DNA of 33,545 nt from Patescibacteria group bacterium (GTDB lineage Bacteria > Patescibacteriota > Minisyncoccia > Phycocordibacterales > Phycocordibacteraceae), in contig JAHJZL010000048.1 of NCBI GenBank assembly GCA_018826405.1, forward strand, positions 1 through 33,545, written 5' to 3'. The notes under the pieces are model-generated. The model worked only from the letters and a program-made list of their open reading frames with translations, searched no databases and had not been told where the DNA came from. This document shows, piece after piece, positions 1 to 33,545 of this stretch. The translations under genes were made by a program, and so were the position numbers. The number at the start of each line of letters is the position of its first letter. Position 1 is the stretch's first letter.

Positions 1-92
1 AGCCTGTGCTCATGCTCTTCATTGGAACGGTTGTTGGTATCTTTGCGATGTCGATGATCTCTCCGATCTACTCTCTCTCGGACAAGATTTAA
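1..92 (+). CDS. 3' end of a PilC/GspF-family pilus/secretion platform protein (partial)
   Basis: Frame 3 reads PVLMLFIGTVVGIFAMSMISPIYSLSDKI* and ends at TAA 90-92. The hydrophobic C-terminal TM segment is typical of GspF/PilC. It lies directly upstream of three pilin-like genes. Confidence 0.55.
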   Translation, partial: PVLMLFIGTVVGIFAMSMISPIYSLSDKI

Positions 93-127
93 AAGGGAGC
101 CGGCGGGTGCGTTATCATACGTACTAT

Positions 128-1591
128 ATGAAAGTGCAGCGCGGCATGACGCTTATTGATGTGTTGGTAGGTTCTGCACTCGTGCTCATTGTTTTTCTTA
201 CCTTGCTCGGACTCCTGCGCGCATCACTACTTATCTCTTCTTCTGCAAAAGCAAAGGCAGGAGCAACTGCTGTTGCTACTACGCAAATGGAGTATTTGCG
301 CTCTCTGCCGTATGCGTCTGTGGGGACTGTTGGGGGAATTCCTGCAGGACTTATTCCGCAGAGCGCAACGACAACTATGAACGGCATTCCGTATACCATC
401 AGAACATTCGTGTCCTATGTAGATGATGCGAAGGACGGGACGGGAGCAGGTGACTCAAACGGCATCCCTGCAGACTATAAGCAAGCGAAAGTGGCCGTGA
501 CGTACACGTTCCGGGAAACGATTAGAGAAGTTGCGCTTATTTCAAACATTGCACCTCCGTCTCTTGAGACAACGGCAGGAGGAGGAACTCTCCGGGTAAG
601 TGTCGTAAACGCCTCTGGTATTGCCGTGTCTGGAGCATCAGTACGGATTCAAAACACGTCCCTTATACCGACTGTAGACATAACAACGTTCTCTGACGCG
701 AGCGGGGCCACAGCGTTTCCCGGTGCACCAACGTCAACTGAGTATCAGATTTCTGTAACAAAGTCCGGGTACTCAAGCGCGCAGACGTACACACGTGACG
801 GAACGAATCAGAATCCAACACCTGGGTATTTAACGGTTGTTGCGAATCAAACAACATCAAGTACGTTTGCAATTGATTCACTTGTTCCGTTTACGATACG
901 TACGTTCTACCCCATTCGTGCGGCAACAACGACAGATACGTTTACAACTAGTTCTGGACTTTCGTCTATGACGAACACACAGGTTGCAGGGGGAGCACTC
1001 TCGCTTTCAGGAGGTGTTGGAAGCTATGCGCTTTCGGGAAGTGCGCGTTCCACAAGCACACAGCCAACGTATCTCTCAGCTTGGACAAACGTTTCAGGAA
1101 CGCGTAATGCGCCCGCAGGCACTTCAGTACGCATCCATGTTGCGGATGGAAGTGGGACGCTGATACCCGATGCAGTACTCGCAGGCAATGCAACAGGATT
1201 CCTGAATTTCCCAATTAGTCTTTCGGGAGTTTCAACATCTACGTATCCTGCGCTAAGTCTGGTAACTGAGCTCAGTACAAACAGTGCATCGAGCACTTCG
1301 CAAATTCTTGATTGGTCTTTTGTATATGACGAAGGTCCGATTCCTGTACCGAATGTTCCGTTCACGCTCACGGGTGCAAAGAAGAAGGGAACAACAGGGG
1401 AGGGTGCAGCAATTTACAAAACAATTGTTTCAAGCACTACTGACTCTGCTGGCGCGCGCTACATTCCGTTTGAGTGGGATGTGTATACGCTCTCAGGTGT
1501 AACAGGCTATACCGTTGCAAGTTCTTCTGTGGCATCCCCGTACACCCTTACCCCAGGAGTTCCATTTGATGTATCACTATTTCTTCAATAA
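128..1591 (+). CDS. large pilin-like protein with a prepilin-type N-terminus, a Ser/Thr-rich exterior and a carboxypeptidase-regulatory-like segment
   Basis: ORF 107-1591. ATG 128 gives leader MKVQRG followed by MTLIDVLVGSALVLIVFL, which matches the prepilin cleavage/methylation pattern plus a hydrophobic helix. GTLRVSVVNASG..VRIQN..TDASG..YQISVTKSGY resembles a CarboxypepD_reg fold. Confidence 0.7.
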   Translation: MKVQRGMTLIDVLVGSALVLIVFLTLLGLLRASLLISSSAKAKAGATAVATTQMEYLRSLPYASVGTVGGIPAGLIPQSATTTMNGIPYTIRTFVSYVDDAKDGTGAGDSNGIPADYKQAKVAVTYTFRETIREVALISNIAPPSLETTAGGGTLRVSVVNASGIAVSGASVRIQNTSLIPTVDITTFSDASGATAFPGAPTSTEYQISVTKSGYSSAQTYTRDGTNQNPTPGYLTVVANQTTSSTFAIDSLVPFTIRTFYPIRAATTTDTFTTSSGLSSMTNTQVAGGALSLSGGVGSYALSGSARSTSTQPTYLSAWTNVSGTRNAPAGTSVRIHVADGSGTLIPDAVLAGNATGFLNFPISLSGVSTSTYPALSLVTELSTNSASSTSQILDWSFVYDEGPIPVPNVPFTLTGAKKKGTTGEGAAIYKTIVSSTTDSAGARYIPFEWDVYTLSGVTGYTVASSSVASPYTLTPGVPFDVSLFLQ

Positions 1592-1593
1592 GT

Positions 1594-2175
1594 ATGAAAC
1601 GCGGATTTACTCTAACTGAGACGATAGTTGTTGTAGCGATACTCGCTGTAGTAGGTGTAGGCCTGCTCACGATGATCTCGTACTTCTATAGATCAAATGC
1701 GTATGTGCTAGAGCAGACCACTGCACTTGATAGTGCGCATAGAGGAATTAATGAAGCCTTCGGGATTTTAAGAGAAGCCTCCTACGGAGAAGACGGGTCT
1801 TTCCCGCTCGCTGCTGCAGCAACATCGACGATTACTTTTTATAGCGACATAGATGTAGATACACCTGTGGAACGCATTCGGCTGTACCTTTCAAACGGAA
1901 CTATGTATCAGGGCGTAACAAATTCTACGGGTAACCCGCCGTCCTATGCTGGACAACCAGAGACTACGTATACGATTGCAACGTATGTGAAGAACGCAGC
2001 GAGTACTCCAATTTTCAGATACTACAATGCAGCGGGAACGGAGCTAACAGGAACTATAAATCTTGCTGACGTTGCGTCTGTAAGGCTGCGTCTGGATGTG
2101 GATCTCAATCCACTTCGTGCGCCAAACATACTAACCATCGAGCAGAGCGCAACGCTCAGAAACTTGAGATACTAA
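1594..2175 (+). CDS. prepilin-type N-terminal cleavage/methylation domain protein (minor pilin-like)
   Basis: The N-terminus MKRG|FTLTETIVVVAILAVVGVGLL carries the canonical G-FTL-x-E pilin signature. Confidence 0.8.
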   Translation: MKRGFTLTETIVVVAILAVVGVGLLTMISYFYRSNAYVLEQTTALDSAHRGINEAFGILREASYGEDGSFPLAAAATSTITFYSDIDVDTPVERIRLYLSNGTMYQGVTNSTGNPPSYAGQPETTYTIATYVKNAASTPIFRYYNAAGTELTGTINLADVASVRLRLDVDLNPLRAPNILTIEQSATLRNLRY

Positions 2176-2179
2176 TAGT

Positions 2180-3616
2180 ATGAAAAGACCTGCACCAGTC
2201 CGCGGCTACCTCATGCTTCTCGCACTCGTATTCGGTGCGGTATTCATCACGGTACTTGGTGCACTCTCAGGCTACGTGCTTACAGAGAACCGCGCACAGT
2301 CTACGGCAACAGCAGGGAGCAGAGGCTTTGCGATCGCAGAGGCGGGACTTGAGTACTATCGATGGTTTCTTGCACACTATCCAGACGATCTTACAAACGG
2401 AACTGGAGGCGCGGGCCCCTACACGATTCCTTATAACGATCCCGAGGGAGGACAAACTGGAACAATATCACTTGATATTTCTGGCAACACATCTTGCGGA
2501 CAGACAACGTCTATAGACATTCGCTCAACAGGCACACCGATTGAACAACAGAATGCTTCAAAAACTATTGTGGCTCGGTACGCCCGGCCCACCGTTGCTC
2601 GTTTCTCATACGTACTTAACAGTAGTGTCTGGGCAGGAGACGATCGCATTATTAATGGACCGTACCATAGCAACGGAGGTATTCGCATGGACGGAACTGC
2701 GAATGCGCCAGTAACAAGTTCTTTGTCTACGTGGCTGTGTACTTCATCATTTGGCTGTTCTCCAAACCAGACTAAGAACGGTGTATGGGGAAGCGGGGGA
2801 ATTCAAAGTCTTTGGAACTTCCCCGTGCCGCAAGTTGATTTTGCCGGCATAGCTGCAGACTTCAGTACACTTAAGGCAACAGCAAACGCGAGTGGCTTAT
2901 ACCTTGCTCGCTACAGCTCAGGGACAAACACAAATAATTCGAAGTATTGGAGAGGGTACCATCTTATTTTTAATGGCAACGGCACGGTTACGGTGCGACG
3001 TGTGTCCGATACTACGTCACTCTCCTTTGTTGGAGTTAATGCGGAGGATACCGTAGATCGTACGCTTATTTCTTCAGAAAGTTTTTATAGCACCTATACG
3101 CTTCCTGCAGACTGCGGGCTTATCTTTGTTGAAGATAATGTGTGGGTAGAGGGAGTAGTTGATCGGAAGGTAACACTCGTTGCGGCAAACATAACTACTA
3201 CGGGTATCGCTCCGAGCGCAGTACTAAAGGACAGTATTACTTATGCAGCAACAGATGGCACAGACGGACTTACGCTTATTGCAGAGAATAATGTGCTGAT
3301 AGCTCCAGACTCGCCTCAGAACATGACGCTGAACGGAATCTTTGTGGCGCAGGGCGGGGCTTTTGGACGAAACCTATATTCATGTCCGAGTTCTTATGAA
3401 CCGCGGGGGACACTTACAATTCTTGGAACAACAGTTTCTAACCTACGCACAGGAACGCAGTGGCAAAACGGGTGTTACTCCTGGTGGACTGGGTACAGTG
3501 ACGGAGGTTATCAGTCTCGTATTGATGCTTTTGATAGGAATCTCTCAACAGATCCGCCCCCATTTACACCAACAACATCAACAGACTACGAATTTGTAGA
3601 CTGGCGAGAAGAGTAA
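2180..3616 (+). CDS. membrane-anchored pilus-associated protein (PilX-N-like anchor, large extracellular domain)
   Basis: N-terminal MKRPAPVRGYLMLLALVFGAVFITVLGAL anchor. It lies in the same operon, 4 nt after the pilin gene. No catalytic motif was recognised. Confidence 0.55.
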   Translation: MKRPAPVRGYLMLLALVFGAVFITVLGALSGYVLTENRAQSTATAGSRGFAIAEAGLEYYRWFLAHYPDDLTNGTGGAGPYTIPYNDPEGGQTGTISLDISGNTSCGQTTSIDIRSTGTPIEQQNASKTIVARYARPTVARFSYVLNSSVWAGDDRIINGPYHSNGGIRMDGTANAPVTSSLSTWLCTSSFGCSPNQTKNGVWGSGGIQSLWNFPVPQVDFAGIAADFSTLKATANASGLYLARYSSGTNTNNSKYWRGYHLIFNGNGTVTVRRVSDTTSLSFVGVNAEDTVDRTLISSESFYSTYTLPADCGLIFVEDNVWVEGVVDRKVTLVAANITTTGIAPSAVLKDSITYAATDGTDGLTLIAENNVLIAPDSPQNMTLNGIFVAQGGAFGRNLYSCPSSYEPRGTLTILGTTVSNLRTGTQWQNGCYSWWTGYSDGGYQSRIDAFDRNLSTDPPPFTPTTSTDYEFVDWREE

Positions 3617-3639
3617 TTGCTTCGTGCTAGGATTCAAGG

Positions 3640-4377
3640 ATGTTGATCATCGGAAATTGGAAGGCATATATTGAATCTGCAACTAAAGCAAAGGCGCTTG
3701 TAGCCTCTGCCAAGCGTCTCTCAGTAAAGAGCACACATGAGCTCGTACATGCACCAGCCTATCCATATATAGGTATGTTCTCTGGAGTTAAGGGAATTAT
3801 TCTCGCAGCTCAAGATGTGTCTGAAACAACGGGAGGCGCACAGACCGGAGAAGTTGCTGCAGGACAGCTTGCAGATCTTGGTGTTACGTATGTACTAGCA
3901 GGACATTCAGAGCGCAGAGCACAAGGAGAGAGCAATGCAGTAATCCTAGAAAAGGTACGACACATATTTGCGCACGGCATGATCCCCGTGTTGTGTATCG
4001 GAGAACGAGAGCGTGATACTGATGCGCTGTATTTGAAGGAAGTGCGGCAGCAGATCAGTAGTGTTGTCGAGGCACTCTCGTCAAAGGAGCGATTGCAGCT
4101 CGTTATTGCATACGAGCCGGTCTGGGCTATTGGAAAGACAGAAGCTGACGCTATTACTGCAGGAGATCTTGCAGAGATGGTTCTCTACATCAGGAAGATT
4201 CTCTCAGACTTTATTCCAGGACGCGCAAATGCGAAGGTGCGTGTCTTGTATGGAGGGTCTGTCGATGCGGGAAATATACGTATGCTTGCGAGCGGCACTG
4301 GTGTTGAAGGGTTTCTCGTTGGACGAGCAAGTACTGATGTGACTACTTTCTCTGGGCTTGTTAAGGCTCTTGCGTAG
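3640..4377 (+). CDS. tpiA: triosephosphate isomerase
   Basis: Motifs IIGNWKAY, AGHSERR, AYEPVWAIGK and YGGSV. Confidence 0.92.
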   Translation: MLIIGNWKAYIESATKAKALVASAKRLSVKSTHELVHAPAYPYIGMFSGVKGIILAAQDVSETTGGAQTGEVAAGQLADLGVTYVLAGHSERRAQGESNAVILEKVRHIFAHGMIPVLCIGERERDTDALYLKEVRQQISSVVEALSSKERLQLVIAYEPVWAIGKTEADAITAGDLAEMVLYIRKILSDFIPGRANAKVRVLYGGSVDAGNIRMLASGTGVEGFLVGRASTDVTTFSGLVKALA

Positions 4378-4405
4378 TACGCTGACTTTAAACACGTAAT
4401 CTTAC

Positions 4406-5104
4406 ATGCGTATTCTATATATTTCCTTAGGAATTCTTGGGCTGGTACTTCTTTGTTACTGGGCTATAAATTTTTACCTAACCGTTCAAGTCTCTAAGAA
4501 AATAATTGAGAATACCGTTCCCTATACTAAAGAAGGAGAGGGAGATGCAGTCTTAGTTCTTGGAGACAGTACTGCAGTTGGTATCGGTGCTCGGGTGCCT
4601 GAAGAAAGTGTGGCAGGACTGGTTGCTGAATATATAGGTGCGGGCTCTCTTGAAAACTATGCGCGTTCAGGAGCAGAAGTTAAAGATTTGAGTGAGCAGA
4701 TCACTCGCGCACAAAGAAGCGAGTACAGACTTATTCTTATACAGATAGGTGGCAACGATATTATTAGATTCCATTCCGCAAAAGAGACAGCGAGAGAGCT
4801 CGCAGAAGTTTTACAGGAGCTGCCTACGTCTGAGAAAGTTGTAGTTATTAGTGCGGGAGACGTAGGAGGGGCGACGCTGTTCCCGTATCCCGTGCGACCA
4901 TTCCATACGAGACTCAACAAGAAGTTTCACGCAGCCTTTGAAGAAGTTGTTACAGCCGCAGGGCACACGTATGTAAACTTCGGGAAATCACCAGCAACTC
5001 AGAAGATTAATAACGACCCGAAGACGTACCTGTCAGCAGACGGATTGCATCCTTCTTCTGCAGGGTACAAACTTTGGTTTGAAGATATTCGTCCAGAACT
5101 CTAA
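4406..5104 (+). CDS. SGNH/GDSL-family hydrolase with an N-terminal membrane anchor
   Basis: Blocks VLVLGDSTAVG, IQIGGNDI and DGLHPSSAGY (the Ser, Gly, Asn and Asp-x-x-His blocks). Confidence 0.75.
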   Translation: MRILYISLGILGLVLLCYWAINFYLTVQVSKKIIENTVPYTKEGEGDAVLVLGDSTAVGIGARVPEESVAGLVAEYIGAGSLENYARSGAEVKDLSEQITRAQRSEYRLILIQIGGNDIIRFHSAKETARELAEVLQELPTSEKVVVISAGDVGGATLFPYPVRPFHTRLNKKFHAAFEEVVTAAGHTYVNFGKSPATQKINNDPKTYLSADGLHPSSAGYKLWFEDIRPEL

Positions 5105-5125
5105 AGATTCGTATACACTAAGACT

Positions 5126-6259
5126 ATGAGAACAGTTCGCTCTATTAAGAAACTTGAAGGCATTCCTGTACTCGTGCGTGCTGCGTTGAATGTACCGATT
5201 GAGTCAGGAAAAGTCTCGGGGAGTTTCAGGCTGAAGCAAGCACTTCCTACAATTGAATATCTGCGCGAGCGACACGCACGCGTTGTCCTAATTGGGCACA
5301 TTGGAGACCAGGGTACGGAGTCACTTGAGCCTGTGTATCAGGCACTCAAAAAGATGGTTCCTGGACTGCAGTTCTGTCCTGTTACAACAGGACCAGCAGC
5401 ACGAGCTGCAGTGCGCGCATTGTCTCCGGGCGGAGTCTTGATGTTGGAGAACCTGCGCAGGGACGTGGGAGAGAAAAAGAATACGAAATCATTTGCAGCA
5501 GCACTTGCAGACCTTGCAGATATTTTTGTGCAGGATTCCTTTGATGTGTGTCACCGTGCGCACGCGTCTGTGGTTGGAGTCCCTGAGTATCTCCCGTCCT
5601 ATGCGGGGCTTCTAGTTGAGACGGAAGTTAAAGAACTCAAGAAAGCACTGAAGCCAAAGAAACCCTCTCTCGCAATTATCGGAGGAGCAAAGTTTGCTAC
5701 AAAAGAACCAGTGCTAAAGAAACTACTTTCCGTATATGACCGCGTCTATGTTGGAGGCGCGCTTGCAAATGATTTTGCAGTTGCGGAAGGGTTGCCGGTT
5801 GGAAAGTCTCTTGTATCGGGAGCGAATCGATCAGAGATTCGCGCACTCGTAAGTAATAGAAAGTTAAGCCTTCCACTTGATTATGTTGTTGCGCCACACG
5901 GAGGGACAAGAGAGCAGGGACGTATTGCGGCGGTACGAGACGTACAAGCTTCCGAAGCTATTTTAGATAATGGTCCAAAGACAGTAGCTATGTTGAGTGA
6001 GCGCGTTGCAAAGGCAAAGACTATCGTTTGGAATGGGCCGCTTGGAAATTACGAAAACGGTTTCACAACGGCAACTGAGGATCTTGCAAAAGTAATTGCA
6101 AGCTCAGGAGCACATTCAATTGTGGGTGGCGGAGATACAGTTGCTGCAATAGAGAAAGTACGCGTATCTAATAAGTTCTCATTTATATCAACAGGCGGGG
6201 GAGCGATGTTGGACTTCCTGTCTAAGGGAACGCTTCCAGGAATTGAAGCGCTGCGCTAA
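5126..6259 (+). CDS. pgk: phosphoglycerate kinase
   Basis: Motifs RAALNVP, LENLRR, FVQDSFDVCHRAHAS, GGAKFATK, WNGPLG and GGGDT. Confidence 0.92.
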   Translation: MRTVRSIKKLEGIPVLVRAALNVPIESGKVSGSFRLKQALPTIEYLRERHARVVLIGHIGDQGTESLEPVYQALKKMVPGLQFCPVTTGPAARAAVRALSPGGVLMLENLRRDVGEKKNTKSFAAALADLADIFVQDSFDVCHRAHASVVGVPEYLPSYAGLLVETEVKELKKALKPKKPSLAIIGGAKFATKEPVLKKLLSVYDRVYVGGALANDFAVAEGLPVGKSLVSGANRSEIRALVSNRKLSLPLDYVVAPHGGTREQGRIAAVRDVQASEAILDNGPKTVAMLSERVAKAKTIVWNGPLGNYENGFTTATEDLAKVIASSGAHSIVGGGDTVAAIEKVRVSNKFSFISTGGGAMLDFLSKGTLPGIEALR

Positions 6260-6666
6260 CTGAGCTCTTTTCGAATACGTGCCGCTATATCTTTTGCCTC
6301 CTCTGAGGCATAAGTAGTTTTTGGCCACACCTCAAACGCATTTCTCTCCATGCGTGGAATGATGTGCATGTGTAGATGAAATACTACTTGGCCAGCCTCG
6401 GGCTCGTGGTTTGAATTTACGTGTACGCCCTTGGCGCCAACGCTGTCACGAACTGCTGGACTGATTTTGCGTACGGTACGCATAACTGCTGCAAGCGTTT
6501 CATCATCTACATCAAAGATGTTTCGCACGGCCTTTTTGGGAATAACGAGGGTGTGGCCCGGGGAAACGGGCTCAATATCAAGAAAAGCGAGGGTCTCTTC
6601 ATCTTCATACACAATCTCTGCTGGCAATTCTCTGCGGATAATCTTTCCGAATACTGTGTCTTCCAT
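6256..6666 (-). CDS. HIT-family (histidine triad) nucleotide hydrolase
   Basis: HLHMHIIP histidine triad. The N-terminus MEDTVFGKIIRRELPAEIVYEDE is typical of HinT, so I start at the internal Met at 6666 rather than 6714. Confidence 0.85.
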   Translation of the reverse strand: MEDTVFGKIIRRELPAEIVYEDEETLAFLDIEPVSPGHTLVIPKKAVRNIFDVDDETLAAVMRTVRKISPAVRDSVGAKGVHVNSNHEPEAGQVVFHLHMHIIPRMERNAFEVWPKTTYASEEAKDIAARIRKELS

Positions 6667-6697
6667 ATATAGGAAACGATACCGCAGGAGAGCCATT

Positions 6698-6706
6698 TGG
6701 TACAAT
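6698..6706 (+). promoter_or_regulatory. extended -10 element TGgTACAAT for recJ, giving a very short leader
   Basis: TGG TACAAT ends 11 nt before the recJ ATG at 6718. No SD lies between them. Confidence 0.4.
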
Positions 6707-6717
6707 GCGCACACTAT

Positions 6718-8499
6718 ATGTTTCCTCTTTTTAAAGAACTTGATGCAGATGTACGTGAAGAGCTTAGGGCGTACGACGATTTTACTGCAGCACTTTTAGT
6801 TCGCCGCGGACTCATAACCAAGGAAGATGCAGAAGCATTCTTAAGTCCCTCCTACGACGAGCATATTCATGATCCGATGCTCATGACGGATATGCCAAAG
6901 GCGGCGAAAAGACTCGCTGAGGCTATAGCGAGCAAGGAAAAGATTGCAGTGTGGAGCGATTACGATTGCGACGGTATTCCGGGTGGAGTACTACTGCATG
7001 ACTTTCTAAAAAAAACAGGAGCTAATTTTGTTAACTACATTCCGCACCGACATAACGAAGGGTATGGAGTTAATATTCCTGGACTTGAGTCCTTGGCGCG
7101 TGACGGAGTTACGCTCGTGGTTACGGTTGATTCAGGAATTGTAGACAATGTTCCGGTTGCACATGCTGCAACACTTGGCATGGAAGTCATCGTTACCGAT
7201 CACCACCTGCCTCAGGAGAGTTTGCCGCCTGCATTTGCAGTGTTGAATCCAAACGCAAGATCAGATGAAACGTATCCATACAAAAGTTTATGCGGAGCGG
7301 GAGTTGCGTGGAAGCTTGTGTGCGCAACTCTTGCAGTCGGATTTCCTGGAAGAGAGTTGATTCCTGAAGGATGGGAGAAGTGGCTTCTGGATATGGCAGG
7401 TCTTTCAACAATTGCAGACATGGTTCCGTTAACGGGAGAGAATCGCGTTCTTGCTACGTACGGACTTCTTGTTATGCGTAAGTCTCCACGTATTGGATTT
7501 CAGAAGTTGTGTAAGGCAGCGAGAGTGCAGCAATCAAAGATAACAGAGGATGATGTGGGTTTTATGATTGGTCCGCGCATTAATGCAGCATCGCGCATGG
7601 GAGATCCGCGCGATGCGTTCCTGCTTCTTTCAACGAGCGACGAAGCGGAAGCTGATGTACTTGCAAAGAAGTTGGAGTCTCTAAATAGATCACGCCGTGC
7701 GTCTGCGGGGGCTATTACGCGAGCAGTGCATGAGCGTCTTGAAGAACGTAAGGCGCTTGGAACACTGCCTGCAGTTATTGCACTTGGGGATCCTGATTGG
7801 AGACCGGGTCTTTTGGGGCTTGTTGCAAACGGTATTGCAGAGGAATACGGCAAGCCTACATTCCTCTGGGGAAGAGAGGGAAATGACACAATAAAAGGAT
7901 CGTGCAGAAGCGGCCCCGGGAAAGTGCATCTCCTAAATCTAATGACTGCGGCAAAGGATGCATTTTTAGAGTTTGGAGGGCACGCCGCGTCAGGAGGATT
8001 CTCCGTTGCCCCAGATGCAGTCTTCTCTCTGGAAGAACATTTGTCTGAAGCATTCGCACACTTGCCAGAACAAGAGAGAACAGAAGAAGAGGCAGACCAA
8101 CATATTAGTCCTGAACAGGCTACGACAAAACTTTTAAAGTCTTTGGAGAAGTTCGCGCCGTTTGGCATGGGAAACCCAAAGCCAACATTTGCACTGCACG
8201 ACGTGCGTGTCGAAGCAGTTTCATGGTTTGGAAAATCCAGCGAGCATCTTCGGCTGCATATTGGGCGCGGGCATGAGGAATTTCCAGACCCTTCGCTTGA
8301 GGCAATAACATTTTTCGCCCGTAGAGAGTTTGGAGATGCGTGCGAGCAATTAGTTGCTGGAAAAAAGATTCATATTCTTGCGCACTTAGAGCGAGATCAG
8401 TTTACGCGTGGACAGCCTGTACGATTACGAATTGTTTCTATGCGGAGCAATCGTTGCCGGGAGGAAGCGGTAGTGCATAGAATGGACAACAGGTCTTAG
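6718..8499 (+). CDS. recJ: single-stranded-DNA-specific exonuclease RecJ
   Basis: DHH-family motifs DYDCDGI, VTVDSG, TDHH and GGHAASGG. The start was chosen at ATG 6718 to avoid overlap with the divergent HIT gene. Confidence 0.85.
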   Translation: MFPLFKELDADVREELRAYDDFTAALLVRRGLITKEDAEAFLSPSYDEHIHDPMLMTDMPKAAKRLAEAIASKEKIAVWSDYDCDGIPGGVLLHDFLKKTGANFVNYIPHRHNEGYGVNIPGLESLARDGVTLVVTVDSGIVDNVPVAHAATLGMEVIVTDHHLPQESLPPAFAVLNPNARSDETYPYKSLCGAGVAWKLVCATLAVGFPGRELIPEGWEKWLLDMAGLSTIADMVPLTGENRVLATYGLLVMRKSPRIGFQKLCKAARVQQSKITEDDVGFMIGPRINAASRMGDPRDAFLLLSTSDEAEADVLAKKLESLNRSRRASAGAITRAVHERLEERKALGTLPAVIALGDPDWRPGLLGLVANGIAEEYGKPTFLWGREGNDTIKGSCRSGPGKVHLLNLMTAAKDAFLEFGGHAASGGFSVAPDAVFSLEEHLSEAFAHLPEQERTEEEADQHISPEQATTKLLKSLEKFAPFGMGNPKPTFALHDVRVEAVSWFGKSSEHLRLHIGRGHEEFPDPSLEAITFFARREFGDACEQLVAGKKIHILAHLERDQFTRGQPVRLRIVSMRSNRCREEAVVHRMDNRS

Positions 8500-8541
8500 G
8501 GCGAGATCTCCGACCTTTTCCTTATTGCTATACTATTCCTT

Positions 8542-8958
8542 ATGAATTTCACGCTCTATGCTGATGGCGGCTCGCGAGGCAATCCAGGACCTGCTGGTGC
8601 GGGCGCGCTTGTAAGAAATGAGGCAGGAGAAACAGTCGTCGAGGTCTCTGAGTTTCTAGGGAATACAACAAACAACGTCGCTGAATACACTGCAGTTCTT
8701 CTCGCTCTTGAAGCGCTCGCTCAAAAGCTTGGAGCAGCTGCAAAGGATGCAGAGATTTCTGTGCGCCTCGATAGCATGCTCGTTGTCCGTCAGATGTTAA
8801 AGCAATGGAAGCTGAAGAACGAAGGACTTAAGCCTCTCGCAGCGCGTGTAGAGGAACTTGTAAGTTTGTTCAAATCAGTAACGTTTGAGCATGTGTACCG
8901 AGAGTACAACACTGATGCAGACAGGCTTGCTAACAGGGCAATGGATCGAAACAAATAA
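8542..8958 (+). CDS. rnhA: ribonuclease HI
   Basis: YADGGSRGNPGPAGAGA, NNVAEY and a C-terminal DADRLANRA, the RNase H D-E-D-D pattern. Confidence 0.85.
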   Translation: MNFTLYADGGSRGNPGPAGAGALVRNEAGETVVEVSEFLGNTTNNVAEYTAVLLALEALAQKLGAAAKDAEISVRLDSMLVVRQMLKQWKLKNEGLKPLAARVEELVSLFKSVTFEHVYREYNTDADRLANRAMDRNK

Positions 8959-8978
8959 TCGTCTGCGCCTATAGAAGC

Positions 8979-9575
8979 TTAAAGCTGCGCAGTATTGAGT
9001 CGAGACTCAGCAACACTCCAGTTCATATTTTCTAGGAATGCTTCAACATAGGTTTTCTTTTCAGCTGGAACGTAATCAACCATAAAGGCATGTTCCCAGA
9101 GGTCTATGGCAAGAATAATGGGCAAACCAGAGAGCTGTCCGATTTCATGGTCGTTAACGAATGCAGTGTGGAGCGTTCCTGCGACTGCATCGAAGTAGAC
9201 CACAACCCATCCAATGCCTCGAGTCCCTGCAACTTCCTTAAGGTGTGTAACAAACTCATCCCATCCGCCATACTTTTCAGTAGCTGCTGCAAATAGATTT
9301 CCTTCACGCTCTGCAGCTTGGTTACCTCCTACGAATTGGTCGAAGTAGTACTCGTGCATGCGCATGCCATCAAATTCAAATCCAAGGCGACGCCTAAGCT
9401 CTGCAATAATAAATGCATTTTGCTCTGCATTCTCAGAACGCAGGCGCTGAATAGTTTCAAGAATAAGATTCACGTGTTTTACGTACCCCTCGTACAGGGC
9501 GAGGTGTACATCAATTTGTTTTTTAGAAAGACCCTTTAGTTCTGGAAGATCGAAGGTGCGTGCAGTGTAAATCAT
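8979..9575 (-). CDS. Fe/Mn superoxide dismutase family protein (divergent)
   Basis: AIDLWEHAFMVDY matches the D-x-W-E-H-A-Y metal-ligand motif. The N-terminal helical hairpin carries His (VHLALYEGYVKHVN). Confidence 0.72.
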   Translation of the reverse strand: MIYTARTFDLPELKGLSKKQIDVHLALYEGYVKHVNLILETIQRLRSENAEQNAFIIAELRRRLGFEFDGMRMHEYYFDQFVGGNQAAEREGNLFAAATEKYGGWDEFVTHLKEVAGTRGIGWVVVYFDAVAGTLHTAFVNDHEIGQLSGLPIILAIDLWEHAFMVDYVPAEKKTYVEAFLENMNWSVAESRLNTAQL

Positions 9576-9644
9576 AGATATATAGCGTTAGTAGTACCAG
9601 TATACCGTCTCTGCTAATGAGTGTTCTATGAGTATCCTTAGGAC

Positions 9645-10535
9645 ATGTGGCGGTCGCGAACATTCCTATGGTTCTCTCTCCTGGTACTGCTGTGCGTGCA
9701 GGGTGTTGTCTTAGTTGGGATAACCAACTTTGAGCATGAGCGGCTGCTCCAGGTATCTTTTCTTGATGTTGGACAAGGAGACGCCATTCTCATAACTGGA
9801 CCAACGGGTATTCAAATGCTCATAGACGGAGGGAGAGATCGGTCTGTTGTGCGGGAGTTGCCTAAAGTTATGAATCTTCTGGACAGAAAGATTGAGGTGC
9901 TGGTAGCAACGCACCCGGACGCGGATCACATCGGAGGACTTCCAGAAGTCCTGGAGAGGTATCAAATTTCATACATCGTAACCCCAGGAAGGGTGGGTGA
10001 GAGCGAAGTGTACGAGCAGTTCGTAGTAAGTGCTGCAAAGGAGCGGGGAGCACGGCAACTACTGGCGCGGGCAGGAATGCGCTTTCAGTTGGGGGACGGG
10101 GCATATGCAGACGTGCTCTATCCAGGAGACAATGTTTCCCAGCTTAGAGAGTCCAATGATGCGTCAATTGTTTTAAGAGTCGTATATAAAGATACGGAGT
10201 TCTTGCTGTCAGGAGATGCTCCGTCGTGGGTCGAAGACAGATTGGTTGCGCAGTATGGAGATGCGCTGCGTAGTGATGTGCTTAAGGCAGGACATCATGG
10301 TTCACGTACTTCAACCGATGCGTTGTGGCTCGCTGCAGTTAAGCCTCGGATCGTGGTTGTCTCTGCTGGCAGAGACAATAGTTACGGGCATCCGCACCCG
10401 GAGGTTCTGGAACGCATAGGAGCTACGGGGTCAGAAATAGTTTCAACAATAACGGACCAAACAATTACGTATGAATCTGACGGAGTAAGCGCTGCAGAGC
10501 GCGAAAAGTTGACGTGGACGTCTTGGTGGCGTTAA
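9645..10535 (+). CDS. ComEC/Rec2-related metallo-beta-lactamase domain protein with an N-terminal TM
   Basis: FLDVGQGDAILI, HPDADHIGG and AGHHGS are MBL-fold motifs of the ComEC C-terminal domain. Confidence 0.8.
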   Translation: MWRSRTFLWFSLLVLLCVQGVVLVGITNFEHERLLQVSFLDVGQGDAILITGPTGIQMLIDGGRDRSVVRELPKVMNLLDRKIEVLVATHPDADHIGGLPEVLERYQISYIVTPGRVGESEVYEQFVVSAAKERGARQLLARAGMRFQLGDGAYADVLYPGDNVSQLRESNDASIVLRVVYKDTEFLLSGDAPSWVEDRLVAQYGDALRSDVLKAGHHGSRTSTDALWLAAVKPRIVVVSAGRDNSYGHPHPEVLERIGATGSEIVSTITDQTITYESDGVSAAEREKLTWTSWWR

Positions 10536-10566
10536 CTAGGCAGGTGCCTATTTAGGAGGGAAGTAC

Positions 10567-10842
10567 GTGAAGACAAGTCAGGTGGTGGATCCTAAAGGGA
10601 GCGAGCGCTCCCTTCACAGATCCAGGCAGAAGGAGAAACGGTGGTACCGCATCATACTTCATGGCAAACCCAAGCTTCGGGTTAAGGCCGATGATGAGGA
10701 CGATCTGCTGTATGTCGCTGCCAATAAGCTGCAGGTCCCGGCCCCGCTCACCGAAACGAGCTTTCAGGAAGTTCAGGGCAAGAAAATTCTGGACGACAAC
10801 AATGTCCGGGTCTTCCCGCCGCTCCGAAGCGCCGTCCATTAA
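10567..10842 (+). CDS. hypothetical 91-aa protein (SD-bearing cassette gene A)
   Basis: AGGAGG at 10554-10559 lies 7 nt before GTG 10567. The stop is followed immediately by the terminator at 10847-10868. The region is G+C-rich. An antisense ORF is also open, so the strand is uncertain. Confidence 0.42.
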   Translation: MKTSQVVDPKGSERSLHRSRQKEKRWYRIILHGKPKLRVKADDEDDLLYVAANKLQVPAPLTETSFQEVQGKKILDDNNVRVFPPLRSAVH

Positions 10843-10846
10843 GAAC

Positions 10847-10868
10847 AAAACCGCCAGAGGCGGTTTTT
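10847..10868. terminator. bidirectional intrinsic terminator AAAACCGCC-AGA-GGCGGTTTTT
   Basis: Stem CCGCC/GGCGG flanked by an A-run and a T-run, lying between convergent ORF 10567-10842 and rpmB. Confidence 0.7.
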
Positions 10869-10871
10869 CCT

Positions 10872-11114
10872 TTATATAACTCCTGCTTTCTTGAGTGTGG
10901 CGTGTGCGCCGTTCTTCTTGATGTGTCGCATGCCCTTGGCGCTGATGTCGACGAGGATAGCCTTATCAAGCTCAGGAACGAAGATACGACGCTTCTGAAG
11001 GTTCGCTTTGCGGCGTACCTTTCCAGTTGGGTTGAATTGAGTAGCACGGGTACGGTTTGAATACCGTCCGCCGATTTGCGTACTCTTTCCGGTTACTGCG
11101 CATTCGCGTGCCAT
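10872..11114 (-). CDS. rpmB: 50S ribosomal protein L28
   Basis: MARECAVTGKSTQIGGRYSNRTRATQ..ANLQKRRIFVPE is typical L28. Confidence 0.9.
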   Translation of the reverse strand: MARECAVTGKSTQIGGRYSNRTRATQFNPTGKVRRKANLQKRRIFVPELDKAILVDISAKGMRHIKKNGAHATLKKAGVI

Positions 11115-11161
11115 AGTTCCCGCATGCTAGCATACAGAGACATATTTGAGCAACCTGACCT

Positions 11162-11791
11162 ATGTCCATGATTTTACTTACTATCGCAATCCTCATTATT
11201 TCCGTGATTATTCACGAAGTAGCGCACGGTTGGGCCGCTAACGCTCTTGGGGATCCGACGGCCAAATTACAGGGCCGTTTGTCGCTAAACCCGGTTCGCC
11301 ACATAGATCCGGTGGGATCAATCATCATTCCGGCCATCCTGGTTATTTCGCAATCGAGCTTTTTGTTTGGTTGGGCAAAGCCGGTTCCGTACAATCCCTA
11401 TAACCTAAAGAATCAACGCTGGGGGGAGGCCATTGTTGGATCAGCTGGAGTCTTAACAAACCTGTTTTTGGCAGTCGTGTTTGCGCTTATAACCCGCGCG
11501 GCAGCTGGAGCGGGGATGATGGAGTTCGCACTCCTGGCTGCCGTAGTAGTTTCAGTGAATCTCTCACTCGGAATATTTAACCTGCTCCCTATTCCGCCGC
11601 TTCATGGGTACACAGTACTCCGTGGTCTTCTTCCGTATAAGATGTCTATGGTATTTCGTGACTTTGAAGAGCGTATTGCGCGCGGAGGCATCTTCTCTTT
11701 GATCGCCATACTTTTCCTTTTCTCCTACTTTCTCTCAGCTCCGTTCGGGGCCTTCATCTCCGCAGTCTTTAAATTTCTAGTGGGAGTCTAG
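11162..11791 (+). CDS. site-2 protease family (peptidase M50) membrane metalloprotease
   Basis: HEVAHGWAA (HExxH) lies in the first TM. The protein is polytopic and hydrophobic, with the NLLPIPPLHG motif. Confidence 0.8.
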   Translation: MSMILLTIAILIISVIIHEVAHGWAANALGDPTAKLQGRLSLNPVRHIDPVGSIIIPAILVISQSSFLFGWAKPVPYNPYNLKNQRWGEAIVGSAGVLTNLFLAVVFALITRAAAGAGMMEFALLAAVVVSVNLSLGIFNLLPIPPLHGYTVLRGLLPYKMSMVFRDFEERIARGGIFSLIAILFLFSYFLSAPFGAFISAVFKFLVGV

Positions 11792-11815
11792 TATATAGAA
11801 CAATTGTTCTATATA
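11792..11815. promoter_or_regulatory. LexA operator (SOS box) overlapping the lexA promoter
   Basis: Perfect 24-nt palindrome TATATAGAAC-AATT-GTTCTATATA containing the GAAC-N4-GTTC core. It ends 8 nt before the lexA ATG. Confidence 0.75.
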
Positions 11816-11823
11816 CTGTGTGA

Positions 11824-12390
11824 ATGCAACAAGACCGACTAAGTAAGGTGCTTGCGTTTTATCGTGCGCATAAACGAATGCCGGGCATTACGGAGCTCAT
11901 GAAGCTTTTTAAGCTTAAATCAAGAAGTTCGGCTTTTTATATTGCACGTAAGTTAGTAGAGGAAGGGGTTCTTGAGAAGGACGCGACAGGAAAGCTCATT
12001 CCCGCAGCAGGACTTTTTAGCATTCCGCTTCTGGGACATATTCGTGCAGGATTTGCAGCACCTGCAGAAGAGGAGTTGGCAGATACTATTTCGCTCGGAG
12101 ACTATTTGTTAGACAACCCTAATGCGAGTTACTTGTTGCAAGTGTCTGGAGACTCTATGGAAGATGCCGGCATTCGTGAAGGAGATATGGTTGTGTTTGA
12201 GCGGACACAAGATGTTAAGCCAGGGAATATTGTTGTTGCCCTTACTGAAGACGGGTACACGTTGAAGTATTTGAGGAAGCGAGGGAAGGGTTTTTATCTC
12301 GAGGCAGCCAACAGCAAGTATCCAGACATGCACCCGCGAGAGGGGGAGATTATAGGAAGAGTTACCTCTACGTTTCGTAAGTACACATAA
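11824..12390 (+). CDS. lexA: LexA repressor (S24 peptidase)
   Basis: N-terminal winged-helix region, then VSGDSMEDAGIREGDMVVFER and a downstream LKYLRK, the Ser/Lys dyad. Confidence 0.85.
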   Translation: MQQDRLSKVLAFYRAHKRMPGITELMKLFKLKSRSSAFYIARKLVEEGVLEKDATGKLIPAAGLFSIPLLGHIRAGFAAPAEEELADTISLGDYLLDNPNASYLLQVSGDSMEDAGIREGDMVVFERTQDVKPGNIVVALTEDGYTLKYLRKRGKGFYLEAANSKYPDMHPREGEIIGRVTSTFRKYT

Positions 12391-12394
12391 AGAT

Positions 12395-13669
12395 ATGGAG
12401 CGTACGTCTTCGTATCCGCGTGCCATCCTGCATTTTGATGGAGATGCGTTTTTTGCATCAGTTGAGCAGGCGAAGGATTGGCGGCTGCGGGGGAGGCCTG
12501 TGGTTACTGGCGGGGAGCGAGGAGCGGCGACCTCTCTTTCATATGAGGCTAAGGCGCGCGGTGTTCACCGCAGCATGCCCATGCGAGATATACGGAGGAT
12601 TTGCCCGGATGTAGTTGTTGTCTCTTCTGACTACACGTCGTATTCCATATTCGCGCGTCGCATGTATGCCATTGTGCGGGAGTACACCGATGCAGTTGAG
12701 GAATACAGCATTGATGAGTGTTTTGCGGACATCACGGGGCTGGAGCAGTCTCTGGGCATGTCCTACGAAGAAATTGGAAAAGCAATTAAAGCGAAATTGG
12801 AAACAAGTCTTGGAATTACGTTTGGCGTAGGGCTTTCAGTTACTAAGACGCTTGCTAAGGTTGCGTCCAAACACAGAAAGCCTGCGGGCTTTACTACAAT
12901 TCCTGTAGAAGAGATCGAAGATTATTTACAACAAACAGAGATTTATGATGTGTGGGGATTGGGCGGAGCATCTGGTACGCACCTGCGCGCCTCTGGAGTT
13001 ACAACAGCACTTGAATACATTCAAAAAGACGAGGGATGGCTAAAGGATCATGGCATCGTAAAGCCTCAGCGAGCAACGTGGCTTGAGTTACGTGGACACT
13101 CAGTGCTTTCGCTTGGTAGTGGAGTCCGCGCTCTTCCGCACTCTGTTATGAAGACTCGCACATTTTCGCCCCCTTCTATGGATAGAGCATATATATTTGC
13201 GCAGCTCTCAAAGAATGTGGAGGCTGCGTGTGTGAAATTACGTAAGGAAGGTGTTAAGGCGCATGCGCTCAGTTTTTATTTGAAGACACAGGAGTTTACG
13301 TATCACGGAATTCAGATGGAGTTTCCAGTTGCGCTGTCTGCGCCTTCGCAACTGCTCGCACACATTCAGACAAGATTTGATGAAGTATACGTGTCAGATA
13401 TTTTATATAGAGCGAGCGGTGTAACCCTGCGCGCGCTTGTTCCAGACACGGCAGTTACACTCGACTTGTTTGGAGAGTTTGATCAGCTTTCAGAAAAACA
13501 AGAAACGTTTGTGGCTTTGGACGCATTGAATAAGAAGTTTGGGCGGCACACTGTTTTCTTGGCTTCCAGCATGCAGGCGCTTGGAACTGAGACGAAAGAG
13601 CGCTTCTTGCGATCTGGCCCGCAGTTTAAGAAGCGCATTAATATTCCGTACCTAGGAGTAGTTACATAA
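12395..13669 (+). CDS. Y-family DNA polymerase (DinB/UmuC-like)
   Basis: ILHFDGDAFFASVEQ and SIDECFADITG catalytic motifs. It lies 4 nt downstream of lexA. Confidence 0.88.
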   Translation: MERTSSYPRAILHFDGDAFFASVEQAKDWRLRGRPVVTGGERGAATSLSYEAKARGVHRSMPMRDIRRICPDVVVVSSDYTSYSIFARRMYAIVREYTDAVEEYSIDECFADITGLEQSLGMSYEEIGKAIKAKLETSLGITFGVGLSVTKTLAKVASKHRKPAGFTTIPVEEIEDYLQQTEIYDVWGLGGASGTHLRASGVTTALEYIQKDEGWLKDHGIVKPQRATWLELRGHSVLSLGSGVRALPHSVMKTRTFSPPSMDRAYIFAQLSKNVEAACVKLRKEGVKAHALSFYLKTQEFTYHGIQMEFPVALSAPSQLLAHIQTRFDEVYVSDILYRASGVTLRALVPDTAVTLDLFGEFDQLSEKQETFVALDALNKKFGRHTVFLASSMQALGTETKERFLRSGPQFKKRINIPYLGVVT

Positions 13670-13678
13670 AAAGCACCC

Positions 13679-13948
13679 CTAAAGTGGCGGGGTGCGTGAT
13701 GGGTGGCGCTCTTCATACTCAAGCATGAGAGCCCGTTCCAGGATCCTTCTTCCCTCAGGCGAATTGTGTGTGAAGGGAAGGTCCAGTTCCTTGTATTTGG
13801 TGTGGGCTATTTTTTCGGCCTCTCTGCTTTTGAAAGAGCCTCCTTCAGCGAGTGTGAGCAGTAGGTCTGCCTGATGTTCATACAGACGGCTGAGTTTTTT
13901 GACGAGCTTCTTTGCGAGAGATTCCTCGCTTGGCGAAAGTGTTGCCAT
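13679..13948 (-). CDS. hypothetical 89-aa helical protein (SD-bearing cassette gene)
   Basis: AAAGGAGG lies 8 nt before ATG 13948. A GCACCCC/GGGGTGC hairpin plus T-run overlaps the last codons. Confidence 0.55.
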   Translation of the reverse strand: MATLSPSEESLAKKLVKKLSRLYEHQADLLLTLAEGGSFKSREAEKIAHTKYKELDLPFTHNSPEGRRILERALMLEYEERHPSRTPPL

Positions 13949-14031
13949 AAGTTGTGCCTCCTTTCAGGAAGTAGACAGGTGTGTCTGGCGCCCTTATGGG
14001 TCTGTATAAATTATGTTATAAATCCATATAT

Positions 14032-14892
14032 ATGCAAGAGTCACGCATAACTCGTCTGGCGGCGTACGCACCAGCTGTATTTGGGGGAGTTGTACTGCTA
14101 GCTGTCCTAGTTGCTGTCGCAACAGCTCCGCAACTCTCTCCTGGAGCATTTCCTGCGGCTGTAGTCTCAGGTTCAGTCTTTTCACTTACGAATCAAGAGC
14201 GAGCTCAAGAGGGAGTGCCTGCACTTATACGCAACGTGAAGCTTGATCGAGCTGCGCAGTTGAAGGCAGAGGACATGGCGTCTAAGGCGTACTATGCACA
14301 CGTCTCTCCGGAAGGACTTACGCCCATGCACTTCGTTGATCGCGCGGGGTACAGCTACATCATGGTTGGAGAGAATTTAGTTGTTAACAGAGAGTCTGCT
14401 GAGGATGTGGTCAGTGCGTTTATGGGGTCATCCGGGCACCGCACAAATATCCTTCGTTCTGAGTTTACGGAAATAGGTGTTGGAGTTGCGGAAGGTACGT
14501 ATAAAGGAAGGAGTGCAATGTTTGTTGTGCAAATCTTTGCTGCGCCAAGACCAGAAGCTCCAAAGCCGCTTCCTACAAAAGTTGTCTCTATTGAAGAGAA
14601 GATAATTTTGCCAAAGAAGCCTGTACCTCTGCCAGCTCCATTGCCAGCGCTTGCTGAAGAGGTTGAGAAAGTTGTAGCGCCACTCCTAACTCCAGCACCT
14701 CCTGCAACCTCTACAGCTACAAGCACAATGCCGAACGAGAGCTTCACTTTAGCTCCAGCGTTCTCAATATCGGCTGCAAAGCCTATTGAGCTAAGTGTTC
14801 CGGTACAGGTACAGCCAACTTCTTTGAGAGACAGAGCAAAACAGTCTTTGCGTGCATGGGTACAGCAACTACAAGCACGCTTTGCGTTTTAA
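14032..14892 (+). CDS. CAP/SCP (YkwD-like) domain protein with an N-terminal TM and a Pro/Ala-rich C-terminal tail
   Basis: NQERAQEGVPAL, AQLKAEDMA, GENL, GHRTNIL and EIGVGV. ATG 14032 was chosen ahead of the TM helix. Confidence 0.75.
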   Translation: MQESRITRLAAYAPAVFGGVVLLAVLVAVATAPQLSPGAFPAAVVSGSVFSLTNQERAQEGVPALIRNVKLDRAAQLKAEDMASKAYYAHVSPEGLTPMHFVDRAGYSYIMVGENLVVNRESAEDVVSAFMGSSGHRTNILRSEFTEIGVGVAEGTYKGRSAMFVVQIFAAPRPEAPKPLPTKVVSIEEKIILPKKPVPLPAPLPALAEEVEKVVAPLLTPAPPATSTATSTMPNESFTLAPAFSISAAKPIELSVPVQVQPTSLRDRAKQSLRAWVQQLQARFAF

Positions 14893-15353
14893 GTTCTGCG
14901 GTATCGCGCAACGAGTTCTATACGCTCAAGCACGTGTCCTTCAAGAGCCTCCTCAATGTGTTCTCTGGACGATCCAGCTTCAAGATTAAGCATGGAGTCT
15001 AGGGCAAACAGTTTAAAGAAATAGCGATGCTCTGCGGGATCGTATTCAGGAGGCGGGCAGGGTCCCGTGTACTGCGCTTCTCCTCGCGTGTTCATCCCCA
15101 AGTGTCCTGGGTGTGTACCCTCTGGGATGCCTTCAGTGTCAGCCGGAATGTCGAACAGTACCCAATGTGTAAAAAGTTTTTCAGGCATCACCTCTACAGG
15201 AACATCTGGATCATCAACTATAAGTACGAAGGACTTCGTTCCCTCAGGAGGGTTTTCAATATATAGAGGCGGCGACAAGAAACGGTCTCCGTCACAGGTG
15301 TACTTTGCTGGGATAAGACCGTCCTCTTCAAATACTGGGCTGGTTAGGTTCAT
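14889..15353 (-). CDS. YbhB/YbcL-family PEBP (phosphatidylethanolamine-binding-like) protein
   Basis: CDGDRFLSPPL, VDDPDVP, HWVLFDIP, YTGPCPP and HRYFFKLFALD. Confidence 0.85.
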   Translation of the reverse strand: MNLTSPVFEEDGLIPAKYTCDGDRFLSPPLYIENPPEGTKSFVLIVDDPDVPVEVMPEKLFTHWVLFDIPADTEGIPEGTHPGHLGMNTRGEAQYTGPCPPPEYDPAEHRYFFKLFALDSMLNLEAGSSREHIEEALEGHVLERIELVARYRRT

Positions 15354-15392
15354 TCTTTAAGTGTAGCGTACGTGGAATGAATGATTGATGAG

Positions 15393-15812
15393 CTAGCGCT
15401 TTTTTCTTTTGAGCTTAAGTGTTTTTATCAAGATAGCGAGAGCACCGATTACTGAAAAGAGTATTCCGCAAAATTGCGCAATACTATCCTTCTCCAGCCA
15501 CCAGAAGCTAAACCAGGACCCACTATCTACAGGAATCTTATATATAAGAATGGCACTGAACAAAGCCCAGAAGAAGGAATAGCGGAACCAGGTCTTGAAT
15601 ACTTCTTTCTTTGTGAAGATTGCGAGGAATGCTCCGGGGAGGGCGTAGAGGGAAAAGAGCAGGGCGGGTTGGAGTAACGAAGGCCCGTAACCTTTTAGAG
15701 GTGCGTAAAATGAACACTCGGGATCTGTTACACAACCGAGCCCAAAATAGCTTATATAGGACAGGATTCCTAAAATAAGTAAGGGGAGCGACTGTAATAG
15801 CTTTATTTTCAT
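15393..15812 (-). CDS. hypothetical integral membrane protein
   Basis: About four hydrophobic helices and a basic C-terminus, KLKRKKR. The start is uncertain (15812 or 15884). Confidence 0.5.
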   Translation of the reverse strand: MKIKLLQSLPLLILGILSYISYFGLGCVTDPECSFYAPLKGYGPSLLQPALLFSLYALPGAFLAIFTKKEVFKTWFRYSFFWALFSAILIYKIPVDSGSWFSFWWLEKDSIAQFCGILFSVIGALAILIKTLKLKRKKR

Positions 15813-15929
15813 AATTCGTCCGACATGAGGGAGCAGGCCACGACTAATCTGCCAAACAGAAAATTCATATACAAACGGTAGCATGAAGAATTCACTGGGA
15901 GTTCAGATATGCACCAGTATAGGAAATGG

Positions 15930-15958
15930 TTGCATTTCCACGGCAGCTCTTATATAGT
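15930..15958 (+). promoter_or_regulatory. rpsL promoter TTGCAT-N17-TATAGT
   Basis: -35 at 15930-15935 and -10 at 15953-15958, with a 17-nt spacer. The same hexamers occur upstream of rplC. Confidence 0.5.
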
Positions 15959-15994
15959 GCTTTTAGCTCCCACGGGGGAGTTTTCATTTGCTGC

Positions 15995-16405
15995 ATGTCA
16001 ACAATAAATCAACTCACCAAGAAAGCCCGAAAGAATACAACCAAGAAAACTAAGGTTGTGGCTCTTGGTCGTGGATTTAATGCACTTAAGAACCGTCCTA
16101 CCTTCTATCCTGCTCCGTTTAAGCGCGGTGTATGTGTGAAAGTAACGACAAAAACCCCTCGTAAGCCTAACTCTGCTATTCGTAAGATCGCCCGTGTGCG
16201 CCTTACAAACGGCATGGAAGTAACGGCATATATCCCTGGAGAGGGACACAACCTCCAAGAGCACTCAGTAGTTATGCTTCGCGGTGGACGCGTGAAGGAC
16301 ATTGGTGTTCAGTACACTATCGTTCGTGGACGTCTCGATACTGCAGGACTTGATAAGCGCCGCCGTGGACGTTCTAAGTATGGAGCTAAGAAGCCTAAGG
16401 CATAG
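15995..16405 (+). CDS. rpsL: 30S ribosomal protein S12
   Basis: MSTINQL.., [11 protein letters not shown] and [21 protein letters not shown]. Starts at the internal ATG 15995. Confidence 0.93.
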
Positions 16406-16417
16406 TTTTAAAACATC

Positions 16418-16882
16418 ATGCGACACCCAGTAAAGAACAAGTACCCACGCCGCCCGGACCTCGTCTATCAGTCCGAAGCTATTTCACGCTTCATCAACAC
16501 TGTTATGTGGGACGGAAAGAAGGATACTGCTACTAAGCTCGTATACGATGCACTTGATATCATCAAGGCACAGGAAATGGAGCCACTTGAGACATTTGAG
16601 ACTGCAATCCGCAACGTATCTCCTCTTATGGAAGTCCGCTCACGTCGTGTGGGAGGTGCTAACTACCAGGTTCCTCGCGAGGTTCCTCAGCAGCGCCGTG
16701 TATCTCTTGCATACCGCTGGCTCATTAATGCAGCTCGCTCCCAGAAGGGAAAGCCTATGGCTCAGAAGCTCGCAAATGAGATTCTCCTTGCAGCAAAAAA
16801 CGAAGGAACTGCAATCAAGAAGAAGGACGACATGCACCGCATGGCAGACGCCAACAAGGCTTTCGCACACTTCGCCTGGTAA
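16418..16882 (+). CDS. rpsG: 30S ribosomal protein S7
   Basis: EVRSRRVGGANYQVP and KAFAHFAW at the C-terminus. Confidence 0.95.
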   Translation: MRHPVKNKYPRRPDLVYQSEAISRFINTVMWDGKKDTATKLVYDALDIIKAQEMEPLETFETAIRNVSPLMEVRSRRVGGANYQVPREVPQQRRVSLAYRWLINAARSQKGKPMAQKLANEILLAAKNEGTAIKKKDDMHRMADANKAFAHFAW

Positions 16883-16885
16883 CAA

Positions 16886-16925
16886 ACCATCAAAAGACCG
16901 CCCTACGAGGCGGTTTTTTGATGGT
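16886..16925 (+). terminator. intrinsic terminator after rpsG
   Basis: ACCATCAAAAGACCGCC-CTACGA-GGCGGTTTTTTGATGGT: a long stem with a T6 run. Confidence 0.75.
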
Positions 16926-17016
16926 ACTTATCCCTGGCAAGTACTGTCCAATGGCTTACTATTAAAAATGGGTAGCAGATCGTTGTCCGGTTGAATATTT
17001 TGTTGAGGAGGGATTG

Positions 17017-17232
17017 ATGGTTGTTTCCAAAGCAAAGCGCCTTGTTTTTGTCTGTGCTGGATGCTCGGTGCTGTTGTCAGTTCTCGTGGGCTGCGCAGGC
17101 TTTGCGGCTCATTTTTGGCCAGACCAGGCGAACAACATGCTGGTGTTTGGCGTAGCCGCCTGTACTTTGCTGGGAGCGATTGTGCTTCTGTGCGCCGCCA
17201 TTCATCTGACTTCGGCTGGCAGACTCCACTGA
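17017..17232 (+). CDS. small hydrophobic protein (~71 aa, two hydrophobic segments, possible LVGC lipobox)
   Basis: GAGGAGGG at 17005-17012. Basic N-terminus, then hydrophobic VFVCAGCSVLLSVLVGC, a second TM LVFGVAACTLLGAIVLLCAAI, and a 13-bp hairpin downstream. Confidence 0.55.
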   Translation: MVVSKAKRLVFVCAGCSVLLSVLVGCAGFAAHFWPDQANNMLVFGVAACTLLGAIVLLCAAIHLTSAGRLH

Positions 17233-17247
17233 ACCGCAAAAACAAAG

Positions 17248-17283
17248 GGGCCCGGATTGCAGCGATATGCGCAATCCGGGCCC
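17248..17283 (+). terminator. strong hairpin (13-bp perfect stem) after ORF 17017-17232
   Basis: GGGCCCGGATTGC-N10-GCAATCCGGGCCC followed by TTAAACTTT. The T-run is weak. Confidence 0.5.
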
Positions 17284-17368
17284 TTAAACTTTACATATAT
17301 AGGTTCTAGGAGTACTTTTTCAGTTCAACTGAAGTCCTTTCAGTTGGAAGTTCAAGGAGGGAAGAGAG

Positions 17369-17578
17369 ATGTCGCTTAAGAAGATGCTTGGTGTTCCGGT
17401 GCTGATTTCGGCCGGGCTCGCGCTCATCATCGCTGCCACCAATACGATCGCACATGCAGGTGGCGCGAAGACGCCCGAAGACCAGCTGGTGATCGCCTTC
17501 GGTCTCGGCGTCGGGATCTGCATCCTTTTCGGTGCTGGCTTCCTGGCTGCCTGGCCGAAGAAGCCTCAGCAGTTCTGA
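17369..17578 (+). CDS. small two-TM membrane protein (69 aa)
   Basis: AAGGAGGG lies 7 nt before the ATG. TM1 is VPVLISAGLALIIAA and TM2 is LVIAFGLGVGICILFGAGFLAA. A terminator lies downstream. Confidence 0.6.
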   Translation: MSLKKMLGVPVLISAGLALIIAATNTIAHAGGAKTPEDQLVIAFGLGVGICILFGAGFLAAWPKKPQQF

Positions 17579-17594
17579 CCAACAGAACACACAA

Positions 17595-17626
17595 GTCCGG
17601 TCGCCATGCGCGCCCGGGCTTTTTTC
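17595..17626 (+). terminator. intrinsic terminator after ORF 17369-17578
   Basis: GTCCGG..CCGGGC stem with one G-U pair, followed by TTTTTTC. Confidence 0.6.
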
Positions 17627-17697
17627 TTGCCTTTTCCTGCTGCTAAACGTATCTTATAGCTAACGCCCTGGCGGCTTTTATTTTATTTATACCTACT

Positions 17698-19845
17698 ATG
17701 AATCGCGATTATCCCCTAGAGAAAGTGCGCAACTTCGGCATCGTAGCCCACGTTGACGCAGGAAAGACGACGACCTCTGAGCGCGTGCTCTACTACACTG
17801 GCTCCCAGCACAAGATTGGAGAGGTACACGAGGGAGAGACCACCACCGACTGGATGGAACAGGAGCGTGAGCGTGGAATCACGATCACCGCTGCTGCTAT
17901 TACCTGTTTCTGGACTCGCACGAATGAGCCAGACAAAAAAGACCTTGCTAAGAAGTACCGTTTCAATGTGATCGACACGCCAGGACACATTGACTTCACG
18001 GCTGAGGTTAAGCGTTCTATGCGTGTGCTCGATGGAGCAATTGTAGTGTTTGATGGAGTTGCTGGTGTTGAGCCACAGTCTGAGACTAACTGGCGCTACG
18101 CAGACGAAGCTGGAGTGCCTCGCGTGTGTTTCATCAACAAACTAGATCGCACAGGCGCGTCTTTTGAAGACTCATACAAGTCTATTCTCGACCGACTTTC
18201 AAAGAAGGCAGTACGCGCACAGATCCCTATGGGAGCTGAAGGAGATTTTGAAGGTGTTGTAGACCTTCTTTCTATGAAGGCATTCACCTTCGCAGGAGGC
18301 ATGGGAGAGGAGGTTATTGAGGGAGAGGTACCAGAGAAGTACGTAGAAGAAGCGAAGAAGTATCGCGCAGAGTTTATTGAGCGCATCGTTGAGCACGACG
18401 AGGAGCAGATGAACGCGTTCTTTGAAGGAAACGAACCATCTCTTGAGGAGCTTAAGAAGACTCTTCGCAAAGCAGTTATTGCAAACGAAATCTTCCCGGT
18501 ATACACAGGATCTGCTCTTAAGAACAAGGGAGTACAGCTCGTGCTTGATGCCGTTGTTGATTATCTTCCAAGTCCGCTAGATCTTCCTCCTGTTAAGGGA
18601 CTTAATCCAAAGACTGGAGAGGAGATTGAGCGCTCTGCTGACGACGCACAGCCATTCACAGCACTCGCCTTCAAGCTTCAGACTGACCCATTCGTTGGAG
18701 CGCTTACGTTCTTCCGTGTGTACGCAGGAACGGTTGCCGCTGGATCATACGTATACAACTCAAACACAGGAACTAAGGAGCGCGTAGGACGTATTGTGCG
18801 CCTGCAGGCAGACAAGCGTGAGGAAGTGGACAAGGTATTCACTGGAGAGATCGCTGCTATGGTTGGTCTTAAGGACACGAAGACGTCACACACACTCTGT
18901 GACGAAGCAAACCCAATTGTGCTTGAGGAGATTAAGTTCCCTGAGCCAGTGGTGTCCCTTCGTATTGAACCAAAGACAAAGGCAGACCAGGAGAAGATGG
19001 GTATGGCGCTGCGCAAACTTTCTGACGAAGATCCTACCTTCAAGGTAACGACTGATGACGAGACTGCTGAAACTATCATGGCAGGTATGGGTGAGCTGCA
19101 CCTTGAGATTCTCGTTGACCGCATGAAGCGCGAGTTCAATGTTGAGGCTAATGTTGGTAAGCCACAGGTGGCATACCGCGAAACTATCCTCGGTGCTGCT
19201 GATGTAGACAACAAGTACATCAAGCAGACGGGAGGTAAAGGACAGTACGGACACGTGAAGATTAAGATTAAGCACCTTGAGCCTATTGATCCTGAAGCAA
19301 AGATTCCTAAGAACGTAACGCGCGAGGATCACTTCGAGTTCATCAACAACATTAAGGGAGGTGTTATTCCTCAGGAGTACATTGGTCCAGTTGAGAAGGG
19401 TATTCGCGAGGCAATGAACCGCGGTATTCTCGCTGGTTACCAGATGGTTGATGTATCTGTTGATCTCTACGACGGATCATTCCACGAAGTAGACTCTTCA
19501 GAAATCGCCTTCAAGATTGCTGCATCTCAGGCATTCCATGAAGCAGCTCAGAAGGCGAAGCCAGTTATTCTTGAGCCGATTATGAACGTTGAGGTAGTTA
19601 TCCCTGAGCAGTTCATGGGAGACATCACGGGTTCACTTTCAGGAAAGCGCGGAGCTATTGAGGGCATGGAAGATCGCGGCATGAACAAGGCAGTACACGC
19701 TAAGGTGCCGCTTTCAGAAATGTTCGGATACACCACAACGCTTCGCTCTATGACTGAGGGACGTGGGTCTATGACCATGGAGTTTGATCACTACGAAGTA
19801 GTACCAAGCAACGTAGCTCAGGACATTATTGCGAGCAGGAAGTAA
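17698..19845 (+). CDS. fusA: elongation factor G
   Basis: AHVDAGKTT, DTPGH and NKLD, with full-length EF-G domains (715 aa). Confidence 0.97.
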   Translation: MNRDYPLEKVRNFGIVAHVDAGKTTTSERVLYYTGSQHKIGEVHEGETTTDWMEQERERGITITAAAITCFWTRTNEPDKKDLAKKYRFNVIDTPGHIDFTAEVKRSMRVLDGAIVVFDGVAGVEPQSETNWRYADEAGVPRVCFINKLDRTGASFEDSYKSILDRLSKKAVRAQIPMGAEGDFEGVVDLLSMKAFTFAGGMGEEVIEGEVPEKYVEEAKKYRAEFIERIVEHDEEQMNAFFEGNEPSLEELKKTLRKAVIANEIFPVYTGSALKNKGVQLVLDAVVDYLPSPLDLPPVKGLNPKTGEEIERSADDAQPFTALAFKLQTDPFVGALTFFRVYAGTVAAGSYVYNSNTGTKERVGRIVRLQADKREEVDKVFTGEIAAMVGLKDTKTSHTLCDEANPIVLEEIKFPEPVVSLRIEPKTKADQEKMGMALRKLSDEDPTFKVTTDDETAETIMAGMGELHLEILVDRMKREFNVEANVGKPQVAYRETILGAADVDNKYIKQTGGKGQYGHVKIKIKHLEPIDPEAKIPKNVTREDHFEFINNIKGGVIPQEYIGPVEKGIREAMNRGILAGYQMVDVSVDLYDGSFHEVDSSEIAFKIAASQAFHEAAQKAKPVILEPIMNVEVVIPEQFMGDITGSLSGKRGAIEGMEDRGMNKAVHAKVPLSEMFGYTTTLRSMTEGRGSMTMEFDHYEVVPSNVAQDIIASRK

Positions 19846-19863
19846 TTTACTTCTCTTGTACAC

Positions 19864-19893
19864 AAAACCGCCTCATTCTGGGGCGGTTTTGTG
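19864..19893 (+). terminator. intrinsic terminator after fusA
   Basis: AAAACCGCC-TCATTCTGG-GGCGGTTTTGTG. Confidence 0.75.
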
Positions 19894-19907
19894 TTACGTT
19901 TACCTAT

Positions 19908-20537
19908 ATGACTAAACGAACCAAAGTATTCCTTGCTGTTTTCCTAGCTGTAGCGCTTGGCGCATACGCTTATTTGTATTGGTGGGCACATACTCCAGAG
20001 CACGGAGTCTTTGATTCAATCCCTGTTGTACGCGAAGTTTCGGATTCTCTTTCAAAGGGTGTTGTGCGGCCTGCACCTCAGGCTCCAGAAGAAGAAACAG
20101 ACACAGAAGAATCTGAAGAAGTTGGCGATACGCATTCGTATAAGACCTATACCAATACCATTCAGAAGTTCAGTGTGGACTATCCTGAGAATTGGATTCC
20201 AACAGCAACAACAGTTGATGGTGTAGTTACGCTCTGTATAACGGATACGGAGGCAACAGGAGCCTGTATGCTCACCGTTAAGAGCGAGGCCGAGAGTGTG
20301 AATGTGAGTGAAGAGAAAACATACACGGCCTTAAAGGCCGAGTACCGCGCTGGAAAGCTCACCGAGCTTGAGCGAGCTGTTGGGGGAGAAATGGGAAGAT
20401 TGCTGCGTATTTCGGGAGAACCTGCAGCAAGCCGCGTCGTTGTCTTTAGTCACGAAGGGCGCGTGTACACGATAACTGCACTTGAGGGTCAAGAATTTGC
20501 ATTTGATCGAGCAACTGAATCCTTTAAGTTCCAGTAG
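19908..20537 (+). CDS. hypothetical membrane-anchored protein with an acidic linker
   Basis: N-terminal TM VFLAVFLAVALGAYAYLYWW, then APEEETDTEESEEVGD, then a globular domain. No SD, as in the core genes. Confidence 0.6.
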   Translation: MTKRTKVFLAVFLAVALGAYAYLYWWAHTPEHGVFDSIPVVREVSDSLSKGVVRPAPQAPEEETDTEESEEVGDTHSYKTYTNTIQKFSVDYPENWIPTATTVDGVVTLCITDTEATGACMLTVKSEAESVNVSEEKTYTALKAEYRAGKLTELERAVGGEMGRLLRISGEPAASRVVVFSHEGRVYTITALEGQEFAFDRATESFKFQ

Positions 20538-20558
20538 GACTCAAAAGTAGGAGAGGAA

Positions 20559-20587
20559 AGGGTCGGCGAGAGCCGGCTCTTTCTTTG
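20559..20587 (+). terminator. intrinsic terminator with a GAGA tetraloop
   Basis: AGGGTCGGC-GAGA-GCCGGCTCT (two G-U pairs) followed by TTCTTTG. Confidence 0.6.
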
Positions 20588-20804
20588 TGCTTAGATAATA
20601 CCTATATTTTCTTGACCTTTAGTACCTGCTCGGGTACCTTAAGAAGTAACGCGAAATACGGCGCTCTTTTCAATATTCCGCTCCACTTGGAGCCTGGGAT
20701 GGCTGAAAGGCGCTGCGCGGGTTATGCCCAACGCCTTGGTCGCCTGCTTGTCAGGCAGGCGCGGCAGCATGTTATTCAGCTAGCTACCAGTAATTTTAGA
20801 ATGT

Positions 20805-22007
20805 ATGGCAGACGTATTTGATCGCAGCAAGCCGCACATGAACGTGGGTACTATTGGCCACGTTGATCACGGCAAGACGACGCTAACGGCGTCAATTCTT
20901 AATGTGCTTAACCTCAACTCTGACAAGGGCTACAAGGCTCGTGCAGAGAAGGTTGAGAACATCGACAACGCTCCTGAGGAAAAGGCGCGTGGTATTACCA
21001 TTGCACTTCACCACTCGGAGTACGAGAGCCCGAACCGTCACTACGCACACATTGACGCTCCAGGCCACGCCGACTACATCAAGAACATGATTACTGGAGC
21101 CGCCCAGATGGACGGCGCAGTACTCGTAGTTGCCGCGACCGACGGCGCAATGCCGCAGACCCGCGAGCACATCCTCCTTGCTAAGCAGGTTGGTGTGCCT
21201 CGTCTCATCATCTTCCTCAACAAGGTTGATATGGTTGACGATGTTGACATGCTAGACCTCGTTGAAGAGGAGATGCGTGAGCTTCTTACGAAGCAGGGAT
21301 ACGATGGTGCAGCTACTCCAATTATCCGCGGTTCTGGACTCAAGGCTCTTGAGGCTACGAGCGCTGATGACGAGTACGCACTTAAGGTTAAGGAGCTTGT
21401 CGATACTATGGACAGCTACTTCCCACAGCCTGAGCGCGAACTAGACAAGCCATTCCTTATGCCAATTGAGGACATCTTCTCAATTGAAGGACGTGGAACT
21501 GTTATCACTGGACGCATCGAGCGCGGAATCATCAAGGTTGGCGAGGAAATTGAGATCGTTGGTCTCAAGGACACCGTTAAGACTACCGTTACCGGTATCG
21601 AGATGTTCAACAAGCAGCTCCAGGAAGGACAGGCAGGAGACAACGCAGGTATTCTTCTTCGCGGAACTAAGAAGGAGGACGTACACCGCGGACAGGTTCT
21701 ATCAAAGGTTGGTTCTGTAAAGCCACACACTGAGTTTGAGGCTGAGGTATACATCCTCTCCAAGGACGAGGGTGGACGCCACACACCATTCTTCTCAGGC
21801 TACAAGCCACAGTTCTACGTTCGTACAACGGACGTAACTGGAGAGGTAACCCTTCCAGATGGAAAGGAAATGGTTATGCCTGGTGACACTGTTACCTTCA
21901 AGGTAAAGCTCACTGCACCAATCGCACTTGAGGACAACTTCCGTTTCTCAGTACGTGAGGGAGGTAGAACTGTAGGTGCCGGCGTGGTCACGAAGATCAT
22001 CGCGTAA
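20805..22007 (+). CDS. tuf: elongation factor Tu
   Basis: [14 protein letters not shown] and NKVD, 400 aa. Confidence 0.97.
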
Positions 22008-22030
22008 GTTTCCTGGATTATCTTACTCGT

Positions 22031-22387
22031 ATGGCTACAACCGCAAAGAAGACCGTAAAGAAAGAGGCAGCCCCAGCTGGCGAGCCAAAGCTCCGGATCC
22101 GGGTGCGTGCCTACGAGCACAAAATCCTAGATCTTTCAGTGAAGCAGATTATGGACACCGCTAATCGCTTTGATGCGAAGATCGTTGGCCCAGTTCCGCT
22201 TCCAACTGAGATTAAGCGTTGGACCGTAAACCGCTCAACCTTCGTGCACAAAGATGCACGTGAGCAGTTTGAAATGCGCATCCACAAGCGTCTTATAGAC
22301 ATCATGTCGCCAAACCCAAAGGTTATTGAGGCTCTCACGAATCTCACCCTTCCTTCTGGAGTTACGATTGATGTGAAGATGGTCTAG
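22031..22387 (+). CDS. rpsJ: 30S ribosomal protein S10 with a Lys/Ala-rich N-terminal extension
   Basis: LRIRVRAYEHKILD..VGPVPLPT..FTVNRS-like core, preceded by MATTAKKTVKKEAAPAGEPK. Confidence 0.95.
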   Translation: MATTAKKTVKKEAAPAGEPKLRIRVRAYEHKILDLSVKQIMDTANRFDAKIVGPVPLPTEIKRWTVNRSTFVHKDAREQFEMRIHKRLIDIMSPNPKVIEALTNLTLPSGVTIDVKMV

Positions 22388-22405
22388 TCCCGAGAGGGAA
22401 TAGAA

Positions 22406-22437
22406 GCAAAACCGCCCGAGAGGGCGGTTTTGCTTTA
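22406..22437 (+). terminator. intrinsic terminator after rpsJ
   Basis: GCAAAACCGCCC-GAGA-GGGCGGTTTTGC: a 12-bp perfect stem with a GNRA loop, followed by TTTAGTT. Confidence 0.8.
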
Positions 22438-22450
22438 GTTAAGCCGTATA

Positions 22451-22478
22451 TAAAAACACTCCGATATGATGGAGTGTT
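22451..22478 (-). terminator. terminator of the minus-strand 56-aa ORF
   Basis: On the minus strand: AACACTCC-ATCATATC-GGAGTGTT followed by TTTTAT. It overlaps the stop codon. Confidence 0.6.
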
Positions 22479-22647
22479 AATCAAGAATGATTGGGTTTTG
22501 CATCAGCTGCACAGCTCCTCGGCGCATTGCTCGCTCGATCTCGCGAATGTCTCGAATGCATTCCGCGGATGGTCCGATGCGGAGTTCTGGCAGCTTGTCT
22601 GCGGGAACAGGTTTCAAATCAGAAACCAAAGGTTTTCCGATGGGCAT
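22477..22647 (-). CDS. hypothetical 56-aa protein (SD-bearing)
   Basis: GGAAGGAG lies upstream of ATG 22647. The product is MPIGKPLVSDLKPVPADKLPELRIGPSAECIRDIREIERAMRRGAVQLMQNPIILD. It has its own terminator. Confidence 0.5.
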   Translation of the reverse strand: MPIGKPLVSDLKPVPADKLPELRIGPSAECIRDIREIERAMRRGAVQLMQNPIILD

Positions 22648-22817
22648 GGTTTGTCTCCTTCCTTTAAAATAATAACACTGGAGATTAGTCTTGACTTCTG
22701 TTTTGAATAAAGCAAAGTGACAGGAATTCCTAGCCCTGTGGTTAGGTGGTCCGTTTACGGAATGACGATGTATGTTTCCTGCATCCACTTAGGAAAGCCT
22801 TGAGATGGAGAGGTCGT

Positions 22818-23318
22818 ATGACCGCTCGTAAAATAATTGCTGATGCTGTAGAACTTGCCCCTGCCCTTGAATGGGCATTGGGTAACTATCCGAACCTCGT
22901 GCTCCGCCCCAGTTTCATGTTCCGAATGATGAAGATGTTCGGGGCAATTTATGATGATGAAAACGGAGAAGGCTGGTCCGTCCCCATCATCGGGGGACCT
23001 TCATCGCAACAGATAGAGCATTCTCTATTCGCTGCTTCACCGCAGTACAGGGAGCCGCTCACGTTTAAGGTCTCTGTGGCGGAGGGGTCACTGGATATAT
23101 GCGTCCTTATTGACTGCGTGGACCGTAGTTTCTATGGGGCAGGCACCACTCCTCTGTGGCTGCTTGGCGGGGAACTCGCTTATACAGCAAATAAACGGTG
23201 CTCACCAGAGGATGCGCTCGTGCTCATCACTGGCTACGAGCCACGCCAGCGATCGGGGAACATAATCCTGACGCCGTATGTCACTGCTCTTGTTGAGAAT
23301 GGCAGAGGAAGTATCTAG
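22818..23318 (+). CDS. hypothetical 166-aa protein (SD-bearing), divergent from the 56-aa ORF
   Basis: GGAGAGG lies 4 nt before ATG 22818. A terminator lies at 23331-23356. No family was recognised. Confidence 0.55.
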   Translation: MTARKIIADAVELAPALEWALGNYPNLVLRPSFMFRMMKMFGAIYDDENGEGWSVPIIGGPSSQQIEHSLFAASPQYREPLTFKVSVAEGSLDICVLIDCVDRSFYGAGTTPLWLLGGELAYTANKRCSPEDALVLITGYEPRQRSGNIILTPYVTALVENGRGSI

Positions 23319-23330
23319 GTCTTTGTACTG

Positions 23331-23356
23331 CGGCGGTCTCCGGACCGTCGTTTTTA
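23331..23356 (+). terminator. intrinsic terminator after ORF 22818-23318
   Basis: CGGCGGTC-TCCG-GACCGTCG followed by TTTTT. Confidence 0.65.
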
Positions 23357-23374
23357 ATAGAATCCCACGCCTAT

Positions 23375-23403
23375 TTGCATTCCCCAGCCATACCCTGTAT
23401 AGT
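23375..23403 (+). promoter_or_regulatory. rplC restart promoter TTGCAT-N17-TATAGT
   Basis: -35 at 23375-23380 and -10 at 23398-23403. The hexamers are identical to those of the rpsL promoter. Confidence 0.5.
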
Positions 23404-23409
23404 CCCTAA

Positions 23410-23493
23410 GTCGCAAGAACAACCTTCGGGTTGGTCCAATGGACGGGAAGCCCGCAAGGGCCTAACGCGCTATTGGTAGCGCGCTTTATTTTT
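23410..23493 (+). promoter_or_regulatory. structured 5' leader of rplC (three hairpins, the last terminator-like)
   Basis: AACC-TTCG-GGTT at 23421-23432, GCCC-GCAA-GGGC at 23450-23461, and CGCGCTA-TTGG-TAGCGCG at 23466-23483 followed by CTTTATTTTT and the ATG. Confidence 0.4.
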
Positions 23494-24108
23494 ATGAAAT
23501 TCATCCTTGCCCGCAAAGGCCGCATGACTCAAGTCTTTAACGAGGCTGGAGAAGTATTTGCAGGTACAGTTGTAACTGCAGGTCCTGTTGTTGTTACGCA
23601 GGTAAAGGATGAAAAAGGCGCAGACGGCTATTCAGCCGTACAGGTAGCGTTTGGAGAGCAGAAGGTTCAGCGCCTTGGGAAGGCTGTACTCGGACACACT
23701 AAGGGTGTGGGGTACAAGGTTCTCAAGGAATTCCGCACAAATGCTGGAGATCTTGCTGTTGGTTCACAGATAACTGCAGACACCTTCGCAGAAGGAGATG
23801 TGGTTGTTGTAACATCAACATCTAAGGGACACGGCTTTGCGGGTGTGGTTAAGCGCCATGGTTTCCATGGAGGTCGCCGCTCACACGGACAGAAGCACTC
23901 AGAGCGCGAGCCTGGATCTATTGGAGGAGGAGGTCGTGCTGGAGGTCGCGTTGCTAAAGGCATGCGCATGGGTGGCCGCATGGGTAACGACCGCGTTACT
24001 ATTAAGAATCTTAAGGTTCTTAAGGTTGATGCCGCTACTGGCCAGATGATCATCTCAGGTGCTATTCCTGGCGCTCCAGGAGCACTCGTTGAGATAACCT
24101 CAATGTAA
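23494..24108 (+). CDS. rplC: 50S ribosomal protein L3
   Basis: MKFILARKGRMTQVF.., VTSTSKGHGFAGVVKRHGF and GGRMGNDRVT. Confidence 0.95.
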   Translation: MKFILARKGRMTQVFNEAGEVFAGTVVTAGPVVVTQVKDEKGADGYSAVQVAFGEQKVQRLGKAVLGHTKGVGYKVLKEFRTNAGDLAVGSQITADTFAEGDVVVVTSTSKGHGFAGVVKRHGFHGGRRSHGQKHSEREPGSIGGGGRAGGRVAKGMRMGGRMGNDRVTIKNLKVLKVDAATGQMIISGAIPGAPGALVEITSM

Positions 24109-24118
24109 TTTACGTACT

Positions 24119-24859
24119 ATGGCTACTCCCGCAAAGAAAACCGTCGCCAAGAAGGCACCAGCTAAGAAGACTGCAGCAGCAGTATCTATGGAGGCAACTA
24201 TTTGGAACGCAAAAGGAACAAAGGCTGGAACGGTTCAGCTTCCTGAAGAACTCTTCGGACTCTCTTGGAACTCAGACCTCGTACACCAGGTTGTTGTTGG
24301 TATGCAGGCAAACGCTCGCGCAACAACTGCACACACTAAGTTCCGTGGAGAAGTATCAGGAGGAGGAAAGAAGCCTTGGAAGCAGAAAGGAACTGGACGT
24401 GCGCGTCACGGATCTAACCGCTCTCCAATTTGGAAGGGAGGAGGTGTTACTCACGGTCCACGTGCTGAGAAAGATTACTCAGTTAAGATCAACCGCAAAA
24501 TGCGTGTTGCAGCACTCGCAACCGTGCTTTCTCGCAAGCATCGTGATGGGCAGGTTATCTTCGTTGATAGCTTTGGCATCACTACTCCCTCAACAAAGGA
24601 AGCAAAGGCAATGCTCGTAGCTATTGCAAACGGAGCAGGGGTAGCAGAGCTCGCAACAAAGCGAAAGAATGCAGCGGTCGTCGCATTCGCGAAGAAGGAC
24701 ACAACGAGCGAGAAGTCTTTCCGCAACATTGGCAGCCTAACCCTAGAGGAGGTTCGCAATCTAAATCCGGTGGATTTGGTAAACAAGAAGTATCTTGTTA
24801 TTGAGAACCCAACTGATGCACTTCCTGTGCTTTCAGCGCGCCTCGCTAAGAAGGGCTAA
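24119..24859 (+). CDS. rplD: 50S ribosomal protein L4 with a Lys/Ala-rich N-terminal extension
   Basis: GGGKKPWKQKGTGRARHGS.RSPIWKGGGV core, preceded by MATPAKKTVAKKAPAKKTAAA. Confidence 0.95.
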   Translation: MATPAKKTVAKKAPAKKTAAAVSMEATIWNAKGTKAGTVQLPEELFGLSWNSDLVHQVVVGMQANARATTAHTKFRGEVSGGGKKPWKQKGTGRARHGSNRSPIWKGGGVTHGPRAEKDYSVKINRKMRVAALATVLSRKHRDGQVIFVDSFGITTPSTKEAKAMLVAIANGAGVAELATKRKNAAVVAFAKKDTTSEKSFRNIGSLTLEEVRNLNPVDLVNKKYLVIENPTDALPVLSARLAKKG

Positions 24860-24869
24860 TACAGTATTT

Positions 24870-25247
24870 ATGGCACTCTTTTCATCTGACAAAAAGGAAA
24901 CTAAGGCAAAGAAGACGAAGTCTCAAACTCGTCTCTGGGGTCGCGGCATGCTTGCCGTTGACGACTCTCGTCTTGCAAACGTCCTTAAGCGCCCTTGGTT
25001 CTCTGAGAAGGCACTTATTGGTACTGAGTCTGGCGTATACGCATTTGAAGTTCCTCAGGCAGCCACAAAGGAAGATGTTGCGCAGGCAATTATCAAGTTC
25101 TATGGCGTTACACCAATGAAGGTGCGCATGGTTAATCTTCCTGCAAAGAAGGTATCGCTCCGCACGCGTCGAGGTGTCGGAACTCGCGCACGTCGCCATA
25201 AGGCATACGTCTATCTTAAGAAGGGTGAGAGCATCACCTTCGCATAA
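24870..25247 (+). CDS. rplW: 50S ribosomal protein L23 (N-terminally extended)
   Basis: LKRPWFSEKA, YAFEV and KVRMVN. The ATG at 24870 lies just after the rplD stop. Confidence 0.9.
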   Translation: MALFSSDKKETKAKKTKSQTRLWGRGMLAVDDSRLANVLKRPWFSEKALIGTESGVYAFEVPQAATKEDVAQAIIKFYGVTPMKVRMVNLPAKKVSLRTRRGVGTRARRHKAYVYLKKGESITFA

Positions 25248-25258
25248 CTTAGAGTCCT

Positions 25259-26101
25259 ATGAAGTCTTTTAAACCAACATCAGCAAGTCGCCGCAGCATG
25301 ACCGTTGTCACGTACCGTGGCGTGCTTTCTGGTGACAAACCACACAAGCCACTTCTTTCATACAAGAAGCGCCAAGGCGGACGCAACAATGCAGGACGCA
25401 TCACGACTCGCCATCAGGGAGGAGGACACAAGCGCATGCTTCGCGATGTTGATTTCAAGTACAACAAGTTCGACATCCCTGCTCGCATTGAGACTATTGA
25501 GTACGATCCATACCGCACAGCATTTATTGCACGCACCGTATTCGCAGATGGAGAGCGCCGCTACGTAACCGTCCCTAAGGACATGAAGGTAGGCGACACA
25601 TTCATCGTGTCTGAGAAGGCTCCAATCAAGACTGGAAACCGTCTTCCTCTTGGAAAGATTCCTTCAGGAACATTCATCTACAACGTAGAGCTTCGTCCTG
25701 GTGCAGGAGCGCGTATCGCTCGTTCAGCTGGAAACTACGCTGAGATTGTTGCGCACGATGCTGGCTACGCACAGATCAAGATGCCTTCAAGCGAAGTTCG
25801 CAAGGTTATCGAGTCTGCATGGGCATCAGTTGGAGCTGTTGGAAACGAAGAGCAGCGCCTTCAGAACTATGGAAAGGCTGGAAAGAGTCGTTGGAAGGGT
25901 ATCCGCCCTACTGTTCGCGGAAATGCGATGAACCCAGTTGATCACCCACACGGAGGAGGTGAAGGAAAGCAGGGACGTGGTCTTCGCCGCGCGAAGAGTA
26001 AGTGGGGTAAGCCAACAGGCAAGGGACAGAAGACCCGTACTCCAAAGAAGTACTCAAACAAGTTTATTGTTTCTCGCCGCAAGGTTGGAAAGAAGCGATA
26101 A
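25259..26101 (+). CDS. rplB: 50S ribosomal protein L2
   Basis: GGRNN.GRIT.RHQGGGHKR and NPVDHPHGGGEG. Confidence 0.97.
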   Translation: MKSFKPTSASRRSMTVVTYRGVLSGDKPHKPLLSYKKRQGGRNNAGRITTRHQGGGHKRMLRDVDFKYNKFDIPARIETIEYDPYRTAFIARTVFADGERRYVTVPKDMKVGDTFIVSEKAPIKTGNRLPLGKIPSGTFIYNVELRPGAGARIARSAGNYAEIVAHDAGYAQIKMPSSEVRKVIESAWASVGAVGNEEQRLQNYGKAGKSRWKGIRPTVRGNAMNPVDHPHGGGEGKQGRGLRRAKSKWGKPTGKGQKTRTPKKYSNKFIVSRRKVGKKR

Positions 26102-26109
26102 GAGTAAAG

Positions 26110-26139
26110 AAAGCCCCGCCAGTGCGGGGCTTTCTTTTT
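26110..26139 (+). terminator. intrinsic terminator after rplB
   Basis: AAAGCCCCGC-CAGT-GCGGGGCTTT followed by CTTTTT. Confidence 0.75.
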
Positions 26140-26166
26140 ATAGGTCAGTTTGTATAGTGAACTGAG

Positions 26167-27051
26167 ATGAACACAGAGGAACAAACCATGACCATAAACA
26201 GCCATTCCCTTAAGGAACATGGCGTTATGAACGCTGTGTATCCTGCGCAAATTCGCAGTGGTGTACTGGAAATTCAGCGCGCCTGCGAAGCCTTTTACTC
26301 GCTCCCGCTTGAGGTTAAGCGCCTGCTTCCGTATCAGCAGTTTGATGCTGAGTCGGGAGCTGGGTACGAGTACAAGGACAACAAAAACCAGCCCGGTATC
26401 TCTCCTTCAACTCGGGATTTCAAGGAAAACCTCCACCTTAAGATGAAATATCTGGGGTGGTTGCGGGAGAAAGCAGGAGCGAGTAACGAGCCTGTTATCG
26501 TCGAGCTCGTTGAAGCGTACGCGAGTTTCATGGGACATCTTGCCCCATGGGTTAGCGAGATCGCTACGGCTATTGAGGAGCAGCACGGAATTCCGGGGCT
26601 TGCCCGTGATGTGCTCGCGAACCAAGATCTGTGGGTCCTGCGCTCGCTCCACTACTTTGGAGACCGTAACGCAGACGCAGAGCTCGCGAAGCCGCACACT
26701 GACAAGTGCTGCTTCACGCCGCACTTGTACGAGAACGACTCCGGGCTTGAGCGTCTCACGTATGAAAATGCGTGGGTGCCCATGCCAGTTGGGGAAGGCG
26801 AGACTGCCATCATCCCCGGCATGCAGTTGCAGAACATCTCGGACAACGAGCTGCGCGCAACGTGGCATCGAGTTAAGGCGAACGAGCACACTGCAGTAGC
26901 CGGCCGCTTTTCAATGGTCTGCTTCGTAACTGCGGCGAACCGTCCCTTTATCGATTCAGCTCGGGCTGGAAGGATGCAGGATCTTGGTGTCGGCAGTACG
27001 TACCGTCTGCCGCTTGAAGAAGTGAGAAAACTCTTCAAGACCTCTGAATAG
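26167..27051 (+). CDS. 2-oxoglutarate/Fe(II)-dependent oxygenase (IPNS-like 2OG-FeII_Oxy family)
   Basis: H177-T-D179 (26695-26703), H234 in TWHRV (26866-26868) and R247-F-S249 (26905-26913) match HxD...H...RxS. An alternative start is ATG 26188. Confidence 0.72.
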   Translation: MNTEEQTMTINSHSLKEHGVMNAVYPAQIRSGVLEIQRACEAFYSLPLEVKRLLPYQQFDAESGAGYEYKDNKNQPGISPSTRDFKENLHLKMKYLGWLREKAGASNEPVIVELVEAYASFMGHLAPWVSEIATAIEEQHGIPGLARDVLANQDLWVLRSLHYFGDRNADAELAKPHTDKCCFTPHLYENDSGLERLTYENAWVPMPVGEGETAIIPGMQLQNISDNELRATWHRVKANEHTAVAGRFSMVCFVTAANRPFIDSARAGRMQDLGVGSTYRLPLEEVRKLFKTSE

Positions 27052-27055
27052 TTTC

Positions 27056-27083
27056 AAAGACCCGCACATCGGCGGGTTTTTTC
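27056..27083. terminator. terminator between the convergent oxygenase and DUF3298-like genes
   Basis: ACCCGC-ACATCG-GCGGGT flanked by AAAG on the 5' side and TTTTTT on the 3' side. Confidence 0.7.
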
Positions 27084-27084
27084 T

Positions 27085-27924
27085 TTAAGGAAGATAGGTA
27101 GGAAGCACTATGTCTTCAAGCTCTGCAAAGGGAATCGCAACGCTCTGGGGGCCAAGGGCATACGGGCCAACTTGGTATGGGGGGAAGAGGAGAACAAGAG
27201 TATCTCCTTCAATAACAAAGGTCTCAAAGTTGCTTGCCTTTGGCTCTGTGCCTTGCTGCAAGTAAGAAGAATCAATGCCGGTTCCAAATTTCTCTTGAAG
27301 ATTAAAACGGACAATCTCTGAAATACGCTTAAGGTATTCAGTACGAGGACTAAACAGATCCTTCAATTTAAGCTCTGTGCCTGTCTCAGCGTCAAAGACG
27401 AAGGTTCTGTAGAAAGAGTTCGGATGTGCCCCAAAGGTGTCCATGTAGAGCGTATACACGTATGAGACGGTGTGTGGGCCGAGTACTTCGTTGTACTCAA
27501 TAGCAAGCGCTTGTTTGCGGCCGTCATCGTAGCCAAGGATCTGAATGTCCTCCTTGGTGAGGCTTGCGAAGTTCCCGTCACGCTTAAAGCTCTGAATAGT
27601 TTCTTCAATAAAGTCCCGCATGCTTTCTATGGCCTTTGTGTCTGCCTGTATGCCTGCTGACACTGCGAGAGGGGTCTCAGAAGGGTATGCAGCTTCAATG
27701 TCGTAGTATTGCGCGTGCTCCCGTATTGTTTGGGGTTCGGCAGGTGGGATAACTACAGTTTCCTCAGGAGCGGACGCATAGGGCTCTGGTGCTTGGTGTG
27801 TGGCCATATACCAAAGAGACAGACCAAGAACTATAAGTATGAGCGCACCTGCGCCGAGCAGCTCTAGTTTCTGAATACGAGTGAGGGTGTGTAGGTTCCA
27901 CATATAGAGAGAAGTATAGCGCAT
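27085..27924 (-). CDS. membrane-anchored DUF4163/DUF3298-like (RsiV/PdaC-type) domain protein
   Basis: N-terminal TM LLGAGALILIVLGLSLWYM. The C-terminus LVLLFPPYQVGPYALGPQSVAIPFAELEDIV is typical of DUF3298. No SD. Confidence 0.6.
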   Translation of the reverse strand: MRYTSLYMWNLHTLTRIQKLELLGAGALILIVLGLSLWYMATHQAPEPYASAPEETVVIPPAEPQTIREHAQYYDIEAAYPSETPLAVSAGIQADTKAIESMRDFIEETIQSFKRDGNFASLTKEDIQILGYDDGRKQALAIEYNEVLGPHTVSYVYTLYMDTFGAHPNSFYRTFVFDAETGTELKLKDLFSPRTEYLKRISEIVRFNLQEKFGTGIDSSYLQQGTEPKASNFETFVIEGDTLVLLFPPYQVGPYALGPQSVAIPFAELEDIVLPTYLP

Positions 27925-27978
27925 AAAGGGAAAGGGCCGCTCGCAGGTTGCGGGCAGCCCTTGGAAGGATCTGTTGTT

Positions 27979-28125
27979 CTACAGGTAGATTTCCGGATCG
28001 TATCCGTCATCAGAGTGCCATCGCATGATGGAATCGATGCCGTCGTCCGAAATGTCTTCTTCGGGACTGGATTCTCCAGGTCCCTCAGTGTCAGCGGCAG
28101 GGAAGCCGCCCAAGTAGTTGGCCAT
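27979..28125 (-). CDS. hypothetical 48-aa highly acidic protein (below the ORF-track cutoff)
   Basis: My own translation is MANYLGGFPAADTEGPGESSPEEDISDDGIDSIMRWHSDDGYDPEIYL*. GAGGAGGAGG at 28131-28140 lies 5 nt before the ATG. Confidence 0.45.
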   Translation of the reverse strand: MANYLGGFPAADTEGPGESSPEEDISDDGIDSIMRWHSDDGYDPEIYL

Positions 28126-28163
28126 GTATTCCTCCTCCTCAACTACTTTTTCACCCTACCATG

Positions 28164-28187
28164 AAAAAAGCCATGCGCGAGCATGGC
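28164..28187 (-). terminator. intrinsic terminator of the 60-aa ORF
   Basis: On the minus strand: GCCATGC-TCGC-GCATGGC followed by TTTTTT. Confidence 0.65.
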
Positions 28188-28197
28188 CTTGCGGTAT

Positions 28198-28380
28198 TCA
28201 GGCGAAAGAGCCTACCAGTCGTCTCACGGCCGCGTGCGGGCTTTTAAAAGGCCCTCCGAACGGCTTGAGTGCTTCAGCGCCGAATTCTTCGGTCACCTCA
28301 GCGAGTGCAGCACCCACATCAGCATGCGGTACTGGCTCCTTAGATTCTCCAGGAGCCTCTTTGGGGGTGCTTGTGGTCAC
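28198..28380 (-). CDS. hypothetical 60-aa protein (SD-bearing, GTG start)
   Basis: GGGAGG lies 5 nt before GTG 28380. The product is TTSTPKEAPGESKEPVPHADVGAALAEVTEEFGAEALKPFGGPFKSPHAAVRRLVGSFA. A terminator lies downstream. Confidence 0.5.
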   Translation of the reverse strand: MTTSTPKEAPGESKEPVPHADVGAALAEVTEEFGAEALKPFGGPFKSPHAAVRRLVGSFA

Positions 28381-28430
28381 GTATACCTCCCTCTATGAGC
28401 ACTTAGGCACCCTAGCATAGAGCCAATTGT

Positions 28431-28459
28431 TTGACACTTCCGCTTGTTTCATATAGATT
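28431..28459 (+). promoter_or_regulatory. rpsS restart promoter TTGACA-N17-TAGATT
   Basis: -35 at 28431-28436 and -10 at 28454-28459. The extended match AGCCAATTGTTTGACA is shared with the rpsN promoter. Confidence 0.5.
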
Positions 28460-28497
28460 CTATCTATCCCGCCTGGCGGGCTTTCCATTGTCTATCT

Positions 28498-28845
28498 ATG
28501 TCCCGATCCCTTAAAAAAGGCCCATACATTGACCAGAAGCTTATGAAAAAGCTCCTGGACAAAAAGCCGTCAGCGACCGGTACTATTAAGACATGGGCCC
28601 GAAATAGCCAGATTGCTCCTGAGTTTGTTGGATTCACCTTTGGTGTACACAACGGCAAGCAGCACGTAGACGTACTCGTATCTGAGGATATGGTCGGACA
28701 TCGTCTTGGCGAGTTTTCTCCAACGAAGAAATTCGTTCGTCACGGAGGAAAGATGCAGAAGCAACTTGAAGAGAAGAAGAAGGTTGCAGAAATTGCAGCT
28801 GCTAAAGCTGCTAAGGCCGCTCCTTCTCCAGCTAAAAAGAAATAG
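28498..28845 (+). CDS. rpsS: 30S ribosomal protein S19 with a Lys/Ala-rich C-terminal tail
   Basis: [12 protein letters not shown].., [13 protein letters not shown] and a [22 protein letters not shown] tail. Confidence 0.95.
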
Positions 28846-28847
28846 CT

Positions 28848-29243
28848 ATGGCATCTACAGGAACACACAAACAGCCTGCGCAGACGCGTAAGGACGAAGA
28901 CAAGAAGGCTATTCGTGCTTCTCTTTCTACATACAACCAGTCACCTCGTAAGGTGCGCCTCGTTACTGACCTCGTTAAGGGAAAGAAAGTAAATGAGGCA
29001 GTTACAGCACTCGCATTCCTTCCAAAGCGCGCCGCGCTTCCAATAAAGAAGCTTATTGAGTCTGCTGCAGCAACTGCTAAAGGACGTGGAGAGGATATAG
29101 ATACCCTCCGCATTGCAGATGTCCGCGTAGACAGTGCTGGTATGTTCACTCGCTTCATGCCTCGCGCTATGGGTCGTGCAGCTCCTATCCGCAAGCGTCG
29201 TAGCCGCATCACGCTTCGTTTGACTTCAGACACCACTAAATAA
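28848..29243 (+). CDS. rplV: 50S ribosomal protein L22
   Basis: SPRKVRLVTDLVKGKKVNEA and RFMPRAMGRA..I.KR.S.IT. Confidence 0.95.
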   Translation: MASTGTHKQPAQTRKDEDKKAIRASLSTYNQSPRKVRLVTDLVKGKKVNEAVTALAFLPKRAALPIKKLIESAAATAKGRGEDIDTLRIADVRVDSAGMFTRFMPRAMGRAAPIRKRRSRITLRLTSDTTK

Positions 29244-29244
29244 C

Positions 29245-29940
29245 ATGACACACACCGTTCATCCGTACGCACACCGCCTAGGCATCATCCGTGATTGGAA
29301 GAGCCGCTGGTTCGCTACAGACAAGCAGTCATTCCGCGAGAACATCGCTGTAGATGAGGCTATTCGCGCATACTTCAAGAAGCGTGGACGCACCATGTAC
29401 ATCGCTGATATTGAGATCGAGCGCACTGCTGCTGAGATCCGCATCCTTTTGCATACAGCTCGCCCTGGTGTTGTTATCGGACGCAGTGGAGAAAACGCTA
29501 CAAAGCTTCGTAACGACCTTACGAAACTCGTTAACTCAAAGGCAACGGGCACAAAGCGTGCAGTGAAGCTCGATATCATTGAGGTTCGCCAGCCTGAGAC
29601 GTCTGCTGCAGTAGTAGGACTTATGGTTGCTGAAGGACTTGAGAAGCGCATGCCATTCCGCCGCGTGCTTAAGCAGACTGTTGAGAAAGTTATGGCAGTT
29701 CGCGAAGTAATCGGAGTACGCATCGTAGTATCTGGACGCCTCGGAGGTGCTGACATGTCTCGCACAGAGCAAATCAAGCGCGGACGTATTCCACTTCAGA
29801 CTTTCCGTGCAAACATTGATTACGCACACCAGGAAGCACTCCTTCCGTACGGCGTGATTGGTATCAAGGTGTGGATCTACCTTGGCGAGACCTTCGCTGA
29901 CCAGGCTGCTAACGGCCGCTCAGCAGCTCCTAAACACTAA
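29245..29940 (+). CDS. rpsC: 30S ribosomal protein S3
   Basis: HPYAHRLGIIRDWKSRWF, a KH domain and GRLGGADMSRTE. Confidence 0.97.
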   Translation: MTHTVHPYAHRLGIIRDWKSRWFATDKQSFRENIAVDEAIRAYFKKRGRTMYIADIEIERTAAEIRILLHTARPGVVIGRSGENATKLRNDLTKLVNSKATGTKRAVKLDIIEVRQPETSAAVVGLMVAEGLEKRMPFRRVLKQTVEKVMAVREVIGVRIVVSGRLGGADMSRTEQIKRGRIPLQTFRANIDYAHQEALLPYGVIGIKVWIYLGETFADQAANGRSAAPKH

Positions 29941-29944
29941 TCGT

Positions 29945-30364
29945 ATGTTGTTCCCTAAGAAAGTTAAGCACCGCAAGTGGCAGACAGCTCGCAAGAGTCC
30001 TGAGAAGCTCGCACGTCCTGATACTCGTGGTATCACCGTTGCGTTTGGTTCATACGGTCTTCGTGCAACAACGCCTTCACGTGTTACTTCAAATCAAATT
30101 GAGGCAGCTCGTAAAGTACTCACTCGCGTAACTGGAAAGGGAGGCAAGCTCTGGATTCGCATCTTCCCTGATCGTCCTATAACGAACAAGCCAGCTGAGG
30201 TGGGCATGGGTAAGGGAAAGGGAGATCCAAAGCACTTTGTGTTTGAGGTTCGTCCTGGACGCATTCTCTTTGAGCTTGATGGTGTTGATGATGCTAAGGC
30301 TCGTGACGCCCTTCGCCGTGCAGGAGCGAAACTCCCTCTTAAGACAACAGTAATTACCCGATAA
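29945..30364 (+). CDS. rplP: 50S ribosomal protein L16
   Basis: MLFPKKVKHRK.., IEAARK, KPAEVGMGKGKG. Confidence 0.95.
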   Translation: MLFPKKVKHRKWQTARKSPEKLARPDTRGITVAFGSYGLRATTPSRVTSNQIEAARKVLTRVTGKGGKLWIRIFPDRPITNKPAEVGMGKGKGDPKHFVFEVRPGRILFELDGVDDAKARDALRRAGAKLPLKTTVITR

Positions 30365-30365
30365 T

Positions 30366-30560
30366 ATGGCTAAGAAACTTTCATTCAAGGACAAGAAGCC
30401 AGAGGAGATTCAGAAACTCCTCACTGAAAAGCGCGAGGAGCTTCGCTCACTTCGTTTTGCAGCTGCTGGCGCTCGTCCAAAAGATGCATCCGCTGCCGCT
30501 AAGGTCCGCAAGGATATCGCTCGTCTTCTAACTGAGGAGACCGCGCAGAAGAACGCATAA
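30366..30560 (+). CDS. rpmC: 50S ribosomal protein L29
   Basis: LTEKREELRSLRF and KVRKDIARLLT, 64 aa, in the canonical position. Confidence 0.9.
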   Translation: MAKKLSFKDKKPEEIQKLLTEKREELRSLRFAAAGARPKDASAAAKVRKDIARLLTEETAQKNA

Positions 30561-30564
30561 CCCT

Positions 30565-30807
30565 ATGGAACACACACCCGCAAAACCACAGTCATTCAAA
30601 GGAACCGTTGTTAAAACGGCAATGAAAGATACGGCTACCGTTGCTGTTTCTCGCTACGTGAAGCATCCTAAGTACAAGAAGTACCAGACACGCACGAAGA
30701 AGTTCCTTGTGCATGACGAGGGAAACACTGTTGAGGTTGGGGACGAGGTAACTATTGTTGCTTGCGCGCCTATCTCAAAACTTAAGTCGTTCAAGATAGC
30801 TAAGTAA
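30565..30807 (+). CDS. rpsQ: 30S ribosomal protein S17
   Basis: GTVVKTAMKDTATVAVSRYVKHPKYKKY..HDE.N....GD.V.I..C.P.SK. Confidence 0.93.
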   Translation: MEHTPAKPQSFKGTVVKTAMKDTATVAVSRYVKHPKYKKYQTRTKKFLVHDEGNTVEVGDEVTIVACAPISKLKSFKIAK

Positions 30808-30814
30808 ATTATTT

Positions 30815-31192
30815 ATGGTACAGCCCCAGTCAATCGTTAAAGTTGCAGACAATTCAGGCGCCAAGATCGCGCGTGTCTTCAAAGTGCTCGGGGGCTCAAA
30901 GCGCCGCTATGCAGAAATTGGAGACGTCGTTGTGGTGTCAGTCCAGACTGCAGAGCCTCGCAAGGCCGTAAAGAAGAAAGATATCTACAAGGCAGTAGTT
31001 GTTCGTCAGCGCAAGGCATTCCGCCGCGCTTCAGGTATTTACGTACGTTTTGATGACAACGCTGTAGTGCTTATTGAAAAGCAGGGTAAGGAAATGGGAC
31101 CAAAGGGTAACCGCGTATTCGGTCCTGTACCTCGCGACCTCGTTGATCGCGGATGGCAGAACATTGCCTCTCTAGCCCCTGAAGTTGTCTAA
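30815..31192 (+). CDS. rplN: 50S ribosomal protein L14
   Basis: VADNSGAK, KRRYA.IGDV, FDDNA and GPVPRDL. Confidence 0.97.
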   Translation: MVQPQSIVKVADNSGAKIARVFKVLGGSKRRYAEIGDVVVVSVQTAEPRKAVKKKDIYKAVVVRQRKAFRRASGIYVRFDDNAVVLIEKQGKEMGPKGNRVFGPVPRDLVDRGWQNIASLAPEVV

Positions 31193-31203
31193 CCTCTACG
31201 TAT

Positions 31204-31545
31204 ATGTCAAAAGCAACTCAAGGAAAGCAAACTGCAAAGTTTAAAATAAAGAAAGGCGACACCGTCGTAGTAATTTCAGGCAAGGACAAAGGCAAGACTG
31301 GTTCAGTTGAGCGTGTTCTTCGTGAAGAAGCTAAGGTTGTTGTTGAGGGTGTTGCGCTTGTTAAGCGCCACAACCGCGGACTTCGTGGTCAGACTGGCCG
31401 CATTGTAGAGAAGCCACGTGCTATCTCAATCTCAAACGTTATGATTCAGGATCCTAAGGAGAAGAAGGGAACCCGTGTTAAGCGCGAGATGAAGGATGGA
31501 AAGCGCGTTCGTGTTTCAGTTAAGAGTGGCACGACACTCTCCTAA
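31204..31545 (+). CDS. rplX: 50S ribosomal protein L24
   Basis: KIKKGDTVVVISGKDKGKTG.V (KOW motif). Confidence 0.93.
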   Translation: MSKATQGKQTAKFKIKKGDTVVVISGKDKGKTGSVERVLREEAKVVVEGVALVKRHNRGLRGQTGRIVEKPRAISISNVMIQDPKEKKGTRVKREMKDGKRVRVSVKSGTTLS

Positions 31546-32093
31546 TGAATTTGCGTATGATGATGACTAAAGAAAAACAGGCAAAAGCATTTGATGCACT
31601 TAAAGAGAAGTTCGGATACACGAACCTCTTTGCAACACCACGTCTTCAGAAGATCGTTGTGTCTTCAGGTGTGGGTAAGGCAGACAAGGCTCGTAAGGCA
31701 TTTGTTGAGAAGCGCCTCGCAACCATTACAGGTCAGAAGGCATCTCCTCGCGCGTCTAAGCAGTCTATTGCGCAGTTCAAGATGCGTCAGGGCGAGATCG
31801 TTGGGTACCAGGTGACTATGCGTGGAGCTCGTATGAATGACTTCCTCGACAAGCTCATTCATATCACGCTTCCTCGTACTCGTGACTTCCGTGGACTCTC
31901 AGCGACAGCGATTGATGAGATGGGGAACCTAACGATTGGTATTAAGGACCACACTATCTTCCCAGAGACTGCAGACGAAGATCTTAAGGATGTGTTTGGA
32001 GTTGCTGTTACGCTCGTAACAACAGCAAAGAACAAGGAAGAGGCAGAGGCATTCTTCCGCTACCTTGGGTTGCCGTTTACTGCGCCTAAGTAA
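31545..32093 (+). CDS. rplE: 50S ribosomal protein L5
   Basis: PRLQKIVVSSGVG, QVTMRG.RM..FLDKLI..LPR.RDFRGL. TAATG overlap with rplX. The exact Met is uncertain. Confidence 0.94.
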   Translation: MNLRMMMTKEKQAKAFDALKEKFGYTNLFATPRLQKIVVSSGVGKADKARKAFVEKRLATITGQKASPRASKQSIAQFKMRQGEIVGYQVTMRGARMNDFLDKLIHITLPRTRDFRGLSATAIDEMGNLTIGIKDHTIFPETADEDLKDVFGVAVTLVTTAKNKEEAEAFFRYLGLPFTAPK

Positions 32094-32111
32094 AGTTGCA
32101 GAGAGGAGTAT

Positions 32112-32137
32112 AAAAGAGCCCGGAAACGGGCTCTTTT
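32112..32137 (+). terminator. intrinsic terminator after rplE
   Basis: AAAAGAGCCCG-GAAA-CGGGCTCTTTT: a 7-bp GC stem with a GNRA loop and a T-run. Confidence 0.8.
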
Positions 32138-32163
32138 GACATATAAAGGAATGCTTGTAGTAT
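32136..32163 (+). promoter_or_regulatory. candidate promoter TTGACA-N16-TAGTAT for the lipoprotein ORF
   Basis: -35 at 32136-32141 overlaps the terminator T-run. -10 at 32158-32163. Confidence 0.42.
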
Positions 32164-32214
32164 CAAAATATTGAGTTTGGTATACAACTGAACTCTCCAA
32201 CACTGGAGGTTTGA

Positions 32215-32706
32215 ATGAAAAAGATGTTCTTTGCAGGGGCTTTGGCTCTTGCGCTTGGCGCATGTGGGGCTTCGACAACGGAGCCGCAGCGCTACGAAGT
32301 CCCGGTCGATTACCGGGAACCTGTCGGAGCCGTCGTCGTGAAGCTCGGACTCAGCACGGAAGAAGTTCCGGTGTTTGAGACCATGGGCCTCAGCGAAAAC
32401 GGCACCGGCGAGGATTTTCGCTGGATGCGCGTCGTGCGTGCGGGGGAGCTGCAGAACACCTACAGTTCCGAAAACGGGTTTCACCCCGCTGACGCACGCG
32501 AAATGCTGGCGTTCTACGCCAAGCATCCGGAAGCAGTCCCCGAAAAGGGCCTGTGTGCTCCAGGCGACCAGCTGCCGCTTGGCGAAGGGATGACGGGCGT
32601 TCCTGTCATCACACAGGCGGGTCGACTGGGTGTTTTCGCTCACGGCTGCAGCAAACCCGGTCGCAGGGTCCTTGTGGTGCGTGATTTCACTCGCTCACGG
32701 CCCTGA
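32215..32706 (+). CDS. hypothetical lipoprotein (163 aa, SD-bearing, G+C-rich)
   Basis: GGAGG lies 5 nt before the ATG. Signal peptide MKKMFFAGALALALGAC with an L-G-A-C lipobox. A strong terminator lies downstream. Confidence 0.62.
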   Translation: MKKMFFAGALALALGACGASTTEPQRYEVPVDYREPVGAVVVKLGLSTEEVPVFETMGLSENGTGEDFRWMRVVRAGELQNTYSSENGFHPADAREMLAFYAKHPEAVPEKGLCAPGDQLPLGEGMTGVPVITQAGRLGVFAHGCSKPGRRVLVVRDFTRSRP

Positions 32707-32713
32707 ACAATGT

Positions 32714-32750
32714 GGTCCCCATGCCTTCCTTGGCATGGGGACCATTTTCT
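32714..32750 (+). terminator. intrinsic terminator after the lipoprotein ORF
   Basis: GGTCCCCATGCC-TTCCTT-GGCATGGGGACC: a 12-bp perfect stem followed by ATTTTCTTT. Confidence 0.8.
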
Positions 32751-32763
32751 TTGAAGCCAATGT

Positions 32764-32792
32764 TTGACAGGCTATATTGTTACTGATAGATT
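32764..32792 (+). promoter_or_regulatory. rpsN restart promoter TTGACA-N17-TAGATT
   Basis: -35 at 32764-32769 and -10 at 32787-32792. It is preceded by AGCCAATGTT, as in the rpsS promoter. Confidence 0.5.
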
Positions 32793-32824
32793 ACATGAAC
32801 GGCTCCCCGGAGCTATTTTTTCTT

Positions 32825-33094
32825 ATGGCCAAAGCCTCACAAATCGCCCGCAACAACAAGAAGATTAAGCTTGTTGAGAAGTACGCAGAAAAGCGTGCTG
32901 CTCTTAAGGCTGCTGGCGATTGGGAGGGGCTTCAGAAGCTGCCTAAGAACTCATCTCCGGTACGTGTAAAGAATCGCTGTGCAGTTACAGGTCGTCAGCG
33001 AGGCTTTATGCGCCACTTTGGTCTTTCCCGCATCACATTCCGCGAGCTTGCTCGTGAGGGAAAGATTCCAGGTGTTAAGAAGGCATCCTGGTAA
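32825..33094 (+). CDS. rpsN: 30S ribosomal protein S14 (long form, without a zinc motif)
   Basis: [13 protein letters not shown].., RVKNRC..TGR.RGF.R.FGLSRI.FRELA..G.IPGV.KASW. It has a single Cys, so it is not the Zn-ribbon form. Confidence 0.93.
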
Positions 33095-33103
33095 TATTTT
33101 TGT

Positions 33104-33493
33104 ATGGTAACTGACCGCGTAGGAGATTTCATCATCCGCTTGAAGAATGCAGGCGCTATTGGCAAGGAAAAGATTTCCATGCCGTATTCAAAGCACGTTG
33201 AGGAAATTGCTAACAAGCTTAAGTCTTTGGGCTATGTTGGAGAGGTTTCTAAGGGGAAGGCCCCATACACCTTTGAAGTTGTACTTGCCTATGACGAGCG
33301 TGGAGAGCACAAGATCCGCGGCGTAAAGCGCATTTCAAAGCCAGGACGCCGCCTCTACACTCCAGCTGCAGAAGCACACAGTGTTAAGAACGGTATTGGA
33401 GCTCGCTTGATCTCAACTCCACGAGGAGTACTAACAGATCGTGAGGCACGAAAGCTTCGCTCAGGAGGAGAGGATCTCTTCGAGATTTGGTAA
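33104..33493 (+). CDS. rpsH: 30S ribosomal protein S8
   Basis: DRVGDFIIRLKNA.., ISKPGRR.Y and ISTPRGVLTDREAR. Confidence 0.95.
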   Translation: MVTDRVGDFIIRLKNAGAIGKEKISMPYSKHVEEIANKLKSLGYVGEVSKGKAPYTFEVVLAYDERGEHKIRGVKRISKPGRRLYTPAAEAHSVKNGIGARLISTPRGVLTDREARKLRSGGEDLFEIW

Positions 33494-33504
33494 TTACGAT
33501 TTCT

Positions 33505-33545
33505 ATGTCACGTCTCGCTAAAAAACCAATCACCATCCCTTCCAA
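33505..33545 (+). CDS. rplF: 50S ribosomal protein L6, 5' end (partial, runs off the window)
   Basis: MSRLAKKPITIPS matches the L6 N-terminus. The position after rpsH is canonical. Confidence 0.8.
   Translation, partial: MSRLAKKPITIPS

Follow-up and report, generated by a model that had tools for sequence, protein, structure and literature searches.

Shine–Dalgarno-led orphan reading frames among core genes that lack the signal in a Patescibacteria ribosomal-protein cluster

The window, a 33,545-nucleotide stretch from a contig of a Patescibacteria metagenome-assembled genome (MAG), contains nine short orphan open reading frames (ORFs) led by Shine–Dalgarno (SD) sequences within a core gene set that is devoid of them. 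This observation is confirmed as real. The source is an ultra-small bacterium whose closest named relatives are the Kaiserbacteria. The nine candidates (c1 to c9, Table 1) occupy fixed gaps of the str/S10/spc ribosomal-protein cluster and are, for the most part, real lineage-restricted protein-coding genes, with purifying selection acting on six of the nine. The favored explanation, given a probability of about 0.6, is that they are stand-alone, leadered, SD-dependent mini-genes of a recombining flexible pool, while the core initiates translation without an SD. Comparisons were made with two sister species, A (loci L082 and L088) and B (loci L092 and L089), and with two more distant genomes (L090 and L091). 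The same arrangement recurs in three MAGs of the window species and in independent sister-species assemblies, on contigs of up to 608 kb, and this agreement excludes the mis-assembly considered alongside the original prediction. The region surveyed spans ~130 kb around one genomic location, and all contrasts in SD usage hold within it.

Table 1. Coordinates and predicted features of the nine candidate units.
Candidate	Unit	Strand	SD	Start	Stop	Product	SD energy (kcal/mol)	Hairpin or terminator
c1	10554..10867	+	AGGAGGG 10554-10560	GTG 10567	10842	91 aa, basic, pI 9.8	-10.7	10847-10867
c2	13668..13961	-	AAGGAGG (GGAGG 13957-13961)	ATG 13948	13679	89 aa	-11.6	CACCCC...GGGGTG + T-run, ~13668-13693, overlapping stop codon
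c3	17004..17283	+	GAGGAGGG 17004-17011	ATG 17017 (or TTG 17014)	17232	putative, 71 aa, two hydrophobic segments (hydropathy)	-12.7	17248-17283, -35 kcal/mol
c4	17354..17628	+	AAGGAGGG 17354-17361	ATG 17369	17578	69 aa, two hydrophobic segments	-11.9	~17593-17628
c5	22455..22662	-	GGAAGGAG 22655-22662	ATG 22647	22477	putative, 56 aa	-8.8	22455-22478
c6	22807..23356	+	GGAGAGG (weak) 22807-22813	ATG 22818	23318	putative, 166 aa	-7.1	23330-23351 + T-run
c7	27923..28140	-	GAGGAGGAGG 28131-28140	ATG 28125	27979	48 aa, acidic, pI 4.1	-12.2	~27923-27962
c8	28161..28391	-	GGGAGG 28386-28391	GTG 28380	28198	60 aa, acidic	-12.7	~28161-28190
c9	32205..32752	+	GGAGG 32205-32209	ATG 32215	32706	163 aa, predicted lipoprotein	-10.0	~32712-32752

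SD strength was scored as the duplex energy between the 20 nt upstream of each start and ACCUCCUUA, an assumed anti-SD sequence. All nine candidates scored between -7.1 and -12.7 kcal/mol, against a median of -1.15 for the core genes (n = 40, curated starts). An SD was thus present in 9/9 candidates and 1/40 core genes (Fisher p = 4.9e-9). The sole core gene at -7 is rpsL, whose GGGGAG motif resides inside a hairpin 12–13 nt from the ATG and is therefore not a canonically placed SD. The original prediction that conserved genes start without an SD thus holds for 39 of the 40, and the SDs it described as textbook are present on all nine short ORFs, with c5 and c6 the weakest. The gene set on which it was based was incomplete, as rpmB (10872-11114, minus strand) and a HIT-family gene (6256-6714, minus strand) had been overlooked.

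Of the 11 intergenic copies of GGAGG, 10 are located 5–8 nt 5′ of a candidate start codon. The window as a whole holds 81 copies against ~56 expected, mainly within genes, and the interiors of core genes contain ~10 chance coincidences of SD, start codon and ORF. This means that an SD by itself is no proof of a gene; it is the combination of position, terminator and conservation that is decisive. Equally, a gene need not have an SD just because it belongs to no known family: the family-less hyp478 and hyp163 and a 209-aa PsbP2-like protein all lack one. The pattern extends to the two more distant genomes, where the same junctions hold 13 small ORFs without a family, all 13 of which carry SD-like sites (-6.8 to -12.7), and nearly all core genes have none; these ORFs are unrelated to the window candidates. 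The SD is also missing from the core translation genes tested in ~30 Paceibacteria loci, whereas the same genes in controls from outside the CPR have median energies of -5 to -7.

The two classes of genes also differ in how their transcripts appear to begin and end. A hairpin lies 3′ of all nine candidate ORFs, with a clear T-tract in eight. The claim that each has its own stem-loop needs amending for c1, whose bidirectional hairpin is shared with the convergent rpmB. Promoter-like elements conserved between species lie 20–55 nt upstream of the candidates, which points to genuine leaders; in c1 the element is TTGAC-N17-TTAACT, conserved, with a leader of ~20 nt. Among unit-first core genes, TAnnnT occurs with a spacer of 5–9 nt before the ATG in 13/23 cases against a background of 5% (p = 1.6e-11), and a search for the same arrangement found it in 0/9 candidates. 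Gaps within core operons measure 1–12 nt. It appears that core genes are leaderless, operon-coupled, or preceded by a hairpin and a U-rich leader, with leaderless transcription suggested by the position of TAnnnT.

Under the proposed scheme, each candidate would be a monocistronic transcription unit in a fixed slot between core transcription units. A sigma-70-like -10 element would be followed by a leader of 20–55 nt bearing a canonical SD at a distance of 5–8 nt from the start codon, then by the small ORF, and an intrinsic terminator would close the unit. The candidates would require an SD because they are leadered, and the ribosome presumably makes use of it. Core genes would initiate without one, through leaderless starts (TAnnnT 5–9 nt before the ATG), translational coupling, or the hairpin with U-rich leader. 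A different arrangement, considered quite improbable, is a specialized regulon in which the anti-SD exists but normally goes unused or is occluded, in the manner of Bacteroidetes; efficient translation of the SD-led orphans would then be limited to a particular ribosome state, making them a conditionally translated set. An analogy may be drawn with Flavobacteria, in which rpsU is autoregulated through a strong SD that has been retained. The split in SD usage between the two gene classes is all-or-none, the SDs are conserved, and the 20–55 nt leaders are highly conserved, with the 124 nt upstream of c4 showing 97% identity to the sister species. However, the need of a leadered mRNA for an SD, and of a leaderless mRNA for none, explains the same data more simply, and apart from the SD the candidates were found to share neither a function nor a regulatory motif.

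The coding status of the candidates was assessed through their orthologs. Six of them (c1, c2, c4, c7, c8 and c9) have orthologs at the same junctions in the sister species, with third-position-biased change and dN/dS of 0.13–0.31, which marks them as protein-coding. c1 is kept behind an MBL gene in both sisters and, compared with species A, has a dN/dS of 0.24 with differences highest at third positions. At the same junction in A and B, c2 shows 84–87% amino-acid identity (dN/dS 0.27), and c4 shows 94–97% (dN/dS 0.13). The orthologs of c7, in the same place, share 72% (A) and 47% (B) identity (dN/dS 0.31) and retain the SD and the -10 element TGnTAGGGT. Those of c8 (57–72%) also retain the SD and -10 element, with 8/11/30 differences by codon position and a dN/dS of 0.13–0.16 at saturated synonymous sites. 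c9 lies between rplE and rpsN with orthologs of 72–75% in A and B, 29/24/73 differences by codon position and a dN/dS of 0.18; its signal peptide ends in LGAC, or LSAC or LCAC in the sisters. In these, the ATG has become GTG and the leader has diverged, yet GGAGG still precedes the start by 5 nt.

The remaining three, c3, c5 and c6, occur in the window species alone, their slots being filled by other genes in the sisters. c5 is present in the three MAGs of that species, was absent from the sister loci searched, and may be coding. No exact match to the c3 protein was found in a collection of 15 billion proteins. The AlphaFold model of c6 is uninformative (pLDDT 32), and that of c9 is of low confidence. 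It is very doubtful that the ORFs, or part of them, are instead non-coding elements of high G+C content (small RNAs, terminators or inter-operon insulators), in which open frames would arise because stop codons are A+T-rich. Such a view draws on the lack of comparative support for c3, c5 and c6, on the nucleotide conservation of c1, c2 and c4, which exceeds that of neighboring enzyme genes, and on long antisense ORFs over c1, c3, c4 and c9, where gene callers sometimes took the opposite strand. The antisense ORFs match no family, however, an Rfam scan gave no matches, hydrophobic helices and the lipobox are conserved, and all nine have an SD at 5–8 nt, in addition to the selection on the annotated frame in six.

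In composition, the candidates are richer in G+C than the core (0.557 vs 0.493, p = 2e-5) and in GC3 (0.594 vs 0.466, p = 1.3e-4), as had been predicted, with no difference in GC2. The earlier hand count of 60% GC for 17369-17578 was exact on recomputation; GC3 is 0.73 in c4, and GC is 0.61 in c9. Their codon usage, in which CTG, GTC, GCC and GGC are abundant, differs both from the ribosomal and elongation factor set and from the other core genes; the RSCU of CTG is 2.05 in the candidates vs 0.13 and 0.87, respectively. By prediction, the gene products include membrane proteins with two helices, one lipoprotein and small proteins that are either acidic or basic. Searches of Pfam, NCBIfam, PHROGs and PADLOC gave no match above curated cut-offs for any of the nine, in agreement with the earlier failure to recognize a family, and sub-threshold matches, of hydrophobic-segment or signal-peptide type, occur in c3, c4 and c9 only.

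Slot contents vary among the sister species. The c3 slot in A and B holds a different SD-led 83-aa membrane ORF (GC3 0.87–0.88), nearly identical between the two, with a third-position difference of 0.02 against 0.22–0.5 in flanking genes that are saturated at synonymous sites. For c1, the third-position difference between the window and A is 0.14, while the B allele has merely 53% protein identity. c9 differs by 0.20 between A and B and by 0.45–0.50 from the window. This mosaic divergence points to recent cassette exchange, although c1, c2 and c4 could owe their low synonymous divergence to constraint at the RNA level or to antisense constraint instead. Very improbably, c3, c4 and the 83-aa gene could be type I toxin-like membrane peptides under putative antisense RNAs, with selfish maintenance leading to both turnover and high nucleotide conservation. 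Their 69–83 aa products with two hydrophobic segments, strong SDs, conserved and structured leader and low synonymous divergence are compatible with this. The T-tract of the c3 hairpin is weak on the plus strand and better on the minus strand, which would suit a terminator for an RNA that runs antisense to the c4 leader. Known toxin families are unmatched, however, the proteins exceed most type I toxins in size, and at most two of the nine candidates would be covered.

The favored reading, a flexible pool of small genes, envisages genes with their own G+C-rich codons that would be gained, lost, replaced and exchanged between sister species, and the candidates would stem from this pool. Exchange probably proceeds through homologous recombination anchored in the highly conserved flanking ribosomal genes. 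A competing view, judged unlikely, is recent transfer from SD-using donors of higher G+C content (phage, plasmid or host bacterium), with the SDs and codons as relics that the recipient neither uses nor needs. The atypical, G+C-rich codon usage and the patchy distribution agree with this. At the rpsJ-rplC junction of a Kaiserbacteria locus (L001), NAMPT and NadM-Nudix genes with strong SDs form a cassette typical of horizontal transfer. Moreover, many Parcubacteria are reported to have lost the anti-SD, the motif being undetected in about half of them (Tsurumaki et al. 2022, PMC9297842). If the genus were among these, the proposed SD-dependent initiation could not work.

Against donor relics, searches of 1.8–5.8 billion proteins for c2, c6 and c9 returned no homolog from outside the genus: c2 had one further representative among 1.84 billion, the sister ortholog, c6 matched only itself among 5.8 billion, and homologs of c9 were confined to the genus. 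A scan of viral contigs with four candidates found no relatives except a weak match of c9 in the signal-peptide range, and neither shared repeats nor mobility genes were found. c8 and c9 have been resident to synonymous saturation, yet GGAGG spacing and high GC3 are kept in three species. These slots also contain larger genes that were clearly acquired, namely an R-M system, LCAT, adh_short and a 2OG oxygenase. All of them lack an SD and have leaderless-type promoters, and all are low in G+C except the 2OG oxygenase (GC 0.546, GC3 0.627). The distinct gene population first suggested draws support from SD presence and GC3, from codon usage and gene size, and from a restricted distribution with turnover. 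Of the two origins offered for it, each is partly supported and neither is complete. Horizontal mini-cassettes accord with the atypical codons, differing slots and mosaic divergence, but not with a simple foreign origin, and a separate SD-dependent translation class accords with leadered candidates beside a leaderless or coupled core and with the spacing kept in c9.

Several known systems resemble parts of this arrangement. Integron gene cassettes likewise consist of small ORFs, mainly orphans, with an imperfect palindrome behind each one. Here, in contrast, an integrase, an array and a shared attC-like sequence are all absent, T-runs follow the palindromes as they do in intrinsic terminators, and every unit comes with a separate promoter. 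ORFans in replacement genomic islets are also short, fast-evolving, taxon-restricted and compositionally atypical, with slot content that differs between sister genomes and signs of recombination. The slots described here lie inside the str/S10/spc cluster, however, and the candidates differ from the host core in their translation-initiation signal. They also exceed the host in G+C, the reverse of classic ORFans, which are usually richer in A+T.

As regards initiation, the leaderless/SD-mixed genomes of Actinobacteria and Deinococcus-Thermus (GeneMarkS-2 “group C”) similarly combine a -10 element abutting many starts with leadered SD genes. There, ordinary conserved genes and operon-internal genes commonly carry an SD as well, whereas here ~40 core genes, including operon-internal ribosomal genes, use none, and within the region examined only small lineage-restricted genes have the SD. 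In Bacteroidetes, the core, including ribosomal-protein genes, also lacks the SD and a small minority (e.g., rpsU) keeps a strong one; there, the exceptional genes are conserved and follow a logic of autoregulation, while here they are fast-evolving orphans in variable slots. The loss of the anti-SD in Parcubacteria (Tsurumaki et al. 2022, RNA 28:1041; PMC9297842) concerns the same broad lineage and fits the SD-less core translation genes of the ~30 Paceibacteria loci. SD-bearing genes, not described in that study, are found here, and their conserved canonical SDs argue that at least this genus still reads them; otherwise they present a paradox.

The pairing strength of each Shine–Dalgarno (SD) site was calculated over the 20 nt upstream of the start against ACCUCCUUA, which may not be the host's own 16S tail. 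The duplex energies of all nine candidates (c1 to c9) lie between -7.1 and -12.7 kcal/mol, whereas the 40 core genes, which are conserved and have curated starts, show a median of -1.15 kcal/mol (Fisher p=4.9e-9). Among the latter, -7 is reached by rpsL alone, through a GGGGAG motif that lies 12-13 nt upstream within a hairpin. Every candidate has GGAGG or a variant 5-8 nt before its start, a purine-rich and CCUCC-complementary motif within the 4-10 nt range of an SD. Ten of the 11 intergenic copies of GGAGG are located at this distance from a candidate start. About ten coincidences of an SD, a start codon and an ORF also occur within core genes, so it is the conjunction of features that is decisive rather than the SD alone. 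A hairpin follows each candidate on its 3′ side, usually with a T-run, although that of c1 is a shared bidirectional structure and that of c3 has a weak T-tract. None of the nine products scores above the curated cut-offs of Pfam, NCBIfam, PHROGs or PADLOC. The original prediction of SD-led orphans, each with its own stem-loop and belonging to no recognised family, in an otherwise SD-less gene set is thus borne out. The pattern also replicates in two more distant relatives (contigs L090 and L091): all 13 family-less ORFs at the same junctions have SD-like sites with duplex energies of -6.8 to -12.7, and nearly all core genes have none. GGAGG occurs 81 times across the window against approximately 56 expected, and runs of GGAGG(AGG) reside within rplC, rplD and rplB. 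Therefore, SD-like sequences are not avoided in highly expressed genes.

The contigs compared belong to two sister species, A (L081-L085, L088) and B (L089, L092), and to the two distant relatives. As regards the proposed check of synteny, six of the candidates (c1, c2, c4, c7, c8 and c9) occupy in A and B the junctions that they have in the window, and the remaining three (c3, c5 and c6) are found in the window species only. Changes in the six are biased towards third positions of the annotated frame (8/11/30 differing sites by codon position in c8 and 29/24/73 in c9), with dN/dS of 0.13-0.31, from which it is concluded that these six encode proteins. The lipoprotein signal of c9 is conserved. 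For c3, c5 and c6, the presumed coding status rests on the SD, the terminator and the codon-position G+C pattern. Two hydrophobic segments are present in each of c3 and c4, which are not detectable paralogues. The antisense ORFs of the candidates match no family. Structure prediction, which had been proposed for every product, was run with AlphaFold2 for c6 and c9 and gave pLDDT values of 32 (single sequence) and 41 (three-sequence alignment), too low for a fold search. An assembly chimera was rejected as the source of the arrangement, as independent assemblies have an identical architecture.

In an exact-sequence look-up, seven of the nine candidates have NCBI entries as “hypothetical protein”; six are recorded from the window's own MAG contig and c7 from a sister MAG only. 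An exact match to c1 exists solely as a Logan record, and c3 has none. Most candidates are identical across three MAGs. Gene callers chose the antisense strand on sister contigs for c1, c9 and the 83-aa gene that occupies the position of c3. For the CAP-domain gene and DUF3298, taking the longest ORF probably also gives a wrong start, judging from the sister comparison and from where the -10 element lies. Such strand and start errors of gene callers are to be kept in mind for small SD-led genes of this kind.

The core genes appear to begin in other ways. A TAnnnT hexamer whose end is 5-9 nt from the ATG is present in 13 of the 23 unit-first core genes (background 5%, p=1.6e-11), for example tpiA, pgk, rnhA, MBL, S24, PEBP, the 2OG oxygenase gene and DUF3298, and in none of the nine candidates. 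A -10 hexamer that ends about 6-9 nt ahead of the start, with no SD, is the signature of a leaderless mRNA, and the core genes tested appear mostly leaderless; leaderless transcripts are accordingly predicted for the majority of core genes in this CPR lineage. Genes internal to operons start -1 to 12 nt after their predecessor and have no SD. In the unit-first ribosomal genes rpsL, rplC, rpsS and rpsN, the ATG is instead immediately preceded by a short G+C hairpin with a U-rich tract, again with no SD. This arrangement is kept in sister genomes; upstream of rpsS, five genomes with saturated synonymous sites differ by no more than one of 20 nt. The element could be an SD-independent initiation signal or an autoregulatory leader, and the four leaders have no Rfam match. 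Core translation genes also have no SD in approximately 30 Paceibacteria loci, versus a median energy of -5 to -7 for the same genes in non-CPR controls. Full-text searches of the literature turned up no description of leaderless initiation, or of classes of SD usage, for Patescibacteria.

Because promoter-like elements lie 20-55 nt ahead of the candidates, these are predicted to have true leaders. The motifs are each kept between species: TGnTAGGGT for c7 and c8, TTGAC-N17-TTAACT for c1 and TAGTAT for c9. The SD itself is retained in c7 and c8 in three species with saturated synonymous sites, and the GGAGG of c9 stays 5 nt upstream despite a diverged leader and a change of start from ATG to GTG. 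From these few loci we infer that the SD is maintained by selection, and hence that a working anti-SD is present. The suggestion of a distinct SD-dependent translation class thus holds as regards the predicted leaders and the persistence of the SD across species, and use of the SD by the ribosome is probable. Another explanation is that the 16S of the genus lacks a canonical anti-SD tail, which would account for the absence of SDs on core genes; the orphan GGAGG would then be read by a factor other than the tail, or would mark a conditional regulon of a special ribosome state. The CCTCCT anti-SD motif is undetected in about half of Parcubacteria, and the lineages concerned overlap the group without uL1 (Tsurumaki et al. 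2022, PMC9297842). This explanation is considered unlikely. If either form of it were true, the flexible pool of small proteins would use an initiation channel separate from that of the remaining proteome.

The candidates were expected to be richer in G+C and GC3, and this is confirmed: GC is 0.557 against 0.493 in core genes (p=2e-5) and GC3 is 0.594 against 0.466 (p=1.3e-4), with no enrichment of GC2. They over-use CTG, GTC, GCC, GGC and CCG and under-use GGA, GCA and GTA, a codon usage that resembles neither that of the ribosomal/EF set nor that of the remaining core genes. The high GC3 could in principle reflect the codon preference of highly expressed genes. This was rejected, since the candidates score like non-ribosomal genes and the ribosomal/EF set avoids CTG, GTC, GCC and GGC.

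The junctions were compared among the window, L082, L088, L089, L090, L091, L092 and L001. The same slot has non-homologous content in relatives at rpsG-fusA, rpsJ-rplC, rplB-rpsS, rplE-rpsN and PEBP-rpsL; the junctions are conserved slots with turnover of content, as in replacement flexible genomic islets. The larger accessory genes in these slots (the restriction–modification system, LCAT, adh_short, bPH_2 and 2OG oxygenase genes) have leaderless-type promoters and no SD, and are low in G+C with the exception of the 2OG oxygenase gene. The SD-led class is therefore a specific accessory subset and not a general mark of acquired DNA. The 2OG-Fe(II) oxygenase gene, between rplB and DUF3298, occurs in the window species only and has a GC3 of 0.63, a leaderless-type promoter and no SD; at its position the sister species have approximately 330 nt with no confident gene.

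Locations of features in the window, unless another contig is named, and contents of the variable slots
Feature	Positions	Strand	Content or remark
c1 start	10567	+
c2 start	13948	-
c3 start	17017	+
c4 start	17369	+
c5 start	22647	-
c6 start	22818	+
c7 start	28125	-
c8 start	28380	-
c9 start	32215	+
GGAGG(AGG) runs	23869-23945		rplC
GGAGG(AGG) runs	24359-24444		rplD
GGAGG(AGG) runs	25418-25425, 25952-25959		rplB
TAnnnT start site	3620-3640
TAnnnT start site	5106-5126
TAnnnT start site	8522-8542
TAnnnT start site	9625-9645
TAnnnT start site	11804-11824
TAnnnT start site	15353-15373	-
TAnnnT start site	26147-26167
TAnnnT start site	27903-27923	-
Hairpin and U-rich leader	15965-15994		rpsL
Hairpin and U-rich leader	23466-23493		rplC
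Hairpin and U-rich leader	28468-28497		rpsS
Hairpin and U-rich leader	32801-32824		rpsN
rpsG-fusA slot, A and B			at c3 position, a different SD-led 83-aa membrane ORF, GC3 0.87-0.88
rpsJ-rplC slot, window			c5 and c6
rpsJ-rplC slot, A			109-aa gene and adh_short
rpsJ-rplC slot, B			bPH_2, 125-aa gene, adh_short
rpsJ-rplC slot, L090 and L091			small SD-led orphans
rpsJ-rplC slot, L001 (related Kaiserbacteria)	11694-15347		strong-SD NAMPT and NadM-Nudix (NAD salvage), small SD-led ORFs
rplE-rpsN and rplB-rpsS slots, L090 and L091			unrelated SD-led orphans
PEBP-rpsL slot, window	15354-15994		only hyp163, a family-less gene without SD
PEBP-rpsL slot, A (L082)	4939-8364		1001-aa LCAT-domain gene added
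PEBP-rpsL slot, B (L092)	6330-8404		NgoFVII-type restriction enzyme and DNA methylase instead
2OG-Fe(II) oxygenase gene	26167-27051
Constrained intergenic sequence	11115-11161
Constrained intergenic sequence	11792-11823
Constrained intergenic sequence	13949-13995
Constrained intergenic sequence	17245-17368
S24/umuC-like operon	11824-13669
CAP-domain gene	13981-14892		probable start 14032
DUF3298	27085-27924	-	probable start 27903
Gap before tuf	20538-20804		267 nt
c4 leader	17248-17368
Hairpin near c4 leader	17248-17283

Ordinary genes differ at approximately 50% of third positions among all three species. The 83-aa slot gene differs at only 2% between A and B. For c1 the figure is 14% between the window and A, with a B allele of only 53% protein identity; for c9 it is 20% between A and B and 45-50% against the window; and for c4 and c2 it is uniformly low. 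This mosaic divergence fits recent exchange or replacement of cassettes, and the very conserved ribosomal flanks may have served as recombination anchors, which would explain where the candidates are located. Four intergenic stretches are 97-100% identical to L082; beside the third-position divergence of about 50%, almost all non-coding sequence appears strongly constrained.

Two marks of horizontal transfer were found. The composition is atypical, in GC3 and in synonymous codon choice, and the distribution is patchy, as seen in the absence of c3, c5 and c6 from the sisters, in the other slot genes and in the mosaic divergence. A donor lineage or mobile-element context was not found. A search of 5.8 billion proteins returned no homologue of c6, and those of c2 and c9 are confined to the genus. 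In scans of viral contigs with c1, c2, c6 and c9, nothing was seen beyond a weak match to the c9 signal peptide, and the 83-aa slot protein had no match in a metagenome scan. The idea that the units share a mobile element (MITE, attC or target duplications) was rejected, as an all-against-all comparison of six gaps revealed nothing beyond chance matches of 10-15 nt; the units are not linked by repeats, attC-like sites or mobility genes. Integron gene cassettes form an array next to intI and share a conserved attC, whereas the units here are single or paired and scattered, the window has no integrase and the 3′ hairpins have no sequence in common. The mini-cassette reading therefore stands as regards atypical codons, turnover and mosaic divergence, but no donor homologue of c2, c6 or c9 was found, nor any shared repeats or mobility genes.

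With 69-71 aa and two hydrophobic segments, c3 and c4 resemble the small hydrophobic peptides of type I toxin–antitoxin systems. The leader of c4, at 97% conservation, includes the palindrome CAGTTCAACTG. Just upstream of this leader is a hairpin with a T-tract that is better on the minus strand; the structure could terminate transcription in both directions, or could mark where a putative RNA antisense to the leader ends. It is the only hint here of the overlapping, translation-repressing antisense RNA of such systems.

By Pfam assignment, the window begins with pilin-like genes, tpiA, a GDSL lipase gene, pgk, a HIT-family gene, recJ, rnhA, sod and an MBL-fold gene. These are followed by rpmB, an M50 peptidase gene, S24/umuD-like and umuC genes, the CAP-domain gene and PEBP. 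The third block is the str/S10/spc cluster (rpsL-rpsG, fusA, tuf-rpsJ, rplC-D-W-B, rpsS to rplE, rpsN-rpsH), interrupted at several junctions. The nearest named genomes by EF-Tu are Kaiserbacteria and other Paceibacteria, at no more than 84% identity. A gap of 4 nt separates the S24 (UmuD/LexA-like) gene from that of the Y-family polymerase (umuC-like); the two make up an operon in this reduced genome, and the operon is kept in both sister species. The gap before tuf is 81% conserved and has no convincing ORF, tRNA or Rfam match. In L090 and L091 there is no PsbP2-like gene between fusA and tuf, and shortly downstream of fusA lies an acidic ORF of 48-49 aa, with an SD-like site of moderate strength (-8.3). 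At gathering thresholds, neither the window nor any of five sister loci has a match to an Rfam family.

The most likely reading is that the candidates are part of a flexible pool of small genes, lineage-specific and recombining, with leadered, SD-dependent monocistrons, set among a core that has no SD. The candidates would be expressed as leadered, SD-dependent and terminator-capped units, and the core as leaderless or coupled messages without an SD. Both options of the original prediction, mini-cassettes and an SD-dependent class, are thus partly right. Two initiation signals would exist side by side within one genome at this locus. The core without SDs extends to the approximately 40 genes of the window and to translation genes in relatives, and is mostly leaderless in appearance; canonical SDs are kept on fast-turnover small membrane, lipoprotein and charged proteins within the ribosomal-protein cluster. 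The locus is accordingly a concrete test of continued SD pairing in these lineages. It also points to lineage-specific surface or small proteins, a candidate pool with a possible role in an episymbiotic lifestyle, and its conserved slots are natural sites for studying how genes move between CPR species.

Mixed leaderless and SD regimes are likewise seen in Actinobacteria and Deinococcus, and Bacteroidetes are likewise SD-poor with rare SD-bearing genes. In contrast to these groups, the SD in the region examined here is confined to orphans in variable slots of the ribosomal cluster.

Follow-up and report, generated by a model that had tools for sequence, protein, structure and literature searches.

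Flexible genomic islands are regions of variable content that lie between conserved flanking core genes. In a study of the translation supercluster, insertions made up the majority of rearrangements (77 of 115 events) and were found mostly between classical operons, e.g., str/S10, with nrdHEF inside the rpoBC operon as an exception (2019, PMC6735719). Ribosomal protein operons also carry autoregulatory leaders. For example, L4 acts by attenuation at the E. coli S10 leader, and L20 acts by attenuation at B. subtilis infC-rpmI-rplT (PMC1865079; surveys in PMC3616713 and PMC7247131).

Here, we describe a str-S10-spc supercluster that, in the host clade, is very probably organized as six transcription units with the ancestral gene order kept, and not as a few long operons. 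There is good reason to think that this layout is inherited clade-wide and that the gaps between units gather fast-changing accessory genes. What was observed directly is the anatomy, how well the signals are conserved, how they are distributed over the phylogeny, and exactly where cargo replacement begins and ends.

Anatomy of the locus

The window is the whole contig C63 (33,545 nt) of a 636-kb Paceibacteria (Patescibacteria/CPR) genome that is 92.5% complete. The relatives of its uL2 (rplB) are Patescibacteria/Paceibacterota MAGs without exception. The ribosomal and EF genes stand in the order rpsL-rpsG / fusA / tuf-rpsJ / rplC-D-W-B / rpsS…rplE / rpsN-rpsH-(rplF…), where a slash marks a break. 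This order is canonical, as an earlier sequence-only reading had proposed, and Pfam confirms every one of these genes. At each break, a strong hairpin and U-tract (a predicted terminator) is followed by non-ribosomal genes and then by a sigma-70-like promoter and its leader.

15930–16920 (+): unit 1, rpsL (15995–16405) and rpsG (16418–16882), by Pfam; promoter TTGCAT-N17-TATAGT at 15930–15958, 5' hairpin at 15965–15982, terminator after rpsG at 16897–16920 (−19.4 kcal/mol)
16924–17626 (+): slot 1 (rpsG/fusA), two hydrophobic, SD-bearing ORFs of ~70 aa (17017–17232 and 17369–17578), each followed by a hairpin (17248–17283 and 17593–17625)
17627–19895 (+): unit 2, fusA (17698–19845), by Pfam; promoter TTGCCT-N17-TATCTT at 17627–17655, then a short U-rich leader; terminator at 19866–19895 (−27.1 kcal/mol)
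19908–20590 (+): slot 2 (fusA/tuf), N-terminally anchored 209-aa protein with a weak PsbP_2 match (19908–20537); terminator at 20560–20590 (−25.0 kcal/mol)
20612–22437 (+): unit 3, tuf (20805–22007) and rpsJ (22031–22387), by Pfam; promoter TTGACC-N17-TACCTT at 20612–20640, structured leader of ~160 nt (about 20647–20804), terminator after rpsJ at 22408–22437 (−27.6 kcal/mol)
22438–23373: slot 3 (rpsJ/rplC), divergent orphan pair at 22477–22647 (−) and 22818–23318 (+), SD-bearing, with a hairpin each
23375–26141 (+): unit 4, rplC (23494–24108), rplD (24119–24859), rplW (24870–25247), and rplB (25259–26101), by Pfam; promoter TTGCAT-N17-TATAGT at 23375–23403, leader of ~85 nt (23410–23493), terminator after rplB at 26112–26141 (−24.5 kcal/mol)
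26142–28430 (both strands): slot 4 (rplB/rpsS), four non-ribosomal ORFs
26167–27051 (+): slot 4, 2OG-Fe(II) oxygenase
27057–27086: slot 4, bidirectional terminator between the oxygenase and DUF3298 genes
27085–27924 (−): slot 4, DUF3298 membrane protein
27979–28125 and 28198–28380 (both −): slot 4, two acidic mini-ORFs
28431–32139 (+): unit 5, rpsS (28498–28845), rplV, rpsC, rplP, rpmC, rpsQ, rplN, rplX, and rplE (31545–32093), all by Pfam; promoter TTGACA-N17-TAGATT at 28431–28459, 5' hairpin CCCGC/GCGGG at 28468–28480, terminator after rplE at 32116–32139 (−21.0 kcal/mol)
32136–32763 (+): slot 5 (rplE/rpsN), promoter-like site (32136–32163), lipobox protein (32215–32706), and terminator (32712–32752)
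32764–33545 (+): start of unit 6, rpsN (32825–33094), rpsH (33104–33493), and the first part of rplF, cut by the contig end; promoter TTGACA-N17-TAGATT at 32764–32792, 5' hairpin GGCUCC/GGAGCU at 32801–32814

Predicted transcript starts of units 2–6 lie at about 17662, 20647, 23410, 28466, and 32799. Every internal junction of unit 5 is tight, and unit 6, interrupted by the contig end inside rplF, runs on tightly as rplF-rplR-rpsE-rplO-secY on contig C62. The non-ribosomal genes that the sequence-only reading had placed in every break were found, as were its predicted terminators after rpsG, fusA, rpsJ, rplB, and rplE (folded at −19.4 to −27.6 kcal/mol) and the one that closes the fusA-tuf gap. 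Its count of at least seven units is reached only if cargo units are included; the window holds six ribosomal/EF units.

Terminators, promoters, and leaders

Terminators, i.e., a hairpin followed by a T-run, were read directly from the sequence and folded. Those predicted at unit ends have energies of −19 to −28 kcal/mol and long U-tracts, and cargo genes also have terminators of their own. The region contains 34 terminator-like sites vs 18.5 ± 4.7 in shuffles. In relatives, a terminator was counted when it lay within 80 nt of the stop (random-window background 2%). Across the family clade, one follows rpsG in 11/14 loci, fusA in 12/17, rpsJ in 22/24, rplB in 26/27, and rplE in 19/24, which amounts to 71–96% of loci (26 close relatives). 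After any other ribosomal gene the count in this clade is 0 of ~24 each (tuf 0/24), and in other Patescibacteria it is 0/79 after rplB and 0/77 after rplE. No Rho above the family cut-off was found in the genome (best 31.7 bits vs 509), provisionally, at 92.5% completeness, so that transcription would end mainly at hairpin terminators.

The sequence-only reading had also put sigma70-like promoters before rplC, rpsS, and rpsN, and a sequence scan agrees: TTGACA-N17-TAGATT is predicted before rpsS (28431) and rpsN (32764), and TTTGCA-18-TATAGT, or equally TTGCAT-17-TATAGT, before rplC (23374). The former word has exactly two copies in the 636-kb genome, those before rpsS and rpsN, with ~0.08 expected by chance; TTGCAT-N17-TATAGT, the promoter word of the rpsL unit, has three. 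Overall, the region shows no enrichment of promoter-like sites (13 vs 12.6 in shuffles). The case for the terminators and promoters therefore draws on where they lie and on how well they are kept in relatives, and not on raw counts. Ahead of fusA, tuf, rplC, rpsS, and rpsN, relatives share the promoter-leader module nearly base for base, while the neighbouring spacer is not conserved, and the rpsS promoter and leader are kept in 24/24 close loci. Judged by their sequences, these promoters would fire and the hairpins would terminate.

It appears that each unit would start with its own sigma-70-type promoter and conserved leader and end with a strong intrinsic terminator. The leader plan would be a 5'-proximal GC hairpin, a U-rich stretch that lacks a Shine-Dalgarno sequence, and then the AUG, the rplC and tuf leaders being longer and structured. 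Leader hairpin stems show compensatory changes in relatives. The 5' hairpins may stabilize the mRNA and/or insulate against read-through; the genome has an RNase J homologue (478 bits), which fits protective 5' hairpins. In the tuf leader, which has no match in Rfam, 9 of the 36 predicted pairs in the alignment have a compensatory change. The rplC leader contains P1, P2, and a terminator-like P3 with a U-tract, and covariation supports P1 and P2. Two mutually exclusive helices both fit its alignment: one is predicted to be the terminator-like hairpin, and the other would sequester its 5' half. This leader may be a protein-controlled attenuator.

Age of the breaks and turnover of the cargo

A junction was called occupied when its gap was at least 300 nt, with gaps taken from tblastn edges and small gaps thus approximate. 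Each row gives occupancy first for the family clade, next for the remainder of the 72-locus clade, and last for other Patescibacteria.

rplB/rpsS: 26/26, 29/43, 2/79
rplE/rpsN: 18/24, 10/23, 0/77
rpsJ/rplC: 20/24, 16/44, 23/67
rpsG/fusA: 13/14, 4/6, 14/47
fusA/tuf: 14/17, 15/15, 35/61

The remaining 14 junctions have zero or near-zero occupancy. Three splits had been called unusual. For rplB/rpsS and rplE/rpsN the description is apt, among bacteria at large and also within most Patescibacteria, and both are most likely derived traits of the host clade. The rpsJ/rplC junction, like rpsG/fusA and fusA/tuf, is widely occupied across the phylum. A FastTree phylogeny of three proteins supports the 72-locus clade at 100%. 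It gives 8 changes between the occupied and tight states at rplB/rpsS, 6 at rplE/rpsN, and 25 at rpsJ/rplC, of uncertain number and direction of gain and loss since many forks are weakly supported. Terminators and promoter-leader modules are conserved across the clade, with uL2 (rplB) identity down to about 65–75%.

Homology to four relatives (L001, L002, L003, and L007) stops at 16923, 22432, 26102–26141, and 32077, which are terminator ends, and resumes at 23373–23392, 28406–28429, and 32762, which are −35 boxes. Between these points the cargo is exchanged completely, even where two genomes are ~90% identical. In slot 1, positions 16924–17238 lack homology to L001. Nothing in slot 3 is homologous to L001 or L002, though the flanks are 88–94% identical in DNA, and its orphan pair has a homologue in 0/80 related loci. 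The lipobox protein of slot 5, SD-bearing and GC-rich (61%), has homologues only in L001 and L002, at 72–74% identity, with flanking r-proteins at 95–99%. Spacer ORFs are mostly singletons (257/367), and their Pfam matches are miscellaneous. The recurrent cargo comprises the antisense DUF3298 gene, found on the minus strand of slot 4 in 24 loci, and the PsbP-like 209-aa gene, which lacks an SD, has host-like GC, and has homologues in the same slot of L001, L005, L007, and L008; these two are old, host-like residents. An ancient fixed arrangement in relatives, which would count against the sequence-only reading, exists for the breaks and these two inserts; the remaining cargo lacks it. Breaks and signals are in all probability old, and most cargo young and lineage-specific.

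A terminator upstream and a promoter downstream would insulate each unit, and spacers would thus tolerate gene exchange, that is, gain, loss, or swap without polar effects on essential genes. The spacers may serve as accessory-gene slots in a genome with almost no other free intergenic space.

Most cargo is orphan and unlike that of ~90%-identical relatives, several cargo genes carry an SD and are rich in GC (0.55–0.61 vs a genome mean of 0.482 ± 0.035), and strong SD motifs occur at 34/155 cargo ORFs vs 1/411 ribosomal gene starts. These features would suit a recent, genome-specific invasion, in which self-contained mobile modules of terminator, gene, and restart promoter entered a once contiguous cluster, either here or in the immediate ancestors of this genome. 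However, the breaks are clade-wide, terminators and restart promoters are kept in relatives whose cargo is very different or almost absent, the DUF3298 and PsbP-like genes are long-standing, host-like residents, and no integrase, transposase, tRNA, or flanking or dispersed repeats were found. Such an invasion is highly improbable, and for the breaks themselves it is already largely refuted. The cluster is indeed partitioned by terminator, spacer, and promoter arrangements, as the sequence-only reading held, but not cut by modules inserted in this genome, since the signals belong to the ribosomal units and are conserved clade-wide; the cuts are very likely inherited operon layout. The host genome is a fragmented MAG (83 contigs), which might suggest a chimeric contig from assembly or binning. 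The probability of this is almost nil: order and breaks recur in dozens of independent MAGs, collinear homology with L001 is unbroken over 17 kb, contig C62 continues rplF from the contig end, and more than 25 assemblies from different studies carry the same layout, which excludes misassembly.

The cluster might also still be co-transcribed, with hairpins as leaky attenuators or RNA-processing/stability elements, long read-through dominating, and cargo riding along (operon concatenation). The 209-aa gene starts only ~20 nt past the fusA terminator, leaving no promoter space, so that some read-through or an internal promoter is needed. In three compact relatives (L015, L023, and L024), a single hairpin with a U-tract lies between rplE and rpsN, and the promoter falls at the 3' end of rplE or within it; one element may do both jobs. 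Transcripts across operon borders are documented for the cluster in other bacteria (PMC6735719). Nevertheless, dominant read-through is rather unlikely, given the strength and long U-tracts of the predicted terminators, the near-consensus independent promoters predicted and conserved at every restart, and a conserved antisense gene unit in the rplB/rpsS slot with which read-through would collide. The conserved slot and orientation of the DUF3298 gene in its 24 loci, and a same-family oxygenase in the rplB/rpsS slot of L012, L013, L016, and L027, would fit residents kept for a ribosome-linked function, e.g., hydroxylation of a ribosomal protein by the oxygenase or co-regulation of DUF3298 with translation. 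Ribosomal proteins are known substrates of some 2OG oxygenases (YcfD/RoxA, OGFOD1). However, the slot-4 oxygenase belongs to the generic iron/ascorbate (IPNS-like) family (best solved relatives 3on7 and TropC, E about 1e-5), not to the JmjC or prolyl-hydroxylase type, has no counterpart in L001 and L002, the nearest relatives, and is atypical in composition (GC3 0.63 vs 0.44 ± 0.07). The DUF3298 protein carries a membrane anchor at its N terminus, resembles extracytoplasmic RsiV/esterase domains, and is transcribed antisense. For the resident genes as a group, a ribosome-linked role is improbable.

Comparison with known systems

The rplC leader resembles the L4 and L20 attenuation leaders in being conserved, structured, and covarying, with a terminator-like hairpin predicted to compete with an alternative helix. 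Unlike the E. coli S10 leader, it precedes rplC, not rpsJ, and unlike known r-protein leaders it matches no Rfam family and has a ACCAAUGG motif restricted to the host Paceibacteria clade (17/25, 10/47, and 0/76). The slots share with flexible genomic islands their fixed positions, content that differs between close relatives, and sharp edges at conserved sequence. In contrast to such islands, they are very small (0.3–2.5 kb, one to four genes), sit within the best conserved of all bacterial gene clusters, and are free of tRNA, integrase, and repeat hallmarks. As in the supercluster described previously (PMC6735719), gene order is preserved and unrelated genes are lodged between transcription units. 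In contrast to it, the partition here falls inside the classical S10 and spc operons (rpsJ/rplC, rplB/rpsS, and rplE/rpsN) and also inside str (rpsG/fusA/tuf), a conserved promoter, leader, and terminator of its own are predicted for every new unit, and the partition is fixed across the clade while slot content is hypervariable.

A canonical gene order with five split junctions

The str-S10-spc cluster is the textbook case of genes whose order and co-transcription selection has frozen. In the window, as in the sequence-only reading, the order is canonical: Pfam matches and the succession of ORFs give rpsL-rpsG-fusA-tuf-rpsJ-rplC-rplD-rplW-rplB-rpsS-rplV-rpsC-rplP-rpmC-rpsQ-rplN-rplX-rplE-rpsN-rpsH-rplF and onwards. 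The window is one whole contig (C63) of a 636-kb genome that lies in 83 contigs and is 92.5% complete. It ends inside rplF, and a further contig of the genome, C62, carries on with rplF-rplR-rpsE-rplO-secY, as in L001, one of the two nearest related loci, without more gaps. The nearest uL2 sequences all belong to MAGs of Patescibacteria, Paceibacterota or Parcubacteria.

Inside the S10 and spc operons, tight junctions of a few to tens of nucleotides are expected. The stop-to-start gaps in the window are instead 1106 nt at rpsJ/rplC, 2396 nt at rplB/rpsS and 731 nt at rplE/rpsN. Non-ribosomal genes (cargo) had been claimed for every break, and they are indeed found at five junctions between ribosomal or EF genes, as listed in the table together with the state of each junction in related genomes.

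Table. The five split junctions. Columns: junction; cargo in the window; loci with the junction occupied in the family-level clade of the window, in the rest of the 72-locus clade and in other Patescibacteria; family loci with a terminator-like site after the upstream gene.
rpsG/fusA; two hydrophobic ORFs of ~70 aa; 13/14, 4/6, 14/47; 11/14
fusA/tuf; 209-aa anchored protein with a weak PsbP_2 match; 14/17, 15/15, 35/61; 12/17
rpsJ/rplC; divergent orphan pair; 20/24, 16/44, 23/67; 22/24
rplB/rpsS; 2OG-Fe(II) oxygenase, antisense DUF3298 gene and two antisense acidic mini-ORFs; 26/26, 29/43, 2/79; 26/27
rplE/rpsN; lipobox protein; 18/24, 10/23, 0/77; 19/24

Occupancy was counted in two sets of 80 loci around uL2, one from named genomes and the other sampled evenly across the phylum. 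Cluster genes were placed by tblastn, gap sizes were taken between tblastn edges, and a junction was called occupied at a gap threshold of 300 nt. The loci fall into three groups: the family-level clade of the window, the rest of a 72-locus clade (100% support) and other Patescibacteria. The remaining 14 junctions are occupied essentially never. On a quick three-protein tree, resolved in part only, changes between the occupied and the tight state number 8 at rplB/rpsS, 6 at rplE/rpsN and 25 at rpsJ/rplC. It follows from occupancy and state changes that two of the splits are derived in this clade, while three are common in the phylum.

None of the five splits is peculiar to this genome. The observation made from the sequence is real and well beyond chance, and its splits, predicted terminators and predicted promoters all stand; the picture of a cluster cut by insert modules is only partly right, because the breaks are inherited clade-wide and the cargo alone varies. 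Two of the splits called unusual, rplB/rpsS and rplE/rpsN, are rare outside the clade, but the third, rpsJ/rplC, is common in the phylum.

Two side observations concern the core genes. The products of rpsJ (MATTAKKTVKKE…) and rplD (MATPAKKTVAKK…) carry similar Lys-rich N-terminal extensions, and the DNA of the two gene starts (22030-22069 and 24118-24157) is 78% identical over 40 nt. In L002, the other nearest locus, the genes upstream of tuf (L002:1-2700) have only 50-54% protein identity to rpsG and fusA of the window, thus pointing to a different or paralogous arrangement, though L002 is otherwise near-identical to the window.

Predicted terminators, promoters and 5' hairpins of the units

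A GC-rich hairpin followed by a U-tract (-19 to -28 kcal/mol) lies after rpsG, fusA, the 209-aa gene, rpsJ, rplB and rplE, within about 10 nt of where terminators had been read from the sequence. These elements have the features of intrinsic terminators, just past the stop codon, and their position is conserved in relatives. Counted as sites within 80 nt of a stop codon (background, 2% of random windows), terminator-like sites follow the five upstream genes in most family loci and follow no other ribosomal gene in that clade (0 of about 24 each). Neither rplB (0/79) nor rplE (0/77) is followed by one outside the wider clade. Rho was not found at the family cut-off in the whole, though incomplete, genome (best score 31.7 bits against 509), and intrinsic terminators would therefore be the main stop signal. 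At least one of them must leak or be bypassed, since the 209-aa gene lies directly past the fusA terminator. In three compact relatives (L015, L023 and L024), rplE and rpsN are separated by a single hairpin and U-tract, and the promoter lies at the 3' end of rplE or within it; based on this arrangement, the leader hairpin may also stop read-through.

Restart promoters, that is, promoters opening the next unit, had been proposed before rplC, rpsS and rpsN. The promoter scan found predicted sites at all three, conserved in relatives: TTGACA-N17-TAGATT ahead of both rpsS and rpsN, and TTTGCA-18-TATAGT ahead of rplC. Further candidates read from the sequence are TTGCAT-N17-TATAGT before rpsL, TTGCCT-N17-TATCTT before fusA and TTGACC-N17-TACCTT before tuf. 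These predicted sites are of the sigma-70 type, with -35 and -10 hexamers, a spacer of 16-18 nt and a fixed distance from the gene that is conserved in relatives. Promoter-like matches taken together show no enrichment across the region in the scan. TTGACA-N17-TAGATT occurs exactly twice genome-wide, at the rpsS and rpsN restart sites, and of the three genome-wide copies of TTGCAT-N17-TATAGT one precedes rpsL and one rplC.

Hexamers, spacing and leaders before rpsS, rpsN, rplC, fusA and tuf are conserved nearly base for base in relatives in which the spacer DNA next to them is unrelated. Hairpin stems vary by compensation, e.g., before rpsS from CCCGC/GCGGG to CUCGCGC/GCGCGGG. The terminator and promoter signals belong to the ribosomal units. 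As regards the idea that the restart modules may be copies of one portable cassette, the rpsS and rpsN modules have in common only the -35 and extended -10 consensus; their spacer and leader differ.

The 5' hairpins start within a few nucleotides of the predicted transcription starts. A protective role of such hairpins is known in other bacteria. Their position, together with an RNase J homologue elsewhere in the genome (contig C39:3623-5275, 478 bits), is compatible with a similar role here. Other TTGACA-type promoters, with a GC hairpin, a U-rich tract and ATG behind them, lie on the minus strand of contigs C18 (about 3560) and C47 (about 12357), so the combination of hairpin, U-rich tract and AUG is a general expression design rather than one specific to the ribosomal units.

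Contents and turnover of the slots

The window was compared by blastn with L001 and L002 (flanks 84-94% identical) and with the related loci L003 and L007 (about 77-80%). Homology ends at the terminator ends and restarts at the -35 boxes, and GC-rich cargo bearing SD motifs lies at four places in the window:

16923, homology to relatives ends (terminator end)
17017-17578, SD-bearing GC-rich cargo
22432, homology ends (terminator end)
22477-23318, SD-bearing GC-rich cargo
23373-23392, homology restarts (-35 box)
26102-26141, homology ends (terminator end)
27979-28380, SD-bearing GC-rich cargo
28406-28429, homology restarts (-35 box)
32077, homology ends (terminator end)
32215-32706, SD-bearing GC-rich cargo
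32762, homology restarts (-35 box)

The three closest genomes have wholly different content in the rpsJ/rplC slot. Relative to L001 and L002 the oxygenase is an indel, being exactly the segment absent there. The 80 related loci hold 367 spacer ORFs of at least 50 aa, of which 257 lack a homologue in the other spacers, and just three families are seen repeatedly at the same slot: DUF3298, always antisense in rplB/rpsS (24 loci), a PsbP-like protein in fusA/tuf (5 loci) and the oxygenase in rplB/rpsS (5 loci). Of 109 cargo proteins most have no Pfam match, and the matches of the others are of miscellaneous kinds, including pilins, peptidases of the NlpC/P60 and M15 families, SH3, HIT, SDR, NUDIX, NADAR, a SocA antitoxin and bPH_2.

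The variable cargo of this genome stands out in composition, with a GC content of 0.55-0.61 against a genome mean of 0.482 +/- 0.035 and strong GGAGG-type SD motifs. Leaders of the ribosomal genes, the DUF3298 gene and the PsbP-like gene are U-rich and lack SD, and these genes have a GC content typical of the genome (0.48). In close relatives, strong SD motifs precede 34/155 cargo ORFs versus 1/411 ribosomal starts. The 3' end of 16S rRNA (anti-SD) was not found in the MAG.

Recent transfer of cargo between the sampled genomes is rejected, as just 1 of about 85 pairs of shared cargo exceeds the core proteins in similarity. Cargo that is shared has usually diverged far beyond the core, e.g., 37% against 95% identity, which is compatible with fast evolution or with replacement from unsampled donors. 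The slots qualify neither as integrons nor as mobile genomic islands: the window has no integrase, transposase, attC site, flanking direct repeats, MITE-like repeats, tRNA genes or tRNA target, and no mobile-element family is among the 25 cargo Pfam families listed of the 40 found in relatives. The two terminators flanking the oxygenase (26112-26141 and 27057-27086) are of a similar type (AAAG-CCCGC…GCGGG-U-tract), and hairpins of this kind could recombine, with loss or gain of slot genes as the result.

Two proposals on the function of the cargo found no support. One is that it consists mostly of secreted or membrane proteins; an N-terminal hydrophobic segment is present in 36% of cargo and 32% of all genome ORFs. 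The other is a role of the oxygenase as a ribosome hydroxylase, the protein being of a generic IPNS-like family and missing from the nearest relatives.

Leaders of rplC and tuf, and a probable re-partition of the operons

Two of the leaders are conserved and structured:

20647-20804, tuf leader (about 160 nt), between the TTGACC-N17-TACCTT promoter and tuf
23410-23493, rplC leader, with three hairpins P1, P2 and P3

In the rplC leader, compensatory change is seen in 5/7 pairs of P1 and 4/4 of P2, with lower scores in the controls (shuffles and slid partners), and P3 with its U-tract resembles a terminator. In an alternative, long-range helix the conserved CAAUGGnCG pairs with the 5' half of P3, and just one pair is compensatory; both helices fit the alignment, the alternative with 97.7% and the other with 80.6% of cells paired. 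The rplC leader thus has the shape of an attenuator and is a candidate for one, on evidence that is incomplete. The motif ACCAAUGG ([AG]ACC[AT]AUGG) before rplC is clade-restricted, being present in 17/25 loci of the family clade, 10/47 of the rest of the clade and 0/76 other Patescibacteria.

The tuf leader is conserved and highly structured, with a long-range helix and a second hairpin; 9 of its 36 predicted pairs show compensatory change among 14 relatives. It contains no terminator and matches no Rfam family, and is therefore probably the 5' leader of the tuf-rpsJ unit. A permissive Rfam scan of 15500-33545 yielded no known r-protein leader and no match for either leader, only sub-threshold terminator look-alikes at 16885-16926 and 26017-26157 (Leu/Phe leaders, RsmY).

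Taken together, the arrangement is best read as an inherited, clade-wide re-partition of the operons with slots for accessory genes. The cluster comprises six units. Conserved promoter-leader and terminator elements delimit each of them, and the swapping of cargo takes place exactly between these elements. These elements would insulate each unit, so that the spacers may tolerate gain and loss of genes without polarity. A bolder proposal, which we regard as rather unlikely, is that this Paceibacteria clade rebuilt the cluster into autonomous promoter-leader-terminator modules, the spacers serving as cassette bays reloaded by homologous recombination with the ribosomal genes as homology arms for taken-up DNA, and that the rplC leader with its alternative helices and the ~160-nt tuf leader are new regulatory RNAs through which ribosomal proteins or EF-Tu exert feedback on each module.

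The inherited re-partition implies that essential genes can keep their order and yet change their operon map: a whole clade has split the cluster inside the S10 and spc operons, each piece with its own promoter, leader and terminator. It also shows where a 0.6-Mb genome places fast-changing accessory genes. Binning and phylogenomics often presume contiguous ribosomal blocks in CPR; here such blocks are short and are separated by spacer genes of unusual composition. The conserved leaders are candidate regulatory RNAs, and the promoters, 5' hairpins and terminators offer native expression signals for organisms that do not yet have genetics.

In the literature, we found no report for CPR of this layout, of these leaders or of S10 and spc operons that are re-partitioned internally. 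In Gammaproteobacteria and Bacilli, insertions are described between the cluster's classical operons (PMC8046335, PMC6735719). With less than 10 kb of unrelated genes between cluster genes that keep their order, the five sites match inter-operon insertions (Brandis 2021) in this respect. All five lie inside the str, S10 or spc operons of E. coli and Bacillus, and they are operon boundaries solely in the predicted operon map of this lineage. The insertions described lie mostly between classical operons, whereas here the S10 and spc operons themselves are re-partitioned.
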